From an uncultured delta proteobacterium (GTDB lineage Bacteria > Desulfobacterota > Binatia > UBA9968), in contig CAVUVW010000013.1 of the NCBI GenBank assembly GCA_963745035.1, positions 1,696,001 through 1,760,000 of the forward strand: a stretch of DNA of 64,000 nucleotides. Direction: 5' to 3'. This document shows positions 1 through 64,000 of the stretch, piece after piece; positions within the stretch are counted from its first letter, which is position 1; each line of letters opens with the position of its first letter. The translations under genes and the position numbers were made by a program. The notes beneath the pieces were generated by a model. The model worked only from the letters and a program-made list of their open reading frames with translations. It was not told the origin of the DNA and ran no database searches.

Positions 1-2
1 CC

Positions 3-1391
3 GTGAGCATTCCGGTCCAGGCGGGCGAGCAGATCGCGCCGAACAACCAAAAAGACTTCAAAGTCGAGGTGCAGCGCGACAAGATTCGGATTTTGACCCT
101 GTCGGGCTCGCCGGCGTGGAATTATCGGTTTCTGCGCATGGCGATGAAGCAGGATCCGCTGATCGAGCTGGTCTCCTTCGTGTTTTTGCGCACGCCGACC
201 GACACCGTGGACGTGCCGGAAAGCCAGTTGAGCCTGATCCCGTTTCCCATCGACGATATTTTTCTCGAAGAGCTGAAAAACTTCGACGTAATCTTCTTCG
301 ACGACTTTTCCCATCGCGCCTACTTCAACCCGGTGTATCTCGAGCGGGTAAGAGATTTCGTGCGCGACGGCGGCGGCCTCGCCATGCTCGGCGGCACGCG
401 CGCCTTCGACAGCGGCGGCTACGGCGAGAGCGCTCTCCGCGAAGTCCTGCCGGTGGAGCTAGACGGCAAGGGCGTTTTCGAAGCGCGCGGTCCGGTGCAG
501 GCGGCCTTGACGCCGGCGGGCAGAGCCCATCCCATCACTCGGCTCTTGCCCGATCCGAAGCTGAATGAAGAGACCTGGCGCAAGCTGCCGGCCTTGACCG
601 GCATGAATCAGGTGCGCGCCGTGCGCGGCGAGTCTTTGCTGACCGCCGGCGGCAATGGCGCGGGTGGCGCGCCGCTCCTCGCCATCGGCCGCTTCGGCAA
701 GGGCCGCACGTTGGCGCTCATGACCGACGATGCCTGGCGCTGGAATTTTATTGCCGTCGGCAACAAGGAGACGCCGCAGAATCATTTGAAGCTCATGCGC
801 CAGGCGGTGCGCTGGCTCGCCCAGGAGCCGTCCTTCGAGCAAGTGCAACTGCGGCCGATCCCGGTCTCCCAGCCCGGAGAAAAAGTCCCGATCAAGCTGC
901 GCGTGCTGAAGGATGACTTCACGCCGACCCGCGAAGCTTCGGTGCAGCTCCGCGTATTCGGTCCCGAGGGCGAGCCGATGCTGGTTTCCGCCGCGCCGGC
1001 GGGGGAAGAAGGCGAATACGGCGGCGAGTTCACGCCCACCCGGGAGGGCACCCACCGCGTGGAGGCTGAGGCAAGCCTGGGCGGCAAGCTCCTCGGTAGA
1101 GACCGGGCGAGCTTCACCGCGGCTTTTTCGTACGGCGAAGCCGACGACGGCCGGCCGCGCTTTGATTTGCTCAAACAAATCGCCGAGAAGAGCAAGGGCG
1201 ACTACATTCCGATCGCCGATTGGAATGAAAAGACGCTGGAGAAAATCGCCGCGCGCCTGGAAGCGATCGCGCCGTCGGAGATCGTCGAGCAGCGCCAGAC
1301 CCGCCTCTGGAGCAATCTCTGGCCGTTCGCGATCCTGCTCGCGCTCCTCAGCGTCGAATGGTGGATGCGAAGAAAGTGGGGATTGATTTAG
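3..1391 (+). CDS. Membrane-anchored protein with glutamine-amidotransferase-like (GATase1-like/DUF1355) domain; 5' end lies outside the window
   Basis: ORF open from window edge; FVRDGGGLAMLGG, LPVEL, GRFGKGR and WRW motifs; C-terminal LLSVEWWMRRKWGL anchor. Confidence 0.75.
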   Translation: MSIPVQAGEQIAPNNQKDFKVEVQRDKIRILTLSGSPAWNYRFLRMAMKQDPLIELVSFVFLRTPTDTVDVPESQLSLIPFPIDDIFLEELKNFDVIFFDDFSHRAYFNPVYLERVRDFVRDGGGLAMLGGTRAFDSGGYGESALREVLPVELDGKGVFEARGPVQAALTPAGRAHPITRLLPDPKLNEETWRKLPALTGMNQVRAVRGESLLTAGGNGAGGAPLLAIGRFGKGRTLALMTDDAWRWNFIAVGNKETPQNHLKLMRQAVRWLAQEPSFEQVQLRPIPVSQPGEKVPIKLRVLKDDFTPTREASVQLRVFGPEGEPMLVSAAPAGEEGEYGGEFTPTREGTHRVEAEASLGGKLLGRDRASFTAAFSYGEADDGRPRFDLLKQIAEKSKGDYIPIADWNEKTLEKIAARLEAIAPSEIVEQRQTRLWSNLWPFAILLALLSVEWWMRRKWGLI

Positions 1392-1465
1392 TTTCTAGTT
1401 TTGAGTTTCGGGTTCCGAGTTGAACCAAGACACGAGACGCGAGACACCAAACTCTCGAACACGAT
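1390..1465. repeat. Inverted pair of degenerate heptamer tandem repeats (GTTTCGA-like / CGAGACA-like)
   Basis: gtttctag-ttttgag-tttcggg-ttccgag followed by caagaca-cgagacg-cgagaca-ccaaact. Confidence 0.5.
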
Positions 1466-1472
1466 CACGCAG

Positions 1473-2270
1473 ATGAACCGCCGCAAGACGCTACAACTCA
1501 CAGCGTTATCTTTGCTCACGATCGCCATCCAACCCGACCGTGTTCAGGCTTTCTGCCACGAGCTTGAAGTCGTCGAGCGGCGCGTCTATCGGGTCGCAGC
1601 CGCCGCGGCGCCGGCGCTGACGATCGAATGGCTGGGCCACTCGACGTTCGAGATCACCTCGTCGAAAGGCACCCGCGTGCTCACCGATCCGCACGGCGCC
1701 TTCGATCTGCCGCGGCCGACCTTGCCGACACATATCGTCACCGCCAGCCATCGTCACGGCCCGCACAGCGCGGTTCACATGGCGATCGGGAAGCCGGTGA
1801 TCTTTCACGGCCTTACTCCCGCGGGAGACGATTGGCAGAAAATTTCCACAACCATACGCGACGTTTCGGTCTACGTCGTGCCCGCCTATCACGACAAAAG
1901 CCGCGGCATGCAGCGCGGCAAGAACGCCATCTTCGTGTTTCGCGTCGACGACGTCTGCATCGCCCACCTGGGCGATCTCGGCCATGTCCTCGGCCCCGAT
2001 CAACTCAAGATGATGGGCAAGATCGATATCCTGCTCGTGCCCATCGCCGGCGGTTACTACACGGTCACGCCCAGCGAAGCCCGCGAGGTGACCAAGCTCG
2101 TGAATCCCAAAATCGCCATCCCCAAACATTTCTGGTGGGAGCAGGCGGTGCAGCAATACACCGAAGGCTTGACGCGGGTAAAAATGATGAAGAGCCCGGT
2201 GCTAAAAATCTCCAAGCCCGAGCTGCCGCAGCCGATCGAAACCATCGTGCTGCCGTGGGGACAACGCTGA
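1473..2270 (+). CDS. MBL-fold metallo-hydrolase (Lactamase_B_3-like), probably exported
   Basis: WLGHSTF, TDP, SHRHGPH, AYHD, HLGDLG and IPKHF motifs; N-terminus MNRRKTL resembles a Tat signal; ATG at 1473. Confidence 0.85.
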   Translation: MNRRKTLQLTALSLLTIAIQPDRVQAFCHELEVVERRVYRVAAAAAPALTIEWLGHSTFEITSSKGTRVLTDPHGAFDLPRPTLPTHIVTASHRHGPHSAVHMAIGKPVIFHGLTPAGDDWQKISTTIRDVSVYVVPAYHDKSRGMQRGKNAIFVFRVDDVCIAHLGDLGHVLGPDQLKMMGKIDILLVPIAGGYYTVTPSEAREVTKLVNPKIAIPKHFWWEQAVQQYTEGLTRVKMMKSPVLKISKPELPQPIETIVLPWGQR

Positions 2271-2295
2271 AGCGGGTTTTCTGATCAGGGCCTCC

Positions 2296-2323
2296 TGCCT
2301 ATTCCAGTTGCCTGTTGCCTATT
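2296..2323 (+). repeat. CTGTTGC/CTATTGC heptamer block
   Basis: ctgcctattccagttgcctgttgcctatt between convergent genes. Confidence 0.7.
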
Positions 2324-2328
2324 CGAAC

Positions 2329-3360
2329 CTACTTCGCCTCCAGGATCTGTTTCACTCGATTCACGATGGCGGGCTCGATCTCGTACAAGCCATTCACCAT
2401 CTTTTCTATGCCGGGTCCATCGATCGGGTCGATCTCGAGCTTCGCTTTTTCCGCCTCGGCGAGAAGCTGAGCATCTTTCAGCGTAGCCATGAAGGCCTTT
2501 TGCAGTGTGCGCACGCGCTGTTCTGGCACTTGGGGCGGCAGCGAATAGAGTCTTTGTTTGCCGTAAAGCTCGCTCGCTATGCGGAGGAGTTTTTTCCCTT
2601 CGTCGGTGTTGGCGTAATCGACCGCGAGCGGGACACCCTTTAGCTCGGGATGAGATTCCATCATCGTCTGGAGCACGACATGGATCTGTTTGGCCTTGAG
2701 CGCGTTGGCCCAAGTCACCTTCGCCGATTGCCAGCCAAAGGAGCAGGTACCGTCGACTTCTCCGGTCTCCGCTGCAACCCTGATGTCGGCGGTGCCCTTG
2801 TAACCCTCGATGAGCTGGAGCGGAAAACCGCTGGCGGCGGCAAGGATCTTCGTGTCATCCGTTCCGCTGGTGCCGGGGCCGATCGCGCCGAGCTTGACGC
2901 GTGTTTTGGCCTTGCGCCACTCCTCTGCCGTCTTGATTCCGCTGCGCTCAGTCAATATGCACACGAGCGAGTCCGCCGTCGGCATACCGAGCCAGCCGAA
3001 CTTGCGCCCCTCGAATTGCACCGCGGGGTTGCCCATCATGTGTTGTAGAATAAGCGGGCCGGACCAATGGCCGATGACCGTGCCATCGCGCGGAGCGCTG
3101 TTGAAAACGTAATTGGCCGAGATCAGCATGGCCGCTCCAGGCATATTTTGCACGACGGTCGACGGTTTACCCGGAACGTATTGAGCAAAGTGGCGCGCGA
3201 TCAGCCGGGTGTACGTATCGTAGCCTCCACCTGCGGAGCCACCGACGATGAACTGGACGGTTTTGCCCTTGTAGAACTCCTCGACCGATGCAGCCGGCGC
3301 CGAGACCACCGATACCGAAATCAAGATAGGGAGCAAAAATACGCCGAGTGCTTTCGCCAT
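2329..3360 (-). CDS. Tripartite tricarboxylate transporter substrate-binding protein (TctC/Bug family)
   Basis: Signal peptide; FYKGKT, GGSAGGGYD, QNMPGA, DGT, GYKG and GEVDG motifs; GGAGG RBS. Confidence 0.9.
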   Translation of the reverse strand: MAKALGVFLLPILISVSVVSAPAASVEEFYKGKTVQFIVGGSAGGGYDTYTRLIARHFAQYVPGKPSTVVQNMPGAAMLISANYVFNSAPRDGTVIGHWSGPLILQHMMGNPAVQFEGRKFGWLGMPTADSLVCILTERSGIKTAEEWRKAKTRVKLGAIGPGTSGTDDTKILAAASGFPLQLIEGYKGTADIRVAAETGEVDGTCSFGWQSAKVTWANALKAKQIHVVLQTMMESHPELKGVPLAVDYANTDEGKKLLRIASELYGKQRLYSLPPQVPEQRVRTLQKAFMATLKDAQLLAEAEKAKLEIDPIDGPGIEKMVNGLYEIEPAIVNRVKQILEAK

Positions 3361-3619
3361 GCGCTACCTCCTGGCAATTTGGCCGTCCTGGCCGGAAGCT
3401 AAGTTGTCCGGGAGGCTCATGTCAAGCGCTTCAGCGGAGATGAGCATGCAGCTTCATCCCCAAACTTTCGGAAACGCATCTACGACTTCAACACTCTGAA
3501 GCCTCCTTCTCGTTGACATTCCAAGACCCCATCGACTATTGACGAAGTCACGAGGCAAAGCTCACGGGTCCGTTTGGCGCATTGACCGGCTACATCGCGC
3601 GGCGCGGGAGAGAGGAACC

Positions 3620-4609
3620 ATGCTAGTCCGTTTCAAAGTCTGTTCGTTTGCCCTGCTTGGTATTATTGTTTTTTTCACTGCGACGCGCGGCCACGGACAG
3701 AGCGTTCCCACCGCCGAGAAGATCGTCGTCAGTTACCCGAGCAAATCCATCACCAACTTTCCGATTTTGGAGACCGCGCGGCAGAAAGGCTTCTTTCAAA
3801 AAGAAGGGCTTCAAGTCAGCCTCGTCTATATCCGCGGCGGCTTGGATATCAAGACGCTGCTCACCAATGATGCCGATTTTGCAATGGGCAGCACCACCGC
3901 CGTAACTGCATTCGTTGCCGGGGCCCCGCTGCGGATTGTTTTGAGCTACAACGCCCACGTCGATCAGGGACTCTACGCCCAGGCCAAGCATCGCCGCATT
4001 GCCGACCTCAAAGGCCAGCCGATCGGATCGCTCAATCCGGGCGGCCTAGTCGATACCATGGTGCGGCGCATTCTCATTAAAAACGGATTGCAGCCGGAGC
4101 GCGATGTGAATCTCCTCGCCATGGGCGGCACGCCGGAACGTTACGCGGCGCTTAAAGCCGGCGCCATCGCCGCGACCATGTTGAGCTCGCCGTTTAATTT
4201 TCTTGCCGACAAAGAGGGCTTTTCGAAGCTCGCCACGACGCGCGATTACGTCGACGTCCCCGGCACAGCCGTGGTCGTGAGCGTCGAGAAGATCAAGAAG
4301 CAGCCCGCCACCATCAAGCGATTCATGCGGGCGTCGCTGCGCGCGATGAAATATATCAGAGACAACCGAGCCGACACGTCGCAGTTGATCGCGCGCGAGT
4401 TCAGCATGGACCAGGAGATCGCCGGCTTGGCCTACAACCAACTCTTGGAGTTGCTCAGCCCGGACGGCAGAAACCGGGTGAGTGGATATCAACTACTCGT
4501 CGACTTTGCCCGTGCCGCGCAAAAAATCGAACGCCCTATCAACGCCGCACAGCTCATAGACGAAACACTCCTCGATGAATTGATGCGCGAGGGAGAAATA
4601 TCGAAGTAA
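3620..4609 (+). CDS. ABC transporter substrate-binding protein, NMT1/THI5/SsuA-like
   Basis: KGFFQKEGL, ADLKG, GL.PERDV and RYAALKAG motifs; RBS gagagga before ATG 3620. Confidence 0.85.
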   Translation: MLVRFKVCSFALLGIIVFFTATRGHGQSVPTAEKIVVSYPSKSITNFPILETARQKGFFQKEGLQVSLVYIRGGLDIKTLLTNDADFAMGSTTAVTAFVAGAPLRIVLSYNAHVDQGLYAQAKHRRIADLKGQPIGSLNPGGLVDTMVRRILIKNGLQPERDVNLLAMGGTPERYAALKAGAIAATMLSSPFNFLADKEGFSKLATTRDYVDVPGTAVVVSVEKIKKQPATIKRFMRASLRAMKYIRDNRADTSQLIAREFSMDQEIAGLAYNQLLELLSPDGRNRVSGYQLLVDFARAAQKIERPINAAQLIDETLLDELMREGEISK

Positions 4610-4704
4610 AAGCGCTCGGCGCCGCGTTCCCGGGCTCGCCGCAATGCCGCGAAAGGGCCAGACGCTTTGGGGCAATCGCCTAGCGGAGGATGAGGGAAGA
4701 CGGT

Positions 4705-4836
4705 TTAACCCGCTTTGTCCTTTGGCGCGGCTGCCAGGCTGAGGGCTTCTTTCTTTTTCCTAAAATACTCGCGCTTGGAAAGCCGCATTGCTTGCCGCTT
4801 GCGCCGTTGCAAGTTTCGTTTGGCGTTCTGGTTCAT
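4705..4836 (-). CDS. Small very basic protein, 43 aa (MNQNAKRNLQRRKRQAMRLSKREYFRKKKEALSLAAAPKDKAG)
   Basis: Hand-translated; GGAGG RBS 7 nt before ATG; below the ORF-track cutoff. Confidence 0.6.
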   Translation of the reverse strand: MNQNAKRNLQRRKRQAMRLSKREYFRKKKEALSLAAAPKDKAG

Positions 4837-4940
4837 CGGGCTGCCTCCGTATGATACGTTCGAACTTGCTTCAAACGTCTATCAGTACCGCTATCGAACA
4901 ACAAACTGCCACCGCTCCGGCGAGTTTTTCATGGGCGTTT

Positions 4941-4973
4941 CGACATTTTCGAGAATTCCCTAAACGTGGAAGT
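4941..4973. repeat. GAATTC-centred imperfect palindrome (REP-like), copy 1 of 4
   Basis: cattttcgagaattccctaaacgtggaag; also at ~17331, ~48391 and ~56157. Confidence 0.7.
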
Positions 4974-5227
4974 CCGGTTTGAGTCCCTCGTTGAATCCGG
5001 AACTTTGAACAATGAGGGTTGCCCGGTTGCTTTAAACAGTCATTGGACGCGCAAGCTCCGAATGCCCTGCCCGCCGCTTTTTCCGAGCCAATCACCAGTT
5101 TTCAACTTCCCGGAACGAAACCCCGCTGAGCCCGTGGATTGACGAGCTCGGAATAGATAGATAATGTGTATTCGAACCGAAGACATCACTCTGTCAAGAC
5201 GCCCGATTCGACTGTGAGGTGAGTGCC

Positions 5228-5359
5228 ATGAAGATCTATGTGAAATTATCCGCCCTCCTTCTCGCGGTGATTCTTTCAACATCCGGCTGCGCAACCCTCA
5301 ACTATTCTTACGCCGACAGCAACGAGCCCATCAACTGGCGCGAATATAACGACTGTTGA
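5228..5359 (+). CDS. Small lipoprotein, 43 aa (MKIYVKLSALLLAVILSTSGCATLNYSYADSNEPINWREYNDC)
   Basis: Hand-translated; GAGGTG RBS; signal peptide with lipobox TSGC; hairpin at ~5390-5421 follows. Confidence 0.65.
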   Translation: MKIYVKLSALLLAVILSTSGCATLNYSYADSNEPINWREYNDC

Positions 5360-5615
5360 CGAGTTCTTCAGCGGTCGCCCCATCCAACCAAAGCCGCCGT
5401 TGAGTCGACGCGTCGGCTTTGAAGATTCGATGAGTCCGTACAGCGTCGCTTCGGTTCGACCAGATACGTCCCACGTTTTTGGGTTTTCGTTCCTAAGTGT
5501 TTTCCGTGCTTCGTGCCTCAGTTTTTACCCACTGTAAGGCTCACTTCGTTTCCGCACCGCATCCACCTCTCCATTTGCTCGAATCCGCGATGTACTAAGG
5601 TCAGCTAGCAGAAAC

Positions 5616-5660
5616 TTTTGAACGAAGCGCCCCGGTTGAACGTCTTGAACGATCGGAACG
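5616..5660 (+). repeat. TTGAAC 9-mer tandem block
   Basis: ttttgaacgaagcgccccggttgaacgtcttgaacgatcggaacg. Confidence 0.8.
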
Positions 5661-5748
5661 GGCTGTATTGACTTCGTCCCGGCATCGACTATATCTGCCT
5701 CAGCGGGAAGGAAGCGGGATCTCTTAGCGAAAGAAAGGAGTTCCGACC

Positions 5749-6777
5749 ATGAAAACATTTCTTTTCGCCGTATTGCTTTTCTCTATCGGGAGCACCAGTG
5801 CCCACGCGCAAGCCGATTTCTATAAAGGCAAGACGATCCGATTGGTGATCGGGTACTCCGCCGGCGGCACCAATGATCTCTGGGCGCGGGCGATCGCGCG
5901 GTTTTGGGGCAAGCACATTCCCGGCAATCCCGATTTCATCGTACAAAATATGCCGGGCGCCGCCACGATGATCGCGGCCAATTACATCTATGGAGTCGAA
6001 AAGTCCGACGGGCTCACTTTGGGGCTGATCGCTCCCGCGTTGTTTTTCAACCAGCTCGGCGGTCAAAAGGAAGTCAAGTTCGACTGGGCGAAGTTTGCCT
6101 GGATCGGCTCGCCCGAGGAAACCAGCGAGATGCTGTCCATGCGCTCCGACACGCCTTTCAAGACTCTGGACGACATCCGCCAGGCAGCGACGCCGCCGAA
6201 ATGCGGCACCACCGGCGCCGGGACACCCGGCCACTACTTTCCGCGGCTCCTCGAAGAGGTCCTCGGGCTCAAGTTCAACCTGGTCACGGGTTACCCCGGA
6301 GCCAACGACATCGACCTTGCCATCGAGAAGGGCGAAGTCCAATGCCGCGCCGGGACGACCAGCGCGTTCTTCGGCCGGGAGCCGGGGCGCACCTGGGCGA
6401 AAACCGGATTCGTGCGCATCATGGTCATCGGCGGCTCCAAGCGAGACGAGCGGGCGCCCAACGTGCCGACGATCTGGGAAGTGATGGAAAAACATAAAAC
6501 GCCCGACGCCGGCAAACGCCTCACCACGGTGATTCTCTCGCCCGGCTCCTTTGGCCGGCCGATCGTCGGCGGCCCCGGGATTCCCGCCGATCGGGTCAAG
6601 ATTCTCCGCGAAGGTTTTTTGAAGGCGATGAAAGATCCCGAGCTTTTGGCCGAGGCGGAAAAGCGCCGTTGGGAACCCGATCCCGTAAGCGGGGAGAAGC
6701 TTCAGGCGCTGGCGCGCGAGGTGGTTACCCAACCGCCCGAAGTCATCACGCGGATGAACGCGGTGCTGGCAAATTAG
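5749..6777 (+). CDS. TctC/Bug family substrate-binding protein
   Basis: AQADFYKGKT, GYSAGGTND, QNMPGA, DGLT, GYPG and KGEV motifs; AAGGAG RBS. Confidence 0.9.
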   Translation: MKTFLFAVLLFSIGSTSAHAQADFYKGKTIRLVIGYSAGGTNDLWARAIARFWGKHIPGNPDFIVQNMPGAATMIAANYIYGVEKSDGLTLGLIAPALFFNQLGGQKEVKFDWAKFAWIGSPEETSEMLSMRSDTPFKTLDDIRQAATPPKCGTTGAGTPGHYFPRLLEEVLGLKFNLVTGYPGANDIDLAIEKGEVQCRAGTTSAFFGREPGRTWAKTGFVRIMVIGGSKRDERAPNVPTIWEVMEKHKTPDAGKRLTTVILSPGSFGRPIVGGPGIPADRVKILREGFLKAMKDPELLAEAEKRRWEPDPVSGEKLQALAREVVTQPPEVITRMNAVLAN

Positions 6778-6799
6778 GCTCGCAGGTTAGGACGCTATC

Positions 6800-6862
6800 C
6801 GAAACGTTTTGAACGCTTTGAACGAAGCGAAGCGGTTGAACGGCTTGAACGTTTTGGAACGG
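6800..6862 (+). repeat. TTGAAC 9-mer tandem block
   Basis: ttttgaacgctttgaacgaagcgaagcggttgaacggcttgaacgttttggaac. Confidence 0.85.
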
Positions 6863-6889
6863 GCCAGTTTATCGAGGAAAGAAAATCGC

Positions 6890-7529
6890 ATGAAAAAGTT
6901 GTATCCAAGGTACGGTGCTGCCGGACTAATAATCGGACTGGCGCTCATCGCCGGCAGCGCTCGAGCGCAGACCGGCTCGGCGGAAAGCCGGGTTTCGCTG
7001 AACGGCGAAATTTCCTCGATCGCCGGTGCCGATCTAACCGTGCAGTCGAATGGCGGCCCAGTCATCGTGAAGCTCGCCGGCGACACCGTTATCCGCGGTG
7101 AAGTGCCCGGTGAAGTTTTCCGATATCACCTCCGGCATGTATGTCGGCGCCACGGCGACAAAGCAGCCGGACGGCACTTTCCGCGCGAGCCGGTTGCACA
7201 TTTTCTCCGAAGACCAGCGCGGCACCGGAGAGGGCCACAGACCGCTGAGTGCGGAGCCGCAGAGCGGCGCGACCATGACCAACGCAAATGTTGAAACTGT
7301 CGAAGACGTGGCGGTCCAGAACGTGAAAGGTCGCATGCTGACGCTCAAGTACAAGGGTGGAGAGATCAAGGTCGTCGTGCCCGCGGAGACTCCCGTCGTA
7401 AAGCGCATCGTCGGCGACCGCAAGCTACTGACGACCGGGAGCACGGTTTCCATCAACGGTAGTCGAGGCGGCGATGGCGCTGTCGTCGCCTCACAGATTA
7501 CCGTGCGCGCGCCGGCGTCAAAGCCATGA
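6890..7529 (+). CDS. Exported hypothetical protein (DUF5666-like OB-fold repeats) with a frameshift near 7110
   Basis: Signal peptide in the 6890 frame continues into the 7098-7529 frame (GMYVG, GTGEGHRP, MTNA, LTLKYKGGE). Confidence 0.7.
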
Positions 7530-7554
7530 CTTGTCGCGGCTCCTATCCGAATCC

Positions 7555-7685
7555 GACCTTGAACTTTTGAACATTGAACCTTGAACGGCGCCACGACATC
7601 GAACCCTTGGCACCACCGGAGCGACCTTCGTCAAACGACTTGAACGGAGCGCAGCGGTTGAACGGCTTGAACGTTTTGAACTGGC
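7555..7685 (+). repeat. TTGAAC block (7/8-mer and 9-mer subtypes)
   Basis: cttgaactttgaacattgaaccttgaac ... ttgaacggagcgcagcggttgaacggcttgaacgttttgaac. Confidence 0.85.
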
Positions 7686-7699
7686 TCGGTTGCGTATCG

Positions 7700-8122
7700 T
7701 CAACCGTTGTCCAGTAGATAACTGCGCCGATCGATCTGGACTGTACCATTGGTAAAGCTGATCGAGATGTTGATGTCTCCTTCTCCGCGGAGCCACGGCA
7801 CGACCTTCATCGTTCGCAGACCCGCTTTTGTATTGGGCTCCTCGAAGGCAATCGCTTCTGCCTCCGCTCTGCTTTCGGCGCGCAAGATGAACATGCCGTA
7901 ACCGAGGTCGGAGGTCGTTTCATTGTCTTTATCGTTCTTGAGCAAGCCCGCGCCGAACAGGCGTCCTTCGCTTTCGAGCCTGGCCATGTATTCCTTGTGC
8001 GGTCGGCGGAATTGCTCACGCGACGGCGCGTTTGGCGGCGGCGGTTCAACGAGCGTCGTGAAACAAAGATAGCATTGCTCGTGTTTCAACGGATGCGTGG
8101 GGTCTTGCTTTAGCTCTGCCAT
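7700..8122 (-). CDS. YciI family protein
   Basis: R.PHKEYMARLE.EGRLFGAG, GMFILRAES..EA.A.A.EEP motifs; AGGAGG RBS. Confidence 0.8.
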   Translation of the reverse strand: MAELKQDPTHPLKHEQCYLCFTTLVEPPPPNAPSREQFRRPHKEYMARLESEGRLFGAGLLKNDKDNETTSDLGYGMFILRAESRAEAEAIAFEEPNTKAGLRTMKVVPWLRGEGDINISISFTNGTVQIDRRSYLLDNG

Positions 8123-8470
8123 GATCGCTCCTCCTGGGAGTAAATGCGGACTTCCGGCTCTCGCGACAAAACTTTAATCAAAAAGCCGGGACCTACGAAA
8201 GCCCTCGCATCGTGTCTTGAACGATTTTGACTGTTCCAAGAACGAACGTGTTTCACCGGTGGGCCCACGCCATGTCTCCGCCGCTTGCACTGTCTCTCGA
8301 TGCCTCAGCAGTCCCGTTTTGGCGCATTTTTCCGGTGAATTTGTCGGCGCAAAACTATTGACGCCCTGCTGTCGAGCTTACCGAAATAATAAGTGAAAGA
8401 GAGAGCTGCACTGCATGGCGGGTTGTCGTGAAACCCGCCACGGTGACTTCTCGGTGGGCTCGGAATTGAA

Positions 8471-8505
8471 GGCCGTCGAGGAAGCCCACCATGAGGCTTC
8501 TCGAT
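8471..8505. repeat. Dispersed hairpin element (TCGAGGAAGCC...GGCTTCTCGA), copy 1
   Basis: Near-identical copy at 13327-13366. Confidence 0.65.
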
Positions 8506-8562
8506 CTTCGAACCATGAACGGCTCGAACGTTGCGAACGGTCTCGCTACCTAACCAAGCTTC

Positions 8563-9156
8563 CTAACGGGCATGGGGCAAGCGCTTCAGTGGGGGTTGCC
8601 AATGGCCGCCGTGGCTGCTGGCACCTTCTTCCCCGTGCGGGAATGTTGACCGCACTCGTGTCTCGCTTTGTCGTAGGTCTCTGATGGACCTTTCATGCGG
8701 CTGCTCAAAAACTTGCGGGTGCGTTTGGCGAAAAAGCCAATACGCGCCGCCAGTTATGAATGCGATAACGCTGAAACAAATCCAGAATCCCCAAAGCCAA
8801 ATGGGGTGCCAGACCAACTTCGATTCTGAGCTGGCGAGTTGCTTCGCCAAATCGCCGCTTTCTTTTTCCAGCTCGCCGATCCGCGCAGCTTTTTTGCCCA
8901 GCTCTTCCTCCAACGTCTTACTCTCCGCATAGGAGCGCAGCGGCAGCTTGAGCTTATGGCCGATCTGGAGATTGTTTTCCAAGACACCGGGATTTTGGTT
9001 CTTGATTTCTTCTTTGGGAATTTCGAGGGTCGTCGCGATGATTTCAAGATTGTCGCCGGGCCGTACCTTCCACGTTTGACTCGCGGCGGCCGCTAGCAGA
9101 GTCGAAGCCATAAAAAGAGAAGAGAGAATGAAAAGAAGAAAGAAAATTCTCTTCAT
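8563..9156 (-). CDS. LysM-domain membrane protein
   Basis: Signal peptide; LysM (WKVRPGDNLEIIA...LQIGHKLKLP); coiled coil; one TM helix. Confidence 0.8.
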   Translation of the reverse strand: MKRIFFLLFILSSLFMASTLLAAAASQTWKVRPGDNLEIIATTLEIPKEEIKNQNPGVLENNLQIGHKLKLPLRSYAESKTLEEELGKKAARIGELEKESGDLAKQLASSESKLVWHPIWLWGFWICFSVIAFITGGAYWLFRQTHPQVFEQPHERSIRDLRQSETRVRSTFPHGEEGASSHGGHWQPPLKRLPHAR

Positions 9157-9466
9157 AAAGTCCCCTTTCTCGCACCTAAAGAAGTGCGCGCTTAAGACAT
9201 GACATGAAGAAGCCTATCAGGCGCACTGGTGCTCCGCTAGCCCCCCTTGGAACGTCATTTGCGACAATAGTGTGACGGGTAGCGCCGGGTCATGGTGATG
9301 TAAGCGCCAGGAAGCAACGGAATCGCTTTAGGCGTTCCGGAGCGGCTAGATCGCGTCTTCATCGTACGAGTGCCCCGAAACCGAAACGTCCCAGAGTTGG
9401 GTCGGTCATTGCTGAATGCGAGTCGAAGCGACGGCACGGACGCAAACACGCATAGCGTAAGGAGTT

Positions 9467-10156
9467 ATGATGGCGGAAAAGATCAACAGATTCGAAGTAC
9501 AGACACTGCTGAAGAACGGAACACAGCTCGTGGAAGTTTTGGGCCGAAAGGAATACCGCTGGGCGCACCTACCTCAGGCCATCAATATCCCGCTTTGGGA
9601 CATCGATTTTCAAAGCACCTCGGAGCTCATGAAGAATCGATCGATCGTCGTATACTGCCATGATTACCAGTGAGACTTGAGCCCGAGAGCCGCGGCGCGG
9701 CTCGAAACGCTCGGATTTGAAATGGTTTTTGACTACGTGGCGGGAAAACTCGACTGGCTCGCCAATGACTTACCGGTAGAGGGGGAATTGGCTGGGATGC
9801 CAAAACTGGGAGACCTCGCGGATCGCCAGGTTTCCACGTGTTTCCCGGAGGAAGATGCCGGTGAAGTCCTGGATAAAATGCAACAAGACGGTCGCGACCT
9901 TTGCGTTGTTGTAGATAAGGAACGTGTGGTTCTTGGAATTGTAAAAAACGAGGCAACGAAGAATTCGCAACAGTCTGTAGACCAAGTCATGGAGCCGGGG
10001 CCGACCACGTTCCGTCCTTATATCGCCGTTGAGGAGCTGGCTGATCAAGTCGCTGGAAAAAACATGGCTGCCGTTCTCGTGACGACTTCGGACGGCCGTC
10101 TGATTGGCTCGGTACGCGCAGAGGACATCCGATCACGCCAAGGAGGGCGAGAATAA
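9467..10156 (+). CDS. Rhodanese-like/CBS-domain selenoprotein (in-frame TGA at 9671-9673 read as Sec)
   Basis: ORFs 9467-9673 and 9677-10156 share a frame; HLPQAINIP...VYCHDYQ-U-DLSPRAAARL continues the rhodanese fold; hairpin follows TGA; CBS pair at C-terminus; AAGGAG RBS. Confidence 0.8.
9683..9714 (+). promoter_or_regulatory. Putative bacterial SECIS hairpin
   Basis: GAGCCGC(9687-93)/GCGGCTC(9697-703) stem with G-containing loop ~21 nt after UGA; lower stem CCGA/TCGG. Confidence 0.65.
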
Positions 10157-10180
10157 ATCGAGGCGGAGTGTCATCCGGGC

Positions 10181-11281
10181 CTATTCCAACACACCGAGTA
10201 ATTGGAATTCATAGACGCCAACCGAGCTAAAGCCGTGAGAAGAGACGACCTTCACTTTCAGATACCGCGCTTTGACCGGCGGGAACTTGAACTCTTGATA
10301 GGGGTTTTTGAAAAAGCGCAGGTTCTGCGTCTGAAACTTGCCGATCGAATCGAATTTTCCGGTCGGAGAATCATTCCCGGCCAGTAGCTCGAACTCTCTC
10401 AAATTCCAGCTCTCCGCACCTAGGATCAGAACCTTGAATGTATCGAAGCTTGCGGGCTTATCATCTTTGAATCCGTAAACCGCCCAGCTGCCGGCAACAC
10501 CGACGTCGATGTATTGCCAATTTTTCTCATCGCCGTCGATGGCGTAGGGCCAGCGATCGTTTGTGGCAGCAACGACATGGCCGCCGTTTTCTGCAGCAAG
10601 CAGATTCGTTGCCGATGATCGAGGTTGTGTTGAAGGCTCGCGCTTGGCATTGTGGCCCGCGCCGCCGAGGTCAGGCTTTGTCGGATCAGGGGCGGTACTC
10701 GTCGTCGACTGAATCGATGACTGGTTCTGGGATTGAGAATGTTGTTTTTCGAAAAAGCCGGTTTGTTGAAGCACGGCAAGCGAACCGAGCGCGCCAGCTA
10801 GGACGCCCGCCAAAATACCCCACACCGTCTTCGACCAATGGGGTGACCGCACTGCGCTAATGATCGGGATTCGTCTTGGTTGCGGGGCGCTGCCATCCAT
10901 CATGCCGGCGACCGTCCGTAATAATTCATCGAACTCACGATGCGAAGAATCACCGTGCCAATCGGAGAGATCCGCTGCTTCGATTCTCTTGAATTCGAGG
11001 GGAATTTTGACGTTATCGATCAACGCCGGCACGAGGATTCCTCGCTCCGCGCCCTCCGCTGCTTCCGTTTTCACCCAACGGGACGACACCGAGGTTTTAG
11101 ACCAGAGAACAACCACACAGCGGGCCGAGCTCAACGCATTCTCGATCGTCTCGTCGAACGACTTGCCGGGCGGAATCTCTCGATCCCACCAAACCGACCA
11201 ACCCCTCTGTGAAAATGCACTGGCGAGCAGCTCAGCTTTTTCCTTATCCGCTCGTGCATAGCTGATAAAAATTTCACTCAT
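10181..11281 (-). CDS. TIR-domain membrane protein with C-terminal discoidin/F5-8 type C-like domain
   Basis: IFISYAR.D, VWWD, VVVLWS..SV.SRWVKTEA (TIR_2); TM helix; ARYLKVKV...VYEFQL. Confidence 0.85.
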   Translation of the reverse strand: MSEIFISYARADKEKAELLASAFSQRGWSVWWDREIPPGKSFDETIENALSSARCVVVLWSKTSVSSRWVKTEAAEGAERGILVPALIDNVKIPLEFKRIEAADLSDWHGDSSHREFDELLRTVAGMMDGSAPQPRRIPIISAVRSPHWSKTVWGILAGVLAGALGSLAVLQQTGFFEKQHSQSQNQSSIQSTTSTAPDPTKPDLGGAGHNAKREPSTQPRSSATNLLAAENGGHVVAATNDRWPYAIDGDEKNWQYIDVGVAGSWAVYGFKDDKPASFDTFKVLILGAESWNLREFELLAGNDSPTGKFDSIGKFQTQNLRFFKNPYQEFKFPPVKARYLKVKVVSSHGFSSVGVYEFQLLGVLE

Positions 11282-11546
11282 GCGGCCATGATGATTCCAT
11301 GCCCAACAGAATGCAATCTGTTTTTAAATAACTGCTCCAGACCCAGGGCTGCTCAGCATCAGGGCGCGTAGGAGAAAAATACGACGACAAAGCCTTACAG
11401 AAACCTAGCTCAATCCTACAAAGTCCCAAACACGGAATTTCGCCTGAGCAAGTTTTCAAAATTGGCAGCAAAATCGGACTTTATTGAACATAACTCCGGG
11501 CACATGCTTTGCTCTCCACAGACAGCAGACAGAACGGAGGTGCAAC

Positions 11547-11783
11547 ATGGAACAACTACATGGCTTAACTGAAGATGCGGCTTTACAGCTCCAAGCGATG
11601 TTGGACACTCCCATTGAAGACCAAGCGGCTCCCTACGAGTTGGTCTTGCTCGGAAGCTTGCTGCAAAATGGGCTTCAGTCATTACAGAATTCCGAAAGTG
11701 GTGAGGAAACGTGCGAAATACTTCGCCAGCTGCTGAAAAGTGCATTCGTCATTGGTCGCAGGCATGTCAACCAACTGGTGTAA
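11547..11783 (+). CDS. Hypothetical protein, 78 aa
   Basis: GGAGGTG RBS before ATG 11547; helical composition. Confidence 0.55.
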   Translation: MEQLHGLTEDAALQLQAMLDTPIEDQAAPYELVLLGSLLQNGLQSLQNSESGEETCEILRQLLKSAFVIGRRHVNQLV

Positions 11784-11854
11784 GGGTTTCACGCGCGTCG
11801 AAGCTTCGACGCATTGCTTCGATGCGCGTTTATAGGGTGGTATTTTTTCTAACC

Positions 11855-12052
11855 CAACGCCATAGGCTTGTTCACGGTGGCTATGATCCTGGCGTAATCG
11901 ACGGCCTAACCGACGATCAGACACGAGCAGCGATTAGCGAGTTTCAGTCCGACCACGCTCTCGTAGCAACAGGCATCGGCGATCCCGAAACCGGCGAGTT
12001 GCTTGGCATCGTGATCAGTCAATCGAGCCAAATTAGCGACAACGTGAAATAG
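11855..12052 (+). pseudogene. Peptidoglycan-binding domain (PG_binding_1) 3' fragment
   Basis: GYDPGVIDG..DDQTRAAISEFQSDHALVATG..DPET; no convincing start codon. Confidence 0.55.
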
Positions 12053-12062
12053 CTCGATAAAG

Positions 12063-12101
12063 GAGGGCTGCCTCATCTAACGATGGGGCGGCCCTTTTTT
12101 C
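12063..12101 (+). terminator. Rho-independent terminator
   Basis: gagggctgcctcatc-taac-gatggggcggccct followed by a T tract. Confidence 0.75.
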
Positions 12102-12314
12102 TTCAGGCTCCGATTTCCGGCTTCTGTCAATTTGTACAGAGCATCGGCTCGAACAGAAACGAGCGCCGCGGTCAATCAATTCGCTTTCTTACCATCCCGC
12201 GCTCGCCTTCAAACCTCATCCCGCTTTGATTCCTCTCGCCTCTTTCGACTGTTGCCTATTGCATACTGCCTGTTGTCTTCTCCCTATTTGTGAACCCTGC
12301 CACGCTCGTCTAGG

Positions 12315-13293
12315 ATGAAGGCGATGCTGGACAACTTCCTGCAGATTCTTCCCGGAGGTGATTTTCGATGCCGCCGAGACATTAGGTGGGCGTTGCACGG
12401 GCCGCTTCTACGCGCTTCACGCGCTGGAAAACCGGGTGTACGACATCGAGATGGAAGAAGGGCCGCACGTCATCGTCAAATTTTACCGCCCTGGCCGCTG
12501 GAGCCGCGCGACGATTCAGGCCGAGCACGATTTTTTGAAGGCCCTCGAAGAAAGCGAAATTCCCGTCGTCTGCCCCCTCACCGACAAGACGGGACGAAGC
12601 ATTTTCGAGATCAACAACGTGATGTTCACCCTATTCCCGAAGCGGCCGGGGCGGCTCGAGCCCGAACTGAACAAGGAACAGCTCACGCGGCTGGGCAGGT
12701 TCATGGCTCGACTCCACAGCGTTGGGGCTTCGGTAAAAGGCGCGCCCAGGCTACGCCTCGATCCGCAAACCTATGGGCGCGAGCCTTTGCAGTTTTTAAG
12801 AGACGGGAAGTTCATCCCGCTGGAGCTCGCCAGCCGTTATCAAGCCATCGTCACGCAAATCTGCGACGCGATCACTCCCCGCTTCGAGGGCATCCAATAC
12901 GTTCTGCTCCACGGCGATTGCCATTCCGGAAATATTTTGTGGAATAGAGACGATCCGTACTTCATCGATTTCGACGACATGCTCTACGCGCCCCCCGTTC
13001 AGGATATCTGGATGCTCACGGGCGCGGACGACGAGTACGGCAAAGAGCAAAGGCGCATCTTGCTCGAGGCCTACGAGCAGATCCGAACTTTCGACATGAC
13101 CACCATGCAGCTCATCGAGCCGCTGCGGGCGCTGCGGATGATTCACTTTTCCGCATGGATCGCGCGCCGCTGGGAAGACAGCGCTTTCAAAGCGTCGTTT
13201 CCCGACTTCGGCACCGAGCGTTATTGGCAGGAGCAAATCGAAGCGCTCGATCTGCAGTTAGAAAAAGTGCAATACCCCACGGCCGATCTCTAG
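12315..13293 (+). CDS. srkA: Stress-response Ser/Thr kinase SrkA/RdoA; probable frameshift near 12350
   Basis: ENRVY, KFYRPGRWS, EHDF, LHGDCHSGN, DFDD, QDIWM and WIARRWED.AF...FP motifs; MKAMLDNFLQILP in the adjacent frame is the likely true N-terminus. Confidence 0.9.
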
Positions 13294-13326
13294 CGTTGAG
13301 CCGCGGCCAAGTTCGGAAGCGAAGGG

Positions 13327-13440
13327 GGCCGTCGAGGAAGCCTGCCGTGAGGCTTCTCGAACGGCCTTGAACCATCAAACGGTTTTAACTGAAGGAAAAC
13401 GACGGGACGTTTCTTACTGTTGCCTACTGCCTATTGCATA
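13327..13440 (+). repeat. Hairpin element copy 2 plus TTGAAC and CTGTTGC blocks
   Basis: ggccgtcgaggaagcctgccgtgaggcttctcgaacggcc; tcttactgttgcctactgcctattgc. Confidence 0.7.
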
Positions 13441-13442
13441 TT

Positions 13443-14039
13443 TCAAGCCTCGGTGTACCACGTGGTATGGCGATCCACAGGAAGGCGCTTGGCCATGGTC
13501 TTCTGCTCGGAATACCCCAGGAAAATGCACGCTACCGGACGCTCTTTTTCCGTCAGTCCTAGAACCGGGCCGACGAAATTCTGGTCGATCCAGGCGCCCG
13601 TGCTGGGATAGCTGCCCAGGCCGCGAGCGGTAGCGGCGACCAGCAGGTTCTCGATGGCGCACCAGCAGGCTGCGTAATTCTCCTGATCGGTGATTTTGTT
13701 GTCATCGCCGACCATGGAAACGATGATTAGAACCGGGGACGAATAACACTTATCCCGGGCGAAGCCGAGATCCTTTTCGCTCGCCTGTTCGCCCTTCTTC
13801 TCCGCGGCCCAACGCACCGACGCTTGTCGGGCTGCGACCAAGCGTTCGCGCCCCTCGCCCGAGAACACGTGGAAACGCCAGGGATGGGTCAATTTGTGGT
13901 TAGGCGCCCAGTGGGCGGCGTCGAGCAGCTCCTCGATCCACTCCCGAGGAATCTCGGTGGGAAGATACTCCTTCACCGAGCGACGCGTCTTGATTGCAGT
14001 GAGCGCATCATCGAGAGGGCGCTCCGTTGTGCTTGCCAT
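13443..14039 (-). CDS. Nitroreductase family protein (YdjA-like)
   Basis: TRRSVK, AAHWAPNHKLTHPWRF, AIENLLVAATARGLGS motifs. Confidence 0.9.
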   Translation of the reverse strand: MASTTERPLDDALTAIKTRRSVKEYLPTEIPREWIEELLDAAHWAPNHKLTHPWRFHVFSGEGRERLVAARQASVRWAAEKKGEQASEKDLGFARDKCYSSPVLIIVSMVGDDNKITDQENYAACWCAIENLLVAATARGLGSYPSTGAWIDQNFVGPVLGLTEKERPVACIFLGYSEQKTMAKRLPVDRHTTWYTEA

Positions 14040-14164
14040 GATTCTACCTCCGAATCTTGTGCCGATTTATATCTGCAGTAGATTTAAATAAGCTTTTTTT
14101 CCAGGCCGCGCAACATCTCGCCGGAGCGGGAGAGCCGTCAACCCCTTTCCGCGTATCTCTCTGC

Positions 14165-14215
14165 TAACGGCTTGAACGGAGCGCAGCGGTTGAACGCCTT
14201 GAACGATTTGAATGG
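14165..14215 (+). repeat. TTGAAC 9-mer tandem block
   Basis: cttgaacggagcgcagcggttgaacgccttgaacgatttgaat. Confidence 0.85.
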
Positions 14216-14330
14216 GCCTCGTATCTTCTTAGCGCAGCTTGACAATCTTGACGGCGGGGCGTTATCCGTAACGAAATACGCACCGTCGCTCACTCGAGCT
14301 TTATTACTTGGTTTCAGACGTGGAGGACAG

Positions 14331-15512
14331 ATGCACCTCAAGCATGGACTTATCAGCGCCGACTCTCACGCGGCATTTGACCCGGGCACCTACACCAGCC
14401 GGATGTCGGCAAGCAAGTGGGGAGATTTGATCCCGCGGGTGGTGGAAACGAAGGAAAACGGCACAGTTTACGACCGCTGGTCGATCTACGGCAAGATTTC
14501 CGACAACGACATATGCAACTGCCCGGCTCTGATGGGCGAGCCATTCCCGACGTTCCCGAAGCGATGGGGGGAAGTGCCGGCGACCGCCTATGATCCGCGG
14601 GAGCGCCTGACTGCGCTCGACCGCGACGGTATCGATGCAGAGGTGCTGTTTCCGAACCCTCCGGGCGGGACCTTTTTTGAATATGGCGATCGCGAATTCG
14701 AGCTCGACGTCGTGCGCGCCTATAACGACGCGCTGTCCGACTGGGCGCGCGCGAGCGACCGCTATCTGCCGCTCGCCATCATCGCCTATCTGAGCCAACC
14801 GGAGACCATCGCCCGCGAGATCGAGCGCGCCGCGGCGGCCGGTCATCGCGGCATCAATTGTCTGGGCGAGATGCCGTCACCGCTGCCCCATCTCACCGAT
14901 CCCTACTGGTATCCGCTCTGGGATGTTTGCCAGGCGCTCGACCTGCCCGTGCACATTCACGGCTCCGCGGGTGTGCGCGCCGGAGGTTCGGTGCGCAAAT
15001 GGAGCGGCTATACGCCGCGCCAGGCCCATTCGGCGATGACCGCCACGTCGGCGGTGACGCCGGCGCAGGTTGTGCCGCATTTGATTTTTTCGGGATTGAT
15101 GCAGCGCTTCCCGCGCCTGAAAATCGTCTTTGCTGAGGCCGGCATCGGCGGCCTCAATTACGTGCTCGCGGCCTGTGATCACGAGTGGGAATCGCGCCGG
15201 TTGTGGAGCGAAGGCCTGCAGACGCGCCCGAGCGAGACAGTGCGCCGGCAAGTATATGTGAATTTCTGGTTCGAGGCCGAAGGCATCAAGCTGCGCCACG
15301 ATATCGGCATCGATAACATCATGTGGGAATCGGACTTCCCGCACGTGGCATCGTATTACCCGCGTTCCTGGCAGGAGGTCCATCGCGTGCTCGAAGGCGT
15401 GCCGCCCGAAGATCGACGCAAGCTGCTCTACGAGAACGCGATCCGGCTGTACCGCATCGATGCGGCTGTGCCGGAGAAAACCATCTCGGGGGATGCGGCA
15501 TCGTGGAGCTGA
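14331..15512 (+). CDS. Amidohydrolase family protein (Amidohydro_2)
   Basis: ISADSH, DRDGIDAEVLFP, RAYND, PVHIH, AEAG, MWESDFPH and NA.RLY motifs; GGAGG RBS. Confidence 0.9.
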   Translation: MHLKHGLISADSHAAFDPGTYTSRMSASKWGDLIPRVVETKENGTVYDRWSIYGKISDNDICNCPALMGEPFPTFPKRWGEVPATAYDPRERLTALDRDGIDAEVLFPNPPGGTFFEYGDREFELDVVRAYNDALSDWARASDRYLPLAIIAYLSQPETIAREIERAAAAGHRGINCLGEMPSPLPHLTDPYWYPLWDVCQALDLPVHIHGSAGVRAGGSVRKWSGYTPRQAHSAMTATSAVTPAQVVPHLIFSGLMQRFPRLKIVFAEAGIGGLNYVLAACDHEWESRRLWSEGLQTRPSETVRRQVYVNFWFEAEGIKLRHDIGIDNIMWESDFPHVASYYPRSWQEVHRVLEGVPPEDRRKLLYENAIRLYRIDAAVPEKTISGDAASWS

Positions 15513-16628
15513 AGTACGGCTTCATCAGCGTCGACGACCACGTGCAGGAGCCGCCCGATCTTTGGAGCGAGCGAATGCCGCGCCGCTGGGGCGCGCGGGT
15601 GCCGCATCTCGAGCGCGCATCCGACGGAGCGGAGCGCTGGGTGGTCGACGGGAAAACTCTGCTCGGCGGTACGGCGAGCAAAGCCGGCGCTTTCATGACC
15701 GATCGTAATTGCGAGCCGAGCCGTTGGGACGAAGTTCCAGCGGCGGCCTACGTGCCTGCCGAGCGTCTGAAGGTGATGGACGCCGCCGGCGTGGATGTTT
15801 CCGTGCTCTATCCGACCGTGGCGGGATTGGCGGGAGAAGTGTTTGGCGCGATCGAGGACAACGAGCTCGAGCTTGCCTGTGTCCAGGCGTACAACGACTG
15901 GCTGATCGAGTCATTGGGCCGCAGCGAGCGAACGATTCATTCCCCAATGCATCGTCCCGATTTGGCCGGTCGACGCGACCATCAAAGAGATTCGCCGTGC
16001 GGTAAAACTCGGCCACCGCGGCGTGGTGTTTCCATCGCTGCCCATGCATCTGCGCAACGTCCCGCATGTCAGCGGACCCGAGTACGATCCGCTGTGGGCG
16101 GCGTGTGAGGACCTCGATGTGCCAGTCTGCTTCCACGCCGGCGCTTCCGCCGAGCTGCAGTATCCGCCCTCTACCGCGCTCAGCGGTCCGCTCGCCCAGG
16201 CTCTCGACGCGGTGACCCGGCCGGTTTCCAATGTGTTCGTGCTCTCGCTCTACTCGTTCTCGCGGGTGTTCCTGCGCCATCCCCGGCTGCGGATCGTGCT
16301 TGCCGAAAGCGCCTTGAGCTGGGCAATGCTGTTTATGGAATGGGCCGATCACCAGTTCGAGCACGACGGGCTGGCGCGCGAGGGCTACGATTTGAAGCCG
16401 TCGGAAATGTTTCGCCGCAACTGCTTTTTGACGTCGTGGTTCGATCCCGTCGCGCCCTTTCTTGAATACGTCGGCGCGGAGCATATTCTCTGGTCGAGCA
16501 AGCTGCCGCTGGCGACGTCGAGCTGGCCGAACACACGCGAGACGATTGAAAGTTCTTTCCGCGACGTCTCACCTCAAGCCAAGGAAAAGATACTGTGGCG
16601 CAACGCCGCGCAACTCTATCGCTTGTGA
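15503..16628 (+). CDS. Second amidohydrolase (Amidohydro_2), frameshift near 15912
   Basis: ISVDDHVQEPPDLW, AYNDW in one frame; PVCFH, AES, LWSS.LP and NAAQLY in the next. Confidence 0.8.
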
Positions 16629-16779
16629 CAAGTCGGGCATAGAAGCTCACCGGAGAGGAAGACTCGCCGTTGACGCCAACGCGCACGACAAAGCGATCAG
16701 AGAACTTCCCAAGGATGCTCAAACGATCCAGTTCTACAAGATGCAGTACGACCACGCTTAACGACTCACGTTCACGGCT

Positions 16780-16817
16780 TTTCTCTTTATCCCTTATCCT
16801 TTCGCCTTTATCCTTTA
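16780..16817 (+). repeat. TTTATCC heptamer block
   Basis: ctttatcccttatcctttcgcctttatccttt; same family at ~26194 and ~29450. Confidence 0.7.
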
Positions 16818-16827
16818 CAAAAGTTGC

Positions 16828-17211
16828 CTATTCAGGAACGCACGCCGTAACGGTGATCTCCACCAGGAGTTCCGGGGCGTTCAACATGACTTCCACGGTG
16901 GTGCGGGCGGGTTTGTTCGTCGGGAAAAACTTGGCGTACTCCTCGTTGTAGGCGGCAAGGTCCTCACGTCGGGTCAGATGCGTCAGCACCGTCAGAACAT
17001 TCTCGAGAGATGTCCCCGCGGTTTTCAAAATCATCTCGACGCGCTGAAGAGCGTACTGAGTCTGCTCGCGAACGTTCCTGCCGACCTCTCCGGTAATCGG
17101 GTGCCGGCCGGTTTGGCCGGCGACGAACACCAGATCTCCAAACCGCGTGGCCGGTGAGAGATTCGGATTCGCCGCGGCGAGATTCACCTGAATAACTTCT
17201 TTCTTCGGCAT
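16828..17211 (-). CDS. RidA/YjgF/UK114 family protein
   Basis: SPA, LVFVAGQ, AGTSLENV, PARTTV and LVEI motifs. Confidence 0.9.
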   Translation of the reverse strand: MPKKEVIQVNLAAANPNLSPATRFGDLVFVAGQTGRHPITGEVGRNVREQTQYALQRVEMILKTAGTSLENVLTVLTHLTRREDLAAYNEEYAKFFPTNKPARTTVEVMLNAPELLVEITVTACVPE

Positions 17212-17284
17212 CGCGTCTCCTCAATGAAGTTTGTTTACAAATTAACGGCCTTGTTACCAGATTTGACTCAGCCTTGCACGGTCG

Positions 17285-17502
17285 CTCGGTCGGGCCAAGC
17301 TATGTGCGTATTACATCGCGACCACTGCTTTCGATGTTTCGAGAATTCTCGAAGCGTGGAAGCTCAGCGTCAGGCCAACTTACCCTGAACTTTGAACCGC
17401 TTCGTCAGGTACCGTTGAAACAACTCTGAAACCGTTCTTCGTTGGCATAACGCTTTGAACAGAGTGAAACGGTTGAACGGTTTTTACTGTTGCCTGTTGC
17501 CT
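17285..17502 (+). repeat. Composite intergenic block: transposase 3'-end tag, GAATTC palindrome, TTGAAC and CTGTTGC units
   Basis: ggtcgggccaagctatgt; tcgatgtttcgagaattctcgaagcgtgga; ttgaacagagtgaaacggttgaac; ctgttgcctgttgcct. Confidence 0.7.
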
Positions 17503-17931
17503 TCAGTTTGCCCCGCGGATGAGGCGGCAGAGCGCACGAAAGACGGCTTGGACCAGCTCGAAGTCCAGCGAGAGGATGTCATGAAAATCCTGAGCATTGA
17601 GCTTGAGGGCGTGAACAGGTTCAATCGCCTTTACGGTGTGGAGAGCCGGTCCAAAATCGAGAGCGGCTACCGTTCCAAAGACTTCTTTTTCACCAACCTC
17701 ACGCAGCCTTTTTCCTTTGCTCTCGACCGACACGCGGCCATTGAAGATAAAATAGATAGCGTCCGTAGGTACAGCTTCATCGACGATAGTTTCCCCAGCC
17801 GAGAAATGGATCTCGTCGGTGAGGGCAGCGACGCTGCCAAGTTTTTCTACCGCAGCGCGATCAAAGATATCTAGCGACTTAAGGAAAATCACTTTTTCTA
17901 TCGTGGTAAGCCTTTTTTGTTCCATCATCAA
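17503..17931 (-). CDS. Cyclic-nucleotide-binding domain protein
   Basis: LTTIEKVIFLKSLDIF, GETI, IYFIFNGRV and FG..AALD motifs; overlaps stop of the upstream gene. Confidence 0.85.
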   Translation of the reverse strand: MMMEQKRLTTIEKVIFLKSLDIFDRAAVEKLGSVAALTDEIHFSAGETIVDEAVPTDAIYFIFNGRVSVESKGKRLREVGEKEVFGTVAALDFGPALHTVKAIEPVHALKLNAQDFHDILSLDFELVQAVFRALCRLIRGAN

Positions 17932-20721
17932 AGCTGGATCCTCTGGATGACCATTCCCGCCGCTTCGCGCAATACTACATGTTCAGAATTCAGGAGCTCA
18001 GAGACTTTGTCACGAAAGCCTTTCAGTTCTCTGAGTCCGATCTCCCAGACCGTTGCCGCCGCCAGCCACATGTCGCTTTGATCGAGCAGGGCACGCAATG
18101 CGGCGTCGGCGTCCATGTCATCGATCTCGAGGAAGTCCAAAAAAACTTCGAGGCGCTGATCGTGCTCGTCGTCGCTAAAAAGCGGGAAGACGTACCGCTT
18201 GATGTTTCCGGTAAGCAGATTATCGAGAAGCTCGATCGCGCGAGCGCGGTCAGTCGGATCTTCGGAGCTCAAGGCGGCCCGGGCACGGCGAATATCTTCG
18301 GGCGGGTAAACAAGGGAAAGAAGCCACAGGGCTCTTTCCTTCACGCGCTCCATGCTGTCCGTGAGCGCCTGGAACAGGAGCGATCCGTCCGGCAGCGCTT
18401 TTTCCCGCAGACCAAAAAGGGCAGAGAAAATTGCGAACCTTCGGGAGTAGAGCATCACGTCGGAGATCATCGCGCTCTCGATCATCTCGCGGTCCACTTT
18501 GAGACCTGTGAATCGGCGCGCCATCTCTTCGAGGGCAAGAATGACCTTGAAACGGATCGAGCGGTCTTCCTCCAGCAGCCCGCCCAAGAGCGCATTCATC
18601 GCCGCCTGCGAATGAATCTTGCTGAGAGTTCGCGGGATATTAAGCCGTACATCACGGGAATCACCGGCATCGGAGAGCGCGCGGCGTAAATCCTCGACGG
18701 CAATCTCCCCATACTCGATCAAAGCGTCGCGCGCCTGGACTTTCGTAGCGTTATCACCAAGGCGCGAGATGATGTCTTGAAGGACTCCGGGATATTTTCC
18801 CTTGCCTGCGGCAGCCATCGCCGCATGAACCACTGGATAGGACGGGTCGTCCCTGATCAAGCGCGCCAAGTGGGCGGGAAATTCCGGGTCATCAACCTCG
18901 CCGGCAAGCCTGGCGGCTTCGACACGGCTCTTTTCTCCGTCGGCGCCGCGGTCGTTGATCATTTCGCGAAAGGCGCTCGCGGCGGCGGCGCGCGCGTCCG
19001 GGTCGCCATAGCGCAGCAGACACTCCAGGACCCGTCTTTTGACGAGGGGGTCGGAGCTCGCGAGATGCGGGCGGGTAATGGGTATCGCAGGCTTTCTTGA
19101 AAATGGCACCGGCCGCGCTGATCGCCTCCGCCTGGACCTCGCCGTTTTGGTCCTGCAGCATCTGGGTTATCTCTTTCAGGGTGGCAGGATCCGGGCGCAG
19201 CGAAAAAAGTTTGATCGCTCGCCTCCTGACCGCAGGAGACGGGTGGCGGAGCAGGCCGCGCGACAGGCGCGGCACAACGACCTTCGGATCCAATTTCTCC
19301 GCGAGCTCCAGACCGAAAACGACGGACTGCTCCTCCTTTTCCTCCAGGGTCTTCAATACCGCTGCAACCGTTCGCCTGTCGGCATAATCGATGCGCGTTT
19401 CATCCAGGGATATTTCACGGTAGCGCAAACTCTTCCGCAGCGCTTCCACGTAGCCTCCTTGCACCAGGAAAACCGCCGCGGCCCAGATAAAAATGAGCCC
19501 GAGACAAAAATAGCTGAGGACCCTAACGTCGGATCCTCCCAGGAAGAGCATGTAGAAAAGAATCAGCAAAGCTGCGGTGCCATCTCCCAGCCGCTCCACC
19601 GTGACGTCGAGAAAGACCTTGACCTTCTTCCTTATGAAATCGGGGATGGGTAGATAGAGAATCTCGACCCCGCTGCGATTGACGCTCGTGCGCAGGGACG
19701 CTTCGGCCAGCCGCGTCGCTGTCGCCGTATAGAGGCCCGGCCAGGCCAAGAAGCTTACCGATCCCGCAACGAGCGCTAAAGGCAGAAGAAGCAGGCTCGG
19801 GGTTAGACCCAAACCCATCAGGAGCCTGCCGGTCAGGCCCACCTGGGCCACGAAGGTGACGACGCTCAGCCAGACGTAGTAAGAACCGAAGAACACCGCC
19901 AAGGCATCCGTTGACAGATACGCTTCCTTCGCCGCCGCCTTGAACTGATAGTCGATCAAAGTCGAAACTATGACCGAGACAAAGATAAGCACCGCAATCG
20001 ACTGGAGGTAGCGCGAGTTGCGCAGCGTCTCGACCACGCCAGCGGCGTCCCGCGCCTTGCTTTCGTTCGCCGGCACCTCTTCCCTGGGGTTTGCCGCTCG
20101 GTCCTTGTCCCGTTCACGACGCGCGAACCACACCACAGTAAAAGCGCCGGCGAATAAAGCCACGATGAGCCACAACAGATGTTTTGTCCCGAAGAGAAAA
20201 TTAACCGCCCAATTGGCGCCCAACGCCCCCGCTATGCCGCCCAGCGTTCCCCCCGCCGTGAGAATGCCGAAAAGGCGTTTACCCTCGCGCGGATTGAACA
20301 TGGCGTTGGCCAATGTCCAGAATTGCGCCACAACCACGAGACCCACGATGGCCGACCACACGTAAAAGGCGTAGAGCACCCAGGGGAAATCGTAGAAGGC
20401 GATGAGCAGCCAGAAAATAACTAGATTGGAGATGATGAACGCGTGCGAGCCGAGGATCACTCGCGAGAGCGACAGCCTCGCTGTGTAGCGAGCATAGAGG
20501 CTCAGCATCACGCCGGCGAGAACGCCGGCCAAGAGATAAACGTACGCGAGCTCGGTTATCGGAAACCGGTTAAGAAACAGAGAATCCCTGACGATTTTGA
20601 TAACGTTGTTGGCCGCCAGCAAGAAAAATAGCAAAGCCGCCATGAACCCGATGCGCTTGGCATCGCCGGGACCGACGTCAGTGAGCTTCCAGAAATTGAT
20701 CTTCAAAGAGGCAAACGACAT
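17928..20721 (-). CDS. Npt1/Npt2 (TLC) nucleotide-transporter-like MFS protein fused to HEAT repeats; frameshift near 19090
   Basis: VRDSLFL, QFWTLAN, REGKRLF, DYQFK, EILYLPIP..RKKVK.F.D in the TM part; HEAT repeats and RARAIELLDN in the second frame. Confidence 0.85.
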
Positions 20722-20939
20722 GTCTCATTCACGGTGAGTCTCTGATTCCGCTGTCGTTCAACCCGGCATAGAGCTCAGACCGTAGCCCGGCGTTGTAGCT
20801 ACACGCTACCACAAGCACACCTAGGAATTCTCCTGGATCGTTTTTCTTTGTAAATTTTATAGCCCACCCGCGCAAGGCTCACTGGCGGGAAGTCCGATGG
20901 GAACACCAATAGAGATTAAGCGAACAGTCGACCCATTGA

Positions 20940-21152
20940 CCGGCTTGATGTTTGACGTTTTGAACGGACCCCGGACTCGATCCGCGGGATTGAGCGGCTT
21001 GAACGTTTTGAACGATTCTCATTTACGTTGAACTTTTGAACCTGTTGAACCGCCGCTAGGCATTGAGCGGCTTGAACATTTCTTACTGTTGCCTGTTGCC
21101 TCAGCGTGCCTGTTGCCTATTCCGTTGCCTGTTGCCTATTTGAGTTGCCTAT
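20940..21152 (+). repeat. TTGAAC blocks followed by a long CTGTTGC block
   Basis: Multiple ttgaac units, then tcttactgttgcctgttgcctcagcgtgcctgttgcctattccgttgcctgttgcctatt. Confidence 0.85.
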
Positions 21153-22385
21153 TTTTGAATGGTCTCTCTTACGGAAAAAGCCAACAGCATCGCGGTGGCG
21201 AGCGAGCACAAACCGATCATCGCGAATGAAACGGTGTAGCCCATATGCTCGGCGACAAAGCCGAACAGCGCCGGGCTCACCAGGCCGCCGATCTCGCCGA
21301 TCAAGCGCCAGAAACCGAAGAAGCGCCCGCGCGCGTGGGCCGGCGCCATGTCCGAGCCGAGCACCTGCATGCTCCCGGACGTAACCGCGTGGCTGGCATG
21401 CATCCAGAGAAAAGCGCCGGTAAAAATCGCCAGGCCCCAATGCCAGTGCGCGCTCGCCGCGAGAAAAAATAATCCGAGCGCCATGAACACAAAGCCGGGC
21501 ACCATCGTCGTCTTGCGGCCGAAGCGGTCCATCAGATAGCCGCACGATAGCGTGATCGGGATGCCGACGATCGTGCTCATGGTCGCCAAGCCGCCTAAGC
21601 CGCCCGCCCCGACATCGTAAGCAAAGGTCGCGTAGAGCAGCAAGCGTGCCGCCCCAGAGCACGCCGCGGGTCATCGACGCGAAGAACTGGGCGCAGAGAA
21701 AACCGCGGTACCTGGCGTCGAGCATCATGGCAATCAAGGCTTTGGTGCTGAGCTGATCGTCGGTTTTTTTGCCGGCGCTACTCGTTTCGGGCGGCGCGGA
21801 TTCGCGGACGAGAAAAAGACTCGGCGTAATCGCCAGCAGCGCGAGCACGCCGTGGGCGAGAAACGGCAGCCGGATACTCCACGCCGCCAGCAGTCCGCCG
21901 AGCGCAGGGCCGATCAGCCGGCCGGCGCCCTCGGTGCCGACCATGCCGCTCATCTGCCGGCCGCGCTGCCGGCGCTTGCCGACGTCGGCGATGATCGCGA
22001 GCCTGGACTGACGCCACATTTCCATGGCCGCGCCGCCGATCAAACGATAAATTAAAAGCTCGGTGAACGAGTGCGCCACGGCGATGAGACAAGACGACGC
22101 CGCCACCAGCACGGGCCCGGCAATGAGAATCGGGCGGCGGCCGATGCGATCGACGAGAAAGCCGGTCGGCACGGCGGCGACCAGCCCGCCCAGGGCATGC
22201 ACGACGATCACCAAGGAAGCGACGCCGAAGCCGGTGTCGAAGGATTTCGCAAATACCGGTATCGCCGGCGTGGCGATGCTTTGGCCCAGCGCAAAGACGA
22301 ACGCCGGAAGATAGAGAGTCAAAAGCTGGTAGGAAGAAAAGAAACCGTCGTTCTCGTGCGGCTGTGAATCCTTCGGCGGAGCCAT
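21149..22385 (-). CDS. MFS transporter; frameshift near 21642
   Basis: G.LVDRIGRR and GYLMDRFGRK motif A copies in the two halves; ARGRFFG. Confidence 0.85.
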
Positions 22386-22549
22386 ACTGGTACGCGACGC
22401 TGTTCCCAGTATGAAGCGGTCAGCGGGAAAGCCTCGTTGATTCCCCTCGTCGACTTAGCTGTGCAACTCGAGAATCAAGCATATAGTTCGATCCCCGCGC
22501 CGCGTCAATCCGAAGCAGGCCGGTTGCGCTCTATCGTTTTGGCTCTGTA

Positions 22550-22668
22550 ACGCCTTGAACGGACCAGCTTTACATCGAACGACTGTTGAACGATTGAATG
22601 ACGCAGTATCCGAACCCGTTGAACCCTTGAACGTTTGAACGGTTGAACAGCCCATTTCGGTTGAACCG
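22550..22668 (+). repeat. TTGAAC block
   Basis: gttgaacccttgaacgtttgaacggttgaac and neighbouring units. Confidence 0.8.
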
Positions 22669-22789
22669 GTTGACAGTAGCCTCGGGCTCGTAATAGCTAC
22701 AAAGACTACGGGCAGTGCACGACCTCGAAGATCTTCTCGATCAGCTGGAGATCAAGAAGTTTTAACTGTCTGTTGAAAAACCTGATTGC

Positions 22790-22942
22790 AGGCTGTTCAA
22801 AAAGTCCAGATGCGAGACGCGCATGGACCGTGATCGTGTCCGTGAAACGTGATCGAGAAGACCGCACGAACACGCTACACGAACACGAATTCGAGCGAGG
22901 CGATCGAGCGCAACGAAGCAGATGGGCCTTTTTCAACAGCCT
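22790..22942. mobile_element. MITE-like element with terminal inverted repeats AGGCTGTTCAAAAA / TTTTTCAACAGCCT, copy 1
   Basis: Arms shared with 36915-37080; core of inverted CGTGAT/CACGAA hexamer repeats. Confidence 0.65.
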
Positions 22943-22967
22943 ATTAACTGTCTTGCAAGGAGAACCC

Positions 22968-24089
22968 ATGATCGAACCCTATAACGTCGCGTGCATTCAG
23001 ACGACCATCCGCCAAGTTCGGGACCCTGCGACCCGGGATGAAGCGATCCGGGAAAATCTGTATCGCAGCATCTCGCTGATGGAATACGCATCGATTCGCT
23101 TTGGCCAGCCGAAGCTGGTGGTCTTGCCGGAATTTTATCTTACCGGCGCAGATCATCTGAATCGTACCATCGAGCAATGGACCAAAGTCGGTGTCCGCCT
23201 TCCCGGTCCGGAGACCGACGCGCTGGGGAAAGCGGCGCAGCAGTTCAAAATGTACATCGCCGGCGGCACCATGGAATACGACCCCGAGTGGCCGGATCGC
23301 TGGTTCAACAGCGCCTTTATCATTGGGCCCAATGGTGACTTGATCCTGCGCTACCGCAAGCACAATGGGGCCGACGTTCAAGGCCATACCACCTATTCGA
23401 CGCCGGCCGGCTGCCACACCGACTATGTGGCGAAATATGGCGAGGACGGTCTTTTTCCCGTCGTCGATACGCCCATCGGCAAGCTCGGCTGTCTTCTCTG
23501 CTACGACATGAATTTTCCCGAAGTGGCTCGCGCGCTCGCTCTCGGAGGCGCGGAAGTGTTGATCTACCCGACCGGCGAGCCTTATGGACCGCATCGCGAC
23601 GCCTGGGAGTGTTCGCGCCGCACTCGGGCGTATGAAAACTGCGCCTATATCATCTCGGTGAATCACGGCGCCTACGTCGGCCCGGTCGGCGAAAAGGATT
23701 TCGCCGATTCTCCCAATTTCATTTTTCAGGAACGGCGCGAAGGAGAAATCTCGCCGGTATTCCGCTCTCACGGCCACTCGGAAATCGTCAGTTACGAAGG
23801 GCGGGTGGTCACGGTCGTCAACGGGCCCGGCGAGGGAATCGCCCAGGCGACTATCGATATCGAGGCGCTGCGCGAGCGCCGCGCTCTAGTGAAGAACAAT
23901 ACTCTCGCGCAGCTTCGCTCCTCCCTCTATGCGGAAACCTACGAGAAGATCAACGCCTTTCCGCTGGATCATTGGCGGAGCAAAGCGATTCAGAATCGCC
24001 GCGAAGGCGCCGATGCGACGAAATCGGTGATCGAGCGTTTCGTGGCCGACAAGGTTTATGTCTCTCCCCAGAGCGATTCAGCGGCTTGA
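22968..24089 (+). CDS. Nitrilase-related carbon-nitrogen hydrolase with intact E-K-C triad
   Basis: LPE, FNSAFII, YRK, LCYD and RAYEN motifs; AAGGAG RBS. Confidence 0.9.
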   Translation: MIEPYNVACIQTTIRQVRDPATRDEAIRENLYRSISLMEYASIRFGQPKLVVLPEFYLTGADHLNRTIEQWTKVGVRLPGPETDALGKAAQQFKMYIAGGTMEYDPEWPDRWFNSAFIIGPNGDLILRYRKHNGADVQGHTTYSTPAGCHTDYVAKYGEDGLFPVVDTPIGKLGCLLCYDMNFPEVARALALGGAEVLIYPTGEPYGPHRDAWECSRRTRAYENCAYIISVNHGAYVGPVGEKDFADSPNFIFQERREGEISPVFRSHGHSEIVSYEGRVVTVVNGPGEGIAQATIDIEALRERRALVKNNTLAQLRSSLYAETYEKINAFPLDHWRSKAIQNRREGADATKSVIERFVADKVYVSPQSDSAA

Positions 24090-24100
24090 AAGGAACAGCG

Positions 24101-25126
24101 ATGAGCGAATCCAGCTATGTCATGAGTTGTCTTCAATGTGAAATTTCCGTGATCCAGGATCCTGCCGACAAAGACAGACTCCTCAAGAAAAATCTTGAGC
24201 GGAGCCTGGAATTGGCCGGCTATGCCGTAGCCACCGAGGAAAGCCGTTTATTAATTCTACCCGAGGGCTGGCTCCAAGGGTTTGTGCCCAATCGCACGGT
24301 CGCCGATTGGTTGAAGGTCTGCATCCAAATCCCGGGGCCGGAAACGGATGTATTGGGAGATTTCTGCCGCCGTCACAACACCTATCTCGCCGGCGCCGCC
24401 TTCGAGAAAAGCGACGCCTGGCCAGATCGATTTTTCAATACGGCTTTTATCGTCGGGCCGTCCGGTAAGGTCGAGCTCAAATATCGCCAGCTCAACCCCG
24501 AGACTCTCAACGGACTCCTGCCGGTGACGAGTCCGGCGGACATGCTGAATGAGTACGCGCACAAAGAAGGCGAGTCGCCGCTTTTCCCCGTGCTCGACAC
24601 GCCGCTTGGCCGCCTGGCCTGCATGGTCGGCAACGATCTTAACTTTTTTGAGCACATGAGGACCTTGGTGCTGCGCGGCGCGGAGGTTGTCCTGCATCTA
24701 ACCGCGGAGACCACCGCCGCGGCCTTTCCGGTATGGGAAGACATGCGCCGCGCGCGCGCATACGAGAACGTCGCCTACTTTGCATCGGTCAATAACGGCG
24801 GCTGCCTCGGCAGCGGCGCCCCGCGGATGCGCTCTCGCGGTCACAGTGAAATTATCAACTACGAGGGCAAGCCTTTGGCGAGCGCCGACTCGGCCGGAGA
24901 AACGGCCATCCATGCGACGCTGTCGGTGCAGCGCCTGCGCCATCGCCGCATGCAGGTGCGCATGAATTTTCCGGCCCAGTCGAAGATCAAGATGTACGGG
25001 CCGATGTATCGCCGTGCGGAGCGCGTTCCGAACAATGCCTGGGGCGCACGGCCGATCATGTCTGCCACCGAGGGGCCCGAGCTGGTCCGCAAAGTCATCA
25101 AGAAAATGTCCGCCTCCACGCGGTAG
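24101..25126 (+). CDS. Nitrilase-family paralog with degenerate active site
   Basis: LPE, FNTAFIV and RAYEN retained; YRQ replaces YRK and VGND replaces .CYD. Confidence 0.85.
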   Translation: MSESSYVMSCLQCEISVIQDPADKDRLLKKNLERSLELAGYAVATEESRLLILPEGWLQGFVPNRTVADWLKVCIQIPGPETDVLGDFCRRHNTYLAGAAFEKSDAWPDRFFNTAFIVGPSGKVELKYRQLNPETLNGLLPVTSPADMLNEYAHKEGESPLFPVLDTPLGRLACMVGNDLNFFEHMRTLVLRGAEVVLHLTAETTAAAFPVWEDMRRARAYENVAYFASVNNGGCLGSGAPRMRSRGHSEIINYEGKPLASADSAGETAIHATLSVQRLRHRRMQVRMNFPAQSKIKMYGPMYRRAERVPNNAWGARPIMSATEGPELVRKVIKKMSASTR

Positions 25127-25146
25127 GCGCCGCACACAGGGAGATT

Positions 25147-26145
25147 ATGCGTAGATTGTTTTGGGCGATACTGGTCTGGGTTTTCTTTGCCGCCTCCGCC
25201 TCGGCGCAGCCGGTCAAAGTCAACGTGGCTTACGGCGGCGCCGGAGGAGATCCGTTGCCGGTCATCGTTGGCAAGGAAGCGCGCCTCTTCGAGCAAAACG
25301 GACTCGACGCGAAACTCATCTACTTCACGGGCGGCACCACCAGCGTGCTCGCGTTGATTTCCGGAGACGTTCAGATCGGCCAGGTCGCCGGGCCCTCGGT
25401 GGTGAACAGCGCCATCGGCGGGTCCGACCTGGTCATGGTCGCAGGGGGAATCACGTCGCTCAGCTACTGGATCATGGGCCGCTCGGATGTCAAAACTCCG
25501 GACCAGCTGCGCGGCGGATCGCTCGCCATCAGCCGTTTCGGCTCGGCGACGGACTTCATCGCGCGCTTCGCTTTGCCCAAGCTCGGCTTAACTCCCGGAA
25601 AGGACGTCGCGATCGTCCAGATCGGCGATAGTCCTTCCCGTTTGGGCGCGCTGCTAAACGGCCGAGTCCATGGCGCCGTGCTCGGCTCCCTGCCGGGGGC
25701 CATGGCGCAAAGAAAAGGCATGCACATTCTCGCCGATGTCGCCAAGATGGGGCTCGTGATCCAACACACCGGTGTGGCGACCACGAGAAAAATGATCAAG
25801 GAAAACCGCGAGCTCGTGAAGCGATACGTCAAGACTCAGGTTGACGCCGTGCACCGCATTTGGACCGACAGAGACGGGACGATGAATGCCTTCTTGAAGC
25901 ACGCGGGCAGCACCGCCGAGCGCGACCTGCTGGAAAAAATCCGCGAGAGTCTTCTTAACGAAGCCATGCTTTCCAAAAAGCAGTACCCTTCGATCCCGGG
26001 GATCAAAACGATCTTGACTTCCCTCGCCGAGATCGACCCGAGGGCGCGTTCCGCCAAGCCGGAGGATTTCGTCGACTTGAGCTTCATCCGCGAGTTGGAT
26101 CAAAGCGGCTATATCGATCGGCTGTACGCCGGCCAGTCGAAATAA
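25147..26145 (+). CDS. ABC substrate-binding protein, NMT1/THI5-like
   Basis: Signal peptide; LFEQNGLD, ALISGD, SRFGSATD, GLTPGKDV and PEDFVD.SF..ELD.SG motifs. Confidence 0.88.
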   Translation: MRRLFWAILVWVFFAASASAQPVKVNVAYGGAGGDPLPVIVGKEARLFEQNGLDAKLIYFTGGTTSVLALISGDVQIGQVAGPSVVNSAIGGSDLVMVAGGITSLSYWIMGRSDVKTPDQLRGGSLAISRFGSATDFIARFALPKLGLTPGKDVAIVQIGDSPSRLGALLNGRVHGAVLGSLPGAMAQRKGMHILADVAKMGLVIQHTGVATTRKMIKENRELVKRYVKTQVDAVHRIWTDRDGTMNAFLKHAGSTAERDLLEKIRESLLNEAMLSKKQYPSIPGIKTILTSLAEIDPRARSAKPEDFVDLSFIRELDQSGYIDRLYAGQSK

Positions 26146-26162
26146 AGCGCCGGAGAAAAGTC

Positions 26163-27173
26163 ATGTCCGACGCAGGCAGCGCGAGCCCGACCATTATCCT
26201 TTATCCTTTTGCCTTTATCCTTCCGAGGCTCCGCTTACGCCTCGCGCCTGTTGCCTTAACGTTTCTTTTGCCATTGATCGTGCACTCAACGGCGCGCGCC
26301 GCAGATCGCTACACGATTCACACCTCCGGGCTCAACAGCAGCGTGTATGTCAACATGCTGTACTTCGCCAACCTGGTGAACCGCTATGCGAGCGATTTTA
26401 CCCTGATCACTCTCCCTTCCGAAGGCGGTCCGACGAATATGATTTCAGTCAACGACGGCAAGGCCTCGTTCGGCACGACCACCGCCGAGTCCGTCAAGGC
26501 CGCTTACGAAGGGTCGGGGGATTTCCGCGGCAAGCCGCAAAAAAGGATCCGCCATGTCGCCAGCTTCGGTTTTAGCCTCATGTTCATTTACACCCATCCC
26601 GATTCTCCCGTTCAATCGATCTCCCAGCTCAAAGGAAAGAAAATCGTCTATGGCGGCGGCACCGGTTCGGCGCTGCTGGGAAAACAGATTCTCGATCTTT
26701 ACGGTCTCGCCAATGACGTGGCCGCGACCAGAGGCGACACGGAGAAGGCGCGCGCGGCGCTCGCACGCAAGGAGATCGACGCGGTGTTCACCATCGCCCG
26801 GCTGCCTGTCCCGGCGTACACCGACATGATCAACGGCAATACATTGAAGCTCTTGCCGGTCGAACCGGACAAGATCAAAGCGTTACAGAAAGAATCGCCG
26901 CTTTATAACGAAGTGGATATCCGTGACTTCTATCCGAAGTATCGTGTCGCGACCAAAGCGGTCGGCCTTCCCGGCCCGCTGGTCACGCGAGACGACATGA
27001 ATGAAAAGGTCGTTTATCAAATGCTCAAGATCGTCTACTCCAACATGGACGAGCTTCAGAAGATGAACGAAGGGTTTACCGGCGATTCAGCCGGGACTGG
27101 ATTGCGCGGCCTCACCATCCCGCTCCATCCGGGAGCGGAAAGGTTTTTCACGGAACAGGGAATTGCGAAATGA
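26163..27173 (+). CDS. TAXI family TRAP transporter solute-binding subunit
   Basis: SEGGPTN, AYEG.G.F, LKGKK, VYQMLK and IPLHPGAERFF motifs. Confidence 0.88.
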   Translation: MSDAGSASPTIILYPFAFILPRLRLRLAPVALTFLLPLIVHSTARAADRYTIHTSGLNSSVYVNMLYFANLVNRYASDFTLITLPSEGGPTNMISVNDGKASFGTTTAESVKAAYEGSGDFRGKPQKRIRHVASFGFSLMFIYTHPDSPVQSISQLKGKKIVYGGGTGSALLGKQILDLYGLANDVAATRGDTEKARAALARKEIDAVFTIARLPVPAYTDMINGNTLKLLPVEPDKIKALQKESPLYNEVDIRDFYPKYRVATKAVGLPGPLVTRDDMNEKVVYQMLKIVYSNMDELQKMNEGFTGDSAGTGLRGLTIPLHPGAERFFTEQGIAK

Positions 27174-27364
27174 TCGAACTCCATTCGGCGCCTTGGTGGC
27201 GCTGGGCGCGCCCGGAGTTACTGATTGAAATAAACGCAACTGCGGTGATTTCAAAATAGCGTCCGCTCGCATGAGCGGGCGCAACTTTGAAAAAGCCTGA
27301 ATTTGATGTGCAATGATCGGCCTCATGCTGGATCGCTTTTTCGCCCCGCGATGGAGGTGCAGTC

Positions 27365-27892
27365 ATGTTTTCGCATCTGAGCAAGTTCAATCTTCAACAA
27401 TGGGTTGATGAGAACAGAAATCATTGGGGCCGGCGTCGGACCGTCTGGCAGGACTCGGATTTCATCACGGTAGTTCACCGCGGACCCAATCGCGGCAAAC
27501 AATTTCACATCAACGAAGGGGACGAGATTTTCTATCAGCTCGAAGGCGAGCTCAATTTTCACCACATCAATTCGTCCGGCAAGCGTGAAGTCCTGGTGCT
27601 TAAACCGGGCGAGATGTTTCTCCTGCCCGCCAATGTCCCTCACTCGCCGCGCCGGGAAGAAGGGTCTTGGACCTTGGTCGTCGAACGCAAGCGCCGGCAT
27701 GACGAAGTCGATCGCTGGGTGTGGTTTTGCGAAAACTGCGACAACAAGCTCTATGAGGCGCCCCCTCGATCAGGGGAGGGACCCAGCGATCAGGCAAACT
27801 CATCCGTGGAAGAGAGCAACCGAAAGCTTAAAACCGACCGTGCTCTTAGCACCTGCACGCGCTGTGGCGAAACGCTCCAACTAGAGGAATAG
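27365..27892 (+). CDS. nbaC: 3-hydroxyanthranilate 3,4-dioxygenase-like cupin
   Basis: GPN, FHINEGDEIFYQLEG, FLLPANVPHSPRR, VVERKR motifs; rubredoxin-like CENC...CTRC. Confidence 0.8.
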   Translation: MFSHLSKFNLQQWVDENRNHWGRRRTVWQDSDFITVVHRGPNRGKQFHINEGDEIFYQLEGELNFHHINSSGKREVLVLKPGEMFLLPANVPHSPRREEGSWTLVVERKRRHDEVDRWVWFCENCDNKLYEAPPRSGEGPSDQANSSVEESNRKLKTDRALSTCTRCGETLQLEE

Positions 27893-28084
27893 AGGAAACA
27901 AAATCTCACCCTTGCCCGACCCTCGCGAAATTCCGTCATGGAAGCGGCCCGGTGAGGTTGGGCCGTCGCGGTGCATCGCTCAGCAAGGCGATTTTGCAGG
28001 AAAGGGGATCACAAAGGGAGTGGGGCCTGCTTTTCTTTTCACTCCGCAGCCGACCCCGGCGGCACCGCTAAGGAGCATAAGAAT

Positions 28085-29134
28085 ATGAAAGCGATTTTAA
28101 CCGTTTTGCTTTTTCTCGTTGCCTATCTTGGATCTGGCAATCAGGTCGCTCTCTCGCAGGCCACTTTTTATCAAGACAAAACGATCACGGTTATCTTGGG
28201 AGGTCCTCCCGGAGGAACGGCGGACCTGAGGACAAGAGCCGTTACTTCTCTTCTCCGCAAGCATCTTCCCGGAAATCCGACGATCGTTATGGAGTACATG
28301 GAAGCGGGCGGAGGCCGGCAGGCCGCCAACCACATCTACACCAGGGCAAAGGCGGACGGCCTTACGATCGGCAGCATGGGACCTGCTCTCATAGCGAACG
28401 CCGTTCTTGGCGCCATCGGTGTTCAATACGACCTTGCCAAGTTGATCTACCTCGGGAGCCCCAATAGCGCCACGCAATATCTTTTTCTAACGCACAAAGA
28501 GGCCGGCCTGGTCAATCTGGAAAAATTGCGTGCCACGCCCGGGGTACGGATCGGAGCCCAATCCGTGGGGCACCCGATCTACATCACCGGCCGGATCTTC
28601 GCATACTTGCTCGGCATGAAGGATCCTAGATTCGTTACCGGATACAGCGGCCCGGAAGTCGATATGGCTCTCATGCGGCGTGAAATCGACGCCAGGGTGA
28701 ACATCGCAGAAACGATTTTCCAACGGTCGCCCGACTGGATAGAAAAGGAGCTGGTAAATTTCCACGCCGGCATCGAGATTCCCAGAGGGGAAAAACACCC
28801 GCGCTTTGCTCATTTGCCGGAGCTCGAGAGCCTTGCGAAAGGGGATACGGAGAGGAAGCTTTTGCAGATGTTCCGCGCCTTCAATCCCGCGGGCCAGAAC
28901 TTCTTCCTGCCGCCGGGAACGCCCAAAGAACGGGTACAGATTTTACGAGAAGCGATGCGCAAGACTTTTACCGATCCAGAGTTCCCCAAACAATATCAAA
29001 AACTCACGGGAGACGAGGTCTTGCCGCTCATGCCCGAAGCTGTCGAGAAAGCGATCAGGGAACTGCCGCGCGAGCCCGTGGTCGTCGAGCTGTTTAACAA
29101 TCTCGCCGGTGCGGAGCCTTTACCTCCCCGTTAA
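28085..29134 (+). CDS. TctC/Bug family substrate-binding protein
   Basis: FYQDKT, GGPPGGTAD, PGNP, DGLTIG, GYSG and PPGTP motifs. Confidence 0.88.
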   Translation: MKAILTVLLFLVAYLGSGNQVALSQATFYQDKTITVILGGPPGGTADLRTRAVTSLLRKHLPGNPTIVMEYMEAGGGRQAANHIYTRAKADGLTIGSMGPALIANAVLGAIGVQYDLAKLIYLGSPNSATQYLFLTHKEAGLVNLEKLRATPGVRIGAQSVGHPIYITGRIFAYLLGMKDPRFVTGYSGPEVDMALMRREIDARVNIAETIFQRSPDWIEKELVNFHAGIEIPRGEKHPRFAHLPELESLAKGDTERKLLQMFRAFNPAGQNFFLPPGTPKERVQILREAMRKTFTDPEFPKQYQKLTGDEVLPLMPEAVEKAIRELPREPVVVELFNNLAGAEPLPPR

Positions 29135-29151
29135 GGTTTTCTCCGCGTATA

Positions 29152-29345
29152 CTCGGGTCGCACCTGGCTACGTTTCTGTATTCCCCGCTGCTTTCGTTCC
29201 AGAGGATAGTGTTTTCGGAGCTTAGACTTCCACTTTTAAATTGCGCGCGTAAGCTGCGCTCACGCAGCGCATAGCTGCCACCGGTTTTTATTACAGCCCG
29301 ACGTGCGGCTCTCACATCAAGCTTATTCTTGACGTCCTTAACGGC
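29152..29345 (-). pseudogene. 3' remnant of Y1/REP-associated tyrosine transposase
   Basis: VKNKLDVRAARRAVIKTGGSYALRE...LSSENTILWNES, then ccaggtgcgacccg; homologous to remnants at 31380, 47365, 56035, 58405 and 61151; family recognised from memory. Confidence 0.6.
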
Positions 29346-29394
29346 GGCCCCACTCTTGTTCTGAGTCGCGCCTCACGCTTTCTTGATCCAACGC

Positions 29395-29517
29395 CTTGAA
29401 CGGAGCCTAGCGGTTGTCCTTTCCGCACCAGAGCACGAGCACGGCCTTTGTTATCCTTTATCCTTTTGCCTTTATCCTTCAGAGTGCCTAACGCCTGTTG
29501 CCTATTCAGGTTGCCTT
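29395..29517 (+). repeat. TTGAAC, TTTATCC and CTGTTGC units
   Basis: ttatcctttatccttttgcctttatcctt ... gcctaacgcctgttgcctatt. Confidence 0.75.
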
Positions 29518-30054
29518 CAGCCGGTCCGGTGCGTCATCGGGCGGCGTGATGTCGAACGCGTTGGCGGTGCAGCACGTCATCGAGAAAGCACCGACGCGGG
29601 CGACCAGCGCGACCAGCTCTTCGGTGCTGAAGGCCGCTTCGGCGGCTGCGTAGGTGGCATCGCTCAGTCCCTTGTCGGCGAGCAGTTCCTTGGCGATCTG
29701 ATGCGCGAGCAATTCGCGCTTGTCCTCGGTCGGCAGTGCGTTGCGGCCGTTGATGGCGTCGATTTCTTTTTGCGTGAGGCCGATTTTGAGAGCGTTGCGG
29801 CACTGCGCCGCCCACGGGTACTTCGCGCCCCAGAACCGCGCCACGGTCAAGGTGACGATCTGCTGTTCGCGGGCGGACAGGGTGGTGTCGGCGATACAGG
29901 CTCCGGTGTTCTGCACGCTCTGCATCAGTTTGGGATGGCGGATATAGGCCCAGAATGGCCCGCCATGCGGCCTGCCGCTGGCTTTGGAGGCGTCGATCAC
30001 AGCGCGCTGTTCATCGTTCATTTCGGCAGGCGTCAGAATGGCGATGCGTGTCAT
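29506..30054 (-). CDS. Carboxymuconolactone decarboxylase/AhpD-like protein
   Basis: GGPFWAYIRHPKL, LSAREQQI..L.VAR.WGA.Y.W and LSDATY motifs. Confidence 0.8.
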   Translation of the reverse strand: MTRIAILTPAEMNDEQRAVIDASKASGRPHGGPFWAYIRHPKLMQSVQNTGACIADTTLSAREQQIVTLTVARFWGAKYPWAAQCRNALKIGLTQKEIDAINGRNALPTEDKRELLAHQIAKELLADKGLSDATYAAAEAAFSTEELVALVARVGAFSMTCCTANAFDITPPDDAPDRLKAT

Positions 30055-30324
30055 TGGTTGTCTCCTGTTTCAATACGTCGCGAGCTATATCGTCCAACCG
30101 GGCAAGTCGTCAAGCGCAATTAGATCCAGGTGACACGCAGTTTTGCGTTGACTGGCTCCGCCGATGCAGCGCTCGCATGCGCTTTGATTTGTTCTCGTCG
30201 GGGCACTCGCGTCATACACGAGACCGATCAGCTTCTATCTGACTGTGGCGTTTTGAACTTTGAACCGCGCCTGCCGGTCAACGTCTTGAACCAGTCGAAC
30301 GAGCCCATATTTGACGAATACTGC

Positions 30325-30336
30325 TTGCATATGCAA
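30325..30336. promoter_or_regulatory. Palindrome TTGCATATGCAA, putative TA operator
   Basis: Perfect 12-bp palindrome 10 nt upstream of the toxin ATG. Confidence 0.5.
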
Positions 30337-30346
30337 AAGTATATGG

Positions 30347-30646
30347 ATGTTTGAGATCCGCTTTGCTGAAAGTGTCGAGGAGGATCTCAGAAAAATCCCA
30401 GTCTACTACAGGAATCAGATTCTCGACTCCATCGAAGGACAGCTGGTGCATGAACCCGAAACGGCGACCCGAAATCGCAAGCTCTTGGAGAATCTGACTC
30501 CTCCTTGGCAGACGATGCAGCCGATCTGGGAATTGCGTGTGGGTGAGTATCGGGTGTTTTATGACGTTTCTCTTGGCGAGTCGATCGTTTATGTTCGGGC
30601 AGTGCGGAAGAAGCCGCGAGGAACCAAGACGGAGGATATTTTATGA
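30347..30646 (+). CDS. RelE/ParE family toxin
   Basis: FEIRFA..VEEDL, WELRVGEYRVFYDV and VRAV motifs. Confidence 0.85.
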   Translation: MFEIRFAESVEEDLRKIPVYYRNQILDSIEGQLVHEPETATRNRKLLENLTPPWQTMQPIWELRVGEYRVFYDVSLGESIVYVRAVRKKPRGTKTEDIL

Positions 30647-30894
30647 AGACGGTCAATGCGCGCGATTTGCAGAAAAAAATCAAGGAATGTGTGGATATGT
30701 CTCAGCAGGACAAGGTGGTCATCACGCGTCATGGCAAGCCTGCGGCCGTTCTGGTCGGAGTAGAGGGTAAGGACTGGGGAGATGTGGCGCTGCAAACTTC
30801 GCCAAGTTTTTGGAAGCTGATCGAGGGCAGGCGAAAGGAGTCCACCTTGTCCATGAAAGAACTGCGCACCCGTCTAAAGAAACGAAAAAAATAG
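30643..30894 (+). CDS. Phd/YefM family antitoxin
   Basis: MKTVNARDL, VVITRHGKPAAVLV; ATGA overlap with the toxin. Confidence 0.88.
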   Translation: MKTVNARDLQKKIKECVDMSQQDKVVITRHGKPAAVLVGVEGKDWGDVALQTSPSFWKLIEGRRKESTLSMKELRTRLKKRKK

Positions 30895-31008
30895 GAGCCA
30901 AATTAGGCTCACGCACGAATCAGCCGTCCGGTTCAGCAGTGTCTAGCTTCCATCGGTGTCTATCACATTTGCGATGTACGGCGTTCACGTTGAGCTCAAC
31001 CCTTGTTT

Positions 31009-31362
31009 CTAGCGTGCGCCTGCGGCGAAGTCGCTCTCTTTAATGAAGCGCCAACCGGCTAAACCGGCAGCTCCCTGGTCGTCGGAACCGCCACTGACCC
31101 CCAGGATATTTCCGACCATGATGTAATCGTCCGCGCGAATATAGTTTTTTAGTTGGCGCAGAAAAACGTCCTTCGACATCTCCATCGGACCGATGAAGCT
31201 AAAAATGCGATGCCATAGCGGCACGTTCTGAACCACCACCGCCCAGTTGCCGTTCAGCCCGACCACGTCGCCCGCCGGCTTGAGATCGGCAATGCTCTGG
31301 ACGCTCACCGGTCCACCGGAAACTTCCAGCGTGTCATCGACATCAAATGCATAGATCTTCAT
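31009..31362 (-). CDS. Small HAD-like protein
   Basis: IYAFDVDDTL motif I; MVGN...SDD..AA.LAGW.FI motif IV. Confidence 0.65.
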   Translation of the reverse strand: MKIYAFDVDDTLEVSGGPVSVQSIADLKPAGDVVGLNGNWAVVVQNVPLWHRIFSFIGPMEMSKDVFLRQLKNYIRADDYIMVGNILGVSGGSDDQGAAGLAGWRFIKESDFAAGAR

Positions 31363-31379
31363 GATACGTTCTTCCCCGT

Positions 31380-31570
31380 CTCTGGGGACGAAGCTATGTC
31401 CCAGCACTCTCAGCAGTTTCATTCCAAGACAACGTGTTTCCGAGCTTAGAGCCTCATTTCTGCCGCTGAAATTCGCCCGCATACGCTTCAGCCGGTTCCG
31501 CAGCGCATAGCTATGTCCCAGGCGTCTCGACAGAGGTCGCACTACATGGAGCACGATATCAACGAGCTGG
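31380..31570 (-). pseudogene. 3' remnant of Y1/REP-associated tyrosine transposase
   Basis: SYALR...NFSGRNEALSSE; DNA similarity to the other remnants (gcttagagcctca, agctatgt). Confidence 0.55.
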
Positions 31571-31578
31571 TGAACGGG

Positions 31579-32094
31579 TCAGGGACCCACGATGTGTCTA
31601 TCGGTGAGCAGCACTTGAGCCATCCCGCCATTCGGCAGGGTCATTTCTGTTATCAATAAACCGACGTTCTTCGCATTCACTTGCGTCAACACAAACCACG
31701 TCCCGTCCGGAACTTCCGAAAATGAAAAGTGTCCCTGTGCGTCGCACTCAGTCCGTCTGATCATGCTTTTCAAACTGGGATGGGGTGTCTCCGGCGGTTT
31801 AGGTTCGGTTCGAGCGACGATCATGTGCCAAAACATTTCACGAAAGTAAGATGTCGCCGGCAGCAACAAAACGCGGTTACCTGCACATGTGACGGCGCCA
31901 TCTCGCGGCCGCGTGACAAAGGCTTTGCCGCTTATGCCGTTGTTGCCTGATTTCGCATAGGGTTCATGTTCGGAGTAATCGAACTTGGTCTGCATTCGCA
32001 CAGGGTCTTGGCGAGCAGAGCATCCGGCACATGCGAGCGGCAAGGCGAGCACTACCACCCCGACCCTGACGATGTTTTCCCTAAAGGTTTTCAT
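31579..32094 (-). CDS. Putative lipoprotein with transthyretin/carboxypeptidase-regulatory-like fold
   Basis: Lipobox CAGC; G..I.GKAF, TCAGN.V.L.PATSY and CDAQGHF.F..VP.G.WFV motifs. Confidence 0.7.
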   Translation of the reverse strand: MKTFRENIVRVGVVVLALPLACAGCSARQDPVRMQTKFDYSEHEPYAKSGNNGISGKAFVTRPRDGAVTCAGNRVLLLPATSYFREMFWHMIVARTEPKPPETPHPSLKSMIRRTECDAQGHFSFSEVPDGTWFVLTQVNAKNVGLLITEMTLPNGGMAQVLLTDRHIVGP

Positions 32095-32423
32095 TTGACC
32101 CACAACGATAGCGCATCAAATGGCACTCCAAGTGATTACCCTTTCCATCGCTAGGGTGAGCCGGCGGCGCCCTCCATAAAAAACTATATCACCGCTGTTC
32201 GATGGCTCTAGACGGGTCGCCGAATTTCAGTGGTTTATTACAGGATGTGTAGCCGATTCAGCGCACCGGAAGGATGGGACTCAGTTTGAGGAACTTGGCG
32301 CTTGATTAAAAGTGCAGCGATGGAACGATTTGATGTCTTGACCGGTACTGTTGCGGCGGCAGCCTAGTCGCTTCAGCTGCAACCACTGCAGCCAAAGCTA
32401 GCCTGTCGCCCTTTCTGCCGTGG

Positions 32424-33056
32424 TCAGTAAAGCTCGGTCTTTAGGCGCTCGGCATATTTCTCGTTATAATCCCTGGCGTAGGCAGCATCCTTGCCGTCGC
32501 GCGCGGCGGCGAAGTCGCCGTGGGTCGGGGCGCCGCTCGGCCGCTCCGTCGCTTCCCACAGCTTCGCCCGCACGAGGGCTTTGGGGCAGTGATTGAAGGC
32601 TTCCTCGACAGCGACGACCATGATTACGCGCGGCGGCTTGCCGCCCACTTCGAATCGCTTCAGCAACTCCGGGTCGGTACTGAGCGTCGCCCTGCCGGTC
32701 ACGCGATAGGTTTCGTTCGATCCCGGGATCATGAAAATAATGCCGACCTTCGGATTGACGAGCAGGTTCTTCATCCCGTCGATGCGGTTGTTGCCTGGCC
32801 GGTCGGGGATCAGCAGTGTTCGGTCGTCGAGCAGCTGCACGAAACCCGGCGCATCGCCCTTGGGCGAACAGTCGATGCTGGTCCCGTTCGAGGTCGCGAG
32901 CACCAGGAACGGCGATGCCGCGATGAAGGCGCGCCCAACCTCGGTGATGTGGTCGGCTTCCTTGGTGGCGATGTGGGGCAACGGCTTGGCATAAATCTTC
33001 GCGAGATCGTCCAGCGAAGTTACGGTATAGACATCGCTCCGGTCTGTTGTATCCAT
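32424..33056 (-). CDS. Pyridoxamine 5'-phosphate oxidase-like FMN-binding protein (MSMEG_1061 family)
   Basis: FIAASPF, DCSPKGDAPGFV, PDRPGNNRID and HCPKALVRAKLW motifs; GAGG RBS. Confidence 0.88.
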   Translation of the reverse strand: MDTTDRSDVYTVTSLDDLAKIYAKPLPHIATKEADHITEVGRAFIAASPFLVLATSNGTSIDCSPKGDAPGFVQLLDDRTLLIPDRPGNNRIDGMKNLLVNPKVGIIFMIPGSNETYRVTGRATLSTDPELLKRFEVGGKPPRVIMVVAVEEAFNHCPKALVRAKLWEATERPSGAPTHGDFAAARDGKDAAYARDYNEKYAERLKTELY

Positions 33057-33177
33057 GTCACATTCCTCGTTCTGCCGGTTATGGGTGGCAGTAGCCTTTC
33101 TTTGGATTCCTGCAATATCGATTGTCAACCGAGTGTTGTCAACATGCACGCCAGACAGCGCCCAAGGATCGGTTCGG

Positions 33178-33372
33178 CGGTTGAACGACTGGAACGATTG
33201 AAACAATAGAAACGACTGGAACCCAATTCTTTCCCGTTGACGTTGAACTATTGAACTGCCGTTAATCTGACGGATTGAACGGAGCGCAGCGGTTGAACGG
33301 CTTGAACGGAGTAAAATGGTTGAACGAGCTCTTTTCAGAAACGTTGAACTTTTGAACCTTTGACCGTTGAAT
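33178..33372 (+). repeat. Long TTGAAC block
   Basis: More than 12 ttgaac/tggaac units; 33211-33248 recurs at 34794-34831. Confidence 0.85.
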
Positions 33373-33388
33373 TGCCGCTTAGGCGATC

Positions 33389-33416
33389 TGGACAAATTAG
33401 CTAAATTGGCTATAAT
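33389..33416 (+). promoter_or_regulatory. Sigma70-type promoter with 9-bp direct-repeat operator
   Basis: TGGACA-16 nt-TATAAT; AAATTAGCT/AAATTGGCT tandem lies between the boxes. Confidence 0.6.
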
Positions 33417-33440
33417 GCCCTGCATGAGGGAGACCATCCG

Positions 33441-33791
33441 ATGTCCATGCTCACTTTCAGGAATCGCCAAGGCGCTCTAGTCGACATTCCGACCGTCAAG
33501 GCAACTCAGGTTAAGAACGAGTTCGGCTCGATCCTGGAAAAGGCCACGCGCAGCGGCGCGGTGGCGATTACTCGACACGCCGCGCCAAAGGCCGTGCTGC
33601 TTTCTTACGAAGAATTCGAGTCGCTGGTGCAAATACAATCGCGCACTCTCGAAAATCTCGGCGCCGAATTCGACGATCTGTTGGATCGCATGCAGACCGC
33701 TAAGGCAAAAAAGGGGATGGAATCCGCGTTCCACGCCTCCCCCGCCAAGCTCGGACGCGCGGCCGTCGGGGCCGCCCGTAAACGCCGATAA
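33441..33791 (+). CDS. Phd/YefM family antitoxin (extended)
   Basis: ATQVKNEFGSILE, VAITRH..PKAVLLSYEEFE motifs. Confidence 0.85.
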   Translation: MSMLTFRNRQGALVDIPTVKATQVKNEFGSILEKATRSGAVAITRHAAPKAVLLSYEEFESLVQIQSRTLENLGAEFDDLLDRMQTAKAKKGMESAFHASPAKLGRAAVGAARKRR

Positions 33792-33854
33792 ATACTCGGC
33801 GACACGTTTCTAAGTAAGACGCCTCAGCGAAGCGTCGCCCCAGTTATCCTTGGA

Positions 33855-34499
33855 ATGAGCCCGCCTACCTCGCCGCGCATCTATGTTCTCGCCGGCGTTA
33901 ACGGCGCGGGCAAGAGCAGCATTGGCGGCGCGGCGTTTCGCGCTGCCGGCGCCCACTATTACAATCCCGACGAAGCCGCGCGCACATTGATGGCCGCTAA
34001 TCCGGCGCTAACTCAAGCAGACGCCAATAGCGCCGCCTGGCGCAAGGGCGTGGAACTCTTGACGCGGGCTATGAGAGAGCGCAAAAACTTTGCCTTCGAA
34101 ACCACGCTTGGCGCCAACACGATCCCCGGTCTGCTCATGGAGGCCGCATCACAAGGTGTCGAGCTTTACGTGTGGTACGTGGGCCTTTCCAGCCCCGAGC
34201 TTCATATCGAGCGCGTACGAGCGCGAGTCCGACGGGGCGGCCACGACATCGCTGCCGAGCATATCCGCCGGCGCTATGAACATAGCCGCTTAAACCTCAT
34301 CGATCTCTTGCCACGGATCACGGCCTTGCGCGTTTACGACAACAGCGCAGACGCAGATCCCGCCGCCGGCAAGACCCCCAAGCCCAAGCTGGTGTTGCAC
34401 ATGGAAAATGGAAAGATTCTCAATCGCCGCAATCTCAGGAGCACGCCGAACTGGGCCAAACCCATCGTCGCCGCCGCGCTCAAGCTCACGGCGCCCTGA
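33855..34499 (+). CDS. Zeta-toxin-like P-loop kinase/ATPase
   Basis: AGVNGAGKS Walker A; FAFETTL, RV..RV.RGGHDI, IRRRY and VYDNS motifs. Confidence 0.85.
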   Translation: MSPPTSPRIYVLAGVNGAGKSSIGGAAFRAAGAHYYNPDEAARTLMAANPALTQADANSAAWRKGVELLTRAMRERKNFAFETTLGANTIPGLLMEAASQGVELYVWYVGLSSPELHIERVRARVRRGGHDIAAEHIRRRYEHSRLNLIDLLPRITALRVYDNSADADPAAGKTPKPKLVLHMENGKILNRRNLRSTPNWAKPIVAAALKLTAP

Positions 34500-34587
34500 G
34501 AAAACTTAGGACAAATCTTTTGAGAATTAGATTTAGAACATTCACTGGCTTTGACGCCGACGCGAATTTTGACGAATTATCTTCTGA

Positions 34588-34880
34588 ACTGTTGCCTGTT
34601 GCCTCGTGCCTTACGCCTGTTTGTTGGAAGTCATAAAGGGGACAAGCTACTTTTTTCTCATTTCGCGGCCGACCGGGCGAGCGCGATTGCTTCCGACCAG
34701 ATTGAACGTCTGGAACCATTGAAACAGCTGGAACTATTGGAACCACTCTCCTTTGTAAAACGTCTTGAACGGAGCGCAGCGGTTAACGGCTGGAACGACT
34801 GGAACCCAATTCCTTTCCGTTGACGTTGAACGTTTGAACGGTTGAACCTTGAACAAGTTCTTTCGTACTGTTGCCTATTT
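34588..34880 (+). repeat. CTGTTGC and TTGAAC blocks with a short transposase scrap
   Basis: ctgttgcctgttgcctcgtgccttacgcct; gcgattgcttccgaccag (WSEAIA on - strand); many ttgaac units. Confidence 0.8.
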
Positions 34881-34885
34881 GAGAA

Positions 34886-35374
34886 CTAATCAATGGTGAT
34901 CCGTCGTCCAAAGAAAGTATCAAAAGCGATGGCCGGAGTGTGTGAGTTTAAGGGATCATCATTGGCACTGAAAGCGCGCAACTCGAACCTTCCTTCCATT
35001 TCTTCACACCTTTCAGCGAATCTCATCACGATATCGAGTCTGGCGATCTGCGCTGGTGGCACACCGCCGTTCACGGGAGTTTCAGCAAAGTTGAAGTCGA
35101 GGCTCCTCGCCTTCGCGTCCCGAGCGCCGGCTTTCCTCCAAACGCCTTGTATGTGGCTGAAGCCAAACGCCCTTTGGGCGGAGCTGGTAACGTGAAATGC
35201 GCCATCCTGTGACAATGTCCAGAGGCTTTGAGTGCCACTGCCTTCGACGACAAGATAAGTGCCGGAGAAACAGCCGCCCTGTGATCCCGTATCGCGCGAG
35301 CTAGCGATAGTGGAATTCACTAGCAAGGGCGGGATTGATAACACAAAGGCCAGGATTATAAGCCGGAATTTCAT
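34886..35374 (-). CDS. Exported hypothetical beta-rich protein
   Basis: GGAGG RBS; signal peptide MKFRLIILAF. Confidence 0.6.
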   Translation of the reverse strand: MKFRLIILAFVLSIPPLLVNSTIASSRDTGSQGGCFSGTYLVVEGSGTQSLWTLSQDGAFHVTSSAQRAFGFSHIQGVWRKAGARDAKARSLDFNFAETPVNGGVPPAQIARLDIVMRFAERCEEMEGRFELRAFSANDDPLNSHTPAIAFDTFFGRRITID

Positions 35375-35609
35375 AGTGCCCTCCATGTTGCGGTTACTTG
35401 TGAGAACTCCCGGAAACGCACGCGCTTCTAACACAGGATGCGCCCTCAAACAAATCCGGGACAGCGTTGGATAAATGAGCAATAGCCGCCGTCACCCGCC
35501 CCTTTACGAACCACAAACTCCTGACCGCGATCGATCCGACCAGCGAATCTCTTGACGATCGCACGTTGACCCAATGGCTATCCGATTAACGATCGGCCGC
35601 GAGGCCTAG

Positions 35610-35746
35610 AGCGTAGCGGTTGAACGGCTTGAACGTTTTTAACCGGCTTCAGTATGGTTAGCGGTTGAACGTCTGGAAACAATTGAAAGCATTGGAACCG
35701 AGCTGTTGTTCCGATGACGTTGAACTTTTGAACCGTTGAACTTTGA
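35610..35746 (+). repeat. TTGAAC block
   Basis: gagcgtagcggttgaacggcttgaacg ... gttgaacttttgaaccgttgaactttgac. Confidence 0.8.
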
Positions 35747-35829
35747 CCGCGCCGCGACGCTGATCGCGGTAGTATTCGAATTGTGAACCGGCTATTGACA
35801 ACGGCTTCGTGGCCACTTTATACGAAGCT

Positions 35830-36843
35830 ATGTTTACCTGGTTTGCTTTGGTTTTACCCATTCTGCTGGCGACGCAAAGCATCCTATCAACCGTTCATGC
35901 GCTAGAGCGCCATATTCATGCCCGAGCGGGGGGATCCAGCTCGCAACAACTGCCCTTGATCGTTGCGAAAGATCTCGGGCTATTCGAGAAATATGGTTTG
36001 AATCTTGATCTACTCGAGATCCGCGGCGGTTCACTGTTGATGCAGGCGCTGATCGGTCAGAGCGTAAATTCTGCCGACGTCGGCGCGCAGGCACCCATTC
36101 GAGCCATTCTATCCGGGGCTAACGTTGTGATCACCGGCGGACTTCTCAACAAGACGCTCTACAAGTTTGTAACCCGCAAAGAGATCCGCAAGCCCTCGGA
36201 TCTTCGCGGCAAAAAAGTAGGCATCGTCAATTTTGGTGGAGCCAACGAATTCAATATTCTTATGGCACTGAAAGCGTGGGGCATGCCGCCGGATTCCGTG
36301 AAGCTGCTGCCATCGGGCGGCAGCTTGGCGAGACTTGCGGCCATGGAGGTAGAGGGAGGACTCGATGCAACGATTATCCCTTACGGCGAAGCGGCGGCGG
36401 CAGCTAAAAAAGGCTTTAATGTCTTGGCCGATTTAAGCGAACTGATGGAGGAGTCTCCCGAAAAGGTTTTCATCGCCGACCGCTTATTCATCGCCAAGAA
36501 ACGCGACAATGCCAAGCGATTTTTCCGTGCCGTGAGCGAATCTATTCACATACTGAGAAGTCAGCCTGAGCTAAAAGGAAAAGTTGTTCCCATCATCGTA
36601 AAGTGGCTAAGAATTCCGACAAAACTCGCCGAGGAAGCATACGACATACATCACAAAATCTTTGCTTTTCCTCCGCGTGTCGGCCGCAGGGGCTTACAAG
36701 ACGTTCTTGAAATCATCCAACGCGAACCCCGGAGCGCTAAAGATGACTTGAGATTGAGTCGTTTCGTGGACGAAAGTATACTCGACGAGCTGGAGAAAGA
36801 AGGATTCTTCAAAAATCTGACGGACAAAATCTCGCAAAAATGA
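35830..36843 (+). CDS. ABC substrate-binding protein, NMT1/THI5-like
   Basis: GLFEKYGL, DLRGKKVGI, ARLAAM and FVDESILDELEKEGFF motifs. Confidence 0.85.
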   Translation: MFTWFALVLPILLATQSILSTVHALERHIHARAGGSSSQQLPLIVAKDLGLFEKYGLNLDLLEIRGGSLLMQALIGQSVNSADVGAQAPIRAILSGANVVITGGLLNKTLYKFVTRKEIRKPSDLRGKKVGIVNFGGANEFNILMALKAWGMPPDSVKLLPSGGSLARLAAMEVEGGLDATIIPYGEAAAAAKKGFNVLADLSELMEESPEKVFIADRLFIAKKRDNAKRFFRAVSESIHILRSQPELKGKVVPIIVKWLRIPTKLAEEAYDIHHKIFAFPPRVGRRGLQDVLEIIQREPRSAKDDLRLSRFVDESILDELEKEGFFKNLTDKISQK

Positions 36844-36914
36844 GCCGGACCGGCGCCACATTCCAGGGAACCAAGATTTACCGGAATTACTCAACTGGTT
36901 GTTGAAAAGATTCC

Positions 36915-37080
36915 AGGCTGTTCAAAAAGGTCCAGATGCGAGGCGCGCGAGAAAATGGAGTGTTGGAGTATTGGAGTATTGCCTCCTAAACCCATCACTC
37001 CACCACTCCGTCACTCCAGTACTCCGATCCGGATGAGGCGATCGAGCGCAACGAAGCGGGTGGGCCTTTTTCAACAGTCT
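36915..37080. mobile_element. MITE-like element, copy 2
   Basis: Same arms as 22790-22942; core of inverted TGGAGTAT/CACTCC octamer repeats. Confidence 0.65.
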
Positions 37081-37116
37081 GTTAACTGCCGCTGAACGAA
37101 GAAAGGGAGGTTTCAA

Positions 37117-37992
37117 GTGACATCGAGAATCAAACATATCGGAATTATGAGTCAGACGCCGCCTCGTCTGTTTAAATTCTATGAATGCCTGTTCGACTTT
37201 AGGACAGACGTGCGTACCCCGGATCAAGAGCGTGAGCGCGCTAAAGCACTCGGCTACAGAGTACTGCACTCCGGCCGCGTTGCCAGTGCCTTCGCTCGGA
37301 CGGTGATCGCGAGCGACGGCAACATCGGCGTTGCCTTCAATCAGCGTCGTCCCGGCTATCCTGGAGGTCTCGATCATTTCGGCATGACCGTCGATGACAT
37401 TGGCGGAGTGCTCAAAAGAATCAAGGAAAAATATCCCTCGGTCGGGGCGGTGAAACGCCCTGCCGGCCGGCCATTTGTCGATTACAGCAGTCACGACCCC
37501 GAGGGAAACATTTTCGACATCGCAGAACCAGGCAAAAAGCAACTCGTGGGTGTTTTTTCAGAGGCGGAAAACAAACGCCCGCGCCACATCAAACATTTCA
37601 CGATTCGCGCGATGAATCCGAGGGCCTTGGCTCAATTTTACACTGACGTTTTTGAATTCAAGCAGGAAGAAAAGGCGCTGGAGGACCCGCATTTTTATCT
37701 CACCGACGGCACGGTGACGATGGTTATTGCGCCCTATAAAATCGAGGATTACCTCGGCACCGAGCACAAGCGCCCAGGCTTCGATCACCTCGGTTTTGCA
37801 GTCGAAGATTTGCAAGCTTTCAATGCCGATGTGGAACTGTTGGCGAAGCACGACCCGGAATATCTGGCGCCCAAACCTCCGAACGTCGAATCCGAATACC
37901 AAGTCATCATGGACCTGCTTCGGACCTGCAGGCATGGGCAGCACCAAATGTGCGACCCGGAGGGAAACCTGATCGATATTTCTGTCGGCTAG
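37117..37992 (+). CDS. VOC/glyoxalase family protein (two domains)
   Basis: IKHIGI, GLDHFG, DPEGN, IKHF, GFDHLGF and DPEGN motifs; GGGAGG RBS. Confidence 0.85.
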   Translation: MTSRIKHIGIMSQTPPRLFKFYECLFDFRTDVRTPDQERERAKALGYRVLHSGRVASAFARTVIASDGNIGVAFNQRRPGYPGGLDHFGMTVDDIGGVLKRIKEKYPSVGAVKRPAGRPFVDYSSHDPEGNIFDIAEPGKKQLVGVFSEAENKRPRHIKHFTIRAMNPRALAQFYTDVFEFKQEEKALEDPHFYLTDGTVTMVIAPYKIEDYLGTEHKRPGFDHLGFAVEDLQAFNADVELLAKHDPEYLAPKPPNVESEYQVIMDLLRTCRHGQHQMCDPEGNLIDISVG

Positions 37993-38009
37993 GATTCGTT
38001 CCAGCCGGT

Positions 38010-38177
38010 CGTTCAAGGTTTCAGGTTCAAAGTTCAAGGTAAAACGGCGGGCGATGCCGGTTGTTCGTCAGTCTTAAACGTTTTGAACGGAGCGGAGCGG
38101 TTGAACGGTTTGAACGATCTTGAACGGTTGTCCTTGACGTTGAACGTTGAAGTTAGCGATTGAACGATTTGAACGGG
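38010..38177. repeat. Short inverted (GTTCAA) block followed by a TTGAAC block
   Basis: gttcaaggtttcaggttcaaagttcaagg, then ttgaacggagcggagcggttgaacggtttgaac. Confidence 0.8.
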
Positions 38178-38369
38178 CTCATTCTGGTGCTTTCGGCGGC
38201 AATATACCTACAAATCCCCGGGGGAAAATCCGACAATTCCTCGCAATATCTTCACTTTCATTCTGCCGACGCCCGATCTTTCTCGCTTTTATTTTCGTAT
38301 CTTTCTGGTGGCATATGATTTGCCGCTTTACTGGAATGTCCATCTTACAAAAAATGGAAGGGAGTCCTT

Positions 38370-38537
38370 ATGTGTTATAACTGTGGATGTCAAAAGCCGG
38401 ACGATGACATGGGCAATCCGAAGAACATTACCAACAAGACATTCGAAGAAGCGGCGAAGGCTTCCGGCAAGAAATCCGACGAAGCGAAAAAGAATGTCAA
38501 GGAATTGTTAGAGAAACAGCAAGGCGCGCAGCGATAA
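38370..38537 (+). CDS. Small protein with N-terminal CxxCxC, 55 aa (MCYNCGCQKPDDDMGNPKNITNKTFEEAAKASG...)
   Basis: Hand-translated; GGGAG RBS; below the ORF-track cutoff. Confidence 0.7.
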   Translation: MCYNCGCQKPDDDMGNPKNITNKTFEEAAKASGKKSDEAKKNVKELLEKQQGAQR

Positions 38538-38655
38538 TTCCAATCGATACAACTCCGTCGTGTGGACCGGGGTTGTTTTCATAGTGCGAGCGTTTCCGAC
38601 CAGCGAATCGCTTGATCGAACGTTGAACGGCCGCTCTCCGATCAACGATTGGAAC

Positions 38656-38719
38656 CGCGCCAAGCGATGAAACCATTGGAACGTTTGCAACCGTTCTTCC
38701 GAACGTTTTGAACGGAGCG
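38656..38719 (+). repeat. 64-bp direct repeat, left copy
   Basis: Matches 39369-39432 with 2 mismatches. Confidence 0.85.
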
Positions 38720-38795
38720 GCAGCGTGGCGGAAAGATTCGAATCGAACTTTATTTTGTCCGATCCGGGCTGGGCTTGCCGGCAGGATTGAGCGAT

Positions 38796-39125
38796 CTACG
38801 GCCAGTCGTCGCCGTTAGAGTAACGCGACCAATCCGACCTTTTGAAAGCATCAATAAATGCGGGAACAAAGGCTTCGATCCGCTGCTGCGGAGCGATCAC
38901 ACGCAGAACCTTGACCTGCGAAGGATGTCGCATCTGGCGAACATTGTGAGCAAATCCCGTATCCCTCGTGAAGCAAAGTTCGTAATCGACGGCGACTTGG
39001 CGATACAATCTCCCGTTGTCGATGCCCTTCAATTTCAGATTATTTACCGAGTCAACCTCGTGACCGAGGAGCTTCAGAGCAGCTGCCAGAGACTCAGGCA
39101 TGTTCTCGTCGAGAAGGATTTTCAC
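38796..39125 (-). CDS. DUF5615 PIN-like toxin (VapC45-type)
   Basis: MKILLDENMP, LGHEVDSV, G.DN and FTRD.GF motifs. Confidence 0.85.
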   Translation of the reverse strand: MKILLDENMPESLAAALKLLGHEVDSVNNLKLKGIDNGRLYRQVAVDYELCFTRDTGFAHNVRQMRHPSQVKVLRVIAPQQRIEAFVPAFIDAFKRSDWSRYSNGDDWP

Positions 39126-39327
39126 TTGGCGCCAGCAAGTCGGAATGGGCTAATTCTTCCAACGTACCACGAACTGCATCCTCCGTGAGACTGGGATACT
39201 CCTTCACGATCTCGCTGATCGTCATTCCCGCGGCCAGCCATTCCAACAGAAGCGCAACCGCGATGCGGGTGTCGCGCACGCGAGGTTTTCCTCCAAGATG
39301 GTCGGCATCCGATACGATCCACCCCAT
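39094..39327 (-). CDS. DUF433 antitoxin
   Basis: GGKPRVRDTRIAV, LAAGMT.SEI..EYPSLT.DAV motifs. Confidence 0.88.
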   Translation of the reverse strand: MGWIVSDADHLGGKPRVRDTRIAVALLLEWLAAGMTISEIVKEYPSLTEDAVRGTLEELAHSDLLAPSENPSRREHA

Positions 39328-39368
39328 TGCTTTCTCCTCACTTCGGAATTTATCACATAATAGATGCG

Positions 39369-39455
39369 CGCGCCAAGCGATGAAACCATTGGAACGTTTG
39401 GAACCGTTCTTCTGAACGTTTTGAACGGAGCGAAGCGGTTGAACGGCTTGAACGT
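39369..39455 (+). repeat. 64-bp direct repeat, right copy, within a TTGAAC block
   Basis: cgcgccaagcgatgaaaccattggaacgtttggaaccgttcttctgaacgttttgaacggagcg. Confidence 0.85.
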
Positions 39456-39475
39456 GTTTCAGTAGCCTGTCCGTC

Positions 39476-40531
39476 CTACCGCGGCGGCAGCGGATCTGCC
39501 CCCGTGATCTTTTTCATCAGCTCGACGACGTCCGGGTCGCGCGGCAGCTCCTTCAGCGCCTTTTCCTGCATCTCCCCCGTCAGCGGAGCGGCCTCGTTGC
39601 CGACGAGATTTTTGTAAGACACGTGGAATTCGGGATCGTTGAAAGTCCGGCGCATCGCTTCGCGGAGAATCTGGACCCGATCGGGTGCCGTGCCCGGCGG
39701 GAGGAAAAAAGGCGCGCCCACCAGACGAAACGCGCGGTGCATTCTTAGAAGTTTATACTCCCTCTCCGACTTGGCGAAAGTTTCCAGGTCGGGAAGATGA
39801 GGGAACTGCGGGTGCTTGTCTCCCTTCGGGACTTCGATCACGGCGTGGAAGTCCGCCAGCTTTTTTTCGATCCAATCTTTATTCCGCGTCAAGACGTTAT
39901 GAATCGGCGTTGCCCGGGCATCGACCTCGCCTTGGACAAACGCCACGTCGACCTCGCGGCCCGAATAGCCGACGATGAACTTGGGCTCCTTCAACCCGAT
40001 CAAATAAGCGAAGAGCCGCCCGTCGACATAAGTGGTAAAACCGACGGACTGGTCGCCGATTCGGATCCCCGGCTGGTTGCGCAGCTTTTCGAGCGTGTTG
40101 AGGCCCGCATCTCTGCGCGTGGCAAAGATCTGTTGCGTGTCGCTGCGCGGCGATCCGAGGTAGATGAATTTGTCGAGGTCGTAGCGCACGCCGACGGTGT
40201 CGAGAATACCGTTCGTGATGATGCCGCCCGATCCAGAGCCGATGGTCAAGCCGTCCGCTTTGGCGATCGCGTACATGTGATTGGCCTGGGTCCGGCCTCC
40301 GGCGCCCGGCATATACTCGATGACGATGCGCGGATTGCCGGGGATATACTTCTCGAGAAATGGCGCCATCGATCGTACGTAGCCGTCTCCCGTTCCGCCG
40401 GGAGCTCGGCTCTGAATGATGGTGATCGTTTTTCCCTGATAGAACGGCGCCTGCGCCACCGCGGTGCCGAGGTGCGGCAACAAGAGCGCAAACATCAGCG
40501 CAAAGCAGAACGAACGTTTTTGAAAAATCAT
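39476..40531 (-). CDS. TctC/Bug family substrate-binding protein
   Basis: FYQGKT, APGGTGD, YMPGAGG, DGLTIG, GYSG and GEVD motifs. Confidence 0.88.
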   Translation of the reverse strand: MIFQKRSFCFALMFALLLPHLGTAVAQAPFYQGKTITIIQSRAPGGTGDGYVRSMAPFLEKYIPGNPRIVIEYMPGAGGRTQANHMYAIAKADGLTIGSGSGGIITNGILDTVGVRYDLDKFIYLGSPRSDTQQIFATRRDAGLNTLEKLRNQPGIRIGDQSVGFTTYVDGRLFAYLIGLKEPKFIVGYSGREVDVAFVQGEVDARATPIHNVLTRNKDWIEKKLADFHAVIEVPKGDKHPQFPHLPDLETFAKSEREYKLLRMHRAFRLVGAPFFLPPGTAPDRVQILREAMRRTFNDPEFHVSYKNLVGNEAAPLTGEMQEKALKELPRDPDVVELMKKITGADPLPPR

Positions 40532-40772
40532 AAATGCCTCATTCTGTTGGGGACGCGTGCTTCACGGCAGTAGATATCTACAGCGGATTTGGGAAAACAC
40601 TGACGGACGCGTTTCGATTACTAGGATAAGATCGTTGCGATTGTCAAGGTAACGCGGTATCGAGGATTGTCGCGCTGCCGATGGTCTCATCCTGCTTGCC
40701 GTTATCCGGGGCTTTGATTAGACAGGGTCGGCTCGCGACGCGCATCTGAACCGCTCGTAGAAAGAAAAAATT

Positions 40773-41729
40773 ATGGCACCCAAACATCCTTCGCCGCTCG
40801 TCATCCGCTCCCGCATCATGCTGGAGGTGGCGTCCGAAGTGATCGGCATGGATCAATGGCCTTACCGGCAAGCGCGCGTGAACTTGCGCGATCAGGTCGG
40901 ACTCGAGTGGAAGCTTTCTCTATTCGGCAGCGACACGGTCGAGGCCATCGAGGAAGTCGCTCGCGGCGACGTCCATCTCGCCACGATCAACCCCTCGAGC
41001 CCTCTGACCATGGCCCACCGCGGCCGCGGCCCTTTCAAAGAAGCGATTCCGGTCCGCGCGATCGCGGTCATCCCCACCCAGGACCAGTTTGCTTTCGCCG
41101 TATCCGAGAAAACCGGACTCAAGTCTTTCACCGATTTGCTTAAGCGCCGCTACCCTTTGCGCGTTTCGCTGCGCGGCCAAAAACGTCATTCGGTTCACCT
41201 TGTCGTCAAAGAAGTGCTGGCGCAGGTCGGCATCACGCTTGACGACCTGGTTTCTTGGGGTGGTCAGGTGCGCTACGACGAGGGCATGCCGGATGGGCGC
41301 AATCGTTTGGGCGCCGCGCAGCGGGGCGAGGTCGATGCCATTTTCGATGAGGCGGTGAAGCGTTGGACCAATCAAGCGCTCGATGCCGGAATGCGTTTTC
41401 TCCCGCTCGAGGAAGAGCACATCACGCAATTGGAAGAAACTGGTTTTCGCCGAGCCACCCTGTCCAAGGCCCTCTATCCCAAGCTCCCAGGCGATGTGAC
41501 CACGGTCGATTTTAGCGGCTGGCCGATCTTCACCCACGCCGACGTATCCGACGATATCGTGAGGTCGTTCTGCATCGCGCTGGACAATCGCAAGGATCGC
41601 ATCCCCTGGCAGGGAGAAGGCCCGCTCCCCCTGGAACGGATGTGCGAAGACAATCCGGAGGGACCGTTGGATGTGCCGCTTCACCCCGCGGCGGAGATTT
41701 ACTGGCGCGAACGAGGTTACTTGAAATGA
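40773..41729 (+). CDS. TAXI-like solute-binding protein without an evident signal peptide
   Basis: VARGDVHLA, VDAIFDEAV, TVDFSGW and VPLHPAAE.YW.ERGY motifs. Confidence 0.75.
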   Translation: MAPKHPSPLVIRSRIMLEVASEVIGMDQWPYRQARVNLRDQVGLEWKLSLFGSDTVEAIEEVARGDVHLATINPSSPLTMAHRGRGPFKEAIPVRAIAVIPTQDQFAFAVSEKTGLKSFTDLLKRRYPLRVSLRGQKRHSVHLVVKEVLAQVGITLDDLVSWGGQVRYDEGMPDGRNRLGAAQRGEVDAIFDEAVKRWTNQALDAGMRFLPLEEEHITQLEETGFRRATLSKALYPKLPGDVTTVDFSGWPIFTHADVSDDIVRSFCIALDNRKDRIPWQGEGPLPLERMCEDNPEGPLDVPLHPAAEIYWRERGYLK

Positions 41730-41906
41730 ACAGTTATTGACGGGCGAGCAGCCTCACCAGCAGATCTTTTTTCATCCGAGTTGCTCACTAGCCTTACCCG
41801 CTAAGTTTGCTCGCGAACCGTTTCGGCGATCTTTTTGAGGCCGTAGCCCGCGAGCATAAACCGGTCGCGCAAGTGCTTGTCCTCGAAACCCGGCGGTGGC
41901 GGAGCT

Positions 41907-42087
41907 TAAACGTTTTGAACGACTTGAACTGAGTGAAACGGTTGAACGACTTGAACGACTTTTGCTGTTGCCTATTGCCTGCTGCAGACTTCGCCGACTT
42001 ACCTCTCACTCCTCACTTCTTCTTCTTACTGTTGCCTGTTGCCTCTTGCCTGTTGCCTGTTGACTGTGCCTCTTGACCTGCCTGCTA
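41907..42087 (+). repeat. TTGAAC, TCACTCC and CTGTTGC blocks
   Basis: ttttgaacgacttgaactgagtgaaacggttgaac; tcttactgttgcctgttgcctcttgcctgttgcctgttg. Confidence 0.85.
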
Positions 42088-42325
42088 ATGGGCGACCCAG
42101 AGGACAGTGCCGGCTAGACTGAAAGAGTCAATACGAAGGCTTGACGCCAATCTTCCTCTCATCAATTTCCCTCAGTGATTGCTCAGGCCTGCAACGGCGC
42201 AAAAAGGGCAAGGCATGCCTTGACATGAAAAACAGATCGTAATTGAATCCGGCGGTGGCATCGGGCGCTCAAAAGTCCGGCGCGAAAACTACCGAATGGC
42301 AGCGAAACAAGGGCAAGAGGTGTGA

Positions 42326-43384
42326 ATGATCTCGACACGCACACGTAGGTCGTGGGTCTGGCTGGGCTTTGTCGGCCTGTGGGCTTTCAGCTCCCCCGCT
42401 TTCTCGCAGGCGCCGTTCTACCAGGGGAAAACGATTACGGTCATCAATGGGAACGCGCCGGGCGGCACCGCCGACATGCGTATGAGAGCGGTTATCCCCT
42501 ATTTGAAAAAGCACATTCCCGGCGAGCCTACCGTAGTGGCCGAATTCATGGATGGAGGCGGTGGCCGAAAGCTCGCGAATCACATGTACCGAACTGCGCG
42601 TCCGGACGGCCTCACGATCGGTTTTCCTCCCGGCGGCTTCATCACGTACGCAGTTATGGGTGAAACGGGCGTCGAGTACGACATCAACAAATTCATTTTT
42701 CTGGGCGCGCCGGAGAGCACTACCCATTACGTATTTTTAACGCGCAAAGAAGCCGGCATAGACAGCATCGAGAAGCTCAGGTCGACCCCGAACCTGCGGA
42801 TCGGGGCTCAGTCGATCGGCCACAGCATCTACATCATGGGGCGTGTGTTCGCGTACATCCTGCGCCTGAAGGAGCCAAAGTTCGTGGTCGGCTACTCGGG
42901 CCCGGAAGTCGATATCGCCCTCACCCGCGGCGAAGTCGACGCGCGCGCGAATATCGCCGATACGATCCTGACGAGAAACCGCGAATTCATCGAAAAGGGC
43001 CTGGTCAATTTCCACGCGATGATCGAGATCCCGAAGGGCAACAAGCATCCGCGCTTTGCCCAGCTGCCCGAGCTCGGCAATCTCGTCCACTCGGAAAGAG
43101 ACCGCAAGATCGTCGAACTGTACCGCTCGCTGAGGCTCGTCGGCTCTCCGTTTATCCTGCCGCCGGGCACGCCGCCGGAGCGGGTGGAAACTTTGCGTTC
43201 CGCGTTCCAAAAAGCTTTCAACGATCCCGAGTTTCAGAAGGACTACAAAAAGCTCGTCGGCGACGACCCGTCACCGCTCGCGGCCGAGGGCGTCCAGCAA
43301 GCTGTGCAAAGCTTGCCGCGCGAGCCGGCCATCGTCGAACTCTTCAAGCAAGTCACCGGCGCCGGCCCGCTACCGCCTCATTGA
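42326..43384 (+). CDS. TctC/Bug family substrate-binding protein
   Basis: FYQGKT, APGGTAD, PDGLTIG, GYSG, GEVD and PPGTP motifs. Confidence 0.88.
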   Translation: MISTRTRRSWVWLGFVGLWAFSSPAFSQAPFYQGKTITVINGNAPGGTADMRMRAVIPYLKKHIPGEPTVVAEFMDGGGGRKLANHMYRTARPDGLTIGFPPGGFITYAVMGETGVEYDINKFIFLGAPESTTHYVFLTRKEAGIDSIEKLRSTPNLRIGAQSIGHSIYIMGRVFAYILRLKEPKFVVGYSGPEVDIALTRGEVDARANIADTILTRNREFIEKGLVNFHAMIEIPKGNKHPRFAQLPELGNLVHSERDRKIVELYRSLRLVGSPFILPPGTPPERVETLRSAFQKAFNDPEFQKDYKKLVGDDPSPLAAEGVQQAVQSLPREPAIVELFKQVTGAGPLPPH

Positions 43385-43446
43385 CGCGCAGCGTTCAGCA
43401 CCGCGATTTTCGCTCCTGCTACCTGCTAAATTCCGACGGTAGACCA

Positions 43447-43510
43447 TTGAACTTTTGAACCCTTGAACCTTGAACCGCCGTTGATCTGACGGCTTGAACG
43501 GTTTGAACAA
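43447..43510 (+). repeat. TTGAAC block containing a 52-bp direct repeat (left copy)
   Basis: 43447-43498 matches 45516-45567 with 2 mismatches. Confidence 0.85.
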
Positions 43511-43557
43511 GTTAGTTCTGACCAATCCCTGTTGCGCCAACTCGCTCAACATGCCGG

Positions 43558-44613
43558 CTAACGAATAGGAAGCGATTCGGGACCCGCAAGTTGCCTGAAC
43601 AACTTGATCGTCTCCGTATCGCGTGGAACTCCAGTTATGAGTTTTTCAAGTTCTTCACCATGCAATGGCGACGGGTCAGTGCCGGTCAACTTTTTGAAGT
43701 CTTTTAAGAAACCAGGGTCGCTAAAAGTTCTGCGAAACGCGGTTCGCAGAATCTGTACGTATTCGACAGGGGTGTTGGGAGGCAAGAAATAGGGCCACCG
43801 GGGTAATTGCAACGCACGAAACAGCGTCAACAGGGCGTGTTCCTTCTCGCTTTTCGCGAAACTGTCGAGATCGGGTAATTTGGCGAACCTAGGATGTGGA
43901 CTTCCCTTCGGAAGGCTAAGGCCGAGATGCAAATGCACCATTCCCTTGTCGAACCACTCAGGATTTCGGTGTAGAGCTGTGTTTGCACTATTTAATAACC
44001 CGTCAACTTCGCCGGCCAAAACTGCGGCGTCAAGATCCGGCCCATCATAGCCGGTCACGAATCGGGCGCTTTTCAGATCGAGCAGATAGGCAACGAGGCG
44101 CCCGCCATAATACTTCGGGTGCCCTACCGTCTCGGCCCCGATGCGCAGCCCTGATGTATCTCGGAGCTTTTTGAGCGTATCGATTCCAGCCTCTTTCCGG
44201 GTATAGAAGACATACGGTTCGCCTGCGGTCGTGGAACCCAGATAGGAAAATCGATCCGGTTCGTAATCTACCCCGGTAAGTCCCAACACGGTACCCGCGA
44301 CCAACCCGGCTCCGAGAGCGCCGATCGTCAGACCGTCAGGCTGAACAGTTCGATACATCTGATTTACCATCTTTAAACCGGCGGCACCGGGGACATACTC
44401 AAGAAGGATCGTGGGCTCCCCCGGGATATGCTTTTTAAGGTACGGCATAACGGCTCTGGTTTGCATGTCCCCAAAGCCGCCCGGACCTCCGCCGCGCAGG
44501 ATTTTTATGGTTTTACCCGCGTAAAAGGGAGTAGCAGGTGCTGCGCCGCCCCACGCAAGATTCATTGAAATTTGACACAGTAGAACGGACAAACAAAAGG
44601 CAAAAAACTTCAT
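43558..44613 (-). CDS. TctC/Bug family substrate-binding protein
   Basis: FYAGKT, GGGPGGFGD, YVPGAAG, PDGLTIG and GEVDG motifs; GGAGG RBS. Confidence 0.88.
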   Translation of the reverse strand: MKFFAFCLSVLLCQISMNLAWGGAAPATPFYAGKTIKILRGGGPGGFGDMQTRAVMPYLKKHIPGEPTILLEYVPGAAGLKMVNQMYRTVQPDGLTIGALGAGLVAGTVLGLTGVDYEPDRFSYLGSTTAGEPYVFYTRKEAGIDTLKKLRDTSGLRIGAETVGHPKYYGGRLVAYLLDLKSARFVTGYDGPDLDAAVLAGEVDGLLNSANTALHRNPEWFDKGMVHLHLGLSLPKGSPHPRFAKLPDLDSFAKSEKEHALLTLFRALQLPRWPYFLPPNTPVEYVQILRTAFRRTFSDPGFLKDFKKLTGTDPSPLHGEELEKLITGVPRDTETIKLFRQLAGPESLPIR

Positions 44614-44653
44614 TAAAAATCCTCCAGAAATCGCAGTACGCTTCGGTTGCGCC

Positions 44654-45301
44654 TCATTGAGCACTTGCTCTCTCAATCATGGCCAGCACCTCATCGGTTG
44701 TTCTGACCCGGGACATGCGCGGGAACACCGCATCCATTAAGATGTCGTGAGCTCGCTGGTCATGATTCGTCGCGCAAGCGTCACGCACGACGATCATGTT
44801 ATAGTCCATGTCCCGACCCGCAAATACCGTCGCGGCGACTCCCACATCCGTCGAACCACCCGAAATAATGATGGTATCGATCTTCGCCGCGCGAAGCGCC
44901 AAGTCGAGATAGGTCTGGTGAAAAGCGCTCCAGCGGTGCTTGGGAAGGTAGTAGTCCGTAGGAGCAGGCTCAAGCTCGGGGATGACCTCTGAACCGCTTG
45001 TGCCTTCGAGGGCGGCCGGCTTGACGAGCGTCACGACCCCGCCCGGCCACGGTCTCAGTGGAATATCGGTGTCGGTCAAAAGTAACACGGAGGTTCCTTC
45101 GTCTTCCCGATGATTGCCTTTGGCGAAATATATCGGCATCGCTGCGCTCCGCGCCGCCTTCATCAGCCGAACCGCATTGTCGACCATCGGCTTCTTGCGC
45201 TGTTTCGTCGCCGCACTCGCTTCGTGGTAGTAGCCGTTGAGCATGTCGAAAAACAATAGTCCCGTTTTTTGGAGCTCGATCTCATTTAGATTCATTCTCA
45301 A
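44654..45301 (-). CDS. Isochorismatase/cysteine hydrolase family protein
   Basis: LLFFDMLN, KHRWSAF.QT.LD..LR, GGSTDVGV and VVRDAC motifs. Confidence 0.85.
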   Translation of the reverse strand: MRMNLNEIELQKTGLLFFDMLNGYYHEASAATKQRKKPMVDNAVRLMKAARSAAMPIYFAKGNHREDEGTSVLLLTDTDIPLRPWPGGVVTLVKPAALEGTSGSEVIPELEPAPTDYYLPKHRWSAFHQTYLDLALRAAKIDTIIISGGSTDVGVAATVFAGRDMDYNMIVVRDACATNHDQRAHDILMDAVFPRMSRVRTTDEVLAMIERASAQ

Positions 45302-45444
45302 TCCTCACTTTTGGTTTTGGTTTTACGCCCTACGGACAAAATACTTTTTAAGCCGCCCTCTTACGTGAAAGCAAGCAGTTGCGCCGGTCCGACCCTTGCC
45401 CAAGCTTTCTTGCTCACTTCAAAACCGAACTTACCGAAACCTTA

Positions 45445-45757
45445 ACGTTTGGAACCGCCGCAAAGCGATGAAACCATTGGACGATTGGAACCGTTCTTTG
45501 TCCTGAATCCAACCGTTGAACTTTTGAACCGTTTAACCTTGAACCGCCGTTGATCTGACGGCTTGAAGGCAGCGAAGCGATTGAACGATTTTAACGTTTT
45601 GAACCACTCCCGTTTACGTTGAACGTTTGAACCGTTGAACTGTTGAACGAGTTCTTTCCCCTAGCGCCTCACCTCTCACCCATCACGCCCTTCTTCTTAC
45701 TGTTGCCTGTTGCCTATTGCCTGCTTAGGTTGCCTGTTGCCTCCCGCCTGTTGCCTT
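45445..45757 (+). repeat. Long composite block: TTGAAC, then TCACGCC, then CTGTTGC
   Basis: About 15 ttgaac/tggaac units followed by gcctcacctctcaccc and tcttactgttgcctgttgcctattgcct. Confidence 0.85.
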
Positions 45758-45781
45758 TTTGATGCCAGATAGTCCTCAAAA

Positions 45782-45809
45782 TTGACATCGGTTCAGGTAA
45801 TCAGATAAT
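45782..45809 (+). promoter_or_regulatory. Sigma70-type promoter
   Basis: TTGACA-16 nt-GATAAT upstream of the hydroxylase gene. Confidence 0.55.
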
Positions 45810-45884
45810 TCTGAGCGATCAAGGCCTTGCTTGCGCAGCCTGGCCGCGTTCATTTTTGATAAAAGTTGGGTGAGAGTTTAGGAA

Positions 45885-47324
45885 ATGCCTATACGTCGAG
45901 GAGAAGAATATCTCGAAAGCCTCAGGGATGGGCGCCGCGTCTGGCTACACGGTGAGTTGGTCGAAGATGTCACCGCACATCCCAGTTTGAAAGGCTGCGC
46001 CCAAAGCGTTGCCGCGGTTTACGACCTTCAACACGTCCCAGCCCATCGGGACCTGCTGACCATGCCTTCCCCGGTTACGGCGCAGCCGGTAAGCCTGGCG
46101 TATCTTTTGCCCCATTCGGTCGAAGATCTCACCCGTCAGCGAAAGATGTACGAGTTCCTCGTGCGCCGTGCCGGAGGCGTGGCGGCTCGCCTACCCCAGC
46201 ACCTGGCTACCGTCGTCTTGGGGCTGCACGACGTTCGTGACGTCCTGGGCAAAGAAAATCCGGCCTTCGCGGAGAACGTTATCCGCTACTTCGAGTATTG
46301 CCGCGAAAACGATTTGGCCATCGCGACGATTTTCAACGACCCGTTTCATCACCGAACCCACCCGCGGTCCAAGCGAGAATACCTGAGGGTGGTTGAGAGG
46401 AGGGCCGATGGCATCGTGGTGAGAGGTGCCAAAGGAGTGGGAACGCAGGCACCCTACGCCAATGACATCCTATGTCTGACCCAGCCGCGACCTGACCTCC
46501 TGCCTGAGGAGGTGTTGTATTTCGCCGTGCCTGTGAATTCTCCAGGCCTCCAGCTCATCTGCCGGCAGCCCCTGGCGCCACCCAACCCTGAGGATCATCC
46601 CTTGAGTCCGCACTGGGACGAGATGGACGCCATGGTACTGTTCGACAACGTGTTCATACCCTGGGATCGAGTATTCTATTTGCGTCAATCCGATCCCGAA
46701 GACCCGAATCTATACGCGCGGCTTTTCCAAGGAGCCATGGGTATCGGGCCCTGGTATGTTTTAGTCCGGCTGGCGGTCAAGGCGGAGGTGTTGTTGGGCA
46801 TCTGCGCGGCGATGGCCGAATATCTCGGCACCACCAAACAACCTCATGTACAGTTGGCCCTGGCCGACGCGATAGTCTACCTGGAGACGATGAGGGCCTT
46901 CATCTATAACGCTGAAACGAACCCTGTCCGCTCTCAATCGGGCCTCACCCTGCCCAACTGGATCCCGGCGCAGGCAGCCCGCATCTTCTCGATAGAGGGT
47001 TATCCCCAGATGCTACAGATGATACGGGAGCTCTGTGGCTCCGGTATCCTGATGTCGCCGAGCGAGACGGATATGAATAATTCCGAGATGGGCCACCAAA
47101 TCCGGCGCTTTTTTGTGGGGGAGAACGAGCGCACGCAAGAATGCTTTCGCATGCTGAAACTGGCGTGGGAATATGCCTGCGACTCTTTCGGCTCCCGCCA
47201 GCTGCTCTTCGAGATGTACAACGTCGCCAGCCTGGCCACCAACAAACAGAGGCTCGTGAATAGCTACGATCTGAGCCCCTTCGTCCGCCTGGCTAAAGAA
47301 TTGGCAGGCATAAACGAACACTAG
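45885..47324 (+). CDS. 4-hydroxyphenylacetate 3-hydroxylase (HpaB) family flavin-dependent oxygenase component
   Basis: GEEYLESLRDGR.VW..GE.VEDVTAHP, GIVVRGAK, DHPLS, DEMDA..LFDNVFIPWDRVF and FGSRQ.LFE motifs. Confidence 0.9.
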   Translation: MPIRRGEEYLESLRDGRRVWLHGELVEDVTAHPSLKGCAQSVAAVYDLQHVPAHRDLLTMPSPVTAQPVSLAYLLPHSVEDLTRQRKMYEFLVRRAGGVAARLPQHLATVVLGLHDVRDVLGKENPAFAENVIRYFEYCRENDLAIATIFNDPFHHRTHPRSKREYLRVVERRADGIVVRGAKGVGTQAPYANDILCLTQPRPDLLPEEVLYFAVPVNSPGLQLICRQPLAPPNPEDHPLSPHWDEMDAMVLFDNVFIPWDRVFYLRQSDPEDPNLYARLFQGAMGIGPWYVLVRLAVKAEVLLGICAAMAEYLGTTKQPHVQLALADAIVYLETMRAFIYNAETNPVRSQSGLTLPNWIPAQAARIFSIEGYPQMLQMIRELCGSGILMSPSETDMNNSEMGHQIRRFFVGENERTQECFRMLKLAWEYACDSFGSRQLLFEMYNVASLATNKQRLVNSYDLSPFVRLAKELAGINEH

Positions 47325-47364
47325 ATTAAAAAGATTTTAGAAAACCTCTTCCGTTTAAGGGTGT

Positions 47365-47580
47365 GCCGAGTCGGACCAAGCTATGTCGTTACTTCATCGA
47401 CAGTTTGATTCCAAAAGAACGTGTTTCGGTGCTTAGAGCCGCTTCGGTCACATCGCGCTGCACAAAGTTGGTGTTCGCTTTCAACGATTTGAACGGAGCG
47501 AAGCGGTTGAACGATTGGAACTGGCTTCAGTGTTGAGCTGCATGCTCCCGGCGATATACGCCGGTCCGACCCACGACCCT
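47365..47580. repeat. Transposase 3'-end remnant, TTGAAC block and GGTCCGACCC tags
   Basis: gagtcggaccaagctatgt...gtgtttcggtgcttagagcc; ttgaacggagcgaagcggttgaac; ccggtccgaccc. Confidence 0.65.
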
Positions 47581-47593
47581 GGACACAAGAACC

Positions 47594-47821
47594 TTACGCC
47601 CGTAGCGTACGTGCGTGGGTAATTTCTCTTTTCTGAACCGGACGAATCTGGGAAGCCTCTAAAGTCGCTATCGCCAATGTCTCTCCATCCAGAGCTACAA
47701 ACTCTACTTCAAACGCTTTGCCGCTCTTGTGAACGTGGATAACAGTACCGACATCGCCCGTTTTCAACCCTTGGTCAGGAACTTCTTCCCTCAAAACCAC
47801 TCGGTCGTGTTCTTTAATCAT
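47594..47821 (-). CDS. DUF4926 domain protein (putative immunity/antitoxin)
   Basis: MIKEHDRVVL..P..GL..GDVGTVIHV....AFEVEF...GET motif. Confidence 0.85.
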   Translation of the reverse strand: MIKEHDRVVLREEVPDQGLKTGDVGTVIHVHKSGKAFEVEFVALDGETLAIATLEASQIRPVQKREITHARTLRA

Positions 47822-47830
47822 ACCATCCTC

Positions 47831-48161
47831 CTATCTCGGATGCGCCGTTATCAGTCGTGGCGCTCGTGAACCTTCCGCCAAAATCCAAACCGTTCGTATT
47901 TGAGGATTACGCCCATCCGGCGTCAAAAGCGGGCCATCCACGCAATGACGAGTGCCATGGGCTGATCTGGAGAAACAGTCACGACGTGCTCTCTTCCATG
48001 TTCCTTAAGGGCACGGGCGAGGACTTCCCACTCATCCACGCTAAACCCAAACCTTGAAAAGAACTCTGCCTTGCTCCTTCCGTCAGGGTGCGAAAACGAT
48101 AGCAAATATTCAACGACCTTCTTCCTTTCGACACGAGCTTTGGCAGCATAAGGCACTTCAT
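47831..48161 (-). CDS. DUF6883 domain protein (putative toxin); apparent frameshifts near 48155 and 47965
   Basis: KVVEYLL...HPDGRSKA.FF...GF in one frame; TPDGRNP.IRTVW...PRLITAHP in another. Confidence 0.75.
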
Positions 48162-48390
48162 GAGCTCACGTTGTCGTACCTAGAAGCGTTTTGCGTATAT
48201 GCTCCGGTTACGGTCCGAACTGCGCCGCTTCGTAGACCGGCCCAAATTCTGCGCGCGCTTGTCTACATTGGGTTCAAAACGGGCCTTGTCACCACTTCTC
48301 ATCAAAAGCGGCTTTTTTCGCTCCAGTCAGGATACAACGTCTGCGGCGCCTTCGCCAAACACCCGAGACCGTTGCTGAGCAAAGCTCATT

Positions 48391-48840
48391 GAACATTTCG
48401 AGAATTCCCGAAACGTGGAAGTTTTCGTGAGTTCGCATTCGTTCATTTTGAAGTTGCTTTGGTCCGACCCGGGACTGAGCCCGTGCTAATCTTGGATTAA
48501 CGACTTGAACGGAGCGAAGCGATTGAACGACTTGAACGTTTTGAACGATTTATGTTGAACGATTGAACCATTGAACGGTTGAACGAATTCTTTTCTTACC
48601 ACGCCTCACGCCTCACGCCTCACGTCCTTCTTCCTACTGTTGCCTGTTGCCTCTCGCCTGTTGCCTATTCGACGTTTGACACCTTCTCCCGTCGGCGCTA
48701 TTTCTTTCGCAAAAGATTGAGAGTCATTACGTTTGGAACCGCGCAAGCGATGGAACCATTGGAACGATTGGAACTTGTTCTTCGGTTGTAGAACGATTTG
48801 AACGGAGCGCAGCGGTTGAACGGCTTGAACGATTTGAACC
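48391..48840 (+). repeat. Composite block: GAATTC palindrome, GGTCCGACCC, TTGAAC, TCACGCC, CTGTTGC, TTGAAC
   Basis: cacgcctcacgcctcacgcctcacgtc; ctgttgcctgttgcctctcgcctgttgcctatt; many ttgaac units. Confidence 0.85.
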
Positions 48841-48871
48841 TCGCCCTTTTTGCGCTCTACGGAGGAACCCC

Positions 48872-49444
48872 ATGTCATTGCTGACACTGCAAATGCCGGC
48901 CCTTCCCGACCCGGTCAAAGTCGTCCTCCAACCCGCGACGACGGCGTTGTTGGTGTTCGACATGATCGATCGTATCTGCAAAAGCCAGCCGAATTGCACC
49001 GGGGTCATGGTGCCGGCCCTCGCCTCGCTGCTGGCGCGGGCACGAAAAGCCGGCGTGTTCGTCCTGTACTCCACTCGGGAGCCGGAGAGCTCGAAGTGGA
49101 TGCCGGAGGTCGCTCCCGCTCCCGGCGACCCGATCGTCAAGTCGGTTGCTCAGGACAGATTCTACAACACGGATCTCGACAAAACGCTGAAGGCCAAGGG
49201 CATCACGACGCTGGTTCTTACCGGCTGGAAGGTCAGCGGCTCGGTGGTCTATACATCGATCGGAGCGACACTGCGGGGGTACACTGTGGTCGTACCCACG
49301 GATGCCAGCTTAGCCGCAACGGACTACGAAGTGGCGATCGGCCAATTCCAAATATTGAATCAGAATAGCGCGAACGCCACGAACGAACCGCTGAAGGCGA
49401 ACGCCTCAACCCTGAGCCGTACGGATATGATGGTCTTTCAGTAG
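48872..49444 (+). CDS. Isochorismatase-like hydrolase family protein
   Basis: TALLVFDM, DRFYNTDLD..LK.KGI.TLVL.G, GY.VVVP.DA motifs; GGAGG RBS. Confidence 0.8.
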   Translation: MSLLTLQMPALPDPVKVVLQPATTALLVFDMIDRICKSQPNCTGVMVPALASLLARARKAGVFVLYSTREPESSKWMPEVAPAPGDPIVKSVAQDRFYNTDLDKTLKAKGITTLVLTGWKVSGSVVYTSIGATLRGYTVVVPTDASLAATDYEVAIGQFQILNQNSANATNEPLKANASTLSRTDMMVFQ

Positions 49445-49509
49445 AAAAGGCGGGTTCGTGATATATTGTCTGCTTCGATCACATCACAATGCTTTGGTAT
49501 TCGCTTGTA

Positions 49510-49622
49510 AAACGTTTTGAACGGAGCGCAGCGGTTGAACGGTTTGAACGATTTGAACTTGCTTCAGTGTATTTCGGGTCTGACCCAGCTATATCGTTGC
49601 TTTGTGCCGGTCCGACCCGGCC
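49510..49622 (+). repeat. TTGAAC block and GGTC(C/T)GACCC tags
   Basis: ttttgaacggagcgcagcggttgaacggtttgaacgatttgaac; gggtctgaccc; ccggtccgacccgg. Confidence 0.8.
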
Positions 49623-49668
49623 CCCCTCGTCGAATTTACGATTGGCAAGCGACGGATCACGGGCATTC

Positions 49669-50166
49669 TTAGCCACCTTTTCGTCGCAATAATTCTATTT
49701 GCTTTTCAGAAGTAAACAGCTCGAAACAATTAAGACACACCCTTGCGTCTCGGTATCCTACTGGAACCGCTGCTCTCCACACATCATCCAAGACTCTGAA
49801 ATCACAATTTTGTAGCGAACCGCATGCTTTGCACGCCCTTCTTTCAGTTCCCGTTGCCGCGGACTCTGGAACGTCAATTTCACCAATTTTGTGAATGAGT
49901 TTGCCACGATGGCGTAGGAGAAGTTTGTAAGTTCTCTGACATGCGAATTGATCATCAAATAAGAGTGCGCCTAAATATTCCTCGCCCTCATGTTCGATCG
50001 TTAGATAGAGCCTATTAAGTGGTTCCATCTTGGACCGAATCACGTTCTTGAGAATGCCTATTTCACCGCCTAGCTGTTGAGATTGTTTGGCGTCCCTTCC
50101 AACCCAGGCGGGTGGCCAGTTAGACAGTCCCCGGTAAAACATCAATGAGTGATCTCGAAGCTTCAT
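49669..50166 (-). CDS. Hypothetical protein with C-terminal CxxC...CxxC motif
   Basis: MKLRDH.LM.YRGL.NWPP.W N-terminus; CKAC and CLNC; visibly AT-richer than flanks. Confidence 0.6.
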   Translation of the reverse strand: MKLRDHSLMFYRGLSNWPPAWVGRDAKQSQQLGGEIGILKNVIRSKMEPLNRLYLTIEHEGEEYLGALLFDDQFACQRTYKLLLRHRGKLIHKIGEIDVPESAATGTERRACKACGSLQNCDFRVLDDVWRAAVPVGYRDARVCLNCFELFTSEKQIELLRRKGG

Positions 50167-50271
50167 GTAACCTCTGAATCGAGATTTGAAAGTTGGCCTA
50201 GCGTCCACACGTCATCGGGAGGTCAGATTCCTCAATCTCCCATCCTCGGCCCCGGCTTTGACAAACCTCAA

Positions 50272-50739
50272 TTATTCCTTCTTCGCCTTGTAAGTGTCGA
50301 TGGCCTTCTCCAAATCGTCGTATTCCTCGCACCTACCGAAGAACGGACAGGCTTTTTTCAACGCCACAAGTTGCTTCTCAGCGCTATCGGGCTGATTCAT
50401 GTCGAGATAAAGCTCGCCGAGATACTCATGCGCGCTGCGATGATTCGAATCGATTTTGAGCGCGGCATGGTAGTGCTCCATCGATTTATCGAAGATACCG
50501 ACCTTACGGTAACTGTAGCCAAGCATGCTGTGCGCGTTAGCATTCTTTGGCTCTTCTTGAACCGCCTTCGTCAGATGACCAACGGCCGATTTGAAATCCT
50601 TCGCCTCAATCGCCTTACGTCCCGCGACGATATCCGGGTTCCCGGGTTTCGCTTTGGGCTCAGGCATATCGGCAAAGGCAAACGATTGCCAAACTGACAA
50701 TCCCACCGCCAGAGTCATGATTCGAAAGAGATTTTTCAT
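50272..50739 (-). CDS. Exported tetratricopeptide repeat protein
   Basis: Signal peptide; NANAHSMLGYSYRK, HRSAHEYLGELYL and CEEY motifs; GGAGG RBS. Confidence 0.85.
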   Translation of the reverse strand: MKNLFRIMTLAVGLSVWQSFAFADMPEPKAKPGNPDIVAGRKAIEAKDFKSAVGHLTKAVQEEPKNANAHSMLGYSYRKVGIFDKSMEHYHAALKIDSNHRSAHEYLGELYLDMNQPDSAEKQLVALKKACPFFGRCEEYDDLEKAIDTYKAKKE

Positions 50740-50883
50740 ACGGCCTCCATTTCTATTTGAACAACGGTTTGAAACGACTTCTGAACTCGTTTCAATCCTT
50801 AATCGTGGGCGCCCGGTCCGAGGGAGCGCGCCGATTAAGGCGCGCACCCTCCACGCGATTGTTACGCATGGCGCCGGAAGCGC

Positions 50884-51807
50884 CTAGCGTAAAGGTTGGG
50901 GTTCGCCGTAGATAAAGTCATCCATCATGACGATGTCTCGCTTTTCATCGTCATCCGGCCCCGGCGCGACGTCGCCGGTTGTGATCCGCACGCGCGCGAT
51001 GCGCGCGTCATCAAACACGATGCCGAAGAAGGAAAGGCTCGCATCGCCCGGCGAGGCCGGAACGAAACTGCTGAAGATCAGCCTGCCATCCGCGTCGAAG
51101 TACTCCATTAACGTGCTGGCTCCACGAGGGTTGCCGCGCCTGCCCCCACGCCCGATCCCGTTCGGCTCATCAACGTCTGTGAACACCGCGCCAAAGCCGC
51201 GGACCGTTGCCGGATCCTTCGGATTAGCGCCTGGCTGCAGAGTGGGATTGGCGCCCGGCACGAAGAAGAAAGCTTCGGTGATATTGCTATCTACCGGGGT
51301 GAACAACCGCGACGGGCTGAAGGTGCTGAAGATGGCGGCGTAGGTCGGATTGTTGAGGAGCTTCTCAAGGCCGCCCTCGGGTCCGCCCGATGCGGGAGCC
51401 TGCGAAAGGCCGATCCCTGGTGTGGTAAACTGGCTGCCGCGGCTGTTCAGGAACGCGTTGAACGGCGTTACCGGGGGGGTTGTATCCAGAACATTGGGGG
51501 GGTTGAGGCCGTCCCAGTTGATCTCGCGCCGACCGCTCCTGTCGAGCGGTGGTGGATTATTAAAATTGTTGGGATCGCCCAGAGCGTCGCGGAACGCATC
51601 GACCGTGCTCTGAATCGAGTCTGCCGTTGATCCTGCCGCCTGGAATATGATCGGCGCAACCAAGTCCTTGGATTTTTTCCCTTGCGCCTGTGCAGTCTGG
51701 CCAACGGGCACGAGCACCATGAGGGCCAGCAAGCCAACCGCGAGTACGCGATTTAGAAGTACACGCCTCTTCATGCGGAGGATTGTTATCATTTTCGAAT
51801 TTCTCAA
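50884..51807 (-). CDS. Exported hypothetical protein
   Basis: Signal peptide; FRDALG, RREINWDG, GFGAVFTDVD and VMMDDFIYGEP motifs; start uncertain. Confidence 0.7.
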   Translation of the reverse strand: MRNSKMITILRMKRRVLLNRVLAVGLLALMVLVPVGQTAQAQGKKSKDLVAPIIFQAAGSTADSIQSTVDAFRDALGDPNNFNNPPPLDRSGRREINWDGLNPPNVLDTTPPVTPFNAFLNSRGSQFTTPGIGLSQAPASGGPEGGLEKLLNNPTYAAIFSTFSPSRLFTPVDSNITEAFFFVPGANPTLQPGANPKDPATVRGFGAVFTDVDEPNGIGRGGRRGNPRGASTLMEYFDADGRLIFSSFVPASPGDASLSFFGIVFDDARIARVRITTGDVAPGPDDDEKRDIVMMDDFIYGEPQPLR

Positions 51808-52089
51808 TTTTCGTTGTAACCATGGTATTCACTTCTTCTTCCTTTCTTATTTCATGTGGACTGTTCGTGCTTTCCTATTGGACGTGAGCGAATGTTCTCG
51901 AACCTCATTCGATTCTCCGGCTCGCGATTGAATAATTTTTCTTTGGCCTACTGTAGAAGTGGTTGATAGCGAGATAAATGATAACGATCACAAGCAAAAA
52001 CGACTCGCTCATAAGAATTCCCCTATCTCCTAACGTAAATCTCGTTGTGCAAATCCATTTTCCCTGCCGCCCGACAACGGTTTCTCGTT

Positions 52090-52690
52090 TTACGTGTCCC
52101 AACAGCCATGCGAAGCAACAACGGCCGAGTCGTCAGTCTCTTCGCCCCAGTCCTTCCCGACGAGTGACAGAACCATAGAGGCGACTTTGTCCTTCCCAAG
52201 CGACTGTAAAGGCTTTTGCTACTGCAACGAGGCCAGATCGACTTTGCCTCTTCTCGGCTGCGACCATTGCGCGAAGAAGCAGGGCATTTGTAGAGGAATA
52301 AGGACCCCTTTCCCTTTCCAGCCGTTTAACCCCACAGGCGGCGGCGAGTAACCCCGCCCAATCGTCGCGCCAGACTGCGAACTTCCCCGCTTGCAGATAC
52401 AAATGTTTCGCGTCATGGAGATCACCCTTTCCCCACGCCGCATCCGCGCGTGCAAGAACGGGCTTCCAGTCTGGAATCTCCCGCCCGCTGAAATCGCACT
52501 GCGTCCATGTCAAAGCCGCCAGAACCGGAAAGACCACAAGGCTTGCCCACCGCCACGACTTTCTGCGAAGATTCTGCCTCGAGTGAGATTGCGCTATGGT
52601 GAGAGTTCCGCTTTCGGCGGGACGGTGTTGATCGCTTAAGCTCTGATCACCTGGTTCAGTTTCACCAGAAGGTGAGTAAGTCGAGTGCAT
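52090..52690 (-). CDS. Hypothetical membrane-anchored helical protein; probable frameshift near 52205
   Basis: One TM segment, TPR-like helices; alternative frame continues SLGKDKVASMVL...WDT to the stop at 52090. Confidence 0.5.
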
Positions 52691-52945
52691 GGATACGTTA
52701 TTCTCGTTCCATGTATATCCCTCTGCGTAAGCAAACGGTTCTAACGCGTGCCGGCGATATAGGCTTGCAAATCAGATCAATGAATAAATGGGGACGCAGC
52801 CTAGCGAGCGCAGGCAGAGCTTATGAGCTGGTCTAAAGCTAAGTATTAGGACGTGACTGGGAAGACGGTGAGGTGAGTTGCAAGAAGTCCAATTTTTGGG
52901 CAAGAGCACGGATGTAGCGTCAAGAACGATCGCGGTAAAAAATAT

Positions 52946-54190
52946 CTACGAACAGGACCGACCCAAAACTCGCCGCAGCGCCTCACAAGCATCCACATGA
53001 CGGAGTGACACCGTTTCTGGATCGTTTCCATTGACGGGGTGGCCGCTGTCGACGAGTAGGTCCTTCACCTCCCGCGGCGACAATTGTGGATTTCCTTCGA
53101 GCAGTAAAGCAACAATTCCGGAAACATGAGCCGTGGCAAAGGAACTGCCGGAGAGAAAATCGTAGGCTCCAGTGGGCACTGTCGTCAGGATCTCGACGCC
53201 TGGCGCGGCCAGTGGCGTTGGATGTTTGCCCACGCGCGCACGCACGCGACCCTGTGCGTCACTGGCGATCACAGCGATGACTGTCGATAAGCTGGCGGGA
53301 AAGCTAAGCGCTGGATCTCCATGTTCCATCACGGCAGCGACTACTGTGATGCTTTGTTCGCTTATGGCTTTTACGATCAGCCGCCTAAGAAGGGGATCAG
53401 GAGGTCCGGATAAGCTGAGGTTTAGAACCCGAACCCGCTCAACGATAGCAGAGTCGATCGCCTTGGCGAGGGTCCAGCTACTACACCACGCCTCCGAGGT
53501 TCCGGGCCGACGATGCCAGCACGCTTTTACAGCCAAAAGGTCAGCATCAGGAGCGATTCCGTAGATTCCCATCCCATTGTCAGCCCGCGCCCCGATCACG
53601 CCAGCAACAGCAGTGCCGTGATGATCGGACGTAAACGTCTTTTCGCCTCCCTCGACAAAGTTAATCGTCTTGACAACTCGATCCCTGAGGTCGGGATGGT
53701 TTGTATCCACCCCAGTATCGACAACAGCTACGCGCACACCTCGACCTGTTACCCAGGCGTGAGCTCGGTCAGCGCGGACCGCGCGCGGCCCATATTGAAG
53801 AGACGCGTATGGATCTCCAGCGAGCGCTCCGAGACCCTGGAAAAATTGGTTCTGCTGAACTGATTCCACGCGAGAGTCAACCGTTAACTGCGCCAGCACA
53901 TCATCGAGCGGACGATTTTCGCTTACCTGAAAAACAACGCATTGCACGCCGAGCGAGGTAAGCGGAAAAGCGCCGACCTGATCCAGGCCATACTCACCTG
54001 AAAGCTCTTTGGCGAGGGTTGCCCACACCTCTGGTGTGGCCGGAGCAAGGGTGACAATCAGCTGCCGAGCCTGTAGCTGCCTGGGAAGTGCCTCAGCCTC
54101 TTCACCCATTCCTTTCTGTAAAGCGAGACCGCTACACCCGGCAGTCAACAGCGCCAGTCCAGCAACAAGAGGCAATATTCGTATCATCAC
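52946..54190 (-). CDS. S8 family (subtilisin-like) serine peptidase, lipoprotein
   Basis: Lipobox TAGC; catalytic VVDTG, HGTAVAG and SGSSFA. Confidence 0.92.
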   Translation of the reverse strand: MMIRILPLVAGLALLTAGCSGLALQKGMGEEAEALPRQLQARQLIVTLAPATPEVWATLAKELSGEYGLDQVGAFPLTSLGVQCVVFQVSENRPLDDVLAQLTVDSRVESVQQNQFFQGLGALAGDPYASLQYGPRAVRADRAHAWVTGRGVRVAVVDTGVDTNHPDLRDRVVKTINFVEGGEKTFTSDHHGTAVAGVIGARADNGMGIYGIAPDADLLAVKACWHRRPGTSEAWCSSWTLAKAIDSAIVERVRVLNLSLSGPPDPLLRRLIVKAISEQSITVVAAVMEHGDPALSFPASLSTVIAVIASDAQGRVRARVGKHPTPLAAPGVEILTTVPTGAYDFLSGSSFATAHVSGIVALLLEGNPQLSPREVKDLLVDSGHPVNGNDPETVSLRHVDACEALRRVLGRSCS

Positions 54191-54916
54191 GGCTGTTTCG
54201 CTTCCGCTAAACGCACTTTCGGATGTGACCGCAACAACGCAAGTCGCTCCTGAGTTTGCGCAGGTGCTTCGCGATCGTCAGCGGCTAAAGCTACAGTGTA
54301 GACGGCCATCGGGGACGGGCCTGCCACAATCGTGGCTCGAATGCTGCTGAGCAATGTCCTGATTTCCCGCTCAGTGATATCGTCGGCAAAAACCACTTGA
54401 AGGTGCACTCGACCCGGCTCCGGGCCGCTCCCCGCGTCCGACAGTGTCTGATAGAGGAATGAAGGAGCGACCGAAGCCTGCCATATCGTAGCCGCGGCAA
54501 GCAGGACGATCGTCGCAGTCTGCGCGGCCAGTGCCCAACGAAATAAAGACGGTGTCTCCTGAAAAACAAGCCGGATTTTTTCGATCCACTCGCGAACACG
54601 AATCCGCCAGCGCTCCGGGGCGGCCGACGCGCTCGGCACGGTCGATGCGCTCCATTAAGCGCGCAAGATGCTCCGGTGAGGCCGTCCTCGCAGCCTCTTC
54701 GGAGCTGCGGACTGCGGTGGCGATGGACTGGCATCGCACGACCTCGTCCGCGCAGCTCTGACATCTCAGAATGTGGCGAGCGACAAATTCGTGTTCGTGA
54801 CCTTCCAAAGTACCGTTTACGTACCAGGGCAGGATCTCCCACACTTTTTGGTGGTCGTTCCCATCGGATGGATCACTCGGGTCTCGCATATCGTTTAGAT
54901 TCCTTCTTCTGATCAT
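54187..54916 (-). CDS. Zinc-finger (zf-HC2) anti-sigma factor; frameshift near 54635
   Basis: LPWYVNGTL, H...C..C (HILRCQSC); TM helix and YQTLS periplasmic domain in the next frame. Confidence 0.85.
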
Positions 54917-55491
54917 GATCCTTTCGACTCAGCGGCGAACAGTGTAGCCAGCCGTCGGCGGGCATGGAACATTCGCGTCTTGACCGTGTTCACAGGGCAC
55001 CCGACAATCTTCGCGATCTCCGCGTAGGACAGGTCGTGATAGAAGGTTAGCTCCACAACCACCCCTTGCTCAGGAGGCAGGCTGTCAATTGCCCGCGCCA
55101 CAGCGCTCGCCAACTCACGGTGGGCCCAGGCATCCTCAGGACCACTGGACTCGACTCCGGAGGGCTCCGCCTGCCGGAGCTCTGTATCGAACTGAGCAGA
55201 CCGTGCCCGCGCCTTCAGCGCCTTGTAGTGAGCAATGCCCAGGATCCAGGTTGAGAGGCGCGAGGTTCCATTAAAGCGCGACGCGGTCTGCCACACCACC
55301 ATCATCACGTCGTTCAGCGCTTCCTCAGCGATTTCTCGCTGGCGGATTAATTTCCACAAGTAGCGGTAGACCACGGGTGAATAGCGGTGATAGAGGGTCT
55401 CGAACGCTTGGCGGTCTCGTTCGACCACGCGCCGCATAAGGTTCAGCTCGTCCTCTAAGGCGGAGGGTTGCATGGGAGCCTTTCCAGGCAT
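54913..55491 (-). CDS. ECF RNA polymerase sigma factor
   Basis: AFETLY.RY, AEE.LNDVM..VW, LSTWI.GIA, LSYAEIA and PVNTVKTRMFHAR motifs; start uncertain. Confidence 0.92.
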   Translation of the reverse strand: MPGKAPMQPSALEDELNLMRRVVERDRQAFETLYHRYSPVVYRYLWKLIRQREIAEEALNDVMMVVWQTASRFNGTSRLSTWILGIAHYKALKARARSAQFDTELRQAEPSGVESSGPEDAWAHRELASAVARAIDSLPPEQGVVVELTFYHDLSYAEIAKIVGCPVNTVKTRMFHARRRLATLFAAESKGS

Positions 55492-55740
55492 GAGTTGGCC
55501 CACGGTGGGGCCATTCGCTCCCGCATGCACAGCGCCCCTCAATGTAGGGTAAACGTATTGCCCCAGCAAGTAAAAACCTCGTAGATGGGGCGTTATCTCA
55601 TCCAATGCGATGGATATAACTCTGCCCTCCTACTCCCCCTCCGTCAGTTTCGATGTCTACACGTATATCCCTGAAACCGACGCCTAGGTTCTCTATCGAC
55701 AGTGTTTTAATGAAACAGCTGTCCACTTATTTGTGGAGCC

Positions 55741-56035
55741 AAGAGGGCGGGTCTCAATCCGCCCCTACAAATCCCTATTTTTTTGCGACCTTTGCGTTCT
55801 TTGCGGTCAACCCTCCGCATCCGAATCTTCTATCTATATGATCCTTGTGCCCTCCTTCAAAAAATAGGATTAGAGAAAGATCTCTCACTTCGTTCGAGAT
55901 GACAGCATTGCCATTCCGAGCGGACGCGAGGAATCTTTCCCAGGCATTTTCATTATCCGTGGGCGAGCGTAAACTCATGTCACACTTTGTGGTCAAATCT
56001 CTTATCCGCTTTGGTTGCGGCTTTGCCGCGCTAAG
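55741..56035. repeat. Nested cluster of REP-like palindromes and 9-mer repeats
   Basis: agggcgggtctcaatccgcccctac (GTAG-type on - strand); tttgcgacctttgcgttctttgcggt; agatctctcacttcgttcgagatgaca / gccattccgagcggacgcgaggaatct; tttggttgcggctttgccgcgct. Confidence 0.65.
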
Positions 56036-56112
56036 TCCTTAGAGCCTCAACTTTGCCGGTGAATTTGCCAGCGTAAGCTTCAGCAGGCTCGCGCAGTGCG
56101 TAGGTTTCGTCT
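56036..56112 (-). pseudogene. Y1 transposase 3' remnant
   Basis: TYALREPAEAYAGKFTGKVEALR on the - strand. Confidence 0.6.
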
Positions 56113-56156
56113 GTTTCTAGCACTTCGCGATGCATCGCTTTGATTCCAAGCTCATT

Positions 56157-56362
56157 TCGATGTTTCGAGAATTCCCTAAACGTGGAAGTCCCCACCTCCG
56201 CATTGTATTTGCCGTTAACGATTTGAACGGAGCAAAGCGATTGAACGATTTGAACTGAGTGAAATGGTTGAACGAGTTCTCTCTACTGTTGCCTGTTGCC
56301 TCGTGCCTCACGCCTATTCGTCAACGACTTGAACTGAGTGAAACGGCTGAACGATTGGAACT
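56157..56362 (+). repeat. GAATTC palindrome, TTGAAC and CTGTTGC blocks
   Basis: 56284-56321 is identical to 58568-58605. Confidence 0.85.
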
Positions 56363-56448
56363 CTTACCTCCGGACTGTTGAGCACTTGACGAATTTCGCT
56401 CTCCGGGGATACATACGTGCATAGGAACAACTCAATGGAGGAACTCAC

Positions 56449-56856
56449 ATGGAGACCAAGGCGAAGCCCGTTCCGAAAACTGCGGTGCAGGTGGTCAACA
56501 CCAACTGGCAGCCCGGTGAGCGCAATGTCAAACGGCTCGCGCGCAGCGAGCTGCTCAATATCCTGCTGCACCACTGGGATACGGGCGGTGAGGTGGCGCT
56601 ACACCATCACACCGACGGCGATGCTACGTGGGTCGTCGTCGGGGGCGAAGTGACGTTCTATGGCGAAGACGACCAGGTCATCGCCAAAGCAGGGCCGCGA
56701 GAAGCTGTCCTGATTCCGCGCAATACGATGTACTGGTTCACCAATTCGGGAACCGCCCCGCTCGAGATGTTCCGCATCTCGGCGAAAGTCGGCGGCATCA
56801 GCGAAGGGGACGATCGCATCTACCACCAGCGAGTAACTGACGTGACCCAGCCATAA
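56449..56856 (+). CDS. Cupin domain protein
   Basis: GGEVALHHH...DA.W.V.GGE..F, IPRNTMYWF.N.G motifs; GGAGG RBS. Confidence 0.8.
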   Translation: METKAKPVPKTAVQVVNTNWQPGERNVKRLARSELLNILLHHWDTGGEVALHHHTDGDATWVVVGGEVTFYGEDDQVIAKAGPREAVLIPRNTMYWFTNSGTAPLEMFRISAKVGGISEGDDRIYHQRVTDVTQP

Positions 56857-57052
56857 TCTGGCTGCAGTATTGCTGGGCGATCGGCGCGCGCTTGTTCGAT
56901 GGCGACAATCACTCGCAATGTGACAACGTCTGCAGCAGGACTTCCCCTAACTCCTCATTCGAGAAACTTGCCGCCACCCGCACCGGCTCCTTTCTGAACG
57001 GTTGGAAGCCCGCTTCATCTCCTCGGGAGCCGCCGTTTCGCAGACGGGTGAA

Positions 57053-57207
57053 CGAAACAGAGTGAACGCGGCTTTAAACGATTTGAACGGAGCGCGGCGG
57101 TTGAACGGCTGGAACGTTTTGAACGAGCTCTTTCTGCTCACCCCTCACGACTCACTCCTCACTTCTTCTTCTTACTGTTGCCTGTTGCCTCGCGCCTGTT
57201 GCCTATT
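57053..57207 (+). repeat. TTGAAC, TCACnCC and CTGTTGC block
   Basis: ttgaacggagcgcggcggttgaac; ctcacccctcacgactcactcctcac; tcttactgttgcctgttgcct. Confidence 0.85.
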
Positions 57208-57222
57208 AGTTATCATTTGGCC

Positions 57223-57516
57223 TTAGCGCTCCGCGGGGGGTTCGCTCCTGTGCTGTCTTTCTGGTGGTTTCACAACAATGGTCTTTCGCTGCTCCTCTGT
57301 TAATTGGTCCGCCCTGACGAACCCAAGTGCTTCGTACTGGCGAACACAACTACTTACCTGATTGCTGACCATGATGGCCGACGTAATACCGCGCGCCATG
57401 CCGGAACACTCAACGGTTGTACCATTTTTGAGATTCACGAGTAGAACAAATGGCGAGGCACACCCAGCGAACAAAAAAGCTGCAGCAATTACGAAAGAAA
57501 ATCTACTCGTCCTCAT
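57223..57516 (-). CDS. Small lipoprotein
   Basis: Lipobox FAGC; ECSG...CVRQYEALGF. Confidence 0.65.
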   Translation of the reverse strand: MRTSRFSFVIAAAFLFAGCASPFVLLVNLKNGTTVECSGMARGITSAIMVSNQVSSCVRQYEALGFVRADQLTEEQRKTIVVKPPERQHRSEPPAER

Positions 57517-57879
57517 GTATGCTTAATTAACTGATTGGTTGAAGGATTGTATTGCCGCGCTAAAACAGGTCAAGGGGAAAGTTGGCTGCGTTACCGTGTT
57601 AGATGAAAGAACGCCCCTGAGCGGTTTCTGGCGTGCGTTGCCGCGGCCCGTCAGATGATAAATCACACCGGGAAAATTCTAATCGTAGGGGACGCACCAT
57701 TGCACCGCCTTCTTTTATCGGATTGTCGGACGAAATGTGTTATTGCAAGACTTGACCCGCTACTTTTCTTCTCGCTTCGCGGCCGGCCGGCTTGAACGGC
57801 TTGAATTCTCGGCACGGAGTGCTTCTCGCACTCTGCCTGACCGTTTTTCAATGAAAAAGTAGCCTCTCCCCTTTTCTCT

Positions 57880-58368
57880 CTATTGTACTTTCGGCTCAGA
57901 CGGCAGTCCCTGACCCGTTTCCACTTTCGGCGTTGCTGGAGCTTTTGTCAGGGCTAAAATATTGCTCAGTACTTCTTCTATCATTTCTTGTGGAGATAAC
58001 CGGGTGAGCGATGTGTGGTAGGAGTTGCCGACAGCCAGAGGTTGATTATGAACGGGCTCTCTCAGTGTAACAGTGAGCTCAAGCAGATACAGCGTGATGT
58101 CCCACATCCACTTGTCTACGTAAGTGATATACGCGTCAGTCTTGTAGGAAGAGGGCGGCATTTCCGGCCCCGCCACGGAGTGGTAACCTTTCAGTGAGAG
58201 ATTGTCGCTGATCATCTGGTGGAGTCCTTGCTTATCTCGCGGCTGATGCACCACGTAGAAAGATTTAACTCGGCTGAGATCGGCGCCGGGCATCAGAGTC
58301 GCCGTCGCTCGGTTTATACAACCCGACACCGCTATACCGACTAAAAGGAACAAAGAGATGGATTTCAT
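57880..58368 (-). CDS. Lipoprotein, hypothetical
   Basis: Lipobox VSGC; TYVDKWMWDITLYLLEL; GGAGG RBS. Confidence 0.75.
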   Translation of the reverse strand: MKSISLFLLVGIAVSGCINRATATLMPGADLSRVKSFYVVHQPRDKQGLHQMISDNLSLKGYHSVAGPEMPPSSYKTDAYITYVDKWMWDITLYLLELTVTLREPVHNQPLAVGNSYHTSLTRLSPQEMIEEVLSNILALTKAPATPKVETGQGLPSEPKVQ

Positions 58369-58404
58369 ATACGCCTCCGTAAGCCAATTTACGCGCCATT
58401 CACG

Positions 58405-58850
58405 GGGTCGGGACCAGGCTATGTCCTTCCATCATCACCGGTTTCGTTCCAGAGGAAAGCGTTTTGACGCCTTAGAGCCTCATTTTCACCGGCAAATTTA
58501 AGCCCGTGTGCGGATAAATCCGACGTTGAACGTTTGAACGATTGAACCGTTGAACGAATTCTTTTCTTACTGTTGCCTGTTGCCTCGTGCCTCACGCCTA
58601 TTCGTTGGCTCGCGCAGCGCGTAACTTCCATCGGCTTCGACTTCCGATGTGCGAAGTTGGTGCTCGCTTCTAAACGACTTGAACGGAGCGAAGCGGTTGA
58701 ACGACTGGAACAACTTGAACTGGCCCCGTTTTAAGCCAAGCTCGCTTTTCACCTTCTCAACAAAAGACCGACTTCCAACCGCGATTGCTTCCGACCAGCG
58801 ATCGTCGCGGACCGGTAAGCCATTCTCCAGTCCTCGCTCAACCACTGAGC
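58405..58850 (-). pseudogene. Y1/REP-associated tyrosine transposase 3' remnant split into three collinear pieces by repeat blocks
   Basis: VERGLENGLPVRDDRWSEAIAVGSRSFVEKVKSELGLK | repeat | EVEADGSYALREP | repeat | GLKFAGENEALRRQNAFLWNE. Confidence 0.65.
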
Positions 58851-58976
58851 GCTGTTCTCTAAAACGTTTCTTGGTTCTTAACGTCTTGAACGGAGCGAAG
58901 CGATTGAACGATTTGAACGGCTTGAACGAATCAAGTTTACGTTGAACGGCTTGAACGTTTTGAACGGGCGTCAGTC
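58745..58976 (+). repeat. 232-bp direct repeat, left copy
   Basis: Ungapped match to 61151-61382; last 136 bp differ at one position. Confidence 0.9.
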
Positions 58977-59005
58977 TTAGTTAGGTTGGACGTGCTCCAG
59001 GCGCC

Positions 59006-60844
59006 TCAAGCAATGGCCGCCGCGCTCGCTGGTGTGAACGGATGTCCACCGTTAAGGCTGAAAGCTCGGACTATGGCGTCAATCTCCGAACCGTGCAGGA
59101 CCTCTTTTTCGAGCAACTTCTCGGCAACTTCATGTAGCAGTCGAAGATTGGTCGTTAATAAGTCCTTGGCCCGATAGTAGCTCTCGTCGATAATGCGCCT
59201 GATCTCGGCGTCGATCTCAATGGCAGTGCTCTTGGAATAGTCTGTTTTCTGAGTAAAATCTCTTCCCAGAAAAATCTCTTCTTCTTTTTTGCCGAAAGTC
59301 ATTGGCCCTAGCTTTTCGCTCATTCCCCATTCACAGACCATCCGGTGCGCCAGATCCGTGGCTTTCTCGATATCGTTCCCCGCGCCCGTCGTTATGTGCT
59401 CGAGCACAAGCTCTTCGGCCACTCGGCCGCCAAACAGGATGACCAAATTATTGAGCAGATATTCCCTGGGATAAGTATGTTTTTCGTCCATAGGCAGTTG
59501 CTGCGTAAGACCCAAAGCCATGCCGCGGGGAATGATCGTCACTTTGTGGATTGGATCGGAGCCCGGCAGTAGCTTCGCCACCAAAGCATGGCCGGCTTCA
59601 TGATAGGCCGTATTGCGCTTTTCTTCGTCGCTGATAATCATGCTGCGCCGCTCGGCGCCCATGATGACCTTGTCTTTGGCTAGCTCGAAGTCGACCATGT
59701 TGACCTTTTCCTGATCATTTCGAGCGGCCAACAAAGCTGCTTCATTTACGAGATTCTCCAAGTCCGCGCCGGTAAGCCCGGGCGTGGAGCGCGCCAGTAT
59801 GCTCACATCCACGTCCGCTGCCAAGGGAACCTTGCGGGAGTGCACGTGCAAGATACCTTCTCGCCCTTTTATGTCCGGTCGCGGTACGACAACGTGCCGA
59901 TCGAACCGCCCAGGGCGGAGCAACGCGGGATCCAATACGTCGGGCCGGTTGGTCGCGGCGACAAGAATAACTCCTTCGTTGGATTCGAATCCATCCATTT
60001 CCACCAGCAGTTGGTTCAACGTCTGTTCTCGCTCGTCATTGCCGCCACCAAAGCCAGCTCCACGGTGACGCCCGACGGCGTCGATTTCGTCGATAAAGAT
60101 GATGCAAGGCGCCTGCTTTTTACCCTGAACGAACAGATCACGAACACGAGATGCGCCGACGCCGACGAACATTTCCACGAAATCGGAACCGCTGATGCTA
60201 AAGAACGGCACTCCGGCTTCGCCCGCGATGGCACGAGCCAACAGGGTCTTGCCAGTTCCCGGGGCGCCCACGAGCAAACACCCTTTGGGAATTCTGCCGC
60301 CAAGTTTCGTGAATTTTTTCGGATCTTTTAGGAATGCGATGATCTCTTGCAGATCATCTTTGGCCTCATCCACGCCGGCGACGTCGCCAAAGGTTATGCG
60401 GTGTTGATTCTCCGTAAGTAGCTTAGCGCGGCTCTTGCCAAAGGACATCGCCTTACCACCGCCCACCTGCATCTGGCGCATAAAAAATATCCACACACCG
60501 AGCAGAAGCAGCATGGGAAACCAGTTAAGCAGTAGCACGATGTACCACGGCGAGTCGTCACCTGGTTTCGCGGCGATTTTCACCTGCTTGCCCCGCAATG
60601 ACTTCACCAACTCCGGATCATCCGGCGCAAAAGTTCCGAACGGTTCGCCGTTCTTGTATTTGCCCTGAATATTCTGTCCTTGGATCACGACCTCTCGAAC
60701 GTCGCCGCGCTCCACGCTCGCCGTAAATTCGCTGAAAATAATTTCCGGTGCGCGCGCGTATTGTTTGTTAAAAACGCTGAAAACCCCAAACAAAACGAGC
60801 ACCACGACCAGCCCAACTGCAATACGTTTTGATGATAGATTCAC
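59006..60844 (-). CDS. ftsH: ATP-dependent zinc metalloprotease FtsH
   Basis: Two TM helices; [38 protein letters not shown] and HEAGH motifs; GTG start with GGAG RBS. Confidence 0.97.
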
Positions 60845-61150
60845 GAAATTGCTCCGTTCAGGGGAAACACCCCCTCCCGCACCGCTGGTGTTGATACTAG
60901 CTCTTTCGGGCACAGAAGGATACCATTGATCGTTGGCACCGATCCTTCTAAAACTTCGACCCAATTGCATTCTCTCTCAGCCGATCTCTATCGGCCCACC
61001 AAGAGAGAATTCACGGCCGAGTCCTAATTTGCCAAACGATTTGAACGAAGCGAGCGATTGAACGTTTAGAACGGCTGGAACGGTCCTCGGTTTATGGGGT
61101 GGGCGCAACGATTGCAAAAGAGCAGTTAGGGTCAGACTTCTACGACTCAA

Positions 61151-61382
61151 CTTTTCACCTTCTCAACGAAAGGCCGACTTCCAACAGCGATCGCTTCGGA
61201 CCAGCGATCATCGCGACGTGCTAATCCCTTCTCCAAACCTTGCTCGACCACTGAGCGCTGTTCTCTAAAACGTTTCTTGGTTCTTAACGTCTTGAACGGA
61301 GCGAAGCGATTGAACGGTTTGAACGGCTTGAACGAATCAAGTTTACGTTGAACGGCTTGAACGTTTTGAACGGGCGTCAGTC
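61151..61382 (+). repeat. 232-bp direct repeat, right copy (transposase remnant plus TTGAAC block)
   Basis: RDDRWSEAIAVGSRPFVEKVKS on the - strand, then a repeat block near-identical to 58841-58976. Confidence 0.9.
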
Positions 61383-61389
61383 CTAGTGA

Positions 61390-61553
61390 GCGGTTGAACG
61401 ACTTGAACAGCCTTGGCCGCCTCACCCCTCACGACTCACGCCTCACGCCCTTCTTCTTCCTGTTGCCTATTGCCTGTTGCCTATTCCAGTTGCCTGTTGC
61501 CCGTGCCTATTGCCTGATCGACGTTGAACTTTTGAACGATTGAACCTTGAACC
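61390..61553 (+). repeat. TTGAAC, TCACGCC, CTGTTGC and TTGAAC blocks
   Basis: ctcacccctcacgactcacgcctcacgccc; ctgttgcctattgcctgttgcctattccagttgcctgttgcc. Confidence 0.85.
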
Positions 61554-61597
61554 GCGCCGCGAGGCGGGAGCGCAGGGCTGTGATGAACGAGGGCGAT

Positions 61598-62389
61598 CTA
61601 CCGTCCAGTGTTTGCCGCGGCGTCGGGCTGCATTTGCAGGAGCACGGTCGGCTGCACGGCGTTCGGCCCGACAAACGGGCGATCGTGCGCGGTGATCAAC
61701 AGGATGCAAACAGCAATGGCCGTCGAGAAGACTCCCATGGCGATGGCCGCCGTCGTCCGATTGTCGACGTGAACCATCGCAATCGCCGTCAGCATGCAGA
61801 TCGCCTGCACGATGAGACTCATCCACTTGACCGGATTCACCTCCGACTGACTGATCAGGATCCGTTGGCGGCGGGCATCGAGCGCGTTCTCGAGCGAGGC
61901 GACGATCGCCCGTTGCGCGGCCGCTTGTCCCTCACCTTGCACCGGCAAGGCGAGAGTGGTTTGCATCGCTTGCACCAATGAGGCTGCGACTATCGTGATC
62001 GTCGCGCGGCCGCTGGCCATCGCAGGCCACTCAGCGGTCTGTGCCTCGTGAATATGCTGACGGATCAATCCACGCAAATGAGCCGCCTTTCCCGGAAAGC
62101 TCTCGGACAGAATGACGACGTCTCTGAGCGCGCTGGCCTCCCGGTTGACCTCGATATGCGCCCGATCCTGGTCACGCCACGCCTCCGTCGCAAGAAACGC
62201 AACGAGCAACCCGAACATGATGCCGAGCGGAGACAGCAACGCTGGTGAGACCGCTTTGAACGCGTTCGCGCGCTCGCCGACGGCGAGCGAATGGACAACG
62301 AGAAGAATGGCGGCCGCGCTCAAAAACGTGCCTCCGAAGATTAGGATCGCCATCCAGCCTAACGGCAGGCCATGAAACCAATCGCTTAT
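61598..62389 (-). CDS. DUF4239 (bestrophin-like) membrane protein
   Basis: G.MFGLLVAFLA..AW, V.REASALR, EWPAM, ARRQRI and DRPF.G...V.P motifs; AGGAGG RBS precedes an ATA codon at 62389. Confidence 0.8.
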   Translation of the reverse strand: MSDWFHGLPLGWMAILIFGGTFLSAAAILLVVHSLAVGERANAFKAVSPALLSPLGIMFGLLVAFLATEAWRDQDRAHIEVNREASALRDVVILSESFPGKAAHLRGLIRQHIHEAQTAEWPAMASGRATITIVAASLVQAMQTTLALPVQGEGQAAAQRAIVASLENALDARRQRILISQSEVNPVKWMSLIVQAICMLTAIAMVHVDNRTTAAIAMGVFSTAIAVCILLITAHDRPFVGPNAVQPTVLLQMQPDAAANTGR

Positions 62390-62699
62390 GTCGGTCCTCC
62401 TTTCCGAAGACGACGAGGTGGCGGAGTTACATTCCGCCGACACCTGACGTCGTCGCAAAGGCAGAACGCAAAGAGCATAGCGCCTCCAAGAGAGAATATG
62501 TTTTTCTTCAATGCGTCCCTGTCACCACCGCTGTGCCTATTTTGTACCTGAATTTGGGCAGAACATACACCTTCCATTGCCGAAAACAAAAGCCAAGCGA
62601 GCCTCGAAATGGTTGGATTTTCTTTTTAATGTTTGGTTCTGGTCCGCGCTGATCTGAGAGGTTGATCTAAGAGCTCGTAAACTCTGCCATCGGAGTTAG

Positions 62700-62858
62700 C
62701 TTGAACGAATCAAGTTTACGTTGAACGATTGAACCATTGAACCGTTGAACGAGTTCTTACCACTCACCCCTCACCCCTCACGCTCTTCTTCCTAACTGTT
62801 GCCTGTTGCCTCTCGCCTGTTGCCTATTCACGTTGCCTGTTGCCTAATGCCTACTCAC
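62700..62858 (+). repeat. TTGAAC, TCACCCC and CTGTTGC block
   Basis: ttgaacgaatcaagtttacgttgaac (third partial copy of the ftsH-flanking repeat); ctcacccctcacccctcac; ctgttgcctgttgcctctcgcctgttgcct. Confidence 0.85.
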
Positions 62859-62868
62859 GTGCGTCGGT

Positions 62869-63486
62869 TTACGGATTAAAGTTGTAGGGGCGTTTCATCT
62901 CAGGCGACATCCGCGTAAAATCCGGCTCCTGCTCCCAGGCGAGCGCAATTCTTTCACTGAAAACGATCAGCGCGTTCCAGTTGACGTTAGGGGTTTCAGC
63001 CATTTTGACCGCGCTGGCAATCGCATCGCGAATCTGGTTGTGACGGTCCCAAAAGCGGCGAATATCATTGGCGTCCGAGGTCACATAGTTGATGTAATGC
63101 CGGATTCCGGTCAAACCCCAGACAATATCGTACAGTCCCTTCTCCCGCTCGTTGAGTCGGACCAGCGTCAGGCCCAGATACAAGCGCGACAGACTGTTAA
63201 CCGGATCCTGGGCGAGATCACGCTCCAAGCTCTGGCGCGCCTGAGCATATTGACCGTTGAGATACTGCGCTCGGCCCAGATAGCTAAAAACGCCTTCCGA
63301 ACGATCGTCGCCAAACGAAAAACCCGGATCCGCTCGAGCAGCGACTTCAAAAGATTCGAGAGCGTCTTGATTTTGACCGCGAAACAACTCCTGCCTGCCT
63401 AGCCCGACCGCGCTCTTCGCGTGAAAAGCTCCGGCGCAAGCGGAGACTAAAACGCTCAATGAGAATAGCGCTACAAGCGCTTTCAT
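62869..63486 (-). CDS. TPR-containing lipoprotein
   Basis: Lipobox VSAC; YLGRAQY..G.Y..A...LE and RLYLGL.L motifs; start could be 63522. Confidence 0.75.
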   Translation of the reverse strand: MKALVALFSLSVLVSACAGAFHAKSAVGLGRQELFRGQNQDALESFEVAARADPGFSFGDDRSEGVFSYLGRAQYLNGQYAQARQSLERDLAQDPVNSLSRLYLGLTLVRLNEREKGLYDIVWGLTGIRHYINYVTSDANDIRRFWDRHNQIRDAIASAVKMAETPNVNWNALIVFSERIALAWEQEPDFTRMSPEMKRPYNFNP

Positions 63487-63538
63487 CTTGTAATTTTCTA
63501 AGCGACCGACGATGAGATTCATTTCACCACCAAGCCCC

Positions 63539-63605
63539 AGCGCGGTTTCGCCGCAACCAAAGAACTCGGAAAATTCGCCACGGAAACACCGAGAACACAG
63601 AGCTG
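63539..63605. repeat. Inverted relative of the 56010-56033 element plus 9-mer repeats
   Basis: agcgcggtttcgccgcaaccaaag vs reverse complement agcgcggcaaagccgcaaccaaag; cacggaaacaccgagaacacagag. Confidence 0.6.
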
Positions 63606-64000
63606 AGGAAAAGTTCTGATTAACATGGATCACACCTTTTCTTTTGCTGTATCAGTGATGTCACAAGGTTTGAAAGTCAGGAGTTGATAAGCCCTCCAAG
63701 ACTTCGTAAAGGGGCAGGCTACTTTACTTTTCGTTTTGCGGCCGACATGGTCGTCTCCAAATTCAAACGAGATTTTTCAATACTTAAAATTAAGGTGTTT
63801 GAAGGGTACCGGAGATAGAAACACGCAGTCAACAGACGTATGGCGCGCTTATAAACGGGACTCACCCGGGCTGTATCCCGGCGAAGCCGGGCCCAAGCTC
63901 CTTCGCCGTGCTTTCGATCAAACGCCGCCGGCAATTATTATCGTGAAGACTTTGTCGAGCAAGGAGGATAACAGCTGCGCCAAACAACCGTTAAGATTGG

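Follow-up and report, generated by a model that had tools for sequence, protein, structure and literature searches.

The repeat blocks of the 64-kb stretch of DNA analysed here (the window) belong to a REP-like family of non-coding repeats that is specific to the genus and laid down strand-specifically. We judge it probable (roughly 0.6) that they represent a REP/RAYT-type, single-strand-dependent repeat system, the window being one arm of a REPtron-like locus grown to ~106 kb. Genome-wide, TTGAAC reads on the C-rich strand whatever the direction of the neighbouring gene, and the 3' end of the TTGAAC reading abuts an open reading frame (ORF). The number of units in an array changes among species at orthologous sites, and among the copies are inverted doublets with a REPIN-like hairpin fold. 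Overall, the interpretation offered in the initial annotation of this DNA is partly supported.

Strand polarity in the window and across the genome

All motifs in the window favour the plus strand over the minus: TTGAAC (165 vs 18), CTGTTGC (42 vs 3), TCACGCC (14 vs 4), TTTATCC (7 vs 3), the 12-mer TTGAACGGAGCG (15 vs 0) and TTGAACTGAGTGAAACGG (2 vs 0). For TTGAAC on both strands summed, dinucleotide shuffles give an expectation of 37.2 +/- 5.9, and the observed 183 was reached in 0 of 100 shuffles; the minus-strand count is therefore that of chance, and the plus strand is ~9-fold enriched. Nearly all hits are intergenic, and arrays of 7, 8 and 9 bases were also found independently by Tandem Repeats Finder. 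With a block defined as a cluster of at least three motif hits within 120 bp, 30 plus-strand blocks span positions 5618-62843 (Table 1), in agreement with the ~30 intergenic blocks of one polarity described initially. Two minus-strand clusters were found; that at 23243-23382 consists of three spaced, intragenic hits and is not a true block, leaving the single reversed block that the initial annotation had noted. The genes flanking the 30 plus-strand blocks, called with our own codon-usage ORF caller, are oriented ++ in 8 cases, +- in 8, -- in 8 and -+ in 6. Block polarity is thus independent of gene orientation, as had been claimed. Among the window proteins scanned, 29 of 35 have a Pfam match (17 on the plus strand, 12 on the minus). 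The host is a soil bacterium.

Table 1. Repeat blocks and associated features, in window positions.
Feature	Position	Strand	Remarks
Island left edge	2264..2312	.	core synteny with four relatives stops at 2264-2270; first, single CTGTTGC at 2312
Block, 3 TTGAAC units	5618..5651	+	flanks + +
Block, 5 units	6809..6861	+	flanks + +
Block, 8 units	7559..7682	+	flanks + -; 18-nt head TTGAACGGAGCGCAGCGG at 7640; 18 nt to stop of gene 7700-8122(-)
Block, TTGAAC + CTGTTGC-type heptads	13367..13437	+	flanks + -; 6 nt to nitroreductase gene stop
Headed 9-mer array	14172..14205	+	upstream of amidohydrolase gene (+)
Block, TTGAAC units then 2 heptads	17392..17500	+	flanks - -; 3 nt to stop of gene 17503-17931(-)
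Composite block, 7 TTGAAC units then 4 heptads	20960..21135	+	flanks - -
Block, 7 units	22555..22667	+	divergent (- +) intergenic region
TTTATCC heptads + CTGTTGC	26200..26254	+	flanks + +
TTGAAC head, TTTATCC heptads, CTGTTGC	29396..29501	+	flanks + -; 5 nt to stop of gene 29506-30054(-)
Block, 3 units	30253..30292	+	flanks - +
Block, 11 units	33181..33358	+	includes head at 33275
Block, 14 motif hits	34589..34874	+	heptads, TTGAAC/TGGAAC units, heptad
Block, 7 units	35620..35742	+	67 nt upstream of NMT1-family gene (+)
Sole true reversed block	37998..38038	-	+ strand reads GTTCAA units; ~6-18 nt past stop of glyoxalase-family gene 37117-37992(+)
Headed block, 7 units	38083..38175	+	
Block, 4 units	38623..38714	+	
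Headed block, 5 units	39390..39454	+	22 nt to stop of gene 39476-40531(-)
Composite block	41915..42056	+	TTGAAC units, heptads, CAC heptad, heptads
Block, 8 hits	43447..43630	+	short hairpin-like cgccgttgatctgacggc between units
Composite block, 17 hits	45450..45754	+	order: TTGAAC arrays, CACSCC heptads, CTGTTGC heptads
Headed array	47489..47522	+	one extra 9-nt unit at 47508 in one metagenome contig
Block, 23 hits, window's largest	48289..48840	+	end 32 nt upstream of isochorismatase-family gene
Headed array, 4 units	49517..49559	+	
Composite block, 9 hits	56223..56362	+	
Composite block	57083..57202	+	head, units, 3 CAC heptads, 3 CTGTTGC heptads
Composite block, 11 hits	58526..58721	+	
Second Y1-type transposase gene, remnant	58729..58854	-	57% identity over 42 aa to intact L023 copy
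Headed block, 7 units	58886..58966	+	40 nt to stop of FtsH-family gene 59006-60970(-)
Block, 3 units	61041..61082	+	
Composite block, 22 hits	61292..61553	+	45 nt to stop of bestrophin-like gene (-)
Composite block, 11 hits	62701..62843	+	26 nt to stop of gene 62869-63633(-)

Outside the island of which the window forms a part, 193 arrays were found in 7.4 Mb, and the C-rich strand carries the TTGAAC reading in 86 of 102 solo arrays (binomial p 9e-13; one genome, whole assembly, with our own crude gene calls). Solo arrays are GTTCAA-sense in 41 cases vs 5 beside G-rich-strand genes and TTGAAC-sense in 22 vs 5 beside C-rich-strand genes; it is thus GC skew, and not the direction of transcription, that array polarity follows. 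Gene bias cannot explain this 84% agreement, since 915 of 1629 long ORFs (56%) lie on the G-rich strand. Heptad doublets also obey the skew rule (29 vs 8), and the bias is weaker for headed modules taken by themselves (17 vs 10). TTGAAC agrees with skew in 89 of 112 bins, a test that is weak on its own because a control word, CAAGTT/AACTTG, is also strand-biased as single hexamers, in the opposite sense (34 vs 77). Array polarity thus follows the replication-linked GC skew, which serves only as a proxy for replication direction; at dnaA (C13:475,020-475,496) there is no clean skew switch.

That GTTCAA lies in sense just past the stop codon in 41 of the 46 arrays beside G-rich-strand genes first suggested a 3'-end element, and more generally a transcription-oriented element acting at the RNA level, such as a 3'-UTR stabiliser, terminator or leader element. 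This reading is contradicted by the reversal of sense at C-rich-strand genes (22/27), where the array stands before the start codon. Given also the evenly mixed gene contexts in the window, the absence of an Rfam match and the lack of a fold signal in solo arrays, we consider it extremely unlikely. The gene-independent tracking of skew by solo arrays is what would be seen if the arrays were KOPS/Chi-type polar signals, with a translocase or recombination machine as reader and with selection acting on how they are oriented to replication, a role that had been proposed initially. However, the arrays are intergenic and sparse, sister species differ in unit number or lack the array at orthologous sites, the family is peculiar to one genus, inverted doublets with a net polarity of nil make up 30 of the arrays, and the densest region is two-armed inside one skew domain. 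A signalling role of this kind is thus highly unlikely.

A two-armed island with a RAYT gene between its arms

A lower-GC island of ~106 kb (GC 0.46-0.58, vs ~0.60 in the flanks) has the window as its left arm and lies within a ~161-kb strain-specific region. TTGAAC reads on the plus strand at C13 ~1.700-1.764 Mb and on the minus strand at ~1.774-1.806 Mb; polarity switches ~10-14 kb past the window, and GC skew stays negative. Elsewhere in the genome TTGAAC and GTTCAA occur at ~0.3 per kb on each strand, so the density of blocks is that of a local island and no chromosome-wide signal. The two-armed layout recurs in two other species (G004:C6 and G040:C2) within single-skew regions, and one arm of each two-armed island breaks the skew rule. 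Given this recurrence, and a polarity flip without a skew flip, a second rule must apply here, namely orientation relative to the RAYT locus. In the initially proposed comparison of motif orientation with GC skew, run on the whole assembly, most solo arrays follow the skew and one arm of the island does not. The related proposal of a fork-linked or ssDNA-dependent process gains from the skew rule and from the HUH enzyme at the arm's inner end.

The gene for this RAYT-class HUH transposase, L001:1015-1905(-), lies on the minus strand just beyond the window (window-equivalent 65,015-65,905), at the inner end of the window's arm, ~2 kb left of the switch interval and between arms of opposite polarity; in G004:C6 and G040:C2 the RAYT gene is inside the switch interval. 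The protein matches Pfam Y1_Tnp (E 5e-20) and the NCBIfam equivalog 'REP-associated tyrosine transposase' (84.8 bits, cut-off 80), and all 11 aligned homologues keep both its HUH motif (H60-V61-H62) and Y119 unchanged. Among PDB folds, its AF2 model is best matched by 4er8_A, in which the E. coli RAYT is in complex with a REP hairpin (E 2.9e-7, TM 0.70 on target). The C-terminus is DnaA-domain-IV-like, with Bac_DnaA_C matched by 11 of 11 homologues (best E 2.9e-7; the present protein just 0.063).

The association of RAYT with arrays is one of position only, at three two-armed loci and one partial locus. At L065, the partial locus, a 74%-identical RAYT is accompanied by 14 GTTCAA in one kb ~3-4 kb downstream. 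Six other loci with 54-57% paralogues are not array-rich (G015:C9, G018:C34, G018:C1, G039:C25, G037:C23 and G036:C22), and in the wider protein family recurrent hexamer arrays were found at 1 of 80 loci only, from the same genus. An array scan of 18 relatives was positive in 17, and 12 of these 17 gave no RAYT match at E<=1e-90; G006 and G014, at 99% completeness, have arrays and no such match.

If the REP/RAYT-type reading is correct, a RAYT-class Y1 HUH enzyme would make and amplify the repeats on single-stranded DNA. Its substrate would be the strand exposed at the replication fork, that is, the G-rich, GTTCAA-reading strand, which we take to be the lagging-strand template, and recognition of the 9-bp units may fall to the enzyme's DnaA-domain-IV-like C-terminal HTH. 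Ton-Hoang et al. 2012 (PMC3333891) propose that RAYT drives the amplification of REP units in tandem by a rolling-circle-like process, possibly acting on ssDNA of the lagging-strand template.

Modules, doublets and turnover

In its basic form a module opens with an 18-nt head (TTGAAC-GGAGCGNAGCGG) and goes on with TTGAAC-N1-3 units, to which CACSCC and CTGTTGC heptads are often added in the island. Copies of the conserved head and of a near-identical 45-nt module are present at 47 loci (16 in the island). Of the arrays outside the island, 30 are inverted doublets, 28 of them in one configuration, with complementary spacers and a mean folding z of -7.3. Such numbers of headed modules and doublets argue for copying rather than chance. 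Known Y1 enzymes recognise hairpins, whereas neither solo arrays (folding z -0.26) nor island blocks (z -2.2 to +1.9) have hairpin potential.

Unit counts at orthologous intergenic regions were 5 vs 1, 4+4 vs 2+0, 4 vs 3 and 4 vs 0. Of the 18 other genomes of the genus, 17 proved to carry a 4-unit array; none was found in 12 genomes from other genera of the order, and a reversed-pattern control found 0. Plain microsatellite-type replication slippage, with strand-biased mutation and no dedicated enzyme, could yield the unit-number polymorphism seen among species and in metagenome contigs, as well as the variable spacer length (1-3 nt). It is nevertheless very unlikely in view of the shared head and module, the palindromic doublets, the fixed order of three unit types in composite blocks and the restriction to one genus. 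Alternatively, the repeats could serve in regulation or architecture as operator- or centromere-like arrays, bound for instance by ribbon-helix-helix or DnaA-like HTH proteins, and RAYT would be incidental. Head-to-tail hexamers with a regular 7-9-bp period, array ends at a median distance of 15 nt to an ORF and the HTH encoded by the island are all compatible with this. Arrays are, however, oriented and placed alike next to ORF starts and ORF stops, a pattern that fits poorly with gene regulation, and with rapid turnover among species and a 45-nt module in frame within an ORF in L023, we find this explanation quite improbable.

Gene cassettes of the island

The genes of the island behave as single-gene cassettes, 83-97% identical to relatives' copies vs 74-79% in adjacent core DNA, and their order is shuffled between species. 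In our own reading of the comparisons, orientation relative to local array polarity is kept in 23 of 24 cassette matches (12 of 12 in G018:C12). A repeat block lies on the same side of every gene, in either gene direction, and single-gene homology units stop at or beside blocks. Homology with relatives starts directly after block 45450..45754, and the last 164 nt of block 48289..48840 travel with the isochorismatase-family gene in another species (94.5% identity).

These features, and the presence of the island at non-orthologous loci in different species, would also suit an integron-like gene-capture platform, in which RAYT actively excises and inserts whole cassettes with fixed polarity and the blocks are recombination sites, not just accumulating repeats. 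Yet there is no fixed crossover (the HpaB cassette has left blocks in G000 and none in L021 or L023), the blocks themselves are poorly conserved across genomes, and array-rich arms in G037:C50 and G018:C12 have no intact RAYT in view. Block-block joints in metagenomes, with their short sides (23-65 nt) at 90% likeness, could be artefacts of the repeats. Homologous recombination of same-sense repeats would give the same pattern without an enzyme, and we regard gene capture by RAYT as rather unlikely. Under the REP/RAYT-type reading, cassettes are exchanged among species and shuffled with their orientation to the blocks retained, and recombination of same-sense blocks would maintain uniform polarity. 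Within the window, the Y1 transposase remnant is part of a 250-nt flank that is duplicated at 61151-61400.

Repeat blocks of the window and their distribution

The initial annotation held that about 30 intergenic repeat blocks read on the plus strand whatever the direction of the flanking genes, and our counts bear this out. TTGAAC occurs 165 times on the plus strand of the window and 18 times on the minus strand, CTGTTGC 42 and 3 times, TCACGCC 14 and 4 times, TTTATCC 7 and 3 times, and the 12-mer TTGAACGGAGCG 15 and 0 times. Summed over both strands, the 183 copies of TTGAAC compare with an expected 37.2 +/- 5.9, and none of 100 dinucleotide-preserving shuffles reached that number; Tandem Repeats Finder picked up dozens of arrays, of period 7, 8 or 9. 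Clustering of the motif hits gave exactly 30 plus-strand blocks, and the gene pairs that flank them, as called with our own codon-usage ORF caller, are ++ (8), +- (8), -- (8) and -+ (6). Pfam matches were obtained for 29 of 35 scanned window proteins, 17 on the plus and 12 on the minus strand, and both strands therefore carry real genes. The single clear reversed block noted earlier at about 38010-38040 was recovered and is the sole true one; a second minus-strand cluster consists of three spaced hits inside a gene (see the table of features below).

The core of the repeat unit is TTGAAC, sometimes TGGAAC, with a spacer of 1-3 nt, and in many arrays the first 18 nt form a head, TTGAAC-GGAGCGNAGCGG, that precedes TTGAAC-GGC-TTGAAC-GTT-TTGAAC. 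The larger blocks of the island, the ~106-kb lower-GC region whose left arm is the window, keep a constant order in which TTGAAC arrays are followed by CACSCC-type heptads, a CTTCTTC stretch, CTGTTGC/CTATTGC heptads and then the next gene. Each gene has its block on its low-coordinate side, 3-45 nt from the stop of a minus-strand gene (the exceptions are one at 82 nt and an 18-nt overlap with the called gene 21117-22385) and about 20-270 nt from the start of a plus-strand gene. Nine island blocks gave folding z-scores of -2.2 to +1.9, with no fold signal on either strand, and a scan of the Rfam models at gathering thresholds returned no match for known RNA families.

The arrays belong to a genus-specific, fast-evolving family of polar tandem repeats. 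Of 18 further genomes of the genus, 17 contain arrays of four units, a tally that includes the unpublished G005; 12 genomes representing four other genera of the same order contain none, and a reversed-pattern control also gave 0. Between species, the number of units at orthologous intergenic regions was 5 versus 1, 4+4 versus 2+0, 4 versus 3 and 4 versus 0, and one metagenome contig carries a single extra 9-nt unit. Metagenome contigs from four runs contain many block-to-block joints, among them, in X10 and X15, a 683-nt skip that removes the isochorismatase cassette; the sides of such joints span only 23-65 nt at 90% likeness and we did not count them as evidence. The loose contig ends at the edges of blocks say no more than that the blocks are repetitive.

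Other repeated sequences accompany the blocks. The 9-mer GGTCCGACC occurs seven times on the plus strand of the island and never on the minus strand (38 versus 27 genome-wide), and may be a second polar element or the debris of one. Upstream of two headed blocks lie the copies of a 250-nt sequence duplicated in direct orientation at 91% identity, part of which is the remnant of a second Y1-type gene. In the island of a relative (locus L023), a 286-aa ORF encodes a second type of Y1 transposase with an NHVHLL motif, and contains near its N-terminus a complete 45-nt headed array in frame, reading ...FVQTVQAVQSLRSVQTV...

Array polarity and GC skew

Genome-wide, we found 224 arrays of at least three units, 193 of them outside the island at a density of about 1 per 38 kb. 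Sixty of these outside arrays form 30 inverted doublets, 28 in the GTTCAA...TTGAAC configuration, and these fold into long hairpins with a mean z of -7.3, as REPINs do; solo arrays do not fold (mean z -0.26 for 120 strands of 60 arrays). The earlier annotation had proposed plotting repeat polarity against GC skew, and we did so over the assembly. Of the 133 solo arrays outside the island, 21 overlap a gene call, 8 have an absolute skew below 0.012 and 2 lack a flanking call; the remaining 102 were used.

Strand of TTGAAC in solo arrays outside the island, by genomic context
Context	On C-rich strand	On G-rich strand	Remark
Tandem region, gene on G-rich strand	41	5	the 41 read GTTCAA in the gene's sense
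Tandem region, gene on C-rich strand	22	5	the 22 read TTGAAC in the gene's sense
Convergent region	15	5
Divergent region	8	1
All contexts	86	16	binomial p 9e-13

In this one genome, with crude gene calls and with skew as a proxy for the direction of replication, 86 of 102 solo arrays follow the sign of the skew. Long ORFs lie on the G-rich strand in only 56% of cases, so that array polarity goes with GC skew rather than with the direction of genes. The array end that is 3' in the TTGAAC reading is a median of 15 nt from an ORF, and the other end a median of 104 nt. Our first reading, that of an element linked to transcription at the 3' ends of genes, was dropped once tandem intergenic regions had been split by gene strand. 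Base composition cannot explain the placement either, since the strand of an array that reads TTGAAC is itself G-rich and lies on the C-rich strand of the genome. Heptad doublets follow the skew likewise (29 to 8), and headed modules taken alone do so less clearly, by 17 to 10. Single hexamers were a weaker support, for TTGAAC outnumbers GTTCAA on the C-rich strand in 89 of 112 bins, and a control word was biased too, in the opposite sense (34 to 77); the claim of polarity thus rests on the arrays and not on the hexamers.

The proposal that the blocks are replication-linked stands in part: solo arrays follow the skew, but the polarity of the island flips without a change of skew. The window is positions 1,696,001-1,760,000 of C13, the contig that carries the island, and the enrichment is local. 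On the plus strand of C13, TTGAAC prevails from ~1.700 to 1.764 Mb and GTTCAA from ~1.774 to 1.806 Mb, and per contig the two are about equally frequent elsewhere in the 7.4-Mb assembly. As GC skew is negative on either side of the flip, we ruled out a chromosomal origin or terminus at this position. Nor did dnaA serve as a marker of the origin, since it sits at no clean skew switch in this assembly of 28 contigs. It lies in a region of weak skew, 175 kb from a 150-kb stretch of positive skew in the otherwise negative-skew 1.97-Mb contig; the two arrays in that stretch follow the local sign.

Two further arrangements were seen outside the island. Contig C24 carries a seventh inverted array doublet apart from a run of six, which are spaced about 1.1 kb from one another. 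Each of the six marks the 5' end of one copy of a gene repeated in tandem, whose product, read from the downstream sequence, is apparently a periplasmic binding protein; they sit where one would look for its signal peptide. Several headed arrays are directly preceded by a GC-rich hairpin repeat, CCTCCCCCGCG-N-CGCGGGGGAGG, and then a G-rich tail, and this hairpin is a classical REP-like palindrome that may form part of the headed-array element.

The island, its cassettes and the RAYT-class gene

The island has a GC content of 0.46-0.58, compared with ~0.60-0.62 outside. Core synteny with four relatives ends at its left border and is picked up again, in two of the four, far to the right, a gap that places the island within a strain-specific region of ~161 kb; the core DNA that adjoins it is 74-79% identical to those relatives. 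Insertion at a tRNA gene was rejected, as neither the window nor 71 kb of flanking DNA contains a gene for tRNA or tmRNA. Between the plus-sense and minus-sense arms lies a switch interval of 10.4 kb with genes for a STAND NTPase with a PRTase-CE domain, an IS3-type transposase, an SF1 helicase, RadC and a 23S-IVP-type protein. Within the interval lies a low-GC cluster that looks like a defense or mobile insertion; its STAND NTPase is 1105 aa long with the PRTase-CE domain C-terminal, its transposase comprises two ORFs, and its helicase (727 aa) has an RNase-H-like N-terminus.

Features of the island, its contig and compared loci (positions without a prefix are window positions; L001 is the stretch that begins directly after the window; C9 to C24 are contigs of the genome under study; G004 and G040 are other genomes of the genus)
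Location	Strand	Feature
2264-2270		end of core synteny with four relatives
10181-11281	-	cassette, 366-aa protein with N-terminal TIR_2/ThsB-like TIR domain
23243-23382	-	cluster of three spaced motif hits
37998-38038	-	reversed block
47508		extra 9-nt unit in one metagenome contig
25421, 45386, 47563, 48461, 49609; island 67765, 111375	+	GGTCCGACC sites
55001-63000		segment matched in metagenomes
58745-58992 and 61151-61400		250-nt direct duplication
58729-58854	-	remnant of second Y1-type gene
C13:1,763,880 (approx.)		last plus-sense heptads
L001:1015-1905 (window-equivalent 65,015-65,905)	-	RAYT-class gene
L001:3947-13191 (C13:1,763,947-1,773,191)		low-GC cluster, 0.46-0.49
C13:1,774,270 (approx.)		first minus-sense arrays
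Island 78404-79034 and 90355-90985 (C13:1,774,404 and 1,786,355)		repeated segment, 98% identical over 631 nt
C13:1,859,612		core synteny picks up again
C13:150,000-300,000		stretch of positive GC skew
C13:475,020-475,496		dnaA
C24:46,600-52,300; C24:32.2 kb		six inverted array doublets; seventh doublet
C11:32,545; C11:125,250; C17:265,415; C19:122,550; C9:51,080; C13:1,894,750		CCTCCCCCGCG-N-CGCGGGGGAGG sites
L023:12993-13853	-	286-aa ORF of second Y1 type
G004:C6, 585-589 kb		plus-sense arrays
G004:C6, 590.4-591.3 kb		RAYT gene, followed by 17 kb of minus-sense arrays
G040:C2, 46-48 kb		plus-sense arrays
G040:C2, 49.26-50.12 kb		RAYT gene
G040:C2, 50-56 kb		minus-sense arrays

Homology of the island to relatives comes in single-gene pieces that end at or beside blocks and are 83-97% identical. 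The copies lie on contigs other than those with the orthologues of the core flank and in a different order, and by our own reading of the comparisons 23 of 24 cassette matches have kept their orientation relative to the local array polarity (12 of 12 in G018:C12, 5 of 5 in G037:C50, 5 of 5 in G004 and 1 of 2 in G040). There is no fixed crossover point, as the HpaB piece directly follows heptads in the genome under study and has no adjacent block in two other genomes; a candidate junction motif at cassette borders, TGCCAGAT, was rejected because it occurs once per strand in the island. The functions of the cassettes are diverse and accessory. Those of the left arm include a metallo-beta-lactamase fold, NMT1/TctC binding proteins, YCII, TIR, an APH-type kinase, nitroreductase, amidohydrolases, RidA, CN-hydrolase, HpaB, an FtsH paralogue, subtilase, isochorismatase, a bestrophin-like protein and GST, and the right arm carries genes for small 23S-IVP, Phd and ORF6N proteins. 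The right arm is rich in paralogous small-gene segments and encodes several four-helix proteins of the 23S-rRNA-IVP type.

A gene of the RAYT (REP-associated tyrosine transposase, TnpA-REP) class lies 2 kb to the left of the switch interval. Its 296-aa product has an IS200-like Y1 domain (E 5e-20) and matches the 'REP-associated tyrosine transposase' equivalog NF047646 at 84.8 bits (cut-off 80), while its score against NF033573 (IS200), 26.1 bits, is below the cut-off of 55. All 11 of the aligned homologues share the HUH motif N59-H60-V61-H62 and, within RYIHLNP, the single catalytic Y119. The AlphaFold model has an overall pLDDT of 66, with N and C domains at ~77-92 and a linker (142-215) below 50, and its best PDB match in Foldseek is 4er8_A, an E. 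coli RAYT with a REP hairpin (E 2.9e-7, target-normalized TM 0.70, 141 columns), followed by ISDra2 and IS608 TnpA (E 5e-7 to 1e-5). From profile and model comparisons, the C-terminal part resembles DnaA domain IV: Bac_DnaA_C (PF08299) is matched by 11 of 11 homologues (best E 2.9e-7), weakly by the protein itself (E 0.063, residues 219-278), and the DnaA structures 1l8q and 3r8f appear in the fold search at E 7e-3. The genome has one close copy of the gene and four other matches, at three paralogue loci, with at most 46% identity. Public records that contain close homologues are titled 'Candidatus Binatia bacterium' or 'uncultured delta proteobacterium'.

Three species have this layout, a cassette-rich island of two arms whose polarity switch has a RAYT-class gene at it or next to it. 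In G004:C6 and G040:C2 the RAYT gene lies inside the switch interval; the former protein is 70% identical, and the latter is 55% identical and its gene inverted relative to the arms. The arrangement that defines a REPtron, a RAYT gene between inverted repeats, is thus present at all three loci. GC skew is single-signed across each of the two additional loci (positive in G004, negative in G040), and at every two-armed locus one arm obeys the skew rule, with TTGAAC on the C-rich strand, and the other does not. A further locus, L065, has a 74%-identical RAYT with 14 copies of GTTCAA within one kb, ~3-4 kb downstream. Genomes with a RAYT match at E<=1e-90 average ~32 four-unit arrays compared with ~14 in those without, in a set in which many metagenome-assembled genomes are incomplete. 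Against a simple link between RAYT and arrays stand six loci with 54-57% RAYT paralogues, which are neither array-rich nor flanked in the manner of a REPtron, the array-rich plus-sense arms of G018:C12 and G037:C50, which have no intact RAYT in view, and a hexamer-array scan of the wider family in many phyla, which found arrays at 1 of 80 loci. G009 (49 arrays) and G014 (27) also have no RAYT match at E<=1e-90. The notion that other RAYT paralogues have short-repeat arrays of their own was rejected on that scan and on Tandem Repeats Finder, which returned nothing consistent at 15 loci.

Relation to known repeat and cassette systems

We regard the island system as one of the REP/RAYT kind in a new form, with RAYT and arrays associated by position. 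As in the REPtrons of Escherichia, Pseudomonas and Stenotrophomonas, the gene for a RAYT-class Y1 HUH protein is flanked by candidate repeats in inverted orientation, and the inverted arms of the island correspond to the inverted repeats that define a REPtron. Like REPs and BIMEs, the arrays form a lineage-specific family with hundreds of extragenic copies, lie near ORF ends and are amplified in tandem, a process for which a RAYT-driven model is outlined in PMC3333891. They differ in being head-to-tail direct repeats of 7-9 nt, whereas a REP is a GTAG-tagged palindrome of 20-40 nt; copies that stand alone show no folding and lack the imperfect palindrome with a 5' tetranucleotide tag. Unlike those of REPtrons, the flanks extend over 30-60 kb and dozens of genes, array polarity follows GC skew and the protein has a DnaA_C-like domain. 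The 30 inverted doublets outside the island, which fold as one hairpin, resemble REPINs, the doublet that accounts of the classical systems regard as the mobile unit (PMC3337134, PMC3116915); yet most copies are strand-biased singlets, namely the 133 solo arrays found elsewhere in the genome and, in the island, every copy except one pair, and the window blocks are singlets. Our literature search, at the level of main texts, retrieved no report of skew-oriented REP-type repeats.

By domain content, the protein resembles TnpA-REP subclass 2.1 and TIRYT (PMC6006769, PMC3733652), which share the long Y1 protein and the C-terminal Bac_DnaA_C/HTH-like domain. In the sections of Quentin et al. 2018 (PMC6006769) that concern these genes, no REP-like sequences are reported near subclass 2.1 and the TIRYT flanks have a GGGGWSAS consensus; the neighbors here are instead 9-bp tandem arrays. 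With IS200/IS605 elements (IS608, ISDra2) the protein shares the HUH/Y1 fold, and the strand-specific activity of those elements, with an orientation tied to the lagging-strand template as described in the relevant passages of PMC3333891 and PMC6006769 (citing Ton-Hoang 2010), matches the skew-linked polarity of the arrays. In contrast to IS200/IS605, tnpB is absent, the repeats do not derive their sequence from the ends of the transposase gene, the gene is present in one close copy and not in multiple identical ones, and inspection of its flanks revealed no left- or right-end hairpins of the IS200/IS605 type.

Sedentary chromosomal integrons share with the island a uniform polarity of sites even where a cassette gene is inverted, single-gene units, an order shuffled between relatives and, in one arm, small genes of the toxin-antitoxin type. 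They differ from it in that the island has two arms of opposite polarity, no defined crossover point and no attC-like hairpins in its blocks. An integron integrase (IntI) was rejected, because none of the 20 PF00589 matches in the genome, and hence no tyrosine recombinase, is on C13. The comparison with KOPS and Chi in the initial annotation holds for the correlation of orientation with the sign of GC skew (the same 86 of 102 arrays) and fails in that the arrays are intergenic, sparse outside the island, fast-evolving and confined to one genus, whereas a KOPS-like signal would be frequent across the chromosome, in genes and in related taxa. Cyanobacterial STRR repeats are intergenic tandem heptanucleotides of unknown origin, and one of their units resembles the reverse of CTGTTGC. 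They belong to a different phylum, we know of no link between them and RAYT, polarity or cassette islands, and a literature search on them found nothing relevant.

The following reading of how the system works is, in our view, more likely than not. RAYT, which belongs to a class of single-stranded-DNA enzymes, would make and amplify the arrays on the strand exposed at the replication fork, and its DnaA-like domain would read the 9-bp units. Arrays would grow towards the adjacent ORF until selection stopped them, and recombination between blocks of the same sense would shuffle the cassettes and preserve polarity. Taken further, the island would be a platform for gene cassettes that functions like an integron but is driven by an HUH transposase acting on single-stranded DNA. 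RAYT, with its DnaA-like domain reading the 9-bp arrays, would capture single genes at the polar blocks, shuffle them and pass them between species, and so build two mirror-image arms around its own gene. We consider this doubtful, at about one chance in five. Were it true, the orphan 'subclass 2.1' RAYTs would gain their missing DNA partner, and if RAYT drives the island, integron-like gene capture could be reached in two ways that are unrelated in mechanism.

Few repeats are as common in bacteria as those of REP/RAYT systems, and their spread and its coupling to replication were, in the pages of PMC3333891 on this subject, proposed and not shown. The skew-following, gene-independent polarity of the arrays, together with their positional association with RAYT, makes that idea directly testable. 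The 9-bp tandem arrays are also a candidate DNA partner for the large RAYT-like class with a DnaA-like domain, and if they are that partner, the gap left by Quentin et al. 2018 (PMC6006769), as far as its treatment of subclass 2.1 goes, would be filled. A 106-kb two-armed island of inter-species cassettes is in itself a new architecture of the flexible genome, in an uncultured soil lineage. Near-identical 31-mers of one segment close to the right end of the window occur in soil, rhizosphere and winery metagenomes from 10 studies (word share 0.47-0.80, 14 DNA runs), and the organism, or the island, is therefore widespread.

Follow-up and report, generated by a model that had tools for sequence, protein, structure and literature searches.

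The features of sedentary chromosomal integron arrays and of CALINs are known from the IntegronFinder literature, and the core consensus of attC is GTTRRRY. BIMEs and REP sequences are based on palindromes of 20-40 nt. The pdif modules of Acinetobacter plasmids are XerC/D-bounded and possess 28-bp XerC-XerD sites in alternating orientation, and in the minimal mobile elements of Neisseria conserved flanks serve for the exchange of gene cassettes by homologous recombination. IS200/IS605-family elements and their non-autonomous derivatives (PATEs) are characterized by a Y1 HUH transposase and strand-specific behaviour. The REP/RAYT systems of Enterobacteria and Pseudomonas are the subject of two papers (PMC5581495, PMC3184786).

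The locus described here is a hypervariable island of approximately 103 kb in the metagenome-assembled genome of a soil bacterium of the uncultured class Candidatus Binatia, part of which lies in the window (the whole 64,000-nt stretch analysed, from the 1.97-Mb contig C13). Short gene units follow one another along the island, with mosaic, BIME-like repeat blocks between them, and the island appears to swap gene units much as an integron does, but without the integron enzyme or sites. At its left edge, core synteny with the related genomes G031, G032 and G033 (79-83% identity) stops at window position 2235-2266 in all three. The TTGAAC clusters are on the plus strand in 32 of 33 cases in the left arm (window 5618 to 64078) and on the minus strand in 10 of 11 in the right arm (window-relative 78274 to 105291), and 44 of the 78 clusters on the contig are concentrated in about 100 kb of the island. 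Genes are encoded on both strands, whereas the repeat blocks of an arm share one orientation; the right arm contains mostly small co-oriented ORFs. The cargo consists of accessory metabolic genes, many toxin-antitoxin pairs and four-helix-bundle "IVP" genes.

Like sedentary integrons and CALINs, the island is an array of roughly 100 kb with short units, many toxin-antitoxin pairs, one-way inter-unit repeats, units that are common to relatives in another order, and one arm of small co-oriented ORFs. In contrast to them, it possesses neither an adjacent IntI nor attC-type imperfect palindromes, its genes lie on both strands, some with promoter-like hexamers, its unit borders are imprecise, and its repeats are tandem 7-9-nt arrays and transposase debris. 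BIMEs/REP and RAYT systems share with it short intergenic motifs in genome-dispersed mosaics, a RAYT-class Y1 HUH gene and, in its relatives, a Y1 element bounded by inverted GGTCGGACCAAG / CTTGGTCCGACC termini; the island differs from BIMEs/REP in the regional concentration and strict polarity of its clusters, in motifs built as tandem arrays of short period with a 7-nt core between them, and in blocks that bracket gene units turning over between species. The pdif modules are likewise discrete, include toxin-antitoxin modules, have short repeated borders and are reshuffled among replicons without a transposase of their own, but the sites of the island are chromosomal and are long, directly oriented mosaics. 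The island and the Neisseria elements would have in common that units are replaced one by one through homologous recombination, no dedicated recombinase being involved, although the homology of the latter lies in core genes at fixed loci and would here lie in portable blocks within one array. With IS200/IS605 elements and PATEs the island has in common a Y1 HUH transposase, strand specificity and remnants retaining one element end; unlike those elements, its remnants are inter-unit debris and its units have no conserved left and right ends between genomes.

Repeat modules and matched brackets

The blocks combine modules of the X, W, Y-Z and palindrome types with arrays of 7- and 8-mers and with decayed copies of the 3' end of a Y1 (IS200/RAYT-type) transposase element (Table 1). 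The X element (45-50 nt) is formed by TTGAACGNN 9-mers around a GCGNAGC core, which is invariant apart from N (0.4 bits vs 1.2-2.0 bits at adjacent positions) and appears as the doubly changed variant GTGAAAC in two copies. All 18 copies found in the window with the strict pattern are on the plus strand. Genome-wide there are 55 copies, 21 in C13 1,696,000-1,806,000 and 34 outside the island, nine of the latter adjoining a REP-like hairpin, CCTCCCCCGCGACGCGGGGGAGG or a close variant. The palindrome module is frequent in the right arm, where its orientation is reversed.

Table 1. Coordinates of brackets, units and repeat modules (window positions)
Feature	Position	Strand	Details
Island left arm	2270..64000	.	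continues past window end to about C13 1,801,400 (~41 kb beyond)
Bracket 1	33211..33256 / 34794..34839	+	46 nt, 91%; around Phd (33441-33791) and zeta-like gene (33855-34499)
Phd+zeta unit	33380-34506		recurs in relatives
Bracket 2	38656..38719 / 39369..39432	+	64 nt, 97%; around DUF5615 and DUF433
DUF5615 gene	38796-39125	-	Pfam; inside bracket 2
DUF433 gene	39094-39327	-	Pfam; inside bracket 2
Bracket 3	43443..43498 / 45512..45567	+	56 nt, 95%; around 43558-44676 (-) and isochorismatase 44654-45301 (-)
HpaB unit	45762..47350	+	gene 45885-47324; Pfam; recurs in relatives
Indel segment	47523..48744	.	small minus-strand ORFs 47594-47821, 47923-48156
Bracket 6 (additional)	48775..48839 / 49494..49558	+	65 nt, 91%; around isochorismatase unit
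Isochorismatase unit	48852-49470		recurs in relatives
Bracket 4	56284..56321 / 58568..58605	+	38/38 nt identical; wider match 56280-56321 / 58564-58605
Bracket 5	58745..58984 / 61151..61390	+	240 nt, 92%; around ftsH (59006-60970, -)
Bestrophin-like unit	61569..62698	-	gene 61598-62458; Pfam; recurs in relatives
TPR unit	62860-63699		recurs in relatives
X module, representative	47481..47522	+	TTGAACG 9-mers around GAGCG-N-AGCG
Y-Z module, representative	45617..45760	+	GTTGAAC 8-mers, GAGTTCTTT, CCTCACG heptads, CTTCTTCTTA, CTGTTGCC heptads
Y-Z module, other copies	48553-48672, 58524-58605, 61420-61516, 62719-62860		repeat comparison, TRF
Palindrome module	48396..48422; second copy 56163-56189	+	TTTCGAGAATTC(C/T)CGAAACGT
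Largest Y1 remnant	58394..58917	-	3' part of 267-aa Y1 (PF01797) transposase gene with right terminus
Smaller Y1 remnants	29190-29354, 31386-31509, 47363-47465, 56034-56363, 61168-61323	-	translations, alignment
MITE-type hairpin element	36893..37084	.	between NMT1-like and glyoxalase genes

The preliminary description had listed five gene units between closely matching intergenic segments, and all five pairs (brackets 1-5) were found in the sequence where it had placed them. That the pairs match by more than chance is shown by blastn against the whole 7.43-Mb genome, in which the partner was the best match for 10 of the 10 bracket members by wide margins: 62 bits vs at most 30 for the next match (bracket 1), 112 vs 47-53 (bracket 2), 89 vs 45-51 (bracket 3), 74 vs 54 (bracket 4) and 342 vs 74-78 (bracket 5). 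An additional pair, bracket 6, has a marginal lead (91 vs 87 bits). The unique linker of bracket 1 has no further copy anywhere in the genome by blastn. The left copy of bracket 2 is a W module followed by the left half of X as far as the GGAGCG core, and in the right copy the X module runs on intact to 39455. The left copy of bracket 3 consists of GTTGAAC 8-mers and a short hairpin, GCCGTTGATCTGACGGC, which is present in the centroid fold (z = -2.2). Bracket 4 encloses a cupin gene (56449-56856) and two ORFs without a Pfam match, and further repeat blocks lie between its two copies; the left copy is a CTGTTGCC/CCTCACG heptad block, and the right copy sits within a Y-Z module interrupting a Y1-transposase remnant. 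In bracket 5, the left copy comprises a C-terminal remnant of the Y1 transposase (RWSEAIAVGS..FVEKVKS, minus strand), an X module and 8-mers, and the right copy contains P0002, a 92-aa minus-strand ORF.

Among the cargo names proposed beforehand, Phd, Zeta-like, DUF433, DUF5615, isochorismatase (cysteine hydrolase), cupin and FtsH were recovered with Pfam, but the putative "TctC" gene of bracket 3 and the putative "lipoproteins" of bracket 4 (57223-57516 and 57880-58368) gave no Pfam match at E <= 0.01. Candidate promoter-like hexamers of their own were read from the sequence in at least two units; the HpaB unit carries a candidate sigma-70 promoter-like TTGACA-N17-ATAATT at about 45783-45811. 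The isochorismatase unit of bracket 6 is 619 bp in length, with just 20 nt upstream of the ATG.

For analysis of proximity, C13 1,696,000-1,806,000 was divided into 77 intergenic intervals, 47 of which had any match. The best match lay in the neighbouring interval in 8 of the 47, compared with a mean of 1.2 under free permutation (p = 4e-4) and 2.4 when permuting within each arm (p = 0.008), and at most three intervals away in 19 of the 47, compared with 3.6 expected. The anticipated preference for the adjacent block thus exists as an enrichment, in the form of a graded proximity effect and not of strict adjacency. The same effect could result from local block duplication or gene conversion without gene movement in this genome. 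The alternative that no cassettes move in this genome is considered unlikely; the pairs would then have arisen because BIME-like blocks were duplicated or hopped locally or underwent gene conversion, and the between-species differences in gene order would be ordinary island turnover. The graded proximity effect, the three genes and other blocks inside bracket 4, the independent insertion of X and Y-Z modules even in a pseudogene, and the many further dispersed repeat families present agree with local duplication, whereas the linker of bracket 1, with no other genome copy, does not.

Unit turnover between related genomes

The HpaB, isochorismatase, bestrophin-like, TPR and Phd+zeta units have counterparts with 91-97% nucleotide identity in further species of the genus, differently ordered and on different contigs, compared with 74-80% identity for the flanking core DNA. 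The HpaB unit shows 91-95% identity in G004/G032, G011, G018/G033 and G031; the bestrophin-like unit shows 96% in G031, where it directly follows HpaB. The order in G031 is Phd-zeta, ..., HpaB, bestrophin-like, isochorismatase, unlike that of the window. These comparisons uphold the proposal that the units turn over as units, and they indicate that units are exchanged between related species, although part of the high interspecies identity could have arisen because island segments were transferred as a whole, instead of single units.

In G004/G032, the indel segment is missing between HpaB and isochorismatase, with breakpoints in repeats, and the spacing of these units is about 490 bp vs about 1530 bp here. 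The corresponding joint (47522>48745) was detected weakly in metagenome sequence (X8 and X10) with sides of 31-33 nt; the metagenome joints overall have 19-41-nt sides inside repeats and may stem from other loci or organisms. The assembled metagenome contigs showed neither circles nor empty sites nor excision junctions of this strain. The HpaB unit of G033 lies between two direct copies of a 45-nt sequence, which are its only copies in the G033 genome. The reordered, highly identical units amid diverged core DNA, the block-bounded indel and the unique bracket in G033 speak against an absence of mobility. On the other hand, ftsH has a homologue in G031 (88%) that is not flanked by blocks, so bracket 5 may have formed around a resident gene, which agrees with the reading without mobility.

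Presence/absence breakpoints inside the repeats, which had been proposed as a check on relatives, were thus obtained in the single case of G004/G032. Relative to other genomes, the unit borders vary in position: no crossover motif shared by the unit borders was found, homology with relatives ends variably by genome, and the same unit is flanked by different modules from genome to genome.

Integrase, transposase and homologous recombination as candidate agents

The designation of the locus as an integron-like array is appropriate for its gene units between matched single-polarity blocks but not for its mechanism. Contig C13 encodes no integron integrase and no tyrosine recombinase of any kind (0 of 20 PF00589 matches), and a structural scan for attC-type sites gave 1 site in 110 kb, compared with 6 in 19.2 kb and 7 in 20 kb for the true integron arrays of G014 from the same genus, which use YCTAAC...GTTAGR sites different from the island blocks. 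The TTGAAC motifs are direct, not inverted, repeats, and therefore no R''/R' stem is possible. A true integron is largely refuted. It is very improbable that the island is a true chromosomal integron or CALIN whose strongly diverged attC sites are acted on in trans by the IntI of the genome, even though a bona fide IntI is encoded on contig C6 (TIGR02249, 445 bits; cut-off 265) with GTTCAA/TTGAAC repeats directly upstream of intI, GTTGAAC fits the attC core consensus, and the toxin-antitoxin-rich cargo and the right arm resemble sedentary integrons. The TTGAAC arrays beside intI flank an IVP gene rather than cassettes, the blocks do not fold, and IntI was not found in G004 and G018, though both carry arrays.

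A search for the Y1 family yielded 33 proteins at E <= 0.01, seven with PF01797. The RAYT-class gene P0001 (84.8 bits on NF047646; cut-off 80) lies inside the array on the same strand as all Y1 remnants (for this part of C13, 6 of 6 tblastn HSPs are on the minus strand), and a Y-Z module and an X module (58671-58712) split the largest remnant. The polarity, which is strict over about 60 kb, and the conservation of the GCGNAGC core could be signs of a dedicated enzyme with strand specificity. In such a single-strand site-specific cassette system, which is judged unlikely, a RAYT-type Y1 HUH transposase would cut and join at the X element, the core would fold as a DNA mini-hairpin, and units or blocks would be moved strand-specifically. 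Besides P0001 and the polarity of the clusters, the following features are consistent with it: units are repeatedly followed by remnants of a second Y1 element that include its right terminus, G004 has an intact copy of this element at a distance of 1.6 kb from its HpaB-isochorismatase array, X and Y-Z modules occur as insertions in a Y1 remnant, and the bracket 2 match breaks directly after the X core. GCGNAGC is reported to form very stable mini-hairpins (PMC13037366). However, with nearest-neighbour DNA parameters X folds no better than shuffles (z from -0.02 to -1.2), its distance to the unit borders is not fixed, and one unit has differing flanking modules across genomes. Furthermore, this genome has no intact copy of the 267-aa element, and RAYTs are not known to move genes.

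Gain and loss of units by homologous recombination within the blocks is tentatively taken as the best reading, with a probability slightly short of even. The blocks would act as portable stretches of homology. Two direct blocks would recombine and the unit would be deleted, possibly as a circle with one block; the circle, or transferred DNA carrying a block, could then re-enter at any related block by Campbell-type or homology-facilitated recombination. Re-entry would leave the unit between two near-identical block copies and preserve block polarity, with the gene free to face either way. We infer joining by homologous recombination rather than by a dedicated enzyme: a fixed crossover would account for the imprecise, motif-less borders less well than homologous or illegitimate recombination, and uniform block polarity with mixed gene orientation is expected from recombination between parallel repeats. 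The specific brackets with similarity falling with distance, and the dispersal of the blocks as a genome-wide family, support this reading. The comparisons between genomes may be taken in the same sense, namely the identity of the units relative to the core and their different order in G031, the indel with repeat breakpoints, the unique bracket of the HpaB unit in G033, and the arrays of G004 and G018 in which no integron integrase was found. Against homologous recombination, homologies of 38-64 nt are short for the RecA type.

Separate from the bracket repeats, the MITE-type hairpin element of the window has an MFE of -80.8 kcal/mol (RNA parameters) and 63 blastn matches in the genome, with 81-89% matches in several other genomes.

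Matched repeat brackets in a polar island

In a repeat search of window positions 30000-64000, the five matched repeat pairs (D15, D17, D13, D7 and D10) that the preliminary description had placed around small gene units were all recovered in place, and both this search and TRF presented them as part of larger short-period repeat families, namely 9-mers TTGAACGNN flanking a GGAGCG-N-AGCGG core, 8-mers GTTGAACN, and the heptads CCTCACG and CTGTTGC. Equally close copies are not common elsewhere, as a search of the whole 7.43-Mb assembly gave the bracketing partner as the best match, by a wide margin, for all 10 pair members. A sixth bracket (48775/49494), the lead of which over other copies is marginal, encloses the 619-bp isochorismatase unit. 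Positions 1,696,000-1,806,000 of the contig, C13, were divided by a home-made gene call into 77 intergenic intervals, 47 of which had any match. The best match lay in the adjacent block for 8 of these 47, compared with 1.2 expected under free permutation (p = 4e-4) and 2.4 under permutation within each arm of the array (p = 0.008), and was at most three intervals away for 19 of the 47 (3.6 expected). The expected preference for the adjacent block was therefore present as a graded proximity effect and not as strict adjacency. Bracketing exceeds chance. Of the cargo named earlier, Phd with a zeta-like protein, DUF433 with DUF5615, isochorismatase, cupin and FtsH were confirmed by Pfam, and no Pfam match was obtained for the gene at 43558-44676 or for the two supposed lipoprotein genes. 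Other genes of the region encode NMT1- and TctC-like binding proteins, glyoxalase, HpaB, a subtilase, an ECF sigma factor and a bestrophin-like protein.

The source assembly, in which the window is C13:1,696,001-1,760,000, consists of 28 contigs (92.6% complete, 5.8% contamination), and genes were called by our own rough ORF scoring. Core synteny with three related genomes stops at window 2235-2266, which gives the hypervariable island a length of ~103 kb. More than half of the clusters of three or more TTGAAC/TGGAAC words on the 1.97-Mb contig, 44 of 78, lie there, between 1,701,618 and 1,801,332. The clusters are on the plus strand in 32 of 33 cases up to 1,760,138 and, after a 14-kb gap, on the minus strand in 10 of 11. 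Genes of the left arm lie on both strands, and the right arm carries mainly small ORFs on the minus strand. This polarity switch is not a replication origin or terminus, because GC skew is negative along the whole contig and long ORFs keep their strand bias around 1.765 Mb. An rRNA operon in the ORF-poor centre was also rejected, as Rfam returned only a group II intron, no tRNAs were found, and the gap is occupied by a STAND/PRTase-CE gene with a poor codon score. The neighbours of this gene are an IS3 transposase, an SF1 helicase with an RNase H-like N-terminus and RadC, and the group at the flip resembles a cluster of defence or mobile genes. Additional heptad arrays in both arms share the polarity of the other modules, and a dispersed ~190-nt element, predicted to fold into a long, imperfect hairpin (MFE -80.8 kcal/mol; 63 blastn matches in the genome), lies immediately upstream of genes; in the related genome G031 and in metagenome contigs it directly precedes the isochorismatase unit (Table).

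Table. Positions of the features considered. Plain numbers are window positions; C numbers are contigs of the source genome G000; L numbers are extracted loci (L001 and L002 beyond the window on C13, L036 on C6 of G000); other G numbers are genomes of the same genus.
Feature	Position	Strand	Details
HpaB unit	45762-47350		95% in G031 and G033, 91% in G032 and G011
Isochorismatase unit	48852-49470		97% in G031, 94% in G032
Bestrophin-like unit	61569-62698		96%
TPR unit	62860-63699		97%
Phd-zeta unit	33380-34506		91%
Heptad arrays TTATCCT, CTTTATC	26194-26222, 29451-29479, 16785-16817
Heptad array AAGGATAAAGG	L001:15109-15152		right arm
~190-nt hairpin element	36893-37084, 22763-22942
Island centre			GST, P0001 (RAYT-class Y1), STAND NTPase with PRTase-CE, IS3 transposase, SF1 helicase, RadC, IVP gene
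P0001	L001:1015-1905	-	RAYT class, 84.8 bits on NF047646 (cut-off 80)
STAND-type NTPase gene	L001:3947-7264	-	1105 aa, C-terminal PRTase-CE domain
Right-arm TA components			Phd (two), DUF2283/DUF4258, ParE, MqsA-like/DUF4258, DUF5615
Right-arm PF05635 'IVP' genes			five or six, four-helix bundle
Group II intron	L002:7389-9397	-	right arm; RF02005 76 bits, RF00029 46 bits; internal ORF broken into several short frames
intI	C6:42038-43168 (L036:9038-10168)	-	sole TIGR02249 match over cut-off in G000, 445 bits vs 265
Isolated canonical attC-like sites	C6:34637; C21:134041, 135078, 138963		also on C3, C10 and C19
PF05635 '23S rRNA IVP' genes in inverted TTGAACGNN 9-mer arrays	L051:1444-1964, L052:93-622, L036:3111-3639		near intI, G014 and G000
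G015 counterpart	L053:2334-2853		inverted TTGAACGNN arrays only, without a called gene between

Repeat modules and Y1 transposase remnants

One module of the intergenic blocks, the X element (consensus AACGnnTTGAACGGAGCGnAGCGGTTGAACGnnTTGAACGnnTTGAAC), occurs in 55 copies genome-wide by a strict pattern, of which 21 lie in the island and 34 outside it (on 11 other contigs and the rest of C13), with flanks unconserved beyond ~50 nt. Its core reads GCGCAGC in 26 copies, GCGAAGC in 13, GCGTAGC in six, GCGGAGC in two and otherwise in eight, including GTGAAAC twice, and the central position carries 0.4 bits against 1.2-2.0 at its neighbours. GCGNAGC is known as the motif of 'mini-hairpin DNA' (PMC13037366). 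The X core matches this motif, and nearest-neighbour DNA folding of X gave z = -0.02 to -1.2, not above shuffles; the element, its central base being free, may be an instance of the mini-hairpin in natural use. Nine of the copies elsewhere in the genome (e.g., C11:32586, C17:265457 and C19:122588) are immediately preceded, on their 5' side, by the REP-like hairpin CCTCCCCCGCGACGCGGGGGAGG or a sequence close to it. The modules termed W, Y-Z and palindrome recur in a loose order. Short extragenic motifs, mosaic combinations and genome-wide dispersal, which characterize BIME/REP-RAYT systems, are all found here, together with a RAYT gene, P0001, scoring 84.8 bits on NF047646. The REP unit of such systems is a hairpin-forming imperfect palindrome, for which the corresponding observations on X are the mini-hairpin match and the folding scores above, and their RAYT genes typically stand between inverted REPs.

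A second Y1 family has left debris in the blocks. The 232-240-nt repeat around ftsH and segments containing ...CTTAGAGCC... are what remains of a 267-aa Y1 transposase family and cover its C-terminal ~100 residues, with the minus-strand translation RWSEAIAVGS..FVEKVKSELG...YALREP...GENEAL...W. An unaltered remnant fragment used as a database query retrieved 33 proteins at E <= 0.01, seven of which carry PF01797, and the six tblastn HSPs of the family in this stretch of C13 all have minus-strand orientation. The intact element in relatives is ~925 bp long and has the inverted termini GGTCGGACCAAG and CTTGGTCCGACC in four of the five copies compared, the upstream one being missing in locus L062; the island remnants retain the right terminus. 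GGTC[CG]GACC, once considered as a genome-enriched motif and rejected (65 copies vs ~226 expected), is the terminus of this element. The remnant at 58394-58917 is interrupted by a Y-Z module and an X module at points where other copies and intact proteins run unbroken, and the modules therefore insert, or are copied, independently. Across the genus, 18 of 22 distinct contigs with matches to the 267-aa family carry them on the minus strand, and no contig has them on both strands; the agreement inside contigs fits polar arrays, and the overall minus bias may be an artefact of the search or the assemblies.

Turnover of units between species

The relatives are MAGs of uneven quality, in which unit borders are BLAST ends, and the unpublished genome G005 was counted in tallies only. 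The core flanks are syntenic with G031, G032 and G033 at 74-80% nucleotide identity. Units of the island can be far closer to the same genomes, at 91-97% for the five listed in the Table. Over all shared units, identity spans 73% to 97%, a spread suggesting that units were exchanged within homologous islands on separate occasions. They also stand in a different order, so that gene order is not conserved: contig C50 of G031 carries the Phd-zeta unit, a reversed small ORF, two units found here at window 3.7 and 10.2 kb, and then the HpaB, bestrophin-like and isochorismatase units, and further units lie on other contigs. For 20 kb past the shared core flank, G031, G032 and G033 carry other genes and lack TTGAAC clusters, and no array conserved at this chromosomal site was found. 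Presence/absence breakpoints within the repeats, which had been predicted, were found in one place, where ~1.2 kb between the HpaB and isochorismatase units is absent from G032 with breakpoints in X/W blocks; other unit borders are variable. In G033, a 45-nt direct repeat (C26:21885-21929 and 23553-23597; 91% identical) brackets the HpaB unit, and these are its only copies in the 7.5-Mb genome. Among 22 public metagenome runs listed, 20, from eight studies (soil, rhizosphere, winery), contain 30-69% of the words of window 38001-48000. Assembled contigs of four runs (X1, X5, X8 and X10), in which joints were examined, hold many alternative block-to-block joints, such as 33332>34588, 37086>48852, 47522>48745 and 34847>36909, with sides 19-41 nt inside repeats. 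These joints are compatible with modules joined in other orders somewhere in the samples, and are not evidence of excision in this strain.

Recombination within portable repeat blocks is tentatively favoured as the best explanation, since it would account for the bracketing, for a block polarity that holds whichever way the genes face, for borders that are not sharp and for the turnover of units from species to species. Units could be lost by deletion between direct block copies and gained by Campbell-type or homology-facilitated insertion at blocks. The brackets could also reflect local block duplication or conversion with no gene mobility in this genome, a reading that we consider somewhat unlikely. 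A dedicated single-strand mechanism, with a Y1/HUH enzyme acting at the X core, would suit the strict polarity, the conserved core and the RAYT gene embedded in the island, but a precise mechanism is at odds with homology that ends at different positions from genome to genome, with no common junction motif at the borders of 17 units, with flanking modules of a given unit that differ among G000, G031, G032, G033 and G011, and with an ftsH homologue in G031 (88%) that lacks any blocks; we regard it as unlikely. An IS200/IS605 transposon with cargo, whose left and right subterminal ends would accompany the cargo unchanged, does not fit, as the flanking modules of a unit vary by genome.

Comparison with integrons

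A complete integron requires an adjacent IntI, which a CALIN does not; its attC sites are imperfect palindromes of the form R''(RYYYAAC)-L''...L'-R'(GTTRRRY) that fold as single strands, and its cassettes are mostly promoterless, co-oriented single ORFs. The remark that no integrase or attC was in view holds for the contig, as none of the 20 PF00589 matches in the genome lies on C13 and our pattern-plus-fold attC scan, which passes its positive control, gave one candidate in the 110-kb region, compared with six in 19.2 kb and seven in 20 kb of intI-linked control arrays of G014. In that genome, two intI genes adjoin small-ORF arrays with classical attC sites (YCTAAC...GTTAGR). The TTGAAC motifs have a single orientation only. 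The isochorismatase unit, with its 20-nt leader, and the right arm, with its mostly minus-strand small ORFs, do match the promoterless, co-oriented feature; left-arm genes lie on both strands, and candidate promoter-like hexamers were seen by eye within the conserved HpaB and Phd units. Because attC sites are scarce relative to the genus controls, no integrase adjoins, and the TTGAAC arrays next to intI are not cassette borders, the island is not an integron or CALIN; the proposed integron-like array was not borne out, and we hold that reading to be most improbable. An ordinary integron system is present elsewhere in the same genome, comprising the C6 IntI, beside which lie a lexA gene and a LexA-box-like palindrome, and scattered attC-like sites (Table). 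IntI occurs in 12 of 31 genus genomes at E <= 1e-60, nine of them over the cut-off, and was not found in G004 (the same genome as G032; 92% complete, 10 contigs) or G018 (the same as G033; 80% complete); arrays of the island type are present in both.

Among the bacterial platforms known to store single-gene units and shuffle them, only integrons are well understood. The island would mean the same outcome in an uncultured soil lineage, a ~100-kb store of accessory and TA units exchanged across species with ~77% core identity; unlike an integron, it is composed of BIME-like repeat blocks with one polarity per arm and of debris from Y1 transposases. Should ordinary homologous recombination suffice, dispersed repeats can make a chromosome region a cassette exchange; should a dedicated enzyme act, the island would represent a mobile-gene platform of a new class. 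A fuller proposal is that Binatia possess, besides integrons and unrelated to them, a second platform for gene cassettes. In this strand-polar array, a RAYT-type Y1 HUH enzyme, or another enzyme, would act on single-stranded X (TTGAACGNN iterons, GCGNAGC mini-hairpin) to capture, excise and exchange promoter-bearing units between species, duplicating the flanking block at each insertion; we consider this distinctly unlikely. A search pairing Binatota with integrons returned no literature, the abstracts of work on RAYTs with gene cassettes held nothing on such arrays, and within these two bodies of literature no published description of these repeats was found.

TTGAAC arrays also occur near intI in G014, G015 and G000 as inverted pairs that are not cassette borders, with an IVP gene inside except in G015, where none was called. 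The inverted TTGAACGNN arrays are 35 nt long and 91% complementary, and in the C6 copy of G000, the 9-mers extend into the 3' end of the IVP gene. The IVP gene with its inverted 9-mer arrays resembles a small element that is mobile or processed.
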